Shown here: positions 1-64,000 of the stretch, piece after piece
Position numbering within the stretch: position 1 is the first letter of the stretch
Layout of the letters: each line of letters starts with the position of its first letter
Source: Convolutriloba macropyga
Taxonomy: Eukaryota
DNA length: 64,000 nucleotides
Assembly: GCF_964194025.1 (NCBI RefSeq)
Contig: NC_134470.1
Location: 39,432,001-39,496,000 of the forward strand
Direction: 5' to 3'
The notes under the pieces: model-generated
Told to the model about the DNA's origin: nothing
What the model saw: only the letters and a program-made list of their open reading frames with translations
Databases searched by the model: none
Made by a program: the position numbers and the translations under genes

Positions 1-1295
1 GTTGTGATATGTGTTGTTTATGTTGTTATTAACGTAAAAATGTGGCAAAAGATAAACAACAATTGTACAAAAATGAAAATAAAATGGACAAATGTACAAA
101 AATAAAATACTCGGTCTCAAAGCCAAAAAAACCTTTTCTGAAAACATTTAACGCAGTGAATTGAAAATTGAAATTGAATAGAAAATTGATGCAACTTTTT
201 TTGCTGGTACTAAGGTACAAGTTGACTGAAATAAGATAAAAAAATATTGAAAGAGCTCAAAGTTCATTATTTTTTGTTTTCAAAATAGATTTTTTTGATA
301 ATCTTAAAAACAATACGCTTTCAACTGAGAAAACTATATAGAATAACTGTTAGCTCCACAGGACGCCAATTGAACATGTAATTAGCGAGACTAAAATTTA
401 AGACTGCAAAATAACATTAAATGAAAAAATACAAATTTCAAAAAAAAATACCCAGAAAATTGTTAAAGCCATAAAAACTTTGAGCTTTTCAGTGAATTAT
501 TGTGTTTATTGGGCCTCATTTGCACGTAAAATGGTCTGTCGTTAATTGAGAACTCATATGAAATAATTCCGATGTAATAGCTTTCCGGTAATTAACTTGA
601 ATGAAACAAAAACAAACAAACAAAAGGCTGTTGTCCTGAAACAGGTCAATTTCCAAAGGTTAGTGAAATACAATTTTACGACAAAAAAATCCGTATATCG
701 AATATAATTGACTTTTTGATAATTATCGAGTTATATTGGAAAGAAACCGGCAAACATCGAATTTGAGAACACTCTCATAGCAAGCAGAAGTAAATGTAGC
801 CATTTAGAAAACTGTATGAGAAAACTGTATCAGCAGCTTTTAGGTGTGTACTTCCGGCTAATTTAAAAGAAATTTGCTATAGAAGTGGTTTTTTGATGGA
901 AAAATGCTAAATTTTGAAAAATTTAGCCAAAATGTTAGGAAAATTTTTGGATCAAGTTGTTCAACACCTTTGTTTTGTCTTTAAAATTAAAACCATTAAC
1001 ACTTTTTTTGAGAGTTTTAATGTTTTTTGAGCAAAATTGACAACAAATTTGAGCAAAAATATGAAAATTGTGAAGAAAATCCGTCAGATGTTCACAATAC
1101 TTGAAACTTCGATAACTCCATGCACAAAACGAAATTCAGAAAATATTTTAGTGCTATATTCCACTCTGGACGGACTTTCTAATGATACCACGCACAATTC
1201 TCTCCGATGAATATTTATCGATTGGCTAAAATTGACTGAACAAAAAAACCCATTTGAGTATTTAGTTCCTACCCCACCAAGGTGGTTCGGAACAA
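1..1295 (-). mobile_element. HINE/DINE-1-like non-autonomous Helentron, family A, 5' part (runs off the window start)
   Basis: Ends in TAGTTCCTACCCCACCAAGGTGGTTCGGAACAA (1263-1295). Carries the family-A core (TAATGATACC...AAATTGACTGAACAAAAAAACCCATTTGAGTA) also seen at about 7580-7694, 20730-20842 and 49669-49800. Confidence 0.7.
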
Positions 1296-2185
1296 TGCAT
1301 TAATGTTCTTCGCGTCAATAATTGCGATTTAAGAAGGCGGCAATAAATAACCCCAATTTTAGTAATATAGGTCTTGTGACCCTACTTATTTCTCCTGTGC
1401 AGATATGGAGCTCAACTCAGCTGTTTATCAGCAACCAGTCTTTTTCTGGAAAAGAGACAGGCAGTATACAAAACTTAATTTTATTTGCTTTAGGTTTCAG
1501 TTGCTTTGATAGAACGTTTCCAATAGCTACAGTTTTTTCAATAAGCGCGTTCAATTTTACTCAAATGTAAATTTTAGCATGCGTCAAGTATATGATTGTG
1601 GACAGAATTGGTCCATAAAATGTCTTTGGAGTATGATTATAGCAAGTATTTCTATTGCTCTATTTCGTCTTCTTGTGCAATTTGTTGTGCATCGTAACAA
1701 TTTTAGATCAAGTCTCGTGGTTATGACAAAAGCTGCGTAACTCAGCTGATGAAATAACTCTTTAGCGTCTGAGGATTACTATGAAAATCGGAGTGTTAGG
1801 AAATTACTTTCAAATCAAGTACTTCTGCCAATTCTCGTCTTTTGTCATTTGAGGAATGGCGGAAGAAGTTAAATCAGCTAAACTGGCGTAAGTTATGCAC
1901 CCCTTTTGTTTTTGCAAAGAGTTGATGATCACCAGCAAGTTGTTATCGCCGTTCCGTATTTATTAATCAGCTCCGCTTCGCCTAGGAGTTTGACTGCTTC
2001 TCGGTTGCGATAACCACCGTGTGGTAATATTAATTCATATCGACGTGGGTTTTAGTCCGCGCTCACCTTACTGCTTTAAGCTCGTCACTTGAGTTGACGA
2101 GATCTGTTGTTGTACCTATCTGATGGCATTTTACTACTAAACGTCAAATCAACATGGCATCGAAACTGGTGTCACTCTTCAATGT

Positions 2186-2379
2186 AAAAATTTGGATCTT
2201 TTCCGTTTGTGCCCCCCCCCCCAGCTTAGTGGGTGCATATTAGTTGCTCCCTCAGGTGCACGTGCCATATTTATACATGTTGATTTACTATGTAATGACA
2301 CGTGCTCTGTAACTGGGGGATGCATAATGTATTGGGGGGGGGGGGGGGTTTCACAAACGAAAAAGATCCAAAAAATTTT
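2186..2379. repeat. About 190-bp foldback/MITE-like element with polyC/polyG arms
   Basis: TTTGGATCTTTTCCGTTTGTG (2191-2211) pairs with CACAAACGAAAAAGATCCAAA (2352-2372) with 1 mismatch. The arms extend inward as a C-run and a G-run. Confidence 0.6.
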
Positions 2380-4261
2380 AGTGGTCTATAATAAACTATA
2401 TCTTTGACACTTTTCATCGATGACAGGCGGTAGTTTTATATACCAAACCAAATTCTGTTGGCGAATGAACTGAAGAATAAAACAGTGACTGATTCCTGGA
2501 ATGTTCTTCAAAAAAATCGTTAATTTCCTCAGTACGTTTTTGAATTTATAATTTTAAGAACGCAATCTTTTTTCCCATTCCTAATATACTTCCATTCTGT
2601 TTTTTTTTGTTTTCGGTTGTCTCTCCTAATTATTTATATTCTTTCTTGAAGATTTGAAATTTTGAAAATGATGTTTATCAGGAGTAATTTCTAGCATAGC
2701 CGTCTGAATGATAACTTTTTCTCGATATGGGGCAGAATTTTCCTTAAAAAATTCATGACGTGAAGATGTCCAATGGCTTTCTCTGTGAAGTGCAATTTGT
2801 ACCCACTGAATGCCTGCATTGCAAAAATATACGACTCGATGAGTAGAGGCTATAGGCGGTTTTTTTTAGCTGAAGCACATCTGTTCACAGCTCCAACTTT
2901 TAGGTTTTACTTTTTGAACATTAGTTCTCTTATGATCGTTGGGCAATGTTATTCAGAAAACACTCAGCTGAATTCAATAATAAAGTAGTTAGAAACGTAG
3001 TCACGTCTTAACGGTCCTCATTTTTTCCTCGAGCATTTCTTACATGCATCTACTTCCATCAACACACTCACAGACCTCACCCTCCTACCTGCCACCGAAG
3101 TCCCCCCTCTCCCCCTCAACAACCACCCCTTTTTTCTGGAATAATACTTGGCAATACGCTCTCCCTTTTTGCTGTTTCTAATTATATGGGTTCTAGAGTT
3201 TCATTTGCACGAATCGTTAAGCGGTTTCCTGTAATCTACATTTATATGCAATTTTTTGCTTATCATTTTTTTCCATATTAACACTTGATTTTTGTCCTTG
3301 AAAGCGAGATAGAAACTGGTAAAGTCTGAGGGCTTTAAGTCTGGTGGTATACATATCGGTGGTATTAATAAACTGTATCTAAGTGCACTCTTCACGAAAA
3401 CTACTGCGAAAACATAAATTTATGGTATTAAAGGCAATTTTATAGGTTCGGAATCCTTTTTCTAAACACAGGATCTTACAGTAATGATAGCAGTTATAAG
3501 TTTAAGCTAGCAAAGACCAAAACGTACCCGGGAGCAGTCGTTTGAAAACAGTTTGCACGACATTTGTAAGTTATACTAAAATTGATATTCTGCCAGACAT
3601 CACTTTATCTGGAAGAATTTACTTTGAAGTGTCAATATCCACCTTTTCTCAGGCTGGTGAACAATCCGCGGGGATTGGGCTGCTAGATTGAGAGTAAAGA
3701 GGCACATTAGCAGACGAAGAAGTTCTCTTCTGATTGATTTGAATTTGGATCCGAAGAATCGTGATGAACAGACTTCAATAAATCCAGAGCTAATAGTGGT
3801 CTGATCCAAAGTGCAATCTTCATGCATGTGTTTTGGACTCGGACTGGACATAATGTCGAAACAGTTGCTAATACGGAGCTTAATGTTCAACGAATGCATC
3901 AAAAAGATGATTAGAAAACCATACTTGAAGGATTGGAACTAAATACCATCGAGATTGTAATGCACCGCTCATGGGCTCGGAGTGACCGTTACGTTTCATC
4001 AAGATTCGTTCTGCGATCTGACTGATGATCATTTCAGCAGCCTCGTGAATCATCTGCTCGTTTCCAATTTGATATGACAGTTATTTTCACAAAACGTTGT
4101 CACTTACGTTATTGTCACAACACTGGATAGTGCTTCAGTTAAATTATCATTTTTGTGCTGTACGGAGCACTTAGCTGAAAACTGGAGATTTTGAAAGCCT
4201 GAGCAAACGAATGGCTAAATATTTGTCAATTAATTTTAAGGCCTATTTGTTCGCAACTCTT

Positions 4262-7200
4262 AACAAGGCGGATCGTTAATGTGCGGTCGCACATGATGTT
4301 CCGACCCGACCTCATCTACATTTTTGACTTAATCGTCAACCAAATGAAGAAATAACAAAAATAGATGTTTGAGTTTAAAACAATCGTTACACAACCCATC
4401 TACTAATTGAATTACATAATGCCATGCCTTATTACAACGCCAATGAGATCCAACATTAAAGAGACTACGAGGCAAAAAACAACCAAACAAAAAAGCAAAA
4501 ACGAAAATTTCACGGCAAAAACTGAATATATAAATTTAAAAGCACATAGTAACAAAGTCAAAATGCAGTCAGATAAAAACTTAACTACTCGAACTTAATT
4601 TCTCCTATTTATACAGCGGATAGTAAGTTTTATTAATGCGACTAAGTTACAAGTCAACAAAGAGAAGGATCAATGAGGCGAAATTCAGAAATTAATCAAC
4701 ATTTTTTAAACCAAGAAATTTCAAAAGTCTTAAAAATCATTAGCTTTTAACTTAATAATCCATGATAAATTACTTAAAAGTTACTACAAAACCAAATGGC
4801 CTTGTCTTTGGGTAGTTTAAGACGTAGAAACGAACCAAAGAAAAACTTAAAATATTGGAAATGTTTGCGAAAACACAAACTATTGCTACCATTAAAATCA
4901 TTAGCTATTATCTGAATATTATGTATTTTTAATTCAATTCTTATTTCTACAAATTCAGCTGCAGGAATTATACTGAGAGATTAATTAAGTTTATTTGGGC
5001 CACATTTGTAAACCATTGGGATCTGTTACTACGCGATTGTTCTGCAAGAAGAGAAAAAGAAGCGCAAAAAATGACCACTCAAAAAACGTTTATAAAAACG
5101 CATACTGTCCAACAAACAAAGCATCGGTGAAATTTAATATCAGTAGTTATGTTGGTTTTTGGAATACAAGAAATTGGATGTGACCTCTCATTGATGAAAT
5201 TAAGTTACAATATGAAAAGAACAACAAAAACTGAAAATGTTTGAAAAAGTATATCCTAAAATTTAAGACTAAAGGCTATAAACTGACTAACTGATTCGGG
5301 TAACATCATTTATTCGATCCTCAATTACAACCTTAAGAGACTTGTCAGCAATTTACGGCCACCTAAAGAACAAAAACATGCAAAAACAGCAATTTCAAGA
5401 AAAAAATTGTGCGAGAAAAAGGTTCGAAGGCATTAGAAAATGAACTTTTCACGAAATACTTTTATATGTTCAATTACTTCCTTAACAGCAATGGCATTCC
5501 TCTTTTTTATCAATACAGTTTCAAAAAATCAAATGATTAAATACATTAGAACCATGAAATTTTTGAGAAAACTTGTAGTATCAACGCCATTAATTTCACT
5601 ACCTTTCAATGGAATCCATTAATTACGCTAAATTATGCCTCCATGGGACAACGAGTTTGTTTGCCAATCATATTTGGTCAATATGATCTTACAACAAGTT
5701 ATTGAAGATGAAAACAACAACAAAGACAGGCAACAACCAAAAATTCAATTGAAAAGTGCAAGAAGAAAGTGTCAAAGCAATTTAAATCATAATATCTTCT
5801 CTGAAAACTTTATATATGATCCATTGAACGTCTTCCCTAAACCAATGAGTACCATCAGTATTGGGATATTGTGATAAGATTTCAAAAGGATCCAAAAATA
5901 AGAAAAAGTAACCGAAAGTTTAAAAAAAAATATGAAAACTAGTGGCATTGAAGTTTTAAAACTATTAGTTAGGTAGAAGATGAAAACGCTAACCAGATTA
6001 AATTTGGCTGCACTAGAAAAAAAATTGGTTCATGCAAGTACTAAGACTGACTAACAGTCCACGAAAAAAAGTTTAGGATCGGTTAATGTTCAAAAAAAAT
6101 TCGAAAAACGTCTTTTCCAAACTTAACAGCCATTAAACACAGAAGCTTTTAACGGAGGCCAATAACTACGCTCAGAAGAAAAACGATAGCAGGAAAAAGA
6201 TGTTTGTCATGCATAGATAATCAAAAACAGATCACAATAAGTCTTAAGACTATGAAAACAACAACGAAAACAGGCGAAATCCAAAATTCAGTAGAAAAGT
6301 GGGAGAAGAAATTTTCGAAGCCATGTAAACCATTAGCTTTTCTGTGAAAACTTTATCTGTGATCCTCTGAATGTCTTTTCCAAGCCAATGAGATTAGAAT
6401 AATATTTGTATAATGTGTATAATATTTGGATAATGTGATAAGACTTCAAAAGTAACCAATAATACAAAAATATCCAATTTTTTTTTAAAATTTTTAATTC
6501 TTGTGTTATTGAAGTCATATAATCAATGACTATGAAAACAACAACAAAAACAGGCACAAACCAAAAATTCACTAGAGAAGTGCGAGAAGAAAAGGTCGAA
6601 GCCATTTGAAACCATAGGCTTTTCTCTGAAAAACTTATCTGTGATCCACTAAACGTCTTTTTTTAAGCCAATAGGAGCTGTCAATTTTAGGATAATGTGA
6701 TAAGATTTAAAAAGTAACCAATAATACCGAAATATTAAAAAAAAATCAAAACTTTTCGAAATATTCTATCATTGAAGTCATATTACTAAAAGTTAGAAAA
6801 TAAAACCACCAGCAGGATCAAATTTGGTTACAGTAGGACGGAGGAGGGTGCTCTCATCAAAGAGAATGACATACAGTTCACGATAATAAATTTATGATTG
6901 GTTAATATTTGAAAAAATCATCGAAAAATTATTTTTAAATTCTTTAAGTCTTAATAGCCATTAGCTGTCCACTCAAAGCACTAGATATGCTCACTTAAAT
7001 CTCATTACGGAACATATTGCACTGATAGTCAATGAGTTCATGCCATAAGACTCCAAAAAATTAGTAAAACCTCAAAACGAAATTCAAAATTTCATTTAAA
7101 ATTACGAAAACTCAGTCGAATTTAAAAAAAAAACATGAGCAGTTCCTTGAAAACGATTTTTTTGTTCATTGGGCTTCATTTGACTGTAAAGGAATTTTGT

Positions 7201-7694
7201 CATTAACGGAACCTCGATATGAAAAGTGACTTGTCTCTAGGTGAAATAAAAAACAAAAAAAGTGGAAAAGTTCTATAAAAAAGAGCTCTCAGATAGATTT
7301 CGAATTTTTTTTTTATTTTGAAGCTTCCTATGAGACCAGAACTAATCTTTTTTTATTTCGTTTAGCCTATTAGGAACACGAAATTGGTTCATTTTTTGGC
7401 AAGAAATTTAAGTTTGAAATACTATTTTTATAGAAAATATCTTAATTTGAAGAAAAATCACACTAAAAGTGATCAAATGTCCCGTGTTCACACAAAACTT
7501 CAATCCTCGATAACTCCTCGAAAAAAAAAGAAAATCAAAAAAATCTTTTTAATTTTGAATTCTACGCTGGACCAGCTTTTTAATGATACCACTCACATTT
7601 CTCTGCGATGAATATATCGACCGGCCAAAATTGACTGAACAAAAAAACCCATTTGAGTATATAGTTCCTCCCCCCACAAGTGGGGTCGGAACAA
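4262..7694 (-). mobile_element. HINE/DINE-1-like element, family A, full length (about 3.4 kb, non-coding)
   Basis: Left end AACAAG..AATGTGCG-GT-CGCACAT-GATGTTCCGACCC (terminal CTTGTT on the minus strand, hairpin, subTIR). Right end TATAGTTCCTCCCCCACAAGTGGGGTCGGAACAA (subTIR plus inverted copy). Same layout as Drosophila DINE-1. Internal ~280-bp subrepeats (about 6250 and 6530). Confidence 0.8.
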
Positions 7695-8819
7695 GAATTT
7701 TTAGCTTGTCTGTCTGGCAGTATACGCAACAGAGTTCTTGCCAAAGCATCGCTATCATTACTCAGGCCAATGATTTCACTGCCAGATATCAGCATTTCAA
7801 TGAAAACCTTAGGTAATTTATGCTGTTATGTTTCCCTTCATGCATGTTTGACAGCACTTGTTGCCAATGACAGCAGTGTAGCTAATGACTGTCTTTGGCA
7901 ATAAGTGAAAAACTGATGAAAGTTGATGAGACTAGTCTGTCTAGTTTTTATCATTGCTTTGTCTACAATGCCAGTCTTAGTTTAAGAATAAAAGCAGTTT
8001 TAATTACGCGGAATTACGTACTTGACCACAATCATTTTTGTTTCGGTTTTGCCATCGTCTTTACATATCAATAGTGTTGAAAAAGTTGAGCAAATTTTAG
8101 AGCATATGCACTTGATGTATATGCAAAATCTATGCTAGCCTCCTAGGATGCCTGAAGTTTTCTGAAATTTTAAACCCTCTCAACTCACCCTCACCCACTC
8201 CATTTCGAACTGAAAAATTCTGATAAAGTAGTTTTAAAAACTCTTTCTCTTTTCAATGCCTTTGGGTTTAGTTTTTGATCGATACAGCGTAGCTAATGTG
8301 GAATAGCCATGTTCCTCGCATGCAATAGCTCTCGTGAAGTATAAAAACGTTTTGATTGCTGCTCAAATTTTGAGCTCAAGAAACCAGTTTCTACATTGTG
8401 TTGGATGTTAGATAACAATCTGTAGAAAAATGCCTACTTTCTACCAAATATAGCTGATGTTCGTGATCAGTGTTATAACGTAGTGAGACTAGTTGTTTTT
8501 AGGTTTTGCAATATTACCTTCTCCATAAAGAGCTGGCATCAACAATAAGAAAATTAAACCCGAAAACTGCAATATGATGATGCGCTCCAATGCTGATTGT
8601 TATTTATGCCCAATTTTCAATTGAAGTCGTTGAAAGCGCAAAGTTCAAACTCATATATTTTATGTATTCATCAATTTATTGGCTAAGAAATGTGCAAATT
8701 GAAAAACAAGTGTATGGGTTCTCTATGAGATAAATTGAAATCCAGATTGTGGGGGTCCTTTCACAAAAGAGACCAGAATCTTCTGTGCTGATCTCTCCCT
8801 TACGTTTAATAGGCTCCAA

Positions 8820-11030
8820 GATTTTGGGCAAGTTTGGCAGTCGCAGGCAAACAGCCACGTGCACGACTTGTCTTCGTTTTTTTTAGATCTTTCAAATTGC
8901 CAGAAGAAAGCTGTTGTTCGTTTCTGAAGTCATAGAGGCTCGAAAAGATTCACGTATGATGGTAGATGAGTCGCAACTCTGCATGTTCTAAAGCAGATTT
9001 CGATGCGGTTTTTTTCCGTTCTAACTTTTGGCACATCTAATTTATAGACCATTGCCTTTTTGTACGAGGCATCCCATAGCACTGGCTTTGATTTGTCTTC
9101 ATTATAGATCTTTAAGAGTTGAAAAAGTTCTGGGAGTTGGCAGTAGAGCGATATAGGCAGCAGATTGGTTTTCATTAGCATTTTTGGATTGAGGATGTGT
9201 AATAACTTAACACCCATTTCTGGACTCTCTGAACTGTTTCGGGTTGCTTGGTTAGTGAAGGCACAGTGACGCATAATTTACAATAGACAGAATATTCGAA
9301 TTGTAAAATAAATTTTGGCTTTTTTATTGAGAGTTGTTGTGTTTTGTAAATTAGTTTTTACAGTTTTCATTTCGTCAATGTGTGTGCTCCAATTTAGATA
9401 TGACTTACGTAGACTGCAAGGCCAGTTGTTTCAAGTACTCTGATAGGCTGAGGGATTCAGTATTCTAAACAAAATTTCTGCTCGAATCACGAAATTGGAA
9501 AACTCGTTTTTCCCTTTTTCAAATAACATTCATTTCTCAAGTTCCATTTGTCAAAATGCTTTAGGTCCAGGCTTATTTTTATTTTATTATTAGTTGTCGT
9601 TATGACTTTCAAATCAACAGGAAATAATACGCTGGAAGGATTTTTGAATATCTCCGGCTGGTCGTTGATGAAGAAACAGAACAAAATTGGTCACAGTAAG
9701 TATTAAAGCCTGTGGGACACCACTAGTTATATCTAATTTCACTGAATTTGCCCATCCGAGGCGTCTCTAATGTTCTCTGTCCTTGAGTTTGTTTGTTAGC
9801 AATTCGAAGAAACAGCCGCCCACACCAGCCTATATTAGTTCGCATAAAATTTCATTGTGTGGTACTCTGTCCAACTAAAACTCTTGAAACCAATTATACT
9901 CTGCTATTCTTATAATCGGCTGGGTATCTGAAAGACGACTGGAAGTACCTCTGTGCGTTTTCTTGAATGTTTTATTCTGTTTCTTTATGAAAGATCAGGG
10001 TGTCGGGAATCTGATATTTATTCATAGACTTGAAATGTTAGAAGAGAACATTTTCCTCTGAGATTGGAAAAATGATTTTGGTAATCCGTTTTGTCTTTCT
10101 CTACTTCTTCGAGCGAAAGGTTGTCATTTTTGAGTAATTTGGTCGGTTGGAGAGCGGGAATTTTTGCCTGACTTGTTTCAAGATATTTTTGGTCTGTACA
10201 TATCGGGGATCTTTTGCCTGTTTCCTCCTTCGTGGTACTAACAGTTCCTTTACTTTGTCACCATATTGAAACTACACTGGTTTAAGGTGGTTTTGAGTCA
10301 TGTGCTCTCGCATTGATTCGTGTTCTGCAAAGCCAAAGCTGCTATAGCTTTTGGGGATAGGCATTGGTTTATTTATAGTGATAGAAAAGAGTTTGAGTTT
10401 GTGTTGTGACATTTCGTGCAGCTCTGGGAATTTAAAGTCGATGCTGGCTGTTGTAACTTGAATATTTGCAAAAATTACATCCAGTAATTTTCCCACACGT
10501 CGGTAATTTGATAACTTGTTCCGCGTTTTAATTGTCAATTACGTTCAAGATATTTTGTTCTTCAATACTAGTGCTCAGGATTGTGTTCCAATTTGTTTGC
10601 AGATAGTTTGTCGCCACTTACGATGATGGATATGTCTTCGAAAAGAGACAGAGAGTGGACTGAAAATTCGTAATCGTCAATTGTATAAATGTATTTGCTA
10701 CCATTTGGGGGGTTATAAAAAGTGCAGAGAATAATTTTTTTTGAAGAGTTTTAGTTGGACAGCAACACAACAGCTTGGAAGATCGACTTCAAGTTTCTTT
10801 GAAGTAATGCATTTTTTCTCAGCAATTAGAACACCACCGAGGCTTGACGAAACGTCCTGCGGCGTCAGGGAGTTGTTTATAACGTCGTGCCAGATGAGGA
10901 TTCTGGGGTTCTTTAAGGGTTCACAGCAAAACCGGGGATTGTGGGGATTAGGCAAATGTCTTTTGCAAGGATTCGGCTCTTCTGTCGTTGCGTATGTCAT
11001 TGCTTGTTATTTATAAGGAACTGGCGGCAG
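8820..11030 (-). mobile_element. Decayed non-LTR retrotransposon ORF2 (APE endonuclease + RT; CR1/L2/Jockey-like)
   Basis: Minus-strand motifs in the expected order across frameshifts. Endonuclease: GGVLIA, CTFYNP, IVSGD, LDVIFAN, SQHKL (SDH-like). RT: DRVPHNE, GVGGC, ITSGVPQ, LFCFFINDQP, LFPVDLK. C-terminus: TWLFACDCQTC. Confidence 0.85.
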
Positions 11031-13339
11031 CAATATGTAGTTGCATTCAGGTTCTGTCCTTAAAATCACAACGAGAATTCTCCCACAGATATCTAAGGAA
11101 ATTATCACTCCAATCTGTTTCGTGCAAAAGTATTATAAATCTAATCTGCAATTTATCAAGTTAGATTGAAATTTTGTGATTTTCCGTCACGAATATTTCA
11201 ATTATACAATATTCGCTGATGCAGAAAGAAAACAGGGATAGAACATATATCGAAAGTCAAAATATGGAAGTATCAGTGGAAACGGCAAAACCAACCGCTG
11301 TGGGTATTTAATACAAAAACATCCCCATTGGTTTCATCTGCTGAAACTGCTTGTTTTTGCTTGCGGACTACCAAGTTCACTTTTTAAAACTTGCATGCAA
11401 CAACAGTTCATACAGAAGCTATGCATTACCATAAGGAACGCTGAAGATTTTAGGATTAAGAGTTGGTAGTATTTTAGCCTAATTTGTTAAAGCTCGCCAA
11501 GGAACGTTAATCATACGTTAACTTCTGACGTATCGGCTCAGAACATCTAATTAGGTCCGAACATGCGATGAAAGAGCTGAAACAGCTATGGAAGGTTTCT
11601 GCGCAATCGATAGAAGTTTAAAAATCGTTGTTAAAGACGAGGATCAACGCCTGTAGAAGTTATGTCGGTCCAATGCTCAATTGCAACTCTTTGCTATCGA
11701 AGTTGGGCACGGCAGACCTTTAAATATTTATAGCTAACAGAAACTGAGGGTATTCAAGTCACAGACGTGCGAATCAGACTTTTGGTTGTGCGCATTCCAG
11801 CTAGCCAATCAATTAAATGACCTCCTCAAAATCGAAATCTTATTCAACAAACGCTATAAAAAGAAGCTCCTAGATTATGTTTTTTTAATATTTCATGTAA
11901 AAAATACTAAAACATCTGGATAACTATATGCTGATATAGAATTTTCAAAGAAGTGGAAAACCAAGCTTCTCATAGAGCTATGAAATATAAGTGTCTCAAG
12001 ACTGCATGATGACCTGCTATTATTAATAGCTGCGACATCAAAAACGGAGTAACAGCTGCAATTAATTCAAGTCAAGTTAGGATAGCTCACTAAATGAAGA
12101 TCGTTCGAATCGCTATTCAAGCACTTTTGTAAATCTGCGAAACGAAAGATCAAGTCCTTTAAAAGTAATTCATTTACATTTTTGTTTTCCTTTTCGAGTT
12201 TTACGCACTTGTTGGCCGGAGCTATCTTTCGTGGTGCTATGGGAGTTTGATTTGTACGTTTGTTTGTTTTTTAGTTTGTTTAGCTCTGAATCAAAAATAT
12301 TGTTAGAGGTTCCTGATAAGAATAACTCAGAAATATCATGCTCAATTTAATGTGATGTCAAAACCTTTAAATAAGAAAACTCTACGAAAACTCTCTAAGA
12401 AGTCTCTACTTCTGACAAAGGTTTCGAGTCCATGAATTGTAATTTGTTTTCTTGAAGCACTCTTTTTGCTAGGCTCTGAAAAGGCGCATCCAAAAAACAA
12501 AAAGTTTACTGAAGCCTCTTCACTTCCTCTAAAATCTTTACCTAGCTGGGAACGAATATTGGAATGCGTTTAGGAAAAGCATGATTGAAAACCAAGAGAA
12601 ATTTTGCCACCTCATAGAAATGAAACTAGTTATTTGTGCTAGTTGGAACACGATTTGTTTTCCTAATTCTAATCGCAATTTATTTGTTTGTTAGATCGAA
12701 GCATGAGCTTAAAACGTGGCACAGAAGCATACGGGACATCTTCATTTCACGAGAGCAATAAAGTCTATTTTTGCTCGGGGTATGACTCCTTTTTAGAGTG
12801 TTTTGTAGATTGATGCAGAGTTGACATACACCTGACGAGTAAATGAAATACTTTAATTGATATTTGCTGATTGTTGAAAATAAGCATGTATCTTTGAATA
12901 TAAAGATTCGTTACGCTCTGGCGACTTTGATGTTAGTTTACCACTGCACTTGGCTATGAATTGAATGAGTTCGCACAGCTGAAAGAGTTGGCCTATACTA
13001 GCCTGGCTTTTCTTTATCTCCATATTACTGGGAGATTCTATAAGCGCCGGGCTCAATGGTTGAAAAATTGTTAATCATAATTCGTCTTAGCAACTGTCCT
13101 CCACTTACAATGACCTAATGCAAATGAATAGAAACGGAACATCTTTGATTTTGGTCTCCAACTTCAATTTTTCCAACCGATTGCTGACGTTAAGCTAGTA
13201 TCACGCTTTAGCTTTTGTCTGGTTGATAAGAATAAAAATGGCAAAATATTTCACGGAGTGAAGTTGTGTAATTTCAGTCACTACCTCTACCGCACTACCG
13301 TTTAGTCGCTTAAATACAGCGCCCTATTAAATTAGAATT

Positions 13340-14860
13340 TAACTTAGCATAAATCAGAACGTTTTGGCGTGGTACCCCGCACCTGAAAGACAAAATATTG
13401 AATAACATTTTATAAAAACAATATCACTCAAGACGGGAAGCCACTAGCCACACAACTCTCCTAATAATACTGGAGATGCCAAATGGCGATAGAGATGCGA
13501 TAACGTTATTTCTGCAAAAAATACTACCCTCAAACAGCTTGCAAAGCCCATATAAAATGGTGGAGTTCTTTCCGACATAAACTCATTTCAAAATGCTAAT
13601 AATTATCAACAGTTACATTGCAAGAGTTGAAACTAGATTCATTCATTCCGGAAAAAAACCACTGTACAACTTTGTAAGCTTTACGTGAAATTCAACTGGC
13701 TTCCACAACACCATCCCCCAGAAACTTAACCAAACAACAGTAAGTTTCTTCAAGTATCCAATGAAACCAACCATTGATTTCTGAGGACAGTCCAGACCAA
13801 ACATTTCCTCATTACGTGAGGCAGTTTGACTCTTGACGAAAAAAATTCAAAACTCGACGGTAACCCTAAGCCGTTCCTGTGTTTCCCTGCGGCGTTTCTG
13901 AATTACAATATCAAGACTGGGACCAATTCGAAGGCCCGCTTCCTGCATGAATTGCTTAATCAGGAATATCCAAAGCTTGTCACCAACGAGCACGATCCAT
14001 CCACTTACATCTTGGAGTTGCACTCAACTTTTATCTACGGTTTCCGGAGACTACGTCTGTAACCCACTGGAAGAGCTACGCAATCGTTATGCGGAGATTA
14101 TTTGAGAGGAAATTTCGAGTTCGGCATGCAGTCCCGAAATTTTGACTTGATGAAAAAGCCGGATTATTTTCTCAGACCCACAAGGCCTTGCAAATCTTGC
14201 TATAGTAGACAAGCGGGAGCAATTATGAATAGCTCAGACAAAAGACAACGCTGAACTTGGGAGCGTTTTCTCCAAGAAATTCACTTAAAATTCAGGAAAG
14301 GACTTCTGAAGGAAAATGACCACATTGCAGTGAACGAATTGTTAGTAATAATCAAAAGAAGAATTCGACTCGACCAATTGTACCCTAAGCCATCGCGTAC
14401 AACCTCAAAGCACCCACTAACTGCATCAAGCCATCCAACACTCAACCATTTTTAGAGCTTGTTATGACTGCAATAACTTACCAATGAAAATATCTCAACC
14501 ACAAAACAAAAATTTTAAAAATTTCGGTAATTCAAGCCAGCCTAATCAAAGCAAATACGGGATAGAAAGCACGCTCAATGGACAGTGCAGACCTTAACAA
14601 TATAACTTTGAAAACTGCAAAAGAGTGAACAGTAACATTACCAAAGAGGCCTTGGACGATGAGAATACATTGGACAAAACCGAGGACGTTTGTAAAGAAT
14701 CTAAGATTTTTATGACGGGAACGAACCAAGACATTTTAGCAGTAACAAAGATCGCCTACGCCATTTGGAACTTGCCATTTGAAACTTTGTAGCGTGTCAG
14801 CAATGAACACACTGCAGGAGAATGTCCTCAGTGCCAACCAGAACGAGATGGGAACATGAC
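13340..14860 (+). mobile_element. Possible decayed L1/Tx1-like LINE 3' region ending in a (TAT)n tail
   Basis: Fragments TLKQLAKPI*NGGVLSDI (resembles the post-RT LPKxxGGLGLPD motif), TLNHF and KIAYAIWNL, immediately followed by a TAT microsatellite. Weak evidence. Confidence 0.3.
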
Positions 14861-14861
14861 T

Positions 14862-15180
14862 TTTTTATTATTTTTTTTTTCATTATTCGTATTATTATTA
14901 CTATTTTTATTATTATTATTATTGTCATTGTCATTATATNNNNNNNNNNNNNNNNNNNNNNNNNNNNNNNNNNNNNNNNNNNNNNNNNNNNNNNNNNNNN
15001 NNNNNNNNNNNNNNNNNNNNNNNNNNNNNNNNNNNNNNNNNNNNNNNNNNNNNNNNNNNNNNNNNNNNNNNNNNNNGGTATTGTTGTTGTTGTTATTTTT
15101 TAATAGTAGTAATAATAAAATATTGTTTTTCTTATTATTATTATTATTATGATTATTATTATTATTATTATTATTATTAA

Positions 15181-15218
<38 letters not shown>

Positions 15219-15285
15219 TTATTATAATTATTATTGTTCTTATTAGTTTTTATTAATTTTCTTATTAATTTTGTTATTGTTATTC
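14862..15285. repeat. (TAT)n microsatellite containing N gap 14940-15076
   Basis: Seen directly in the sequence. Confidence 0.95.
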
Positions 15286-15406
15286 TTGAAAACCATATCC
15301 AAATCGATAAATTATGATATGATGCAAGAATCGTCGGTTATTTTGCTTTTGGAGACGGTGCTCTGAAGAAGACCGTATTTGAACGTTAAAAATTAATCAA
15401 TAGTCC

Positions 15407-16380
15407 AACAAGGAAGCTCGGTAATGTGCGTGCGCAAATAATGTTCCGACCTCGCTCTTCCACGCTCTGTTTTATTTTTCTACCCGATTAGAAAGAGATA
15501 GAAAACTTTCAAAAATTCAAACATCGTTCAACAAACATGTCAGTGGCAAAAAACGCTGGTTTAGATGGCCGATGAGACTACTGGACAATTAATGAGAGTA
15601 CGGGACAAGACAACAAAAATTGCAGTAATTGCAATTATCTGTTACGATGAAACTCGATGTCCATATTTAAAAAAAATCTCTAAAATGAAAATGTAATCAG
15701 ATAAATCGTGAACTATACAAATTAGCGTGTACTTCATTAGATATGATAAGAGACTCGGTAACAGGTCGACAAAGACTAGCAAAAGGGGCCAAGTTCAAAA
15801 ATGCGTTTCAAATTTTGAAAACAACCAGTTACAAATTGAATGAAACCAGTACATATCAACTAGTCTCGTTAAGAAGCTTGTTTATTCCTCATAGGATACA
15901 TTCGAGACCTGTAAGTATCCGTAATATGTCAGACGACTACAAAAAGAATGGCAAAAACGAAAAACAATTAACTGTAACAAGCACGCATCGGTGCAACCGT
16001 TAAAACGACAAGCTATTCTTGAAGAACATTAAGTGCCTTCATTTGCATTGTTTTCAACACCAATTTTGTCATTATATTAAGGTCATAATGTGGCAAGGAA
16101 ACTAAAAAATAGCAATGGGAAAATTTCCGGAAATCACACTTTTATGAAAATGCGTAGTGCCGAAGCCAAGAAACCTTTAGTTGAATATAAAAAAATTGTA
16201 AAGATTGGAACATGTTCACTAGAAAGAGGAACGTGTTCACCAAGCTAAAGAAAATTGTTGGAAATAGTACAAAAGTGACAAAGCTTGAAAGTCCGATGAT
16301 TTTCATAAAAAATGGTTTAAAAAATTCAAAGAAACCCTGAGATTTCAACTTGGAACAAAACAGACAATTTTCAACTCCTG
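15407..16380 (-). mobile_element. Family-A HINE 3' fragment (duplicated, truncated copy)
   Basis: AACAAGGAAGCTCGGTAATGTGCGTGCGCAAATAATGTTCCGACC terminus, truncated at the tandem-duplication junction. Confidence 0.7.
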
Positions 16381-17728
16381 ATACTACCCTCACTACCCTC
16401 AAACAGCTTGCAAAGCCCATATAAAATGGTGGAGTTCTTTCCGACATAAACTCATTTCAAAATGCTAATAATTATCAACAGTTACATTGCAAGAGTTGAA
16501 ACTAGATTCATTCATTCCGGAAAAAAACCACTGTACAACTTTGTAAGCTTTACGTGAAATTCAACTGGCTTCCACAACACCATCCCCCAGAAACTTAACC
16601 AAACAACAGTAAGTTTCTTCAAGTATCCAATGAAACCAACCATTGATTTCTGAGGACAGTCCAGACCAAACATTTCCTCATTACGTGAGGCAGTTTGACT
16701 CTTGACGAAAAAAATTCAAAACTCGACGGTAACCCTAAGCCGTTCCTGTGTTTCCCTGCGGCGTTTCTGAATTACAATATCAAGACTGGGACCAATTCGA
16801 AGGCCCGCTTCCTGCATGAATTGCTTAATCAGGAATATCCAAAGCTTGTCACCAACGAGCACGATCCATCCACTTACATCTTGGAGTTGCACTCAACTTT
16901 TATCTACGGTTTCCGGAGACTACGTCTGTAACCCACTGGAAGAGCTACGCAATCGTTATGCGGAGATTATTTGAGAGGAAATTTCGAGTTCGGCATGCAG
17001 TCCCGAAATTTTGACTTGATGAAAAAGCCGGATTATTTTCTCAGACCCACAAGGCCTTGCAAATCTTGCTATAGTAGACAAGCGGGAGCAATTATGAATA
17101 GCTCAGACAAAAGACAACGCTGAACTTGGGAGCGTTTTCTCCAAGAAATTCACTTAAAATTCAGGAAAGGACTTCTGAAGGAAAATGACCACATTGCAGT
17201 GAACGAATTGTTAGTAATAATCAAAAGAAGAATTCGAATCGACCAATTGTACCCTAAGCCATCGCGTACAACCTCAAAGCACCCACTAACTGCATCAAGC
17301 CATCCAACACTCAACCATTTTTAGAGCTTGTTATGACTGCAATAACTTACCAATGAAAATATCTCAACCACAAAACAAAAATTTTAAAAATTTCGGTAAT
17401 TCAAGCCAGCCTAATCAAAGCAAATACGGGATAGAAAGCACGCTCAATGGACAGTGCAGACCTTAACAATATAACTTTGAAAACTGCAAAAGAGTGAACA
17501 GTAACATTACCAAAGAGGCCTTGGACGATGAGAATACATTGGACAAAACCGAGGACGTTTGTAAAGAATCTAAGATTTTTATGACGGGAACGAACCAAGA
17601 CATTTTAGCAGTAACAAAGATCGCCTACGCCATTTGGAACTTGCCATTTGAAACTTTGTAGCGTGTCAGCAATGAACACACTGCAGGAGAATGTCCTCAG
17701 TGCCAACCAGAACGAGATGGGAACATGA

Positions 17729-17849
17729 CTTTTTTATTATTTTTTCATTATTCGTATTATTATTACTATTTTTATTATTATTATTATTGTCATTGTCATT
17801 ATATTATTGTTATTAGTATTTTTATTACTATTATTATTATTATTATTAA

Positions 17850-17902
<53 letters not shown>

Positions 17903-18135
17903 GTATTTTTTATTATTATTGTTGGTATTGTTGTTGTTGTTATTTTTTAATAGTAGTANNNNNNNNNNNNNNNNNNNNNNNNNNNNNNNNNNNNNNNNNN
18001 NNNNNNNNNNNNNNNNNNNNNNNNNNNNNNNNNNNNNNNNNNNNNNNNNNNNNNNNNNNNNNNNNNNNNNNNNNNNNNNNNNNNNNNTCTTATTAGTTTT
18101 TATTAATTTTCTTATTAATTTTGTTATTGTTATTC
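17729..18135. repeat. (TAT)n microsatellite containing N gap 17959-18087
   Basis: Seen directly in the sequence. Confidence 0.95.
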
Positions 18136-18256
18136 TTGAAAACCATATCCAAATCGATAAATTATGATATGATGCAAGAATCGTCGGTTATTTTGCTTTT
18201 GGAGACGGTGCTCTGAAGAAGACCGTATTTGAACGTTAAAAATTAATCAATAGTCC

Positions 18257-20842
18257 AACAAGGAAGCTCGGTAATGTGCGTGCGCAAATAATGTTCCGAC
18301 CTCGCTCTTCCACGCTCTGTTTTATTTTTCTACCCGATTAGAAAGAGATAGAAAACTTTCAAAAATTCAAACATCGTTCAACAAACATGTCAGTGGCAAA
18401 AAACGCTGGTTTAGATGGCCGATGAGACTACTGGACAATTAATGAGAGTACGGGACAAGACAACAAAAATTGCAGTAATTGCAATTATCTGTTACGATGA
18501 AACTCGATGTCCATATTTAAAAAAAATCTCTAAAATGAAAATGTAATCAGATAAATCGTGAACTATACAAATTAGCGTGTACTTCATTAGATATGATAAG
18601 AGACTCGGTAACAGGTCGACAAAGACTAGCAAAAGGGGCCAAGTTCAAAAATGCGTTTCAAATTTTGAAAACAACCAGTTACAAATTGAATGAAACCAGT
18701 ACATATCAACTAGTCTCGTTAAGAAGCTTGTTTATTCCTCATAGGATACATTCGAGACCTGTAAGTATCCGTAATATGTCAGACGACTACAAAAAGAATG
18801 GCAAAAACGAAAAACAATTAACTGTAACAAGCACGCATCGGTGCAACCGTTAAAACGACAAGCTATTCTTGAAGAACATTAAGTGCCTTCATTTGCATTG
18901 TTTTCAACACCAATTTTGTCATTATATTAAGGTCATAATGTGGCAAGGAAACTAAAAAATAGCAATGGGAAAATTTCCGGAAATCACACTTTTATGAAAA
19001 TGCGTAGTGCCGAAGCCAAGAAACCTTTAGTTGAATATAAAAAAATTGTAAAGATTGGAACATGTTCACTAGAAAGAGGAACGTGTTCACCAAGCTAAAG
19101 AAAATTGTTGGAAATAGTACAAAAGTGACAAAGCTTGAAAGTCCGATGATTTTCATAAAAAATGGTTTAAAAAATTCAAAGAAACCCTGAGATTTCAACT
19201 TGGAACAAAAGAGACAATTTTCAACTCCTGAGGAAGCCATTTATGCCTTTTTTTGTGAGACCGACTCATAAGACGACAAGAAAAGCAACAAATACGCACA
19301 GAACTCAAAATTTCAACAATTTTTTGAAACCACAGTGTTGAAGCCATTAAAAATATAAGACACTGAAAACCATTAGAAACTTCAATTTAACAAATACGGG
19401 TTTAATTTTTTTGGCTTGGTTCTCCAATATTAAATATATTTTTTGTAATTATTCTTTGTGAAAAAGACAAAAAAACCACAAATGTTGACAAGTATTGAAA
19501 ACGCAAAATGTTCCCTTGAAAAACACATTTCTAAGCTCTAAAAACATAATTTGAAGCATAGCGGACAGTAAAAATATTGTTTGGAGCAACTGAAAATTGA
19601 TAAGGTCTATCACTAATGAGACTAAGTTACTTGTTGACGACAATGAGAAGAGAAATTCGGAAATACCAAAATATGTTCTTTGAAAAATTAAATGAAAGTC
19701 ATTAAAACCGTTAGCGGCAAATTGAAACAAATAGAATTATTTAAACATCCGTAGAAGCATGTAAGGATAATCGCCGTACGACAACAAAATTACCAACAAC
19801 TAGAGTCAAAAACAAAAAATCTAAACTTTTGGAGAGAACGGTTTCGCAGACGTTTAAACTATAGCCTATTCACTGAGATCTTAAATTGTCATTTGCGCAT
19901 TCATGCAATGCCAATGAATGATTAGTCATTGTGATTTTTCGAAAACAGAGCAAATAACAACCTGAAATATAAGCAAAAATGCGTAAATCACTAAAATTTC
20001 GTATTAAGAAAGCCAAGAAAACATTAGTTAAATAAAATCACTACAAAGATTATAAACTAAGCCACTTAGCCCTGAAACTAAGCCAAAATAAATTTAGCCC
20101 TGTTTATATTGAGAGTAAGCTACATGTAGACAGAAATAAGATAAAAATGGCCAACATCAAATTTTTACTGACAATTTCCTAAAAAAATACATTCGAAGTC
20201 ATATCAGGCATTAGATGACAATTGAAAGCTTTGTATAGGTTCATCTGTAGCTCATAAGGTAACAAATTGAATCTTTGGTTATTAAGAAGAAGTCATGAGG
20301 CTGCAAAAAGAATGACAAAGGAAGACATAGCGTCCAACAAAAACACATAACTATTCCATATGTTTGCAAAATGGATCAATTAGAAAAAGAAAGATTTCAA
20401 TAGACCAAAAATAATGCATTTTGTATAAATATTGAGTTAATTTTTTCCAAAAAAAATCTGCAGAATTAGAAAAGAAAAGTAAAAATGTCAATCAAAAGAC
20501 TCGGATAAAACCAAGCGGCAATCCTCCCCTACCCTTAAAAGTAAAACCAATAGCTTTTTCAATAAATTTTAGCAAAATTGGCAAAAATTTGGGCAAAATT
20601 ACGGAAAATGTGAATAATAACAACGGAGTTTCGTCTACTATTCACAAAACTTTAAACCTCGATAAATCCCTGTGAAGAACGAAAATCAAAAAATCTTTTT
20701 ATTTCCACATTCTATGCTGGACGGGATTTCTAATGATACCAGTCTCAACTCTACGATGAATATATCGATCGATCAAAATTGACTAAACAAAAAATGCCCA
20801 TTTGAGTATATAGTTCCTCCCCCCACAAGTGGGTCGGAACAA
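18257..20842 (-). mobile_element. HINE/DINE-1-like element, family A, full length (about 2.6 kb)
   Basis: AACAAG-hairpin-ATGTTCCGACC at 18257; TATAGTTCCTCCCCCCACAAGTGGGTCGGAACAA near 20810-20842; family-A core upstream of that end. Confidence 0.75.
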
Positions 20843-21845
20843 AAACGAGAGTAATAATTAGCGATCGAAACTCTGGATCGAGAATTTACTGCTGGTCAAG
20901 ATAATAAGCACATACTGGTTTCATCTCAAGGCTGCTATGAACCATGAATTATGCGTTTTGTGATGGAATTAAAAAACGAAAAAGTGTGACTAGCTGAAAC
21001 AATATTAAGTGGCCACGCGCATGGGTGTAGAATTGAAAGGATTTCAGATTTCGCAGAAAAGGAAATAAAGTTGCAATTTTTTTCTGAGAATTTGTAACAA
21101 ATACAGAAATTTTATTCTATTTTTCTTGCAATTGTCTAGTTTACTTCTGACATTTGACAGTCCCTGTTTTTTTGAAAACTGATTTTCAATATTTCTGTTT
21201 CTTTATACAGAATTAATGGCAGTGAAACTGTGTAGAGCTAGTTTGAAGTTTTTTGGAAAAATATCGGAAAAAGGAGTTTTAAATGTATGATTAAAAACGA
21301 AATTTGCTAACTTATTTGCGCACGTACATCTTTTTTTAGTTGTGCAGGTATAGTGTATAATAACCATGTGAGAAAACGCGCACTTTTTGTTAAATTGAAT
21401 TCTTCAACTGATTAAGCCGGCCTTACATACTCGTTCCCCCATTTTCATGAAAGTTTGTATTTTTCAGTTTTTGTACGAAGAAATTCGTTTGGTGCGGTTG
21501 GCTTGTTAATGTTTTTCAACGGGAGTACTTCATAAATTTTCAATTTTCTGATTAGTTTTTTTGGTACCATTGTGGTGCTGTTGTAAATCCGGGTCATCAA
21601 AATTAAATGCGCCTTCACGGTTTGTATCAATGGAGTTAAAAAGATACATGGGATTTTCATTTCCGGAAATCCAGATTTTTCAAACGTAATGTAACTTTGT
21701 AGAATATTTTCAGATCTTCATTTATCGTCTGAGCTTGCGAGGATTTGCAGCATCGAAGATCGTATTGGTTTGTTGGATCTGAATTAAATCGAATTCATCA
21801 CCAAGTTGTTGAACAGTTTTAGCTGAACAGTCTTTTTCTGTAGTA

Positions 21846-22354
21846 ATGGATCAATCTGATCTAGCACCTCCGGGTGAAGATTCAATCTCAGTGGCTGCTA
21901 AAATATCCCCTGCTTTGGCAGCCTACGCGGCGATGGCCACCCCACCACCGCCACCTGTTGATAACGGGACGGCTGTTGCTCCCCCGCCTCCTGGAGTCGA
22001 ATCGCAAGGTGCAGTAATACAACCACCCCCTCCCCCTTCAACAGGAGCACCCCAAGCTCCCAATCAATATTACGATCCTAACGCCGCAGCGTTTCCTGGT
22101 GGTATGTTCTACGGGTCCCATGGTCCCTACCAGCAGCACCCGGCACCTCCGCAACAGCAGTCTTACTGGGGCCAGGGAGGGGCGCCTGGATACTCCCAAC
22201 ATGCACCTGCCCAATCAGGAGCATCTCATTCGGGTACTGCAGGTTCTACTGGGTACATGGGATACCAAGGTCACCCCTCTGAGCAACAGACTCCCTCTTA
22301 TGCTGCAATGGCGGGTGGGGCTCAGCCTTATGCTGGGTATAGTCCAGCTCCAAG
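21846..22354 (+). CDS. LENG8: LENG8 coding exon 1 (Pro/Gln/Tyr-rich)
   Basis: ATG at 21846; donor AG|GTTAGC at 22355, phase 2. Alternative in-frame donors at 22337 and 22367. Confidence 0.8.
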
Positions 22355-25300
22355 GTTAGCTCCAGGGTATAGTCCTCAAATGGAATCACAGATCTAATAT
22401 ATGCCGTAGTTGGAACAACTGAATCAAAAAATTTTTGGGACTTGCCATTTATCGAAGTTGAATGCAACTAGATGTCGACATTTTTGATTACTAATTCGAT
22501 CGTTTTTTTGCATCATATTGATCAGTATAATGATTGTGAAAATCATCTTTTGTTTAGGGGACCCTATGATGCACAGGGTGGTTACAGACCGTATGGGCAA
22601 CACCAAAACTTCTCTGGACCTCGATATCCTTCCCACAGTACTTCGTATGGCAATCAACATCAACAACCAGGTACTGCCTATCAGCAAGCAGGTAACTATC
22701 CGCCTCCCAACAGTGAGGGTGGAAACCCTCTAATGCAACCACCTAGAGGACCTCAGATATCCCCAACAGGTCAGACTGGTGGTGGTGGTGGTGGTGGTGG
22801 TGGTGGGTACAACAACAGCAACTCAAACTTCAGACCACAACAGCAGTATGGGTCGCAATACCGACCACTGCGGTATCCTCAAAACCAGCAAGGTTTTAAT
22901 CAAAACAATTATAACGCCCAAAATAATAACTACAATCAGAATAAGATGGCACCGCATGATTCTGGTCCAAACAAAAGTGTGTCTGGGCCAGGAAATAGTC
23001 AGCCATACAATGCCAAAGCTTCTCAGTCATCGCCCTCAAAGTCTAAAGGAGGTGCGAACTCAGCAAAGAAAACGCCACCGCCATCTGAGTGGCCTGCAGG
23101 CTTACAAGCTTATGTGCAGCGCTCTTTTAAAGCGTGTGTTTCTGAAAGAGCTAAAGATGAAACTGAGAAACAGTTGAAAGTGTTCATACCTAAAGTTTTT
23201 GATGATGGCAGTGTCCACACTATTAACTGGGAGAAGCACGCACTAATGGACTGCGTCCGTCTCTCCTCACCAGTAAGAGGTAGGAGCTCTTCCAGAAGTC
23301 GAAGCAGAACTCCAGATGACAGGAGAGATGATAGATCTAAGAGACGGGGTGAGAAATCTCGTCGTTCTCCTCACAGTGACGGCAGGTCCTCGCATAGACG
23401 GCATGATCGCGACCGGGATCGAGATCGCCCACGTAGAAAGTCACGTGATCGTGGCAGTGGGGACTCTAGGAGGTACAATAGTGGGAGCAAACGCCACAAC
23501 AGAAGTGGCAGTGAATCTGAGGAGGGCTCTCGTCAAAGCTCAGACGAGGAAGTAATGAAAGCTGGAAATAGAAGTAAAAGACGTTATGATCCATCTTCCA
23601 CTTCTCGTGAAGACTATGATAAAAGAAATCGAAATGATTTTGAAGGTCGTGGTGCTGGAGGCAACAAGCGCAAGGGAGGCAAGTACACAGATAGAGACGA
23701 TCCAGATGCAATGCAGGAGGAACCTACAACACCCAACACAGAAAGTGACGTCAGATCGCGGCTCAGCGCCAGAGGTGGGCGAGGTCGTGGTGGAAGCTTC
23801 AACAACAACAACAATAATAAGGATTCTTACAATGGAGAAGTACCAAATGATGTGCAATTTGGACAGAGAGGGCGAGGAAGAGGCAGAGGTCGTGGACGAG
23901 GACAGAACCGACAGCAGGATTCTCGTTTTGCCGACGATGATAAAGACGCTGAAAATGATTTGCCAAAACAATTTGGATCTGGGAATCGCGGTCGTGGTCG
24001 GGGTGGTGGTCCCAGAAATTTTAAACCAGACGCCTCGATAGCTCAGAACATGGAATTGGACGAGAATGATCCCCGACTCAAAGCAAGAGCTGCACGATTC
24101 CAACTCGGTGGCGAACCATCCAATAATTCCAGCGCTACCGTTGGCCCGGTGCCCGTAACGGGACCTGGGTCATCATTTGGTGGATCTGCTACTAATTCAG
24201 CAACGCCAATGAAAATGGCGGATTTCGATGCAGGTGCTGATTTCGAACTTGCGTCAGGCGCAGCAATTGTTGGAACTAGCCAAAGTATCACGAAAAACTA
24301 CCTGAGATTAACCGAGGCGCCTGATCCCAGCTCAGTCAGACCTCCACATGTGCTTCGGAAGTCTTTAGAGTACATTAAAGATCATTGGAAGAAAAATAAG
24401 GTAATATAATGCTGTTGTTGCTACTGAATTAGAAAAAAAACCCGCCCAGGAATTATTTTCCAACGTAGATATGTAGAAAAGCAACTCATACGTTTTAAGG
24501 ACATATTTTTTGCGGAAAGTATCGAGTTGATGTTTTGTATATGTATTTCTGATAGGTTTAACTGGCCTTGCCTTGCCTTCATTAACGAATAATAGTATCG
24601 TGACATCTGACGCAAATGTTGCGTACGCTTCAGTTCAGTTCAGTGTGACCAGTTTATCGCACTATTTCTGTTCTCAATTGGGAAGAGCCTGAATGATTCA
24701 GATGAAGGAATTGTAGACGTCTTTAATTTAGCTGAAGCTGTTTTTCCTTCATTTTCTTGTCGAAAGTTTTTCTCGGTGTAAAAGCTCACTCTCAAAATGA
24801 TCTTCGTTTACTTTATTTGAAAGACGAGGCAAGAAGAGAACTATGTGTGAGCTAGTGTTTTTCTTCAAAAATCGTTTTGAACTTTTTAAATTAAAAGTAG
24901 TAATTAAAAGTAGTCATAATAGAAAGAAGAAAGTCACATTTGTGATCACTACCTGCAAGGTAGTGATCTATTTTCAAGCTAAATAAACTGGTGAGAGATG
25001 ATAGATTTTTTGGACTGCTATGAGGTCTTAATTGTAGAGTGGAAAATTGTTTTTCCTTTGGTATTAGGCTCCTGAGCCTTAGTAGGGCTCTAAGTGAAGG
25101 GTTCAACTGATCTGTCATGGAAGAAGAATTTCATGGGCAATTTTGGTTTGCCCCCTAGTTTGAGAGCAATTCGTACGGGGGGAGGGGTTATTGGTTATCC
25201 TTGAATTATTGAGAAATAAGCGCAAGTAAGAAAACTAATATGGCTCAAATAATTGATGCCCGCTTCGTTTAAGAGTACTCATTTTTTGCTGAAAAAACTT

Positions 25301-28300
25301 GCTCAGCTGAAAATAAAAAAGGCTATGCAAAAATATGCGAAAGGATACACGGGGTATTGGATTATTGTAAAGCTTGCATTGCAATTTGATTTGCGTTGAT
25401 TTTCTGATTTTAAGAAAGGAAATAGATTTTCACATTGAGATGAAATCCACAGCAACTAAGAAATTTCTCGCATTTCATATCGTCGAACTTTTGTTTGGTT
25501 TTCATTTTTTATTTCTTGAATACAGTTTGAGTTGCTCTCAAACGAATTTTGTAACAATTATATTAATCCTGTGGTCTTTTTACGACTCGCAGAGGAGTGT
25601 TGAGATTCTACAGGTTTCCTTTTAAATTTTGACTTCTTTTGTTTCGAACATTTACCTCAGTCAACAACAGTTTTTGATTGTTGACTTCTTTTTTCTATCA
25701 CTGAACTCGAGGCGTTTCTTCCACCTACCTAAATCCTCCACCCATCCCCCACTTACCCCCACCCCTTTCCCACTTACCTTAGGTTATTAATAGCCGCCCT
25801 CATCTTCTCAGCCGGCTATTATAGCGCTCCTATTTTTTTTTACAATTCAAAGAATTTGAATTGTATTGGGGCGCTGTCTTTTTTTTTTTTTAAGATCTGT
25901 TCACACATTTTCATGATTTTTGAAGTCAAATTGGAGTAGTGATTTTGGTCACGCCGAAACAGGAAGTGGAGCGAAAAAGCGAGTGGTTTTGCGGCGTGAA
26001 ATTTTTTCGCTCTAATTTTAAAGTAGAGTGAGAATACGGTGTTTGAACAAAAATTCGCTTTATCGGTAGTGGTTTTTTGTTCACATGCGGCAATTTCTCT
26101 TTGATTTTTTCTGTTTTTTCGAATTTTTGGATCGGATTTTTTTCTAAATGGTTTTCCCAATCCATTCATAGTCCTTTCTAGGTCTAGTTTTCTGTTTAGT
26201 CAATGAAAATGTTTTGAATTGTACGTCAGGACTTGTCCTGCTATGTTTTTTTTACTTCGTCGAATAAAAAAATGTTTCGCTTAACCTCATTTTGCCGCCT
26301 TTTCAACATTTTGCGTGAAATCTTTTTGACTTCTCTAGGCTAGTTTCTCTCTTCTCTCATTCTGCTAAAAGTGATTTTGAACATCAGTTGCTCAGCAAAG
26401 CAATTCAAAATGAACAGAGTTAGTACAAAAATGGATGTCAGAAATAGAAACGGGATAAACCCATAAAGCCCAATTTTAGATGCCCGCTATTTGAACGTCG
26501 TTCCTATAAGTCTTATTTACCATCTCTAATGCTTATTGTTATTGATAGGAGCCCCTGTAGCCTCTCTCTAAGAAACAGAAGTATGTTCAACTACGAAATG
26601 CCATCAAAATAAATCGGACTTAAAAAAATGTTTTTGTACAAAAATCTTTTTTTTTCAATATCTTCTGTTATTTCAATCCCAATCATGCTTATTTGAATCA
26701 ACGGCGGCTATTTTCCGGCAATCTGCCGGGTATGTTTAATTTAGGTTAGTGATTTTATTGCACTACTCTTCGGGTCGTTTCCGGTATTCTTCAGGCTATG
26801 TTTTTGTGATTTCTCGTCTGAACCTTTTAACTTTCGTCCTCAAAAATGGGATGTACAGGTTGCGCCCGGAGGAAATTATGGGCTCTTAGAGCCTCTCTTC
26901 TTACTATACTCTAAGTGTGCAATTGAAATAAATTGTTTTAGAGACATTTTCATGATGAGAAGGGAGGATATTATAATTTGACCCCCCTTCATCCTCTCGG
27001 CAATTAAGTTAAAGCTAGTGATGCTAGCCTCCCTAAACCGTATGTAGCGACTGTCGAAGCCAACCACTCGCCAGTGGTTTGAGAGCAATTCGGCCGACGG
27101 TTGTCGGTTATGTTCTGAATTTTTGAGCTTTCTGGCGTGTTTTCAAGATTTGTTTCTGCCATAGTTTGTGCGAATTCAATTTGCGCGAAGGTGGTAACTA
27201 GTCTGTGAGTTCCAATTGCTGCTCTAAATTGCATATCAAGTATTGATTGAAAAAGTCCCAACTAACGGGACAAATGCGACCTACTTTATAAATGCAATTT
27301 AAATTAAAATCCATTTTTGGTGATCGGTGAGGCAAACTGAGGAATGAATATAATTTACATTACTTGTCTTGGTGTGTCTTTTCACAAGGTCTTTTCATTT
27401 TTAATAGCCGCCCTCATCTTCTCAGCCGGCTATTATTGCGCTCGTATTTTTTTTTACTTCGTCAAACTTTTTTTCGCTTTACCATTTTGCCGCTTTTTCG
27501 ACATTTTGCGTGAAATCTTTTTGACTCCTCTAGGCTAGTTTCTCTCTTCTCTCATTCTGCTAAAAGTGAATTTGAACATCAGTTGCTAAGCAAAGCAATT
27601 CAAAATGAACAGAGTCGGTATGAAAAATTGAAGTCAGAAATAGAAACGGGATAAACCCATAAAGCCCAATTCTAGATGCCCGCTATTTGAACGTCGTTCC
27701 TATAAGTCTTAGTTACCACCTCTAATGCTTATTGGTGTTGATAGTAGCCCCTGTAGTCTCTCTCTCTCTCTAAGAAACAGAAGTATGTTCAACTACGAAA
27801 TGCCATAAAAATAAATCGGACTTAAAAAATATTTTTGTACAAAAATCTTTTTTTTTCAATATCTTCTGTTATTTCAATCCCAATCATGCTTATTTGAATC
27901 AACGGCGGCTATTTTCCGGCAATCTGCCGGGTATGTTTTTCCATTCAGTGTCTCTGTCAGGCTAGTTGCTGTGCCAAGCACAGGCTCGCACGATCCATCT
28001 TGTTTATTTTTCAGTCACGGTCAGTGGAGGATAAAAATTCTCCGAAAATTCTTTTAATAGCCGCAACGCGATAGCTGAGGCTATTTTTGGCCCTCTCTTG
28101 GTTTTTACGAAGAGGAGTATTGGTTTTCGGAGGAGCAGGGTATTGATTTTCTTGAGATTTTCTAAAACTGGAAGTATCGTTTGTTCAAACGACCTAAAAG
28201 CGGAAGTAAATTTTTGAATGAACTATTTTTTTCTCAGCCAAAGAAGTTTTTTGATCATGCGCGGCCTTCAGTGAATGCCTTTTCGACTTTGAAAAGTGTT

Positions 28301-31300
28301 TGTGAGAGAATGGTGCATATAGATAACCCGTTTTCATCCTTTTGGCTCAATTTCTTTCCTTGTAATTTGGTTTTTTGTAAAAAATAGTTTTGACCAAAGC
28401 TGCCTTAATATGTAGCTCTTTGAAATTGATACCACAAAGTTTTTGAGAGCATAATAATGCGTTTCAAGTGCAAAATAGGCACCTGTTTCTCTATTTTTGG
28501 AATTTTTTATTTGGTTTCTTTTGCTAAAAAAATAAGTACCTTTGCAACATCCTCTTGACAATTCATGCATTTGGCATATCTCTTTAAATTGGTTTATTTT
28601 TTTGTGTTTTATAAAATTGTACATATACTAATCCACTTTAGCAGTTTTTTTCCAATTTTTGTGTTTTTAGTTTTTTAGATTTAATTTCTAGAAAATATTT
28701 TTTAATGCTCCGGCACGGATTTCAATGTTGTGCTATGAATAATTCGTTTAGTTTTTCGCGTTGTTTTTGCAATATTGTGAAAAATTTGTTTCCTTAACGC
28801 ACTTTAACAATATTTTGACAATTTTTTTGCAAAATACTTCAGTGTTTCGAATCGCCGAACTACTTCACCTTTTATTTAGACAAGAGATTGGGTATGTATT
28901 TTTCTGAACCACGATCGCCAAGTAAAGTTTTCTGTTTTTCTACTTCATTTTCCTATTTGATTTTTTACTTTCAAAAATTTTGGAAGTAGTTTCGTTTTTT
29001 ATTTTTTGGAATGTTTTTGTGTTATCATTACTCTAGCATTCTCCTTGTTCTAGAATTCTTTTCAGACCTAGAATTTATTAGCGGTATTTTATTCGTTAAA
29101 AACTTGTCCTTTTTTGTTAGATTTTTCAGCTTAAGTTTTTATTGATTTGGAATTGATTTCATATAATGCAGCACTTAGACTTTTCCGGAGTTAGTCTGCT
29201 ATCTCGCAAGAGAGAAATATATCTTTTTTGCCCTAATTTTTCTTTGCTGTGACTCGATTTTCTCGATTCCTCTTATTTTTTTAAGGCAATTTGGTTTCCA
29301 TTATTAATACCTGGAATATCTTTTCCGACTCGGCCGCAGAGTTAGTTCTCGTGACAATATTTAGCCCGGTCAGTTTTTTTGACCCGCTGAATTATTTTCG
29401 ATCCCACAAAGTTTTTGAGAGCACAAAGTTTTTGAGAGCATAATAATGCGTTTCAAGTGCAAAATAGGCACCTGTTTCTCTATTTTTGGAATTTTTTATT
29501 GGTTTCTTTTGCTAAAAAAATAAGTACCTTTGCAACATCCTCTTGACAATTCATGCATTTGGCATATCTCTTTAAATTGGTTTATTTTTTTGTGTTTTAT
29601 AAAATTGTACATATACTAATCCACTTTAGCAGTTTTTTTCCAATTTTTGTGTTTTTAGTTTTTTAGATTTAATTTCTAGAAAATATTTTTTAATGCTCCG
29701 GCACGGATTTCAATGTTGTGCTATGAATAATTCGTTTAGTTTTTCGCGTTGTTTTTGCAATATTGTGAAAAATTTGTTTCCTTAACGCACTTTAACAATA
29801 TTTTGACAATTTTTTTTGCAAAATACTTCAGTGTTTCGAATCGCCGAACTACTTCACCTTTTATTTAGACAAGAGATTGGGTATGTATTTTTCTGAACCA
29901 CGATCGCCAAGTAAAGTTTTCTGTTTTTCTACTTCATTTTCCTATTTGATTTTTTACTTTCAAAAATTTTGGAAGTAGTTTCGTTTTTTATTTTTTGGAA
30001 TGTTTTTGTGTTATCATTACTCTAGCATTCTCCTTGTTCTAGAATTCTTTTCAGACCTAGAATTTATTAGCGGTATTTTATTCGTTAAAAACTTGTCCTT
30101 TTTTGTTAGATTTTTCAGCTTAAGTTTTTATTGATTTGGAATTGATTTCATATAATGCAGCACTTAGACTTTTCCGGAGTTAGTCTGCTATCTCGCAAGA
30201 GAGAAATATATCTTTTTTTGCCCTAATTTTTCTTTGCTGTGACTCGATTTTCTCGATTCCTCTTATTTTTTTAAGGCAATTTGGTTTCCATTATTAATAC
30301 CTGGAATATCTTTTCCGACTCGGCCGCAGAGTTAGTTCTCGTGACAATATTTAGCCCGGTCAGTTTTTTTGACCCGCTGAATTATTTTCGATCCTAAGAA
30401 TTTGGGCCAATTTTTAACGTTTCCAGATGCTTTTAGTAATATGAAAGTTTGTGGTATCAAAATATCACACAGTGTCTGTCAAAATTAGTTGTTGAGATTT
30501 TTTTTAATAGCTGCTGGCAGCCATTATTTAGGCGCTCTTTTTTGAATTCGGTTTACCTTTTCATCACGTTTTTCGTTTTACATGAGTCACAATTTTTACT
30601 TCTGAATTAACTCACTGACCGTTTCAGCTGAATGTCTTTTACGTTATTTCATGGATTGAATTACGCAATGTAGTGAATACAGTCAACGGAAACTGGATAA
30701 ACTGATAATGCCCGGTCGTTAAGTCATAGAGCATTGGGTTATCAAAGTTCGTTTGAGTGATTGCTAGCTGACATTAATTAAGCTTAATAGCTTGGTTTCG
30801 AAGCTGAATTAGTTATAGTTTTAGAATTTAACTGAAACTGCACTTTTTTGACACTGAAAAAGAACTGGGTCAGTTATTTTTCGGCAATTCGCCGGCTTTG
30901 TTTTGAATAGGTTCTTATGATGTCCAATTGATGTAGTATTTGTTTGTATGTGAGCTAGCTCGATGATGTCAATGCTCAAATTTTTCTTTTTAAGGTATAT
31001 TTTATGAAATATTTTCAATTCTGACGAGGTAAAGAATAACTGTTTCCAGACAAAGATAATGGTTTCGACTGTACTAAGGGTTTTGCTGGTGAAGTTCCTA
31101 GACTTCGAGTTGCTTCCGGAGTTCTTCTGGTCATGTTTTTAAACCAGAAGTACTATTTGCTCGAACGGTTTTTTGATCTAAATGCGAAAGTTAGTAAAAT
31201 TGTCGTATGAACTAATTTTTTCTCCGCGAGAAGTATTTTGATCATGCGCTGCCTTATTAAATGACTTTTTTTTGAAAAGTGCTTTGATAGAATGGCGCAT

Positions 31301-34300
31301 CTAGATAACCATTTCTGGCCGTGTTTTGTCCATTTGGTTCAGTTTTCCCTGTAATTTGGTTTTCTGTTCAACTAGTTTTTCAAAGCTGTATGAATATATA
31401 AATTGATGCTACAAAGTTTTTGTGATCCTAAAAATGCGTTTTAAGTGCAAATTAGGCATATTTCTTTATTTTTTGTTAAATTGGATATTTTCACTGATTT
31501 TTATTATGGAAAGGAGGTCCTTTGGCAACGTCCTTTTGACAATTTTTACCTTAGACACATCTCTTTAACTTAGTCATATATGTTTCATAGAATTTTTCTT
31601 ATACTAATCCGATTTTGGCTTTTGTACATTTTTCTCAGCTTTTCCGTTTGTGTTTTTGGGGTTTTAATTTCTGGAAAGTCTTTCTGTGCACAGGCACAAA
31701 TTTTACTTTTGTGTTATGAACAGTTAGTTTATTTTTTGGAGTTTCATGGAAATTCAGTGAAAAATTTGTTTCAAAAGCCCAGTTTTAACAATATTTCCAC
31801 ATTTTTGTTTGCAAAGTATTTTGCATCAAATCTTTGCACTGATTCAATTTTTTGATTGAGTCAACAGTTTAGGAATTTAATCTTCTGGGACTTGAATACT
31901 AATTAAAATTATATATTTTCTACTTCGTTTTCCTGTTTGCTTTTTTTGGCTTGGAAGTTTACCTCGAAACAATCTTTTTATTCGTTTGTTCTTGTTTTCT
32001 CAATGTTTTTGAATTTTGAATACTCTAGCATGTATCGTTCTAGCATTCTCCTCAGACCTACATTTTTATTGTCTCTGATTTTTTATTCGTTAAGAAGTTT
32101 TAATTATTTTTTGTTAGATTTTTTATAATTTTTTGTTGGTTTGCAATTGATTCCGTAAATAATGCAGCACTTAGAGTTTGTTCAATTTTGAAATGTTAAG
32201 TTTTGTGGTTTTTGGGCTAGGTTTTTAATAAACAAAATTTTGCTTTTGAGGATTTTTCTGTTATTCAATGATTTGAATTCATTTCATTTTCTATCTCCCA
32301 ACAAGAGAAAAATTAAGTGGAGCGCCAGAGAAAATGTTTAGTGTTTTCTTGAGTCCCCTTAATTTTAGTTTTCTTTTATTCGGAAGGCAGTTTGGTTTTT
32401 AGTGGTGATACCTGCCTTATGCTGCTTTTGGGTCGCAGTTGCGGAACTAATTTTCAAAAATTATTTAGTTACTTTGTGACAATTTTTATGCCGGTCTATC
32501 TTTTCAGCCCATGAAAATTATTTGATAGTAAGGATTTTGGCCAATTTTCAATGTTACCAGATATGTTTTAAGTGATATGAAAGTTTATGGTATCAAGATA
32601 TCAAAATTAGTGTCCGCTGTCATAATTATGTCTTTAGATTTAGATTTTGGAGTCTTTCTTATGATCTTTTACTGATGTTGTATTTGTTTTCATGTTAACT
32701 AGTTTCAATGATGTCGAACTTGTGAAAAAGAGAAAAAGATTTTATTTTTGCTGAAATCTGTCGTAATGAAGTATAAATTTTTTACCAAATATTTTCACCG
32801 AATCTGGTAAGGTTAAGAATGACTTTTAAGACAAAAGATAATGTATTCGGCTTTAGTAACGGTTTTGTTGATGAAGTTCTGGCGCTTCCGGATTTTTTCC
32901 GGCTATGTTTTTTGTTTTATTTCGTCTTTAAAATTTTTGTTACGACCATATGACGTTACTATCACTTCAAATATGCTTTTTGTTTATTCGTTCGTGCAAT
33001 TTCAACTGAATTGCGTGTGTGACCTCATATTCCACTCTTAGTAGAGCGAGTTTTTTTACAATTTAAAGAATTTGAATTGTATTGGGGCGCTGTCTTTTTT
33101 TAAAGATCTGTTCACACATTTTCATGATTTTTGAAGTCAAATTGGAGTAGTGATTTTGGTCACGCCGAAATAGGAAATGGAGCGAAAAAGCGAGTGATTT
33201 TGCGGCGTGATTTTTTTTCGCTCTAATTTTAAAGTATAGTGAGAAAACGGTGTTTGAACAAAAATTCGGTTTCTCGGTAGTGGTTTTTTGTTCACATGCG
33301 GTAATTTACTGTTTTTTCGATTTTTTTGGAGCGGATTTTTTCTAGATGGTTTTCCCAAACCATTCAAAGCTCATTCTAGGCCTAGTTTTTTGTTTGAATT
33401 AAATTTTCATTTCTCGCTAGTGGTTTTTTGTTCACATGCGGCATTTTGATATTGATTTTCTGTTTTTTTTCTTATATTTTATCTGATTTTTTTTTAAAAT
33501 GGTTTTATCAATTCACTCATAGTCCATTCTAGGTCTAGTTTTTCTGTTTAGTCAATCAAAATTATTTGAATTGTACGTCAAGACTTGTCCTGCTATGTTT
33601 TTTTCATTTGCGTAATTAATTTTTGGTCACACGTGACTTACCTCACTCTCGAAAATGACTTCCTCACTCAATAATTTGTGTTCTGTCCAAGAATTTGACT
33701 GTTCTTCACTTTAATTGAAAGAGATAAGGTTAAGTGAATGTGTGTGTCACTCTAATTGAAGGTTATTTGAGGTCATCTAATAGAAGCAGCCTTAATTATA
33801 CAGATTCTCAATCAAAATATTACATATCAGCGTTTAATAAAAATTTCTTTTGCTCGGCTTCTTTTACTATCTTTTTGAGACTGCAGATCTAGGAAGCTAT
33901 TGCGGCTATTTTCTGGCAATCTGACGGTTATGTTTGTGTTGTTTGTTATCAGTATTGTTTGGGTATCCGTTTCTTAGCACTGCAAGGTAAGAAGTTATTC
34001 TGAAGGTGCTTCTTTGCTTAGTTTAAATTTATTAGCAACAATAGTATTTAAAATATACCTTTCTTTGAGCAAATTGTAAAGTTGCGTTTAAACTATTTGA
34101 TACTCAGCTGTTTTTGGAATGTTTGAATGAATAAATCGTAAAGCGTGGCAATGAATAGATGTGAAAAAAAGTGAAATCTTTTTTATATAGGACTACATGT
34201 ACGTATGTGACCAGCTGAGGTCTGTGAGGCAAGACCTGACAGTGCAGTGCATTAGGGATGACTTCACAGTCACAGTGTACGAAACACACGCCCGAGTGGC

Positions 34301-36799
34301 CATAGAGCAGGGCGACTACCAGGAATTCAACCAGTGCCAGACTCAGCTCAAGGCGCTCTACAATGAAGGTATGCCTGCCTCCTTCGCGGATTAATATTAT
34401 TTTTAATAGCCGCACAGCGATAGCTGGGCTATTATTGGCCTTCTCTTGGTTTTTTTTTACAATTCAAAGAATTTGAATTGTATTGGGGCGCTGTCTTTTT
34501 ACGACTCGGAGTATTGGAGAAGTCATTTTTTAAATCAATTTTAGGAGTGATTTTTGAAGCGGGAAATTGAAAAGCGTGAAAAAATTTGGAGTGATTTTTG
34601 TGCTGAACAAAAGTGAAGAGTGGAGCGAAAAGAGAGTGGTGCGAAAAGAGAATGTGTGAAAAAATTTTCTCTAAGCGAGCGAAATTTTTTTGTTCACGTG
34701 CGGCTTTTAAAAGCAGTATTTTTGAAACGTTTGATGGTTCTGAGGTTTGATTATGATATTGTATTAGTTTTAGGCTTGCTGTGATAGGAATTGAAGGTTT
34801 CCAGTAGTTAATTTGAGATTAATACTAATTTCGAGGTTTTGGATCAGTTTTGATGATTTTTAGACGATATTTAATAATTTTTTGCCTGTTTTTTTTTTGT
34901 TTTACTGCTTTAAGTGGGATTTGAATAGAAGCTTGTTACCTAAGGAATTTTCTTTCAGATACCAATTGATTAAAGTTTTGTTGGTATAAAATATTTTTTT
35001 CTAAGTAAAAATGACATAAAATTTGAGAAATTTCAAACCATTTTTCTTTTTTTTTGCAGTTATTGTTTGTAATCAAGTTTTTTTAAGCCCATTATGACTT
35101 ACCCATTGCTTTGCGAGATTTTCATTGCTCTAATTGCAAAGGAACTTTACTATTAAAAAAACTCATTATTAAGTTTGTCTAGGTTTTTTTGTTCAATTTG
35201 TTTTTGAATGCCGTTTCTATTCTTCCTTATTTTTATGGCATTTGTGAAGGTTTAGGCTTCGCAATAGTTGTTCTAGTTGTTTAGTCATAATTATGGGCAA
35301 TTTTCTCCGAGTCGTTTCCGGAATTCTTCCGGCTATGTTTTTTTTAAGATCTGTTCACACATTTTCATGATTTTTGAAGTCAAATTGGAGTAGTGATTTT
35401 GGTCACGCCGAAACAGGAAGTGGATCGAAAAAGCGAGTGGTTTTGCTGCGTGATGTTTTTTTGCTGTAATTTTGAATCAGAGTGAGAAAACGGTGTTTGA
35501 ACAAAAATGCGCTTTCTCGCTAGTGGTTTTTTGTTCACATGCGGCAATTTCACTTTGGTTTTTACTGTTTTTTCTATTTACTGGATCGGATTTTTTCTAA
35601 ATGGTTTTCCCAATTAACTCATAGTCTGTTTTAGGTCTAGTGTTTTGTTTAGTCAATGGAAATTCTTTGAATTGTACGTCAGGACTTGTCCTGCTATGTT
35701 TTTTTTTCGTCGTCGCGATTTTTGTTACGACCATATGACGTCACAACCACTTTTAAATCTGCTTTTTGTTCATTCATTCATGCAATTTCAACTGAATTGC
35801 GTGCGTGACGTCATTTTTTAGTGGAGCGAGTTTTTTGTTCATTCGCGTGATTAAGTTTTTGGTCACATTTGACTTACCTCACTCTCAAAAATGACTTCCT
35901 CACTTTGAAATTGACTTTTATTTACCTTAGTTCAAAGAGATAAGGTCAAATGGGTATGTGTCACTCTAGATGAAGGTTATTTGAGAGCAATTAATAGAGG
36001 CAGCAAAAACTTATACAGATTTTCAATCAAAATATAACATATAAGCCTTCAATGAAAAGACGAGTTTTTTTTGGTCTGTCTTTTTTACTGTTTTTTAGAC
36101 TGCAGATCTACAAAGCTATTGCGGCTATTTTCTGGCAATCTGCCAGCTATGTTTTGATGTTTGTTGTTAATTTTATTCGGGAAATTTTGTTAACTAACTG
36201 CGGTATATCACTGTCGCTGTGAAGCGTATGCTAAGATTCAGTAAGGTGTTTCTTTTCCTAGAGCCCCATAATTGTTTTTCGGTTTGATATTTGCAGAAGA
36301 ATATATTAACTATTGGTTTTGTGAGCGTACAAGTTTGCCGTGCGCAACAACGGAGTGAAAATATGGTTCTGTTTTAGGACTTGCTGGGGCTTGTTGGGAG
36401 TTCACAGCATACCGTCTCCACTATTACATCTTCACAAATGCCCCTAACGACTGCATTCACTACATGCGGACACTCACTGACGAGGGAAAAGCTTACGAAG
36501 TGGTGAAACACGCAGTGGATGTGTTCAAGTCTTGGTCACACGGGAACTATGTTGGATTTTTCAAACTATACAAAAATGCGCCCTTGATGAGCGGCTATAT
36601 GATGGATTTGGTGATTGAGAGAGAACGAAAGAAGGCTTTGAAGATAGTTTGCAAAGTGTACAGACCTACGATTGAGATCACATATTTGGCCGAAGTGTTA
36701 GCATTTGATGATTACGATGCATGTGTTGCTTTTTTAGTTGGCCAAGGTTATACCTTGGAAAATCAAACTCTAGATTGTAGAAAAGCGCCAAGCCAGTAA
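21846..36799 (+). CDS. LENG8: Leukocyte receptor cluster member 8 homolog (LENG8/THP3; SAC3/GANP-PCI domain), join(21846..22354,22558..24400,34191..34368,36378..36799), about 983 aa
   Basis: GT-AG introns with matching phases (2,0,1); total 2952 nt, divisible by 3. LENG8 motifs: [117 protein letters not shown]. Confidence 0.93.
22558..24400 (+). CDS. LENG8: LENG8 coding exon 2 (Q/G/N-rich, RS-rich, RGG repeats, start of SAC3 domain)
   Basis: Acceptor TTTGTTTAG|G; donor AAG|GTAATA at 24401; open frame of 1843 nt. Confidence 0.92.
25787..26736 (+). mobile_element. HINE family B1 (subTIR AATAGCCGC), interrupted by a family-C copy
   Basis: 5' TTAATAGCCGC..CGGCTATTA hairpin; 3' GCGGCTATT-TT-CCGGCAATCTGCCGG-GTATGTT. 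Removing 25840-26247 reconstitutes the 27401-27937 copy. Confidence 0.85.
25840..26247 (+). mobile_element. HINE family C (subTIR TACAATTCAA), about 410 bp
   Basis: 5' TACAATTCAAA-GAA-TTTGAATTGTA palindrome; 3' TTGAATTGTA-CGT-CAGGACTTGTCCTG-CTATGTT. Confidence 0.85.
27401..27937 (+). mobile_element. HINE family B1, intact uninterrupted copy (537 bp)
   Basis: Both termini present; inserted in a T-run with no obvious target-site duplication. Confidence 0.85.
28433..30394. repeat. Near-perfect tandem duplication, unit about 972 bp (28433-29404 / 29422-30394)
   Basis: The sequence repeats almost base for base, with a 17-bp stutter at the junction. Confidence 0.95.
30504..30902 (+). mobile_element. 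HINE family B3 (about 400 bp)
   Basis: 5' TTAATAGCTGCTGGCAGCCATTATTTAGGCGCTC; 3' CGGCAATTCGCCGG-CTTTGTT; body homologous to 60503-60949. Confidence 0.65.
33057..33599 (+). mobile_element. HINE family C copy nested in B2
   Basis: TACAATTTAAAGAATTTGAATTGTA start; TTGAATTGTACGTCAAGACTTGTCCTGCTATGTT end. Confidence 0.8.
34191..34368 (+). CDS. LENG8: LENG8 coding exon 3
   Basis: Acceptor TTTTATATAG|GAC; encodes [19 protein letters not shown]...KALYNE; donor G|GTATGC. Confidence 0.93.
34403..36153 (+). mobile_element. HINE family B2 containing C (34457-35700), which contains D (34499-35339)
   Basis: Three 5' termini in series (AATAGCCGC; TACAATTCAA; ACGACTCGG) and three cognate 3' termini in reverse order (CCGAGTCGT+CCGGAATTCTTCCGG; TTGAATTGTA+CAGGACTTGTCCTG; GCGGCTATT+CTGGCAATCTGCCAG), each ending CTATGTT. 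Confidence 0.85.
36378..36799 (+). CDS. LENG8: LENG8 coding exon 4 (terminal)
   Basis: Acceptor GTTTTAG|GA, phase 1; encodes [19 protein letters not shown]...LDCRKAPSQ, then stop. Confidence 0.93.
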
Positions 36800-39700
36800 T
36801 TGGTATCAACAATGAAGCTACTAAAGTTAATGTTGTTAATATAAAATGATTAACTGGTTGGCTCTTTCTTTTCACTTTTCTTTTGAGAAATTTGTGTTTT
36901 CTTCCAATAATTCCCAAAATGGAAGAAGCTCTTGTTATTATCCGTCTTTGATGATATAGGCAATTATTTAATTTGCTGTTGCTACTACTGAAGTTGAAGA
37001 TTCCTATTGCAGTAGAAATTGAAGTCTCTAGCCAGTGAATGTCGATTGACTTCATACAATTATTCCTTTATTTGCTGTCCTCATTTTATAATAACTAATG
37101 GATTTTTCTGTTTTCTCAGAGCTTTACTGAAATAGAATAAGCTTTACTGAAAGAGCAAATATAAGCGAATTATTTGGAACAGAACATTTGACTGGTGGTG
37201 TTCCAAGAGGTATAGAATCAGAAGATAGTGAAGATGAGATTCATGGAGGATTTCATGTGCGTGACGCCAGTAGCGTTTTGAACTGCATGACCAGGAAGTT
37301 TGCATTTCGAAACAAGTTTTTTTTGATAGCTTCTACGTTTCTAAAAAAAATTGTGAAGGCACACTGCAGATAGTGCTTGAAGACAGGCATGCATCAATAA
37401 AGAGTCAAAAGGTACGGCGAGGTGATTAATTGCTCTTGAACGTAGTTCATAGCAATTATTGTAAACCTGTGTGTCTTTTTTATGCAAAATTTTCGCTTGA
37501 CAATTTTGACTTTTTGCATTTCGCGTGATCTAAAATTCTCTCTCAATCATAATTTCAAGCAGCTGAACTAAATTGGCGGCAATTTAATACTAAAAGTCAA
37601 ATGAAAAGTGCACCGAAACTGGTGTCATTTTTAATTTAAATCTTAATAGTGGTATATGTTAACCTCTAATTTGGTTATTTGAAGCCCACTATAGAACTTC
37701 TTAGTCCCATTTAGGCTCCCACCCCCCCCCCCCCAAAAAAAAAATTCATGCGAGATTTTTTTGCAGTACATTTGGCTAGTGCTTATAGACTGACCAGTCG
37801 TTCCAGCATTTTAAAATGGGGGAATAAATATGCGAGGATGCCTTTTTTCGTCAGTCAAATTTTCACGTTTTGTCTGTGCATCGTAGATGAAAATGAAAAA
37901 CACCCTTTTGTAGCCCTCGGGATCTATTTTTGATTTCTATAAAAATTATCAGAAATTTGAAAAAAAGAACTTTATAATTTCGAAAGAAAAAAACATCGCT
38001 CGGAGTGGAGGTGTGTGGTGACAGATGGCGTTGAAATTTAAGATAAAACAAACAAAAAATGTAGTAAATTTAGTCAGGTAAAATGGATTTGTCAGCATTA
38101 ATTCCTTACAGTTTCGAGCCTAAAAGTTAACAATTTAAAATATTTGACCAAAGATTTCAAAAAGAATTATTTTTTTCAAAATGTTTTTCTCCCATTTTCT
38201 GCTGGTGAAAAGTTATTGTACGAACAATTTTTTTTGTATCGAACAAATTTTTGGAAAATCGAAGACTTCAGTCAATTTTAAGCTCTCAAAATAGCAAAAT
38301 TTAACTTTGGAAATGTAAAATCAAAAGCGGAAAAATGTATTTTTTTTTCTAATTTTTTTTTATTTTAAGTTTTAATTTAGTTATTAAAGTTTTATTTAAT
38401 TTTATTTAAGTTTTATTACAAACAATTCCCATTTTTCAGAACTAACCATTTTAGTATTTTCAAAACCTTGAGGACGTAAAGAAAATCGGTTCCGTGAAAT
38501 GAACAGCAAATCAATCTTTTCTTTGCTTTTTTGCTTTTATTCTTTTTTGTCAGAGTATATTACTCGAATATTCTCCTCTAATATATAATGGAATACAGAT
38601 AAATTTGAGAGTGAGAGGGTTTATGCATTGCAAGGTTGAAAATTTTTTTAATATATCTTTTAAAAATATTTTACTTCAGTATTTTGAAGTTACTCTCCGA
38701 ACTGATGTTTTCCAGTCTTTGGATGTTTCTGTAAACTGAAAAAATAAAAATATTTCCTATATTTGAAAAACTCCTCGTTTGAAAAGAAAGATTTGAAAAA
38801 AAAATGAAATTCTTTTCCAGTTCTCATAAAATTTTTAAACTTTTAAAAACTTTCTTTGAAAAAAATGTTGCTTAAACGAGTGAGAGGGCCACAACGTCGA
38901 ATACACTGATAACTAGTGTTCCCCAGCGCTAATAAATGAGAGTCTTTAAGGACAATTTTTCCCGATCATTTACATGGTACTAGAAACTAGAGGTATAGTG
39001 CAAAAACTCCGAAATATTAAAAAGCTACTTTTACTTTTTTGATTAAAATGTGCGGTTTTATATATATTCAATACCAAAATTGTGTTAAATAAATCTAGCT
39101 GTTAAAACACCAGCGAGATCTTCAAAAAGAGTAGGCTGTTTATGCTCATAAGACATCAAAAGTGACGAAATGTTTCGAAAAATTCAATTCTGATTTTGTC
39201 TCAACTTTACGATTACCGATAGAATTAGCTAGTTCCTTTAAATGTTAAACAGAAATAGAGGCAGAGCGCAAAAACTGCCAGAAATCTTAAAATTAAGAAA
39301 AAATGAATTATGATATAAATTGCGGCTTTAAATTAGTGCAGAACCAAAACTGCGTGATGTGTGGCTTATGGCACATCTGCGAGATTTTGAAAAATTTCTC
39401 ATTACGCTCATGAAATATGAAAATTGAAAAAAATTCTAAAAACTTCAAAAAGTTACATTTCAAAGTTTAGTGTGCAAATTATTGTTGCCGTTACGAAAAA
39501 AATTCAAGTCTAGTTTTTTTAGAAGAGAAATGTAGACCTAAATGAACTGTGAAAATCCTTTAGTTTTCTCAAATTGTCAATAACAAATATATATTTTAAA
39601 CAGTACAAGTATTTTTCTCCAATACATATAAATTGCTTTTGGGCTATCTCAATTGTTTCTCTGACAGAATTTGATTGTTGTTTTCACAAACTTGAGAGGT

Positions 39701-40399
39701 ATGTTGGAACATTTTGTGCTACGCACTTACTCGCACGAGACGTCTTGTTGAGATTATGGAAATAGTTTTGATGTTAAGGGCGTGATAAGAAAGTGATATT
39801 TCTTTGGCGTGATTGCTGATACCACCAGTTTATGAAATTTTTGGCAGAAGTATAAAAGCTGGCAACCGAAAATTGATTCCCTGAGCAATGCATCAGATTG
39901 CTGTCCTGATGGCATGATCCTTTTTCTAACTTCACTTAACCACAAGCCGATTGAAAGTTTCTAATAAGAGTCGTATCAGATTTTTTGTCAGATATTACAG
40001 AAACATTACGCAAAACATCAACATACAGTGTGACTTTTGTATCTTTGAAAAATGTATGTCTTTACTGGAAGCAACTCAAGACAATGTAACGGTTTCAAAT
40101 GTTGAAATTATCTAATCTGATAACAGATTCTATTTTGAATAGAAATGATTGAGGGTCGAGGCTCCTATACACATTTTGAAGGCATTGAAAGATTTTGTTC
40201 TGCAAACAGATCAAGATAAATATCGTTCGTCCATGTGTCGAAGTCAAAAAGCCGAATCAATAAAGAATGAAACGAGATTTTAGAACTGGAAATCATTTTT
40301 GGTTGACTAACCTATTAATGAGACATGAATAATGTCTGAATTGAAAAGAAATTCTAATGACGCGATTCGATTCGTTTCATAAGTAAGAGAGTTGTTTGC

Positions 40400-41690
40400 A
40401 GGCTGCTCGGCTCTCCAGTCAGAAAATGCCGTAATAAGGTGACCATCAGTGACCCTCACTTTGAGATCTCGAGATCAGAGGAGTTTGGAACTCACAGGAC
40501 ACTTCATTGCTCAATTTGCGCGGCAGTGACACTGTGAAGTCCCCTCTTATTGAGATGGAGAGCTCGCGTAAGATAGCGAAAAATATCTGGAAGGTTGTCA
40601 GGAAAACATATAGCATTTAATCCGTAAGTACGAGACTTATTTGTAGGATCATGTAGCCGTGATTGGCCTTCCAATCAGAAAAATTCCGCAATAAGGTGAA
40701 ACTCGGAAAGCTAGCCAGAACTTAGAGATCAGGGGAGCAATGAGCTCACAAGATACTACATGCGCGATATTCCTGCCAACGAAACCGAAGCCCACTTTTT
40801 GCCACCGAAACAAGTGCTGGAGATCTGCGCGGAGGAAAATAGATTTGGAGGATTGCCGGCGGAAACATATCTCATTAATTCCAAAAGTCTGTATTCAAAA
40901 GTCGGCATGACGGCCATAGAAATTAGAAATTTTCTCGGAGGACTGGTCAATTGGTTGGCTTTAAAATCGGATGTGCTGCTGTGATCATTTGGATGATAAC
41001 GGGTTTTTTTGCAATCCTTCCCGCAATCGACCGTTTTTTTGAAAATGGATACAAACGGCAATTTCAGTCCATCTTTCTCTACCAGAGTATGAACTTGTAG
41101 TTCAATTTAATATCAGCGGATATTAGCAGATGCGTACTTAGTTGTCGTCCAACCAGAGGGGGTTTCTTCAAATAGAACGTTCATACTAACTGATCCAAAA
41201 AGGGAATATCTGATGAATGAGCAATTGGTGTAACAATCTTGCAGAATGATAGCGGAATTCCTTACTAATTGAATTGTTACGTCTAAAGCTTTTCCATTGC
41301 TTTGATTTTCAGAATAGGTGTTCATGCTTGTCTTGTTTATGCTATCCTTCGCTTTAGGGAGTTGATCTTTCCTCGAAAGAGACATGGGATTTTCCAGAAT
41401 GATCCGTTAGTGACAGTTTTCATATGCCAGTCCTTCCTACGCGTAGCTGATGAGTCAGGGAACCTCGATTGTTGTTTTTCACTGATCAAAGACAATCAAA
41501 AACTTGTCTCTAAGTTCTTTTTGTGGTCTATAATAATCTCCCCTAAGTGCATTGACGACATAAATTTTATTGGTCTTCTTTTTAACGAAGTTTTGACAAA
41601 AGTGATAAAATGTGATTGCACTTATACACCTAGAGGACCAATTGTTCAATTGATTTTCTATTGTGTAATGAAAATCAATCTATTGTGTAA
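40400..41690 (-). pseudogene. Decayed coding sequence of unknown identity (likely TE or viral relic)
   Basis: ORFs 41385-41113 and 41061-40756 are in the same frame, separated by two stops. A diverged ~255-bp internal repeat spans about 40410-40890. No family recognised. Confidence 0.3.
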
Positions 41691-42310
41691 TGAAATAAAG
41701 AAACTGGCGGCTGTGAGGCACTACAAACTGTTCTGTATCATTTTTATTTTTTATAAAATTGAAATTTTGTGACGCTTTCTATGTAACTTGAAACTGTTCT
41801 ACTAACGTTACAAAATGAGGCTCTCATTTCGAGCAAAAATGCTAATCTACAACATACGCGTAATCTCTGCACGCAGTGAGTAGCTGAAATGATTATGGAC
41901 TGCCAAGTTTTGATTTTTCTGATTTTTAATCGTTTGGGTTTATAATTTAGACAAAATCAGCAGAATTAATTCATTAGCAAATTTTTGGCTGTCCGTTCTG
42001 GTTCCCCATATCTAGCCTAGTTTATTTTGCTATTTAGTGGCTCTGCAGATCATTGTGTATAATCAAATCTCAGTCTGCTTCGTTTTCAGCATAATCCTGA
42101 ATATATCCAAATAATGAATTGCATTGGAACGAAGTTGGAAGCAATTATTGTAAACGTGTTTTTGCTTGACCGTTTTTGTGCTTTTCTAGAACATTCTAGA
42201 ATTTCAGAGGTGACTTTTTCACAATTTTCATTTTTGAGTGATCTAAGTTGCTTCCATCCTGAAAGAAAGCCGGTTGCTAATATAAAACTGGCTGAGAGAA
42301 AGGGATGCAA

Positions 42311-42381
42311 CGCCAGTGTAGCTTAGTGGTTAAGATGCTGGACTGACATCCTTTAGTTTCAGGGCTGGAACCCTTATGGTG
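42311..42381 (+). pseudogene. tRNA-like relic or tRNA-derived SINE head
   Basis: A-box-like TAGCTTAGTGG, GGA-CTGACAT-CC anticodon-like loop, degenerate B-box GGCTGGAACCC, and CGCCA...TGGTG ends. Confidence 0.4.
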
Positions 42382-42541
42382 TTTTTGCTCCCATAAAACA
42401 TTTCTAAGCTACTGCCCCTATAAATTATATTGCCTCGCCTCTCTTTCGAGAGCAATTCATCCGACGTTAGTTTTTTAATTTAACAATAGATAATTGGTTA
42501 TTGTTCAATATGATTGATATTTTTGTCCATTTCAGGTTAGC

Positions 42542-43163
42542 ATGTCAAAATACTATCTATCGTTCGCTCGTAACAAGAGTATATCACAAGTAGTAGAAAA
42601 AGGAATTGGAGGACGACATTCTGATGCCGGGTTTACTATAGCAGTATTTGGAGGAACCGGACAGATTGGCAGGAACCTCTTGACTCGAATGGGTCGCGAG
42701 GGTGTACAGGCGGTAGTGCCTCATAGACTAACTGATAAGAAAGTAATTCACTTCAAGCCCATGGCGGATCTTGGTCAGTTCAATTTCATTCAGTTCTATG
42801 ACATCAGAAATGACGAAGCAACTGAGCAGATTGTAAAGTATTCAGACGTTGTAGTGAACTGTATTGGACGAACTTATCCAACTCGGAATTTCGCACTAGA
42901 TGAAGTCCACGTTCACTGGCCAGATAAACTCTCAAAAATGTGCAAAAAGCATAATAAAGATAGACTTGTTCACATGTCGGCTTATGGAGCTAACTCGAAA
43001 GCTGACAGCAGTTTTCTCAGGTTAAAGGCTGCTGGCGAGAAAGTGATGAGACGGAATTTTCCAGAAAGTGTTATCTTGAGACCGGCGCGTGTGTTCGGAA
43101 GAGCTGATGACTATTTGACGTTGATGCGATTTTTACCCCACGTCGCTGGAAATATTCTTGTAG
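42542..43163 (+). CDS. NDUFA9: NDUFA9 coding exon 1
   Basis: ATG at 42542, 6 nt after an acceptor-like TTTCAG (an upstream exon is possible); donor G|GTACGT. Confidence 0.9.
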
Positions 43164-46100
43164 GTACGTACCACAAAAACTTTTCAATTATTTGAAAGAG
43201 TTGACACGTTTTGTATAGGTTTTAAATTGGCTATGTTGTCCAAGAATGAATGGTATTACACGAGAGCCCGGTGATGGTAGATTTTGGTCATAGTTTTGAA
43301 GTTTTATTCTAGCATATGTACCCAAATGCCTTATTTGTTAAAATTTTGTCAAAGACCCACAACAAATTGAATTAGGGAGTTTTTCGAGGGAGCTTTTTCA
43401 GGCAAGCGTTGGTCCGACAAAAAAGCAATTCTGAAGATGCCAATTCATGTTGGCGACGTTGGACAAGCACTTCTGAATGCCTGTCGGATGCCCAAAATCG
43501 AAGGCAAAACTTTCGAGTTGCTCGGGTCCGAGGCCTATTACCTGAATGATCTGCACCAGTTTGTCCATGGAACTATGAGCGGTGATTCCTCAGATGATAA
43601 TGGGGAGTATCAGACGCAGATTAGACATGTTCCCATTGGAATGCTCAAGGCATACGCAAAGATGCAAGAGTTGGCGTGGTTCATGGGTTAGTTGAAATGG
43701 GTTAGACTCATACGTCACCTCAGACTCATGCTTCTCATAACGTAAGCGTTCCCTCAGTAAATAGCATTGCATCCCCTCAATCAGCATTACCTATTCCAAT
43801 AATGCAGATTAGTTGTTAGGCTGCGATAGATGTACCTTTCTTTAACCCTTTCAGTACTGCAATTTATGTAGCTTCTCCATACCATACACCCATTATATCT
43901 CCAGTGTACGGGCGTAGTGCTCCTTTTTAATCGTGTTGAGTTGGCCCACAGCACCCCACACCTTCGGTCCCTTCTTTGGACTCCGCGGATTTGATCGAGC
44001 AGTTGGCAGACGCAATCACTAGTTAGAAGTACAAGCTATTGCTTGAGTTCAATTTGTCACAGTACAATTGTGACCACGTGCAGTGGCATGAACGGTATGG
44101 GCAATTTAAAAGCGCCATAGACTCACAGTCCTTGACAGATAACGTCAAGTTGACATACTTCAAAACTCTTGTTACTGCGAAGCAACGACCGACAGCGCAG
44201 AGTGTACTTGCCGTGGTGTAATATACAAAGAGCCACTTAAGACACTGGAACGTAAATTTGACCAACAAGAGGCATTTGTAAGTGCACACGCACACAAAGG
44301 CAGCTCTTTGCCTCCATTTAAGTTGCACAATAGTATAACATAATAGACTATTCTGCTACCCCATTTCAAGTCTTTTAGGAGGCTTTGTCACTTTCATTCT
44401 AAATCCTTAACTCGACTTTGCAACAATTGCCGTACAATATGAAAAAGGCTTGGCAGCTCCTGACTGTCCTAAAGCTTTCACTCCCTAAGTTCAATGACTG
44501 GTTGAAGCAAAAGGCCGAGACACGTCTTGACGAATAAAGGATGATCAAGGGCAAAAGCTGAGGATAACCACTTAGTAGTAGAGACCACAATTGCCTCAGA
44601 AAACGTTTGGTGCACACAAAGGGCACCCAGAGACCTGCGGCAAGCATTGTGTGCAGAGGTAATAACATTTAGGAGTGTCTCGCTACATTAGGGAAAAAAC
44701 TCACACTCAGCGAGCTAAAATTGTTGCCAAAGCAAAGCTGTTTATTTCATGTCTAACGGATAACACATGTTCAGGCAGTGCCTCGATTATAGAATATACC
44801 AGAAGGATGGTCACAACAGCTCACAGAACACACTTCTACATGTAGCTGAAAGGGTTGTTCCACATAAACCCTCAACAACTAGCAACAGCAATGCAGCCGG
44901 TATACGTAAAATTAAACCATCGACTGGGCAGTAATCAAGTAAGACAAATACTATGTCATCTTTTTAATAGCCTCCCGCAGCTTCTCAGCCGGCTATTATA
45001 AGGCTCCTATTTTTTTCACCTCTTTTAATAACATTTTTTTTGCTGTGCCTTAGTTCACAGCCTGTTCAACATTTGGTGTGAAAGCTTTTGACATCTCTAG
45101 GCTAGTTTCACTCTTCTCTCATTCTGCTAAAAGTGTTTTTAGACTGCAGTTGCTCAGCAATCTAAAATGAACTGAGTCAGTTTAAAAAAATCACAAGTAG
45201 AAACGGGATAAACCCATAAAGCCCAATTTTACATGCCGATTACTCGAACTTTGTTATTAGTTATCATTTCTAATGGTTATTGGTATTGATACTAGCCCTT
45301 GTGTTGTCTCACTACTAGACAGGGGTATGTTCAGCTCTAAATTGACATCAGAATTGTTTGCATGTGAATTTTGTTTGTACAAAAAATCCATTTTTATTGT
45401 TTTATCTCATTTTTCAATCCCAGTCTTGGTTATGGGAATCCGCGGCGGCTTTTCCCGTCAATCTGCCGGTTAGGTTTGTAATGTGAAAGGCCGCGTTCAG
45501 GTGACTGAATCGAAGTTGGTTAAGTCTGCTTGTACAGATACCAAGGCTTTTTTTTGTGCGATACCGCAAGTAATTCTTGGGTAGTGAGCAGTCTCGCGGG
45601 TAGCAAGGTGAAGCTCTAAGGCTAACAGGCAAGGGTATAAATAACGAGGAGGTAGTAGATCCAAGGGTTGTTGGACTAACTGTAACCGCTAAAAGAAGTA
45701 TGTGTTCGAGACGTTCAAAGTGAGTCCCTATGTGAGGGAAACCTTGATGTAGATACAGACATCTTTCACGTCAAAGCACTTACCATCGCCTAGACTATAA
45801 CATATTGTCATGAAACATTGAGATTGTACTTGAACATGATTTGTTTCACGCCATCCACCTGCGCATCGACATGTTTCAAAGCTAATATGGGGGCGGATTT
45901 TGAATTGGCTAGTCAGGACGTCGAATCGTACGAAATCGCACTTAAGCGAGTGTACGCACGATCGCTGCGAACGCGCGTGCTCATCAAACCATTGAAAAGG
46001 CCACAGTGTATAATAGAACAGGATATGTAGGAGTGCTGTTGTTTGGAGATAACACGCCACTTTCCAACAATTACTTCTCGTCACTTGCAATTGAACTCGT

Positions 46101-49100
46101 TGAAAAGAGACTCATCAAAGTTCAAAAGTTTAGCGAAATGTACACTAATACCACCAAAAAATGATTTAAATGAGGGCTATGTCACGATTCTCGATGCCCT
46201 CAAGTTCGAATGTCGCTCGGATCATGAGTGGTACCTACCGCACTACTCAGTTATCAATCCGAATAGGCCAGGAAAGGTCCGTAGGGTGCTCAATGAGGGC
46301 AGTTAGTTTCCACTGTGCATCTTTGAAGAAAGCTTCTTTTACTGGTCCAGATTAAATACAGAAATTCATTTATTTACTGATAAGATTGAGACAAGATCCA
46401 TATGTAGTCGCGGCCAATGTTGAGGATATGCTTTTCACGGTTAATCCTCCGTCATGCGATCAGCCATCTCAGCAACTTTTGAGCCGGGAGGACCCAACAT
46501 CGGATGAGTTGCATAAATATACGTGCCATATCAAGGCTAAAGACTCGCTCACGAACTACGCGCTGCAACGCACGGCACGCAGTAACGCTAACGGGTTCTC
46601 GAAATCACCCAAAAACGTCCCTGAACTTCTACATGGATGATTACTTAGACTCAGTGGAGTGCCTCAGAGAATGCCCTCATTATTTCGAAGGAATTGGTGC
46701 TACCTCTTCATCTAGGTGGGCTCATGACAAGCTAATTTGACTGGCTAATTTTACGAGTCTTCTCAATCAACTAATTTGAAAGTGATAACGATAAATTCAT
46801 CTAAGAAAGAACGGAAGAGTGCTCCCATGTGCTCTATTAAGTGGAATCACAACAAAGACACTCTTGCTGTGAGCTGTGGTTCCTGCAGAACCATAACAAA
46901 TAGCTTAACCGAACGCCTAGTCTTGCGTTGGAGATCTTCATCCCTACTGGTATTATAGCAACTTCCTCCGTAGGTGCACATTTGATACTCAGACATTTGG
47001 TGTGCCAGTGAACAGCACTGGGATGACGAGATGCTAAAAGACATAGTTGTTATTTTTTGTGCTTGTTGCGTTGAACTGCCACTGCTGGTCCCGATCGAAA
47101 TACCAAGTCGGTACATCTCAGGACCGTTCGAATATCTCGAATTACATATTTTTGTTGATAGTTCTAAGGTCATATTTCGTGCTTTCGCATTTCATAGGGC
47201 TTACGTAGCTTCTCCTTCCGGTTACATTAAACCAGATCTGGTGTTCGTCCTGGGCAAGGCCTGCGTCGCACCTATGAACATAATAACCGTTCCTAAGTTG
47301 GAACTGCAAGGCGCTCTCCTCGCTGGACGATTAATTTGGGATATCTGTCGAGCGTTGAACGCAAACAATGGATGAAATGTTAATGAGGACAGATAGTAGG
47401 TTCTTCGTATAGCGGTGGATAAACTCAACTAATATGTTTTGCAGTGGAGAAATTCAACTAATAAGCGCCCCATATCTTTTTCAATTCGTGTAAATGAAAT
47501 CCTAGCGTACACAAGCGTTCACCAATATAACCTCGTCGCCACTTGTAATAATCCGGCAAATGATGGCACGCGTAATGTGTTCGCTGAAGTTTTACATTCT
47601 AGTAGCTGGGTTTGGGGTCCTGATTTCTTGAACTAAGCAATTCTATTTCGTGGCAGATGGCAACTTTGTCTATAACTTCGAGTTCTGTGAGGTGACCAAG
47701 GAACAAGAACTCCACCCTCTCGTCAGCCGCTTCTGCTACCAAGTCAGTTAAGGAACGAAGTTTTTTATTAATCTCGTTTCATAAGTTCATTTCTTACCAA
47801 ATGTTGCTTTGTGTCACCGCCTAATGCTCCGTCTAATATCGTCTATCGAAATTTACCGCACCGTTGACGGCAGCATAATGTATGTTTTGCAGGGAGAGTC
47901 CTTTAACATTGAAAGAGAGCATCTCCTCAACTGTTCCGTCAAGCGAAGTAGACGCATCGCTTCAAGTCAGGTTTGAAGTTAAACGCCCAATTGTGCTAGA
48001 CGCACATCACATTTATTTAAAACTGTTTCTGCTGTAAACCCACTTGAAAACCATCATGGCATCGGTTACCTACGGGTAAAAGTACAGGAACGCTACGCAT
48101 TCCTTGAACAATGTCAATGTTTCTCACTTCGTTCCATCAAGTCAAATTGTGCAGAAAATTCGCTGAGACAACCGTTCAGCCGATCATGGCAGACCTACCA
48201 AATGAGACTCGCTTACCAATCTATTCCTTTGGAAACATGGCGGTTTATTACTTTCGCCCATTTTACGTTGCCATTCTACAGACTAACGAGAAGAGCCTTA
48301 TGAACCATGCAAGCTTTGTGAAAAAGATTTGCCAATCAGAACCGATTTTTATAAAATGCATCTAAATCTTCGGAAAGGCGTGCAAAACTCCGAAAACGTT
48401 CAAATAAAATAATTTTAACACCTACTATTAAATGTAATCGATTGCACTCTTTTTTATTTTAATTTTTCTAGGCTTTGAAAACGTAATCGGTGGCTGATCG
48501 TAGACTAAGACCTGTCCAAAAATAGCTAGATTTGCCTTTTTATCAGTTGCTTTTGGCTTGATAATACTTTGATGAACTGTGGACACGTTTGCTATGGTTA
48601 TTGAAATAAACCGCAGATATACTCTGTTTACAGCTATAATCAAATTTGCTTTGCTTACTTTAATTGGTTGAGTTGAAGGCAAAGATAATTTCTTCTAATT
48701 TTAATAATTGAAGCCAGTAACGAAAATATAATAGAAATTGGTAGAAAAACCGCTTTTTTCCTCTTAGTTTATGTAGGTCTTATTTATAATTGGAATTTCC
48801 TGGCATTTTTTTTCCTGGCATTTGCCAGTTATGTTTTTTGAGTTATGCACATTTAGTTCTAACCTTTACAAAAATTAGGAGGGATTTCTACCTTTGATTG
48901 CGTTTCTTTCTTTGAGTCGGTTATGTTGTGTTATTTTCTAGGCAAGCCGCCTCTTGATCGGGTGTTGATTGAGCTGAATCATCAAAGCGAATTTCCTACT
49001 GGGATGCCGGGGATGAAAGATTTAGGCATCGAGCACCATCACGGGAAGTTGAGCGAAATTGTCCTTGAGTGTCTGAGACCGTATAGACCACACAAGAACT

Positions 49101-49219
49101 ATTACGATACAATGGATGAGATCAAACTACCTGAAGCAGTCAATGTTGATGAGTACCTGAAACCCGTGGACAGAATACGCAGTCGGATAGTTGGAGATCT
49201 GGATAAAAGTCTGGTTTAA
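42542..49219 (+). CDS. NDUFA9: NADH dehydrogenase [ubiquinone] 1 alpha subcomplex subunit 9, join(42542..43163,43402..43686,48942..49219), about 394 aa
   Basis: Motifs G.GGRHS.AG..IAVFGGTGQIG (NADPH-binding GxxGxxG), KPMADLGQ, YSDVVVNCIGR..PTRNF..DEVHV, LRLKAAGEK, RPARVFGRAD, PIHVGDV, GKTFELLG, PGMKDLGI, LRPYR. GT-AG introns phase 1,1; total 1185 nt. Confidence 0.95.
43402..43686 (+). CDS. NDUFA9: NDUFA9 coding exon 2
   Basis: Acceptor TTTTTCAG|GC; encodes KRWSDKKAILKMPIHVGDV...AWFM; donor G|GTTAGT. Confidence 0.9.
43980..48295 (+). mobile_element. Decayed BEL/Pao LTR retrotransposon (gag-PR-RT-RH-partial IN) in NDUFA9 intron 2
   Basis: DUF1759-like QWHERYGQFKSAIDSQSLTDNVKLTY; protease LCDTAS; RT WYLPHYSVINPNRPGKVRRV, FTGPD, NFYMDDYLDS; Pao RNaseH/A17 ELHIFVDSS, KACVAP..ITVPKLELQGALL, NPANDGTR, WVWGPDFL; integrase start QPIMADLP, YFRPFYV. 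Many stops; no LTRs found. Confidence 0.92.
44964..45476 (+). mobile_element. HINE family B1 (diverged) inserted between gag and protease of the BEL relic
   Basis: TTAATAGCCTCCCGCAGCTTCTCAGCCGGCTATTA start; GCGGCTTTTCCCGTCAATCTGCCGGTTAGGTT end; body homologous to 27401-27937. Confidence 0.8.
48942..49219 (+). CDS. NDUFA9: NDUFA9 coding exon 3 (terminal)
   Basis: Acceptor TTTTCTAG|GC; encodes KPPLDRVLIELNHQSE..PGMKDLGI..LDKSLV, then stop. Confidence 0.9.
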
Positions 49220-51869
49220 CACTGAACAAAAACAATCGATTTAAATTCTTGAGTAGGCTCTAATAGATGTTCCGATGAAACTGTTTTGGATAGATTTTAA
49301 AGTCAGAGTATTTGTCTCGACTATGCAGAAATCAACGAGAAAGGTGTTGGTTTTGAAGCACAATTAATACCATTTTGAATCAGCGAGAAAAGTCTTTTTT
49401 TGCAACGAGGCTGAGAGTGTTGGACTACAATTCGGCAGTTAAAGGAATTTGTTATTCAGGTTTCAATTTGAGACCTTGTTTTTCACGCTATTGTGATCTT
49501 GCAAGCGTTTTTGAGACTTTAGAGATCAGTTAGCCGAAGGTTCTCGTTTGTCTCAGATAGCAATTGGGACACTGCACATCCAGTATGTTTTGAAAAGAAT
49601 CAAATTGAAGGTATGATGAGTTACTGCTTATTAGGCTTTTTTGCTGCTAGAGAATTTAACCTTTTTAATTGTTCCGACCCCTTTTTGGGGGAGGAACTAT
49701 ATACTCAAATGGGTTTTTTTGTTCAGTCAATTTTGGCCGATCGATATATTCATAGTAGAGAAATATGAGTGGTATCATTAAAAAGCTCGTCCCGCGTAGA
49801 GTTCGGAATCTTTTGAATTTCGTGTTGAATTTCGCAGTCGGATATTTGGAGATCTGGATAAAAGTCTGGTTTAACACTGAACAAAAACAATCTATTTAAA
49901 TTCTTGAGTAGACTCTAATAGATATTCCGATGAAATTGTTTTGGATAGATTTTAAAGTCGTAGATTTTAAAGGGTAGATTTTAGAGTATTTATCTCGACT
50001 GTGCAGAAATCAACGATAAAGTGTTGGTTTTGAAGCACAATTATTACCATTTTGAATCAGCCAGAAAAGTCTAAAAATACTGATATCTGAAATCAGCCAA
50101 TTTTGTGTTGTTTGCCTGAAGATTTTAGAGATTGGTAAATTGCCATTAAGATCATTTTAATTGCAGCTCCAAGTACTTGTTAAAATTTGTTTGCTCTGAA
50201 TTGTATTGAAGCGCTACTGAATTCTAAGAGAATTCGAGACCCCATGATAGGAAGACTATTGCAGTGATTGGAAAATTGTTTTGTCTTCTAGACCTGATAG
50301 ATGAAGCTGCAAAATGAGTGCACAAAACGTGTTTGCTTGGCGGACAAAGTTTAAGAAGATTTTCAAGAGATGTCTTTGCTCCACAAACATGTTGGGCTTC
50401 ATGGCAGCTTTTTTTGCAACGAGGCTGAGAGTGTTGGACTACAATTCGGCAGTTAAAGGAATTTGTTATTCAGGTTTCAATTTGAGACCTTGCTTTTCAC
50501 GCTATTGTGATCTTGCAAGCGTTTTTGAGACTTTAGAGATCAGTTAGCCGAAGGTTCTCGTTTGTCTCAGATAGCAATTGGGACACTGCACATCCAGTAT
50601 GTTTTGAAAAGAATCAAATTGAAGGTATGATGAGTTACTGCTTATTAGGCTTTTTTGCTGCTAGAGAATTTAACCTTTTTAATTGTTCCGACCCCTTTTT
50701 GGGGGAGGAACTATATACTCAAATGGGTTTTTTTGTTCAGTCAATTTTGGCCGATCGATATATTCATAGTAGAGAAATATGAGTGGTATCATTAAAAAGC
50801 TCGTCCCGCGTAGAGTTCGGAATCTTTTGAATTTCGTGTTGAATTTCGCAGTCGGATATTTGGAGATCTGGATAAAAGTCTGGTTTAACACTGAACAAAA
50901 ACAATCTATTTAAATTCTTGAGTAGACTCTAATAGATATTCCGATGAAATTGTTTTGGATAGATTTTAAAGTCGTAGATTTTAAAGGGTAGATTTTAGAG
51001 TATTTATCTCGACTGTGCAGAAATCAACGATAAAGTGTTGGTTTTGAAGCACAATTATTACCATTTTAAATCAGCCAGAAAAGTCTAAAAATACTGATAT
51101 CTGAAATCAGCCAATTTTGTGTTGTTTGCCTGAAGATTTTAGAGATTGGTAAATTGCCATTAAGATCATTTTAATTGCAGCTCCAAGTACTTGTTAAAAT
51201 TTGTTTGCTCTGAATTGTATTGAAGCGCTACTGAATTCTAAGAGAATTCGAGACCCCATGATAGGAAGACTATTGCAGTGATTGGAAAATTGTTTTGTCT
51301 TCTAGACCTGATAGATGAAGCTGCAAAATGAGTGCACAAAACGTGTTTGCTTGGCGGACAAAGTTTAAGAAGATTTTCAAGAGATATCTTTGCTCCACAA
51401 ACATGTTGGGCTTCATGGCAGCTTTTTTTGCAACGAGGCTGAGAGTGTTGGACTACAATTCGGCAGTTAAAGGAATTTGTTATTCAGGTTTCAATTTGAG
51501 ACCTTGCTTTTCACGCTATTGTGATCTTGCAAGCGTTTTTGAGACTTTAGAGATCAGTTAGCCGAAGGTTCTCGTTTGTCTCAGAGAGCAATTGCGACAC
51601 TGCACATCCAGTATGTTTTGAATTGAATCAAATTGAAGGTATGATGAGTTACTGCATATTTGGCTTTTTTGCTGCTAGAGAATTTAACCTTTTTAATTGT
51701 TCGGTGCCTTTTTGGGGGGAGGAACTATATACTCAAATGGGTTTTTTTGTTATGTCAATTTTGGCCGATCGATATATTCATAGTAGATAAATGTGAGTGG
51801 TATCATTATAAAGCTCGTCCCGCGTAGAGTTCGGAATCTTTTGAATTTCGTGTTTTTTGAGGAGTTATG
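49178..51869 (+). repeat. Three direct copies (period 1014 bp; first copy internally deleted) of the NDUFA9 3' end/flank plus a family-A 5' terminus
   Basis: The last 14 codons of NDUFA9, including the stop, recur at 49833-49874 and 50847-50888. ORF offsets of 1014 (49665/50679; 50314/51328). Confidence 0.9.
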
Positions 51870-51890
51870 AAAAATTCAAAAAGTAAATCA

Positions 51891-52001
51891 AAATTTCAAA
51901 AAGTAAATCAAAATTTCATTAAGAACTATTCCTTCGAAAAACTTTTATAGTTTTTCGAAGGAATAGTTTTTAATGAAATTTTGATTTACTTTTTGAAATT
52001 T
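51891..52001. repeat. Near-perfect palindrome with ~52-bp arms and a 5-nt loop
   Basis: AATTTCAAAAAG...CCTTCGAAAAACT-TTTAT-AGTTTTTCGAAGG...CTTTTTGAAATT, 1 mismatch. Confidence 0.9.
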
Positions 52002-52091
52002 TACTAAATTTTTGGAGTCCTATAGCATAAACTCGGTGACCAAACGTTCAAAAATCTACCTGATGAATATTAAGTGAACCTATATTGTGCT

Positions 52092-55000
52092 TTGAGTGGA
52101 CAGCTAATGGCTGTTAAGAATTAAAAAAAATTACATTAGCTGTCCTTTCAAGTTACTACGTCGTTCGCTTACTGCTCTCTAAGAAGCCTCTTGCTTTTTC
52201 AGCCAACAAGTCTATGCCATAGGACTCCGAAAATTTAGTAAACTTTCAAAAAGTAAATCAAAATTTCGTTAAAAAATTTTCTTTCGAAAAATTCTTAAGT
52301 CTTAACAGCCATTAGCTGTCCCCTCAAAATACTATATAGGTTCGCTTAATGCTCTTCAGGAAGCCTATTGCAATTCTAGTCAACGAATTTATGTCTGGGC
52401 TACAAAATCTTAATAAAATCTCAAAAAGAAAATCAAAATTTAAAAAAAATATTAAAACTCAGAATCGGAGCCATAAAAAATGGTCGATTCCTGAAAAACG
52501 AATTGTTTGTTCAATGGGCATTATTTGACTGTAAATGAGGTTTGTCTTGAACACAAACTGGATTTTAAAAGTGACTAGTCTCCAAGTGAATTGAAAAAAA
52601 AAACAATAAAAAAACATGAAATGGTTTTTAAAAAATCAGCTCTCAAATAGAAATCGAGTTTTTTTCATAGTAAACGTCCCTTTGAGACGAAAACTACCCC
52701 TTTTATGGCCTTTCGTCCGTTAGAATCACAAGACTGTTTCATTTGTAGCAGAAAATGTAATTTTGAATTGATATTTTTTATAGAAAAAAAGGGAACACAA
52801 TCATGCCAAACATCACGTGTTCACGCAAAACTTTAAACCTCGATAACTCCTCAAAAAACACGAAATTCAAAAGAGTCCGAACTCTACGTGGGACGAGCTT
52901 TTTAATGATACCACTCACAGTTCTCTACTATGAATATATCGATCGGCCAAAATTGACTGAACAAAAAAACCCATTTGAATATATAGTTCCTCCCCCAAAA
53001 AGGGTCCGAAATATTAAAAAGGTTAAATTCTCTAGCAGCAAAAAAGCCAAAAAAGCAGTAACTCATCATACCTTCAATTTGATTCAATTCAAAACATACT
53101 GGATGTGCAGTGTTGCAATTGCTCTCTGAGACAAACGAGAGCCTTCGGTTAACTGATCTCTAAAATCTCAAAAAAGCTTGCAAGATCACAATAGCGTGAA
53201 AAGCAAGGTCTCAAATTGAAACCTGAATAACAAATTTCTTTAACTGCCGAATTTTAGTCCAACACTCCCTCAGCCTCGTTGCAAAAAAAAGCTGCCATGA
53301 AGCCCAACATGTTTTTGGAGCGAAGAATTAAAAAAAAATTTGAAAATTTTTTTTTTGGCTAATAATCGATAAATTTGTTTTTGTGAATGGTAGGTCAGTC
53401 TCAGTAAAGACAAACCCCCCTCCATTTTACTACATCTACATTTTTGCGGTTAAATGTCTTTTGGCTCCATGACTTCGATGCCACAAGTTTTCAAAATTTA
53501 GAAAAAAAATTTTCGCTAATTTTTTCGTAAATTTGTTTCCTTTTGAAATCTTATCACATTATCCTAATATTGATTTTTAACATTGGCTAAGAGAAGCCAT
53601 TCATTGGATTATAAAGAAAGTTTTCAAAGAAAGCTCATAGTTTAAATGGCTTCGACAATTTCTTCTCGCACTTTTCTACTGATTTTTTTTGTTTTTGCCT
53701 GTATTTGTTGTTGTTTTCATAGTCATCGGACTTTTTGCGATGTTGTCGTCTTGATGAATTAAAGTTGTCATTGCTGTCTTCCCATTGAGCTTTGAGGCAT
53801 AATTTAGAATATTTATTGATTTCTGTTGAAAGCAATTGAATTTAAGGGCTGTTGAGACTTCAAATATAATTTCAAATTTTTTTGTACATTAAACGATATT
53901 AAACTTATTTTGAACTCTAAGTCAGTCTCACTATTGACAGGACCTCTTCCTTTTTTTGCAACCAAAATTAATCTGGTTAGCGGTTTTATCTTCTATCGTT
54001 TTTAAGGAATCGACCATTTTTTTGTGGCTCCGATTCTGAGTTTTAGTATTTTTTTTTAACTTTGATTTTCTTTTTGAGAATTTATTAAGATTTTGTGGCC
54101 CTATGACATAGATTCGTTGACTAGAATTGCATTAGGCTTCCTGAAGAGCACTAAGCGAACCTATGTAGTAATTTGAGGGGACAGCTAATGGCTGTTAAGA
54201 CTTAAAAAATATTTTTTCGAAAGAAAATTTTTTAACGAAACTTTGATTTACTTTTTGAAAGTTTACTAAATTTTCGGAGTCCTATGGCATAGATTTGTTG
54301 GCTGAAAAAGCAAGAGGCTGCTTAGAGTGCAGTAAGCGAACGACGTAGTAACTTGAGTGGACAGCTAATGGCTGTTAAGAATTAAAAAAAATTACATTAG
54401 CTGTCCTTTCAAGTTACTACGTCGTTCGCTTACTGCTCTCTAAGAAGCCTCTTGCTTTTTCAGCCAACAAGTCTATGCAATAGGACTCCGAAAATTTAGT
54501 AAACTTTCAAAAAGTAAATCAAAATTTCGTTAAAAAATTTTCTTTCGAAAAATTCTTAAGTCTTAACAGCCATTAGCTGTCCCCTCAAAATACTATATAG
54601 GTTCGCTTAATGCTCTTCAGGAAGCCTATTGCAATTCTAGTCAACGAATCTATGTCTGGGCTACAAAATCTTAATAAAATCTCAAAGAAAATCAAAATTT
54701 AAAACAAAACTAAAACTCAGAATCGGAGCCATAAAAAATGGTCGATTCCTGAAAAACGAATTATTTGTTCATTGGGCATTATTTGACTGTAAATGAGGTT
54801 TGTCTTGAACACAAACTGGATTTTAAAAGTGACTAGTCTCCAAGTGAATTGGAAAAAAAAACAATAAAAAACATGAAATGGTTTTTAAAAAATCAGCTCT
54901 CAAATAGAAATCGAATTTTTTTCATAGTAAACGTCCCTATGAGACGAAAACTACCCTTTTTATGGCCTCTCGTCCGTTAGAATCACAAGACTGTTTCATT

Positions 55001-56253
55001 TGTAGCAGAAAATGTAATTTTGAATTGATATTTTTTATTAAAAAAAAAGGGAACAAAATCATGCCAAACATCACGTGTTCACGCAAAACTTTAAACCTCG
55101 ATAACTCCTCAAAAAACACGAAATTGAAAAGAGTCCGAACTCTACGCGGGACGAGCTTTTTAATGATACTACTCACAATTCTCTACTATGAATATATCGA
55201 TCGGCCAAAATTGACTGAACAAAAAACCCATTTGAATATATAGTTCCTCCCCCAAAAAGGGGTCGGAACAACTAAAAAGGTTAAATTCTCTAGCAGCAAA
55301 AAAGCCTAATAAGCAGTAACTCATCATACCTTCAATTTGATTCCTTTTCAAAACATACTGGATTTGCAGTGTCCCAATTGCTATCTGAGACAAACGAGAG
55401 CCTTCGGCTAACTGATCTCTAAAATCTCAAAAAAGCTTGCAAGATCACAATAGCGTGAAAAGCAAGGTCTCAAATTGAAACCTGAATAACAAATTTCTTT
55501 AACTGCCGAATTTTAGTCCAACACTCCCTCAGCCTCGTTGCAAAAAAAAGCTGCCATGAAGCCCAACATGTTTTTGGAGCGAAGAATTAAAAAAAAATTT
55601 GAAAATTTTTTTTTTGGCTAATAATCGATAAATTTGTTTTTGTGAATGGTAGGTCAGTCTCAGTAAAGACAAACCCCCCTCCATTTTACTACATCTACAT
55701 TTTTGCGGTTAAATGTCTTTTGGCTCCATGACTTCGATGCCACAAGTTTTCAAAATTTAGAAAAAAAATTTTCGCTAATTTTTTCGTAAATTTGTTTCCT
55801 TTTGAAATCTTATCACATTATCCTAATATTGATTTTTAACATTGGCTAAGAGAAGCCTTTCATTGGATTATAAAGAAAGTTTTCAAAGAAAGCTCATAGT
55901 TTAAATGGCTTCGACAATTTCTTCTCGCACTTTACTGATTTTTTTTGTTTTTGCCTGTATTTGTTGTTGTTTTCATAGTCATCGGACTTTTTGCGATGTT
56001 GTCGTCTTGATGAATTAAAGTTGTCATTGCTGTCTTCCCATTGAGCTTTGAGGCATAATTTAGAATATTTATTGATTTCTGTTGAAAGCAATTGAATTTA
56101 AGGGCTGTTGAGACTTCAAATATAATTTCAAATTTTTTTTGTACATTAAACGATATTTAATTTATTTTCTTGAACTCTAAGTCAGTCTCACTATTGACAG
56201 GACCTCTTCCTTTTTTGCAACCAAAATTAATCTGGTTAGCGGTTTTATCTTCT
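52092..56253. repeat. Direct repeat with ~2.26-kb period, each unit containing an inverted copy of the family-A 5' end and NDUFA9 3' flank
   Basis: ORF offset 2259 (53635/55894). Inverted termini end at about 53012 and 55271. Identical fold junction GGACAGCTAATG...CATTAGCTGTCC at about 52098 and 54359. Confidence 0.85.
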
Positions 56254-56974
56254 AACTATTGACTTCAAAACTTGGATGGCACGACTTTTCATAATTTTTT
56301 TTTTAATTTTTGGTTTTTTTTTCATAGTTTTGGATTCTATTGAAATCTTACCATATTGTCCTATTATTTACAGTTCCCATTGGAATAGAGAAGACTTGCC
56401 ATAGATCATAGATCAAGTTTTCAGAGAAAACGGTTAGGTTTGAATGGCTTCGACACTGTCTTCTCTTTTTTTTTCTACTTGTTTTTTGGTTTTTGCCTGC
56501 ATTTGTTTTCATATTCTTACGACTTATTGCGATGAATTATTTTTGATTTAAGAATGACAAAAATTATTGCCTTCTCATAGAAGCGTAACTTATTCTAACT
56601 TATTGTTTATCATTTTCCGTTGAAAGCTATTGAATTTAATGGCTTTGATATTACGGATTTTCTCAAAAATTTCGTGGTTTTAATATTGTGGTTTTTATTT
56701 TTGGTTGTAGGTATATTGTTGTATAATATTGTTGGTTTTTGAAGTCATATTGTTACAAAAACCAATACTATTTTTGTTGAAAAATTATTTGAACCTATAA
56801 AAGTTTTTAATGAAAGTTCATTTTTTAATGGCTTCGACATTTCCGGTTTTTGCCTGTTTTATGTTCTTTGTAGTCATAAAGAGCTTAGAGGTCTCATAAG
56901 ACGCTGCTTGAGTGTTGAATGAATGAAGTTACTCAATGCAGTAGATTTACAGCAAATAGCCTTAAATTTTATGA

Positions 56975-57476
56975 TTAATAGCCGCACAGCGATAGCTGGG
57001 GCTATTATTGGCCTTCTCTTGGTTTTTTTTTATTTCGTCGTCATGATTTTTGTTACGACCATATGACGTCACAGCCACTTTTTGTTCATTCGTTCATGCA
57101 AATTCAACTGAATTGCATGTGTGACGTCATTTTTCGCTCTTAGTGGAGCGAGTTTTTTGTTCATGCGCGTGATTAAATTTTTGGTCACACTTGACTTACC
57201 TCACTCTCAAAAATGACTTCCTCACTTTGAAATTGACTTTTATTTACTTTAATTCAAAGAGATAAGGTCAAATGGGTGTGTTTCACTCTAAATGAAGGTT
57301 ATTTGAGATCAGCTAATAGAGGCAGCAAAAACTTATACAGATTTTCAATCAAAATATAACATATCAGCCTTCAATGAAAAGACGAATTTTTTTGGTCTGC
57401 CTCTTTTGCTGTTTTTTTGAGTCTGCAGATCTACGAAGCTATTGCGGCTATTTTCTGGCAATCTGCCAGCTATGTT
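56975..57476 (+). mobile_element. HINE family B2, intact uninterrupted copy (about 500 bp) nested in family A
   Basis: TTAATAGCCGCACAGCGATAGCTGGGCTATTA ... GCGGCTATTTTCTGGCAATCTGCCAGCTATGTT. Confidence 0.85.
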
Positions 57477-59023
57477 ATTAATAATTTTCAATCGTTTTTT
57501 TAACTTAGATTTTGCTGTTATATTTGTCAACTTGTGTTTAATTCTCATCATCGAGACGCCCCATCCACTTCCCCGTAGTTCGAATAGTGAAGTTGCTATT
57601 TATATTGATGTTATATTGACATCGTAACTGATGTTTTTTGGTTGTACAATATGTTTTTTTATAAAAGTTTTGTTAGTGGTGAATATCTGTCTTCCTTTTT
57701 CTCTTCTTTAAGCTCATTCGCGTAATAACAGATCCCAATTCAAATGAGGCCCAAGTAACATGCTTATTCTTTCAGTATAGCTTTAACTCAAATAGTTTAA
57801 TTAACAATTGAAATAAAATCATAATATTCAGATAACAGCGAAAGGTTTTAATGGCTTCAATAATTTGTTTTCGCGATTTGTTTGAAATATTTTCAGTTTT
57901 TTTCATCTTTAGTCCGTTTCTGTTGCTTATTTTAACCAACAGAGGATTCTATTAGCCTTGTAATGACTTTTTAGTAAATTTATTAATATTTTTGTTGAAA
58001 CCTAATGGTTTCTAGGACGTTTGTAAATGTTTGGTTTAAAAAATTTTGGTTGATTTTTGAATTTCACCTGATTATTGCTTTTTTGGTCAACTTGTTACTT
58101 AGTCTCATTATTATTAAGTCCAATATGCTTTGTAGTTACGAAAAAAAGCTTGTGTAGTTAAGTTTTCTTCCGATTGTATTTTGACATTGCTACTAGGTGC
58201 TTTTAAATTTAGATGTTTTAGTTTTGTCGTAAAATATGTTTTTTTTTCATTTTGCTTATTTTGTTGTTTATTTTTTTCTCCCGTAGTCTTATTAAGGGTG
58301 GCAGATCTCGTGAGTGCTTTAATGAGGAATGGCATTATTTATTTCTTTTAGTAGTTTATGTAACTTTTTTTTAAACTATAAGGTCTATTTTAGATTTTTT
58401 GTTCATTTGGTTGACAGTTATGTCTGAAATGTACATGAGCGCGGGTCGAAACATCATGTGCGAGCGCACATTAACGAGCCTCCTTGTTACATTATAGGTT
58501 AAAAAGCGGAAATTGCCAATGAAATTGTTGATGCAAAGTTGAACTTACATAGCATTACTTTAGACTGGAAGGACTGTGTTACCTTTATGGCACATTTGAT
58601 GAAAAGCATAAATTCATGGAAGACTTGAATTCATAAATAACGTGGAGGACAAATAACCATTCTTTCTACGATAATGGAGACTTACAATCAGGTTTTGATT
58701 ATGCTTAACTATTTGTCAAATCTTGAAAATATTTATTTTTTGGCTATTTGTTGCTCAGCTACAGCCTAGCTGTTGGGTACTTTTACGAAGGACGTTTTAC
58801 GAACAGGTGATGTTGTTTTTTATTTGGTTGAGCAGTTGTGAAAACACGATGGTGCATGAGAAAAAACTGGATGTCTTCCTTAAAAATTTTGTTATGAGGA
58901 ATAGATTTTTGTTCATACGGTTATTTGAAAGAGCAAACAAGGTAGGTGAGCAAGATTTGTTGCCGAGTTAATAACGGTTTTGTTCACATTAGAAGTGGTT
59001 TTAAATTACTTTACTTAGCCTTA

Positions 59024-59325
59024 TTAATGGCCGCCGTCAGCCTCTCAACCGCTATTATTTAGGCGCTCTCCTTCTATTTGAATTTTGCCCCTTTAAAAAT
59101 TTTCTCTTGTCCTATCACCTGGTGTTTTTAATGAGAGATCTTGTTGGTTGCTAATGAGACATGAAAGAAACTAATGAATGGTGCCAGTTTATAGCTAGCG
59201 GTTATCATGACTTAGCCACTATTTGTTCTCAAAATTTTTAGTGATTTTTGAGTTTTTCGTGTCTTTATTGAACTTTTTGTTGTCTTTTCATTTAATCGCA
59301 TTAGGGACATGTCCCTAGTTTCCTA

Positions 59326-59377
<52 letters not shown>

Positions 59378-60949
59378 TATCCATTTAGATTGTTTCCTTT
59401 TAAAGCTATTGATTGCTCTGACTTTGACACTATTTTTTTTCAATAAATATTGTCGATATTTTTTTATTTGACGAGTTTCTTTATCGTCACTGTTGTCTTA
59501 TCTCTTAGTTTCATTAATGGCAGGTCTCATCAGTTTCATAAAGATGTCTCACTTCAGAGGAATTGACTTAATTGTTAGAGGTAATATATTTTGCTCTATG
59601 AATTATACGCTGTTCGTTTTCAACAATATATGAGGTTGAATTCTTGAGTTTCGCATGTATTTGTTCTACTGGTTGCTGTCTAGTCATTTTTTCTCAACTG
59701 TGAAAGGTTTCGTTCATTGCTAATAGAGGTTTATTTCAATGGAAAAAAATCTTTCGGTATGTAGCTAATGCTTTTGTTGACTTTTTTACTGTTAATGATC
59801 GAAAGGTAGCAGCCAGTTCTTCGGAATTTGCGAAAATTGGTCATATTTGTGTTGTCTTATTATTTGGTTTCATTTATGAAAGGTTTCATTGGTTCCTAAT
59901 GAGGTAAAAGTGTATCTAAGTAAATGCATGAGTTCATAAGAATCTGTTTTTGATTCTGACATTTATAAACGTTGAAAATTCATTTTTAGTCTTGCCTTTT
60001 TTGTTGTTTTTCTTGTGGTCCTGTCGCTGACCTTCATAAAAATTACAAATCTCATTGGCGTTTTAGTGTGGCGTAATTTTGGTCAATTTATTTGCCTGAA
60101 GTTCTAGTTACCTTTTTTATTGACTGAGATACTGTTTGTTTTCGAATTGTTTGACGTGAATTTGTTGTGAATTTTCTAATTTCTTCGAACTTCTTATTTT
60201 AGCCTCAATTTTGTGTTGTCTGCCATTAATTCCCTCTAAATTGTTGTATTATGTACTCAATAGGAGGATGTGTAGATTCATTTGTTGATAAATCGTTAAA
60301 ATTATTTGTTTCGCAAAACACTAGATCTAGGAAAACAACATTTTCTAATTGTTTCTAGATTTTTTGTTTAAGTTTGTGCTTATAGGGTCATGGGTTCTTG
60401 CCTGTTTTAGTTTAATAGTGCCGTAAAAATTTTAATTGTCGGTTTGTTGAAAGTTGTTCAATTTTTTGGACTGTAGTTCAGGACTTGTCCTGCTATGTTT
60501 TTTAATTCGCTTTACTTTTTGAGCGTTTTTCGTTTTACATGAGTCACGATTTTCACGTTTTACTTCTAACTTACCTCACTCGCTGTTCCAACTGACCGAG
60601 TTTTAAATTCGTTGACTTTTTGAATTATGCAATGTACTGAATACGGTCAATGTCAAAAGAGCAAAATCATGAGAATTCTGATAAACCGATAAAGCCCGGT
60701 CATTAAGTCATAGTGCATTAGGTTTGCAAAGTTCATTAGAGCGATTGCTAGCTGACCTTCATATTAATCTGAATAGCGTTCAGTTTAGAGGTTTAATTAA
60801 TTATATGCTTAATAGCGTTCAGTTTAGAAGCTGAATGAAGTGTAACTTTAGAATCTAACCGAATATGCAGAATTTTCACACCAAATAAGAATACTTTGAC
60901 ATTTAAAAAAATTCTGTCCTTTTCTTTCTCTTAATTTGCCGGCTATGTT
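59024..60949 (+). mobile_element. HINE family B3 with a ~1.4-kb C-like insert (about 59070-60499)
   Basis: 5' TTAATGGCCGC...CGCTATTATTTAGGCGCTC. The insert ends CAGGACTTGTCCTGCTATGTT (60499). The B3 body resumes at 60503 and ends TGCCGGCTATGTT. Confidence 0.6.
59327..59373. repeat. (TA)n microsatellite, preceded by the 16-bp palindrome TAGGGACATGTCCCTA (59302-59317)
   Basis: Seen directly in the sequence. Confidence 0.95.
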
Positions 60950-61306
60950 TAATTTGAGCTGCGAAATCGGTTATCTTTCGAAACAATTGAAGCTTGGTTT
61001 CCAAGCATGTTTTGAATTTCTTAGGCGATTGTAATCCTCGCGGCTGCTATTTTTCATTTCTTAGCTAACCAATTCGTTTTAGTTGTTTTAGTTTTAGTAG
61101 TATCTTGTAGAGAGGTGAGATCAAATTTTAGCCCGCTTATGTTCAATGTGTTGAAGTTTTTGGCCTTTCTGGAAGCCAAATTGGCTACCTAGAACCCTTG
61201 TCTTTACTTCGTGAAAGTGATATGTGACAATTTTGATTATTTTATGCTTTCTCCTTAGATTTTTTGCCGGCGCACATTTGTTCTCAAATCGAAAATTGAA
61301 TTGTTT

Positions 61307-63975
61307 GTTCCCGATCATTGACTTCTACTTTTGATCGTGGGGTAATTAAACTTAGCAACCGTTGAGTACGCTTCTAATGTATTGTTGTTGCTAACCATTG
61401 GTATTTTTTAAGGTTAAAATATGAGAGGTTTTGAGCCCTTGACAGTCCCCTTCGCACCCGTTCCGCAATCGGAACACTCCGCACATGGCCTGATTTACCA
61501 CTTCGTGCACTTCCCCAACCACCATATCCGCACCTATCCATTCCGATTCTACCTAGCTTGCCCTTTCTCCCTCAATTACATACATCCTTCACCCAACCAG
61601 ACACCCTCCTATCTACCTCCTCCCTTATCATTAATGATAATTCTTGAAGTAAGAATTATTTTCACTTCTTTTTAACCATCTCTGTAATAATATTGGGAAA
61701 AGTGCGCTGTTTTTGTATGTTTGTTTTTTTTCTGATCGGTTTATTTTGTCTATTTTTATTTGTTCCATTGACCTGAATCTTGGGATTGTTACCGGTTTTC
61801 TGCCTGTTGTCTGTTTCTCTATTATGAGCTGTGATCTTTCAAAATCCGGTTTTTCTTAGATTGACTTACTAATATGATTTACATGTGCTCTTGCTATTTA
61901 CTTTTTGTTGTCCTTCTATTCCGATTTTTGTTTGGCAATGAATTGTTTCCGTGGAAAGAGAAATAAGAAGAGCCAGTCATTCTTTGGGTGCTGATGACAA
62001 GAAACACATGATACTTATAATATCTACAACTTTTCATGTCGAACTTTTTTCTTGCTTTTTTCCGACATGTTTACCTGTGATAGCTTTTCATAGATTAGTT
62101 TTTTCTCAAAGCATTACTTCTGACTTCCGGAATGCGATTTTTTCCGATGCAAAGATTTTTTGTTCTTTACCGTGTAGTTGAGGAAACTTTTTTGCTCCTG
62201 ACCCTCGATTTCAAGGTAAAGGTCTGCAGCTGGCTTTTACAGGTTTGTTTGCAGTTAGTTTTGTGTCATGATCTTTCGATTTGATGTTCTCGTTCAATTA
62301 AATTCTTTGTCTTGTTTTTCTTGTTTCAGATTAAATTAATCTGTTTTGGCTGACGTTGTTGTTTTTGTCACAGTTTTGGTTCTGATCTGTTGGCTTTGTT
62401 TTAGTTGGTTTTTGGGATTTGAGACTTATCTAGATGCTTCCCCTTTTTCTTATAATTCACAGAATTGCAATTGTATTTGGAGTTGTGTTATACGAACTAA
62501 GGTAACATTACGAACCGAATCGTTTGTAATGGTGATCTGATTGTTTTGATATTGGTGAAATATCTGCGACACAGATTCTAATAGTCAATGTCGCCTGTGA
62601 AAAAAAGTTGGTTCCCAAGCATTGACTTCTGCTTTTGATTCAAGAGTAATTAAAATTAGAAGCCGCTGAGTTAGCTTCTAATGTACTGCTGTTAGTAACG
62701 GTTGGTATTTTTCAAGGTTAAAATGTGTTTTTGACGCCTTGATTGTCCCCATCGGAACCGTTCTGCAATCGGAACCCTCCGCACATGGCCTTGTATTTTA
62801 CCCCCCCCCCCCCACCTCTACCCAAATGCACTTCCCCAACTGCCTTATACGCACCGACCCAGGGCTCTACGCCCTAACTTGCCCTTTCTACCTGAATTAC
62901 ATATACCCTTCTCCCAACTGGACACCCTCCTCTCTACCTCATACCTTGTCATTAAATATAGTTCTTGAATTAAAAAGTATTTTGACTTCATTTTAACGAG
63001 CTATGTATTAATTTTGGTGAATGTGCTCGCTTTTTTATTTTTCTCGATTTTCTTTTTGATCGGTTTAGTGTTATTTTTTTTGTTCAATTGGCCTGAGTTT
63101 TGGAGTTGTTTCCGGTTGTCTGCCTGTTGGTCTGTTTCTCCTCCATTGAGAGCTCCGAGCGTTAAGAGTCGATTTTTCTTAGATTGACTTTATTGATATT
63201 AATTACAATTGATCTTGCTATTTGCTTTTTGTTCTGTGTTTGACAATGAATTTTTTCTGAGGAATGAGCAATAAGAATAGACAGTCATTCTTTGGTTCTT
63301 GTTGACAAGAGCAGTTATATTTTAATACCTACAAAATTTCTCATGTTGCACGTTTTTCTTGATTTTTATCCAACATTTTTACCTGAGATAGCTTTCCATA
63401 GCTTAATTTAGTGAGCAGAGAATTTCCTGACTTCAGAATTTAGTTTTTTTCCTAATCCGAATAATTTTTTACTTGTTTTTTTTGCCATTTAGTTGAGGAA
63501 ACTGTTTTCTCTGGCCTCTAGATTTGAAGGTAAAGGCCTGTAGTTCGCTTTCAAAAGTTTGCTAGCAGTTAGTTTTCTGTCATGATCTTTCGTTCTTATG
63601 TTTTAGTGAAATTTGTTTGTTTGAACCCATTTGTTCTGTTTTTTCCTCTTGTTTCATATCAAATTAAATCTTTTTTGTCTAACTTTGTTGTTTTGTCACA
63701 TTTTTGGTTGTTGTGATTTGTTGGCTTTGTTTCAGTGGGTGTTTGGGATTACCTGAGTCCATTTTAACTATCCCAGAGGCTATTTGGATGCTTATAAATT
63801 CTTATAATTCTTTCTTATAATTCAAGGAATTTCCATTGTATTTGGAGCTGTCTTTCAGAACTAAGGCAACATTACGAACCGAATGGTATTAATGGTGATC
63901 GACTGCTTGTTTTTTTTTAATTGGTGAAGTTTCAGCGGAACATGATCTGATGGTCAATGCCGCGTGTGAAAACAA
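61307..63975. repeat. Old diverged tandem repeat, period about 1.3 kb (61307-62610 / 62611-about 63975)
   Basis: Colinear shared blocks: CATTGACTTCT, AAGGTTAAAAT, CAATCGGAAC..TCCGCACATGGCCT, AGTTGAGGAAACT, CATTACGAACCGAAT, GTCAATG.CGC.TGTGAAAA. Confidence 0.85.
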
Positions 63976-64000
63976 CCGTTCATGTTACAGCAAACGTTTT

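Follow-up and report, generated by a model that had tools for sequence, protein, structure and literature searches.

The window, i.e. the complete 64,000-nucleotide stretch of Convolutriloba macropyga contig NC_134470.1 analysed here, contains nested elements which we identified as non-autonomous Helentron/Helitron2-type rolling-circle transposons (HINEs) from at least five families. In all of these families, the first base is an A directly following a T-run, and each element ends with a matching subterminal repeat, a short hairpin, YTATG, and another T-run. The families thus share a common end grammar, in which a T-run is followed by A at the element start and hairpin-YTATG at the element end is followed by a T-run. 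The subterminal inverted repeats (5' and 3') are AATAGCCGC and GCGGCTATT in B, ACAATTC and GAATTGT in C, ACGACTCG and CGAGTCGT in D, and TTGCTCTCAAAC and GTTTGAGAGCAA in E, with the repeat behind the 5' A being palindromic in B, C, and E. The 3' stem-loops (CCGGCAATCTGCCGG, CAGGACTTGTCCTG, TTCCGGAATTCTTCCGG, and CCGACGGTTGTCGG) are each followed by YTATG. As expected for HINEs, the elements (0.4-1.5 kb) have no coding capacity, carrying no Pfam-bearing ORF, and are present at high copy number, with a summed contig depth 10^4-10^5 times that of single-copy regions, a figure which is not itself a copy number. Five comparisons of filled and empty sites revealed insertion between T's without target-site duplication: filled sites display a T-run on both flanks and no further duplication, and the inserted elements carry in T's of their own. 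No autonomous Rep-helicase(-endonuclease) partner with matching termini was found within the window or a 36-kb extension. The next called genes along the contig, past this extension, include in-frame stops under the standard code, and an exact-protein search with ORFs in a C element and in a Pao retrotransposon returned this contig only.

Beyond the terminal repeats, B, C, and E elements carry a T-run 12-16 nt behind the 5' palindrome, hereafter the pad, which is the longest of the element (longest or joint-longest in B1, B2, C, B3, and E). The GCGCT motif that the initial annotation reported ahead of the T-run in B1, B3, and C is present in these three, and absent from B2 and E. In this 5' module, the 3' subterminal repeat recurs in unchanged orientation, with a short palindrome and then a T-run behind it. 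The B3 head has lost its fold, and D-type heads have no hairpin, hold only T4-T6 runs, and display no clear pad hit. The features of the window are as follows:

25530-27112, + strand: E element, outermost host; 5' end AGTTGCTCTCAAAC; 3' subterminal inverted repeat GTTTGAGAGCAA, then hairpin CCGACGGTTGTCGG and TTATG; 3' end read directly
25577-25581: T5 pad of E, occupied by D, 52 nt inside E
25582-26800, + strand: D element in E, 52 nt behind its 5' end; 5' end ACGACTCG; 3' end CGGGTCGT plus hairpin plus CTATG
25789-26734, + strand: first B1 element (B1a), in D at +205 (not a pad), delimited against the empty B1b; contig joint at 26734 marks its 3' end
25842-26245, + strand: C element in the B1a pad; own pad (T13, 25879-25891) empty
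27403-27935, + strand: second B1 (B1b), uninterrupted reference copy; pad (T9, 27447-27455) empty, equally long T9 at 27848-27856 also empty
28056-33932, + strand: first B2 element (B2a), with D-like units at the pad (28107) and C in the body (33058); body resumes at 32908 and 33598, matching B2c
28107-31141, + strand: D-like unit 1 in the B2a pad, holding ~1-kb tandem repeats and a B3-like element
30506-30900, + strand: B3-like element in D-like unit 1 at a T4, not a pad; own T6 pad empty; empty paralogous site in D-like unit 2 at ~32650
31146-32907, + strand: D-like unit 2, first ~55 nt missing; starts at the exact D-type pad position
33058-33597, + strand: C element in the B2a body, at a T6 behind a 7-bp stem; empty sites at 57153-57158 and 35832
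34405-36151, + strand: second B2 element (B2b), within an intron of a SAC3/GANP-like gene; pad (T9, 34450-34458) filled by C
34459-35698, + strand: C element in the B2b pad; own pad filled by D
34501-35337, + strand: D element in the C pad, 42 nt from the C 5' end
44966-45474, + strand: B1-like element, diverged copy; T7 pad empty
56977-57474, + strand: third B2 (B2c), uninterrupted reference copy; pad (T9, 57023-57031) empty
59026-60947, + strand: B3 element; decayed pad occupied by a C-like element
59070-60497, + strand: C-like element; 5' end truncated or decayed, 3' end intact

The initial annotation had proposed five insertions behind the 5' hairpin of another element and a sixth behind an internal stem of B2, all in the same orientation. 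All six proved to be real and co-oriented, with coordinates that held to within 2 nt, based on paralogous empty sites or on the host resuming past the insert. In B1 (host and insert first placed at 25787/25840), C begins with an A at 25842 behind a T9 (25833-25841); the B1 body picks up again at 26254, and the empty B1 at 27403 has ...CGTA-T9-ACTTCG at this site. The D-like insert of B2 (28054/28106) starts at 28107 after a T5, with the B2 body resuming at 32908 and matching the empty B2 at 56977. For C in B2 (34403/34457), the start is at 34459 after a T9, the empty paralogue lies at 57023-57031, and the B2 body continues from 35699; the D within this C (34457/34499) starts at 34501, and C, intact at 25842 and 33058, resumes at 35338. 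The 5' junction of the C-like element in B3 (~59070) is degenerate, yet the insertion is still real, with a C-type 3' end CAGGACTTGTCCTGCTATG at 60497, behind which B3 continues with TTTTTTAATTCGCTTTAC just like the empty B3-like copy at 30506. The occurrence of TTTGAATT behind the T-run of this empty copy, too, could speak against a true insertion, but the C-type 3' end and the B3 resumption rule that out. The insertion in the B2 body, first placed at 33057, is a C element starting at 33058 in a T6 behind a 7-bp stem found in the empty paralogues (57153, 35832).

We further identified a sixth pad hit, i.e. D 52 nt inside the new family E. The 5' end of E is marked by ~320 contigs per run with loose ends before 25532 (among the 24 of 8574 loose ends listed), and E-like heads with empty pads occur at 37428 and ~42120. 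Two nested insertions lie outside pads at plain T4-T5 sites, namely B1 in D at +205 and the B3-like element in the D-like unit at +2.4 kb (T4). Overall, six of nine nested insertions hit the pad, 42-55 nt behind the host 5' end. The hosts hit in this way belong to five families (E, B1, B2, C, B3) and the inserts to three or four, and all seven C- and D-type copies in the window are nested in HINEs. The host body resumes in every nest of the window, none being a mere head chimera.

The pad is a real preferred landing site. Treating every TT as an equal target yields P ~1e-5 to 1e-8. Of the 14 pads, 6 are occupied, compared to none of the 54 T>=8 runs outside HINEs and none of the 12 non-pad T>=8 runs in HINE bodies (0/66; Fisher p=1e-5, or 6e-4 with + strand runs only), where the window-wide p=1e-5 assumes independent in-place insertions and composites may have arrived as units. 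Inside HINEs, T-runs >=7 are occupied at 4/9 pads vs 1/34 non-pad positions (Fisher p=0.0046), and T>=9 runs at 4/7 vs 0/5 (p=0.08). The hypothesis was formed on the same window on which these tests were performed, to which the new sample adds one event only.

A passive hot spot would provide a simpler reading of these counts: long T-runs on one strand would be preferred, the 5' module holds the longest, and HINEs are abundant, without any recognition of a hairpin or terminus. The T-rich/TT target of HINEs is established (PMC4067079, PMC7492417), no T-run in B1, B2, C, B3, or E is longer than the pad, primary sites occur without hairpins, and D heads, with T4-T6 only, receive no clear pad hits. 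A length-only model, fitted within hosts on T-run length alone (each additional T raising the preference ~2.9-fold), expects 4.2 hits at pads vs 6 observed (P(>=6/9)=0.09-0.12), without clear rejection. Adding a pad factor gives a likelihood-ratio statistic of 3.8-4.5, and length alone is only weakly rejected within hosts (p about 0.03-0.12). Insertion in proportion to T-run supply, raised initially as the contrary expectation, does not describe the window when all long T-runs are considered (p=1e-5, for independent events), but is harder to dismiss within hosts. Yet the 66 long runs outside pads are empty while pads are filled in 6 of 14 cases, the T9 runs at B1 +446, equal in length to the pad, are empty in both copies, and T4-T6 runs are also hit, contrary to what a very steep length rule would allow. 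T-run availability alone also leaves the confinement of C- and D-type elements to HINEs unexplained. We thus consider a purely passive hot spot rather unlikely.

Whether the hairpin itself acts as a signal is a separate question. Five hits at an equivalent position had been taken initially to suggest that the hairpin or terminus is recognized: clustering at one T-run above T-run supply stands, but the pad is also each host's longest T-run, and the rejection of a steep length-only model is marginal. The hairpin fold reaches -7.4 kcal/mol (z -3.9) for C at 25842. The only non-pad hit in a T6 or longer run (C at 33058) lies right behind a hairpin of -5.9 kcal/mol (z -3.25), and folds as good or better occur at 6 of 173 non-pad runs (~3%). 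However, upstream hairpins displayed no signal at primary B/E insertions (p=0.45), indicating that a hairpin is not required. Along with these hairpin-free sites, the two nested insertions at plain T4-T5 sites and the 8 of 14 pads that are empty, hairpin-bearing ones among them, argue against the hairpin being required or sufficient for targeting. Recognition of a hairpin or terminus by a shared Rep is plausible, the evidence that points to a shared Rep being the common end grammar, and we can only speculate that pads offer a cross-family "safe harbour".

We examined junctions beyond the window using Logan contigs from four sequencing runs (three deep), considering the best 15 of 2821 joints. 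In these contigs, the same junctions recur genome-wide, i.e. C in C, B1 in B1, B1 to C, and B2 head to C. Joints from B1 pad to C head and from B1 pad to B1 head are among the best supported, C head to C head joints occur in two registers, each covered by 5-8 contigs in every one of the three deep runs, and the joint from an inner C 3' end to the outer C pad is covered by 7 contigs. The plurality 5' flank of C ends with ...CTTCTCTTGG, i.e. the B2 head. In the same 15 joints, head-to-head C joints are ~16 times deeper than matching 3' joints, which points to amplified multi-headed forms being in excess. Two more B2 copies lie in the 36 kb past the window, and one of them holds, exactly at +54, a D-type element that is internally unrelated to the insert of B2a. 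Scans of metagenomes with the C head and B 3' end yielded 0 hits.

These data bear on whether composites arose independently or were amplified as units, a question left by the initial annotation. One could envision that a few early nests, one per host-insert pair, remained mobile through intact host termini and were copied as units or as "host head plus insert" chimeras, so that the counts reflect amplification and not repeated targeting. The few distinct but deep junction contigs and the ~16-fold depth excess of C head-to-head joints (both from the best 15 of 2821), the B2 head as plurality flank of C, and the nesting of all C/D copies are compatible with such founders; multi-terminus chimeras from self-insertion are known in Helitron2-like FoHelis (PMC5148889), as is composite TE mobilization (PMC4016481). 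Composites have indeed probably spread as units. However, an equivalent T-run is hit in five host and by three or four insert families, so that the nests cannot all go back to one or two chimeras. At least six host-insert combinations occupy pads in the window, and C in C as well as B1 in B1 add to these genome-wide, so that pads must have been chosen repeatedly by the founders themselves. The unrelated insert of the extra B2 copy and the resumption of the host body in every window nest also stand against founder amplification as the full explanation, which we regard as improbable. Finally, head stacking without insertion, through slippage, unequal exchange, or template switching between the T-runs flanking ~50-nt heads, is very improbable, for although T-runs bracket the heads, same-family head-to-head duplicates are abundant (best 15 of 2821 joints), and D-like unit 2 starts exactly at the pad position directly after the 3' end of unit 1, the inserts of cross-family nests are complete and carry both of their own termini, hosts resume precisely past the insert, and matching empty paralogues exist.

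We therefore favor, with some reservation, a model in which the pad is a preferred landing site owing to both its long T-run and its HINE 5'-module context. Integration is strand-specific, into T-runs and without target duplication, and since the target strand is fixed, every nest is co-oriented. The pad would be favored above all by C- and D-type families, which in the window occur only inside other HINEs. The context, rather than length alone, may be recognized because the 5' module, with its 3' subterminal repeat in the same orientation, palindrome, and T-run, resembles the element's own 3' end. As the host retains both termini, composites would stay mobile and be copied further, inserts and hosts being co-mobilized, and some would turn into multi-headed chimeras. 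More tentatively, the 5' module could be a pseudo-3' end bound and nicked by a Helentron Rep/endonuclease, leading to terminus-directed integration, with C and D possibly being specialized "parasites of parasites" that are almost confined to other HINEs and hitch-hike on these hosts. If true, this would be the first case reported among eukaryotic rolling-circle transposons of a target choice guided by structure.

Pad landing would account for the origin of multi-headed and composite rolling-circle elements, and, if targeting is real, it would be an example of transposons limiting host harm by landing in each other. Such nests also break repeat libraries and gene models, and are hence relevant to the annotation of very repeat-rich invertebrate genomes. 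We know of no biochemical study of Helentron target choice and cutting, the sole reported rule to our knowledge being the T-rich/TT preference; the ~50-nt landing site (palindrome, spacer, T-run) provides a defined substrate for nicking and strand-transfer assays. In bacteria, class C group II introns inserting behind terminators and IS elements inserting in REP sequences similarly land, without harm, at a structured motif, but their enzymes and hosts are unrelated to those of HINEs, and the parallel is an analogy only.

HINE/DINE-1 anatomy and T-rich targeting without target-site duplication have already been published (Thomas, Vadnagara & Pritham 2014, PMC4067079; oyster Cg_HINE, PMC7492417). 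The elements described here resemble these in their subterminal inverted repeats (palindromic in some families), 3' stem-loop, T-rich/TT insertion without target duplication, variable number of terminal T's, internal tandem repeats, and very high copy number. Unlike in these reports, they nest at one fixed position behind the 5' repeat and include families confined to other HINEs, and their terminal sequences are absent from the Cg_HINE supplement (PMC7492417) and from the literature searched. The Helitron2-like FoHeli of Fusarium also display multiple 5' termini (Chellapan et al. 2016, PMC5148889), with short 5' pieces (first 31-85 nt) stacked before another element, which the authors explained by a self-insertion close to the 5' end, with later transposition running from the outer 5' to the inner 3' terminus. 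FoHeli stacks involve a single family with few copies and a target between TNAT and A, with no landing-site rule proposed, whereas the nests described here are complete, join different families, occupy a T-run 42-55 nt from the host 5' end, and belong to very abundant families (summed contig depth 10^4-10^5 times single-copy). Co-oriented neighboring or nested copies, including truncated inner ones, are likewise known from tandem and nested Helitron arrays (PMC12628747; further citations in PMC5148889), but these are usually ascribed to rolling-circle read-through or recombination and not to a defined internal target (PMC12628747). Hence, while the HINE type and T-run insertion without target duplication were already known, it is new here that the pad is at least as long as any other T-run of its host in B, C, and E, that six of nine nests use it, and that all seven C/D copies are nested with none of 66 equally long T-runs elsewhere in the window occupied.

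The concentration of nested insertions at the pad, a T-run 42-55 nt behind the 5' end of a host HINE (a short non-coding Helentron/Helitron2-type rolling-circle element), is real: pads were used in 6 of the 9 nested events in the window. These elements are densely clustered at 25.5-36.2 kb and 56.9-61 kb of an AT-rich, repeat-rich stretch of animal DNA, all on the + strand. Every element begins with an A immediately 3' of a T-run, followed in the B, C, and E families by a palindromic subterminal repeat (AATAGCCGC...GCTATT in B types, ACAATTCAAAGAATTTGAATTGT in C, TTGCTCTCAAAC in E), and ends in a matching repeat, a 5-6 bp hairpin and YTATG, with a T-run immediately after. The same anatomy has been published for Helentron-associated elements (HINE/DINE-1), along with a T-rich or TT target, the lack of target duplication and a variable number of terminal T's (PMC4067079; PMC7492417), and the window elements are new families of this known kind. 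Single-strand folding supported hairpins in the heads (first ~50 nt) of the B1, B2, C, and E elements (z -2.0 to -3.9); D heads and the decayed B3 head had no such support.

Nested insertions were compared with uninterrupted paralogues within the same window, used as empty-site references.

Nested HINEs and their empty sites
27403, + strand: B1, empty; GTA-T9-ACTTCG
25789, + strand: B1 filled by C; CTA-T9-[C, 25842-26245]-T8-ACTTCG
56977, + strand: B2, empty; TTGG-T9-ATTTCGTCG
34405, + strand: B2 filled by C; TTGG-T9-[C, 34459-35698]-T9-CGTCGTCG
34501-35337, + strand: D in the C inside B2 at 34405; GCTGTC-T5-[D, 34501-35337]-T8-AAGATCTG
Intact C copies: GCTGTC-T7 (or T13)-AAGATCTG
28056, + strand: B2 filled by D-like DNA (28107-32907); B2 body continues afterwards
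59026, + strand: B3 filled by a C-like element (C-type 3' end at 60497); 5' junction decayed
33058, + strand: C in a B2 body, in a T6 directly behind a 7-bp stem

The C copy that the initial annotation had placed 53 nt behind the B1 5' end is indeed an insert relative to the empty B1, and the C in B2 at 34405 is likewise matched by its empty paralogue. The proposed D in C is borne out by C copies that lack an insert at the same point, and the D-like insertion in the B2 at 28056 by the B2 body that continues after 32907. The C-like insertion in B3 holds despite its degenerate junction, as B3 sequence 3' of 60497 continues as in an empty B3-like copy at 30506, and the sixth insertion, previously placed at 33057, does follow an internal B2 stem. 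An additional family, E (25530-27112), was defined by contig loose ends and a proper 3' end; D lies 52 nt behind its 5' end, and the first nest is four deep, with C in B1, B1 in D and D in E. Non-pad nested insertions include B1 in D at +205 and a B3-like element in D-like DNA at +2.4 kb, where the target was only T4 according to a paralogue.

After insertion the T-run is near full length on both sides (T9 giving T9 + T8/T9, and T6 giving T7 + T7; 25833-26253, 34450-35707, 33051-33604), hence 4-8 T's come with the inserted element itself, and a new long T-run arises with every insertion. The D-like DNA comprises two units, the second of which begins exactly at the D-type pad position, directly after the 3' end of the first (junction 31141-31146), without its first ~55 nt; this could be a same-family pad nest with collapsed duplicated heads, or a T-run-mediated exchange. 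The first unit contains two 99.5% identical copies of a ~980-bp repeat (28426-30394), with a further ~70% identical copy in the second, an internal, satellite-like array of the sort that HINEs typically have. C, D, and B2 have in common a T-run that leads into GTTCAC(A/G)TGCGGC (26076, 34683, 57159), the B2 version (GTTCATGCGCG) lying at its internal insertion site, which suggests module exchange between unrelated-looking families. At 2832-2890, a D-like head (ACGACTCGATGAG...), an empty T8 and ATCTGTTCACA as in the C body may represent a further hybrid family in ordinary DNA.

A 749-kb ENA contig with the same locus, found by exact-protein look-ups, was read for 36 kb past the window end, revealing mostly LTR retrotransposons and two further B2 copies. 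In the older, a D-type element (ACGACTTGAAG...), whose interior is unrelated to that of the D-like insert in the B2 at 28056, lies precisely at +54, and B2 continues after it; the younger has an empty pad. This contig is 100% identical to the window over 15.8-36.2 kb and 99.3% over 45.9-64 kb, and has one unit only of a 2.2-kb direct duplication (NDUFA9 3'-end amplification; window 51947-56254), whose copy number differs between haplotypes or between assemblies. The region at about 64-100 kb (window scale) holds two Pao/BEL LTR retrotransposons, one of them intact and the other degraded, and a gene cluster including an Ulp1-type protease (Peptidase_C48); several genes called on this "metagenome" contig have in-frame stops under the standard code.

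The nests may have arrived in the window as ready-made composites. Logan contigs (assembled contigs from four public sequencing runs), aligned on 25500-29400, showed the HINE families to be extremely abundant, their summed word depth exceeding that of single-copy stretches by a factor of 10^4-10^5. Of 2821 joints, the 15 with the best support included a C head joined through a T-run to another C head (two registers, with 5-8 contigs for each in every one of the three deep runs), the 3' end of an inner C running into the pad of the outer C (7 contigs), a B1 pad leading into a C head or into a B1 head, C copies joined head to tail, and a B1 3' end followed by C. In each run, about 600 contigs terminate at the C 5' boundary, with a consensus ending in ...CTTCTCTTGG, where the B2 head ends; the same junction types are thus present throughout the genome. 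C head-to-head joints (25878 to 25836/7) exceeded the corresponding inner-3'-end joints (26245 to 25885) about 16-fold in contig depth, which is more in keeping with amplified multi-headed elements than with complete nests, and it seems that many C elements have additional heads. Against composites as the whole account, however, six different host-insert pairs in the window and two more genome-wide use pads, so that the founders themselves chose pads repeatedly.

T-run length is the other candidate, the pad being the longest or joint-longest T-run of its host (T9 in B1 and B2, T7-T13 in C, T6 in B3-like, T5 in E). With all TT equally likely, six pad hits would have a probability of about 1e-5 or less. 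A length-only model, its steepness fitted to the same nine nested events (about 2.9-fold per extra T), expects 4.2 pad hits versus 6 seen (P(>=6)=0.12), and an extra pad factor of about 8-fold yields a marginal gain in fit (likelihood-ratio statistic 3.8-4.5). Inside HINE copies, 4/9 pads versus 1/34 non-pad runs of at least T7 were occupied (p=0.0046), and 4/7 versus 0/5 of at least T9 (p=0.08), two occupied pads, now only T5 on their 5' side, being classed by family-typical length (B2 T9; C about T8-9). All seven C- and D-type copies in the window are nested in other HINEs, six of them in pads, and no such element occupies any of the T-runs of at least T8 outside HINEs (0/54, both strands) or in HINE bodies (0/12). 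Fisher's test of 6/14 pads versus 0/66 other T-runs gave p=1e-5 (p=6e-4 with non-HINE runs from the + strand only), assuming independent events, an assumption that ready-made composites would break. Given this window-wide contrast, T-run length alone is an unlikely explanation, and C/D-type families behave like HINE-pad specialists.

B and E types are found mostly in ordinary DNA with short T flanks (T0-T5), where upstream hairpins were not in excess (p=0.45), and landing therefore does not in general require a hairpin. As each host has its best T-run at the pad, and as possible composites undermine the independence of the tests, we do not firmly claim that the hairpin or terminus is recognised. 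The shared orientation calls for no special explanation, since only one strand offers the target T-run and the top strand of the elements is the T-rich one. All B/C/D/E-type copies recognisable in the window (25530-60947), primary insertions too, are on the + strand, the sense strand of a SAC3/GANP-like gene (large exon 22472-24409; exon about 34260-34370) and an NDUFA9-like gene (42542-43195); they may be biased in strand with respect to transcription or replication.

As for how pads might be chosen, the 5' module, its repeat being palindromic, contains the 3' repeat in normal orientation, and behind it a short palindrome, often with GCGCT, and then a T-run. The module would thereby resemble the 3' end of the element itself, at which the enzyme would cut ahead of a T-run, and we infer that it may guide landing as a mimic of that end.

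In the literature searched, we found no fixed cross-family landing position behind a 5' palindrome and no families essentially confined to the interiors of other HINEs. T-run targeting, lack of target duplication, variable terminal T's, tandem or nested copies and multi-terminus chimeras are already published. The apparently multi-headed C elements resemble Helitron2-like FoHelis with "multiple 5' termini", a form that has been ascribed to self-insertion close to the 5' end and subsequent chimeric transposition (PMC5148889).
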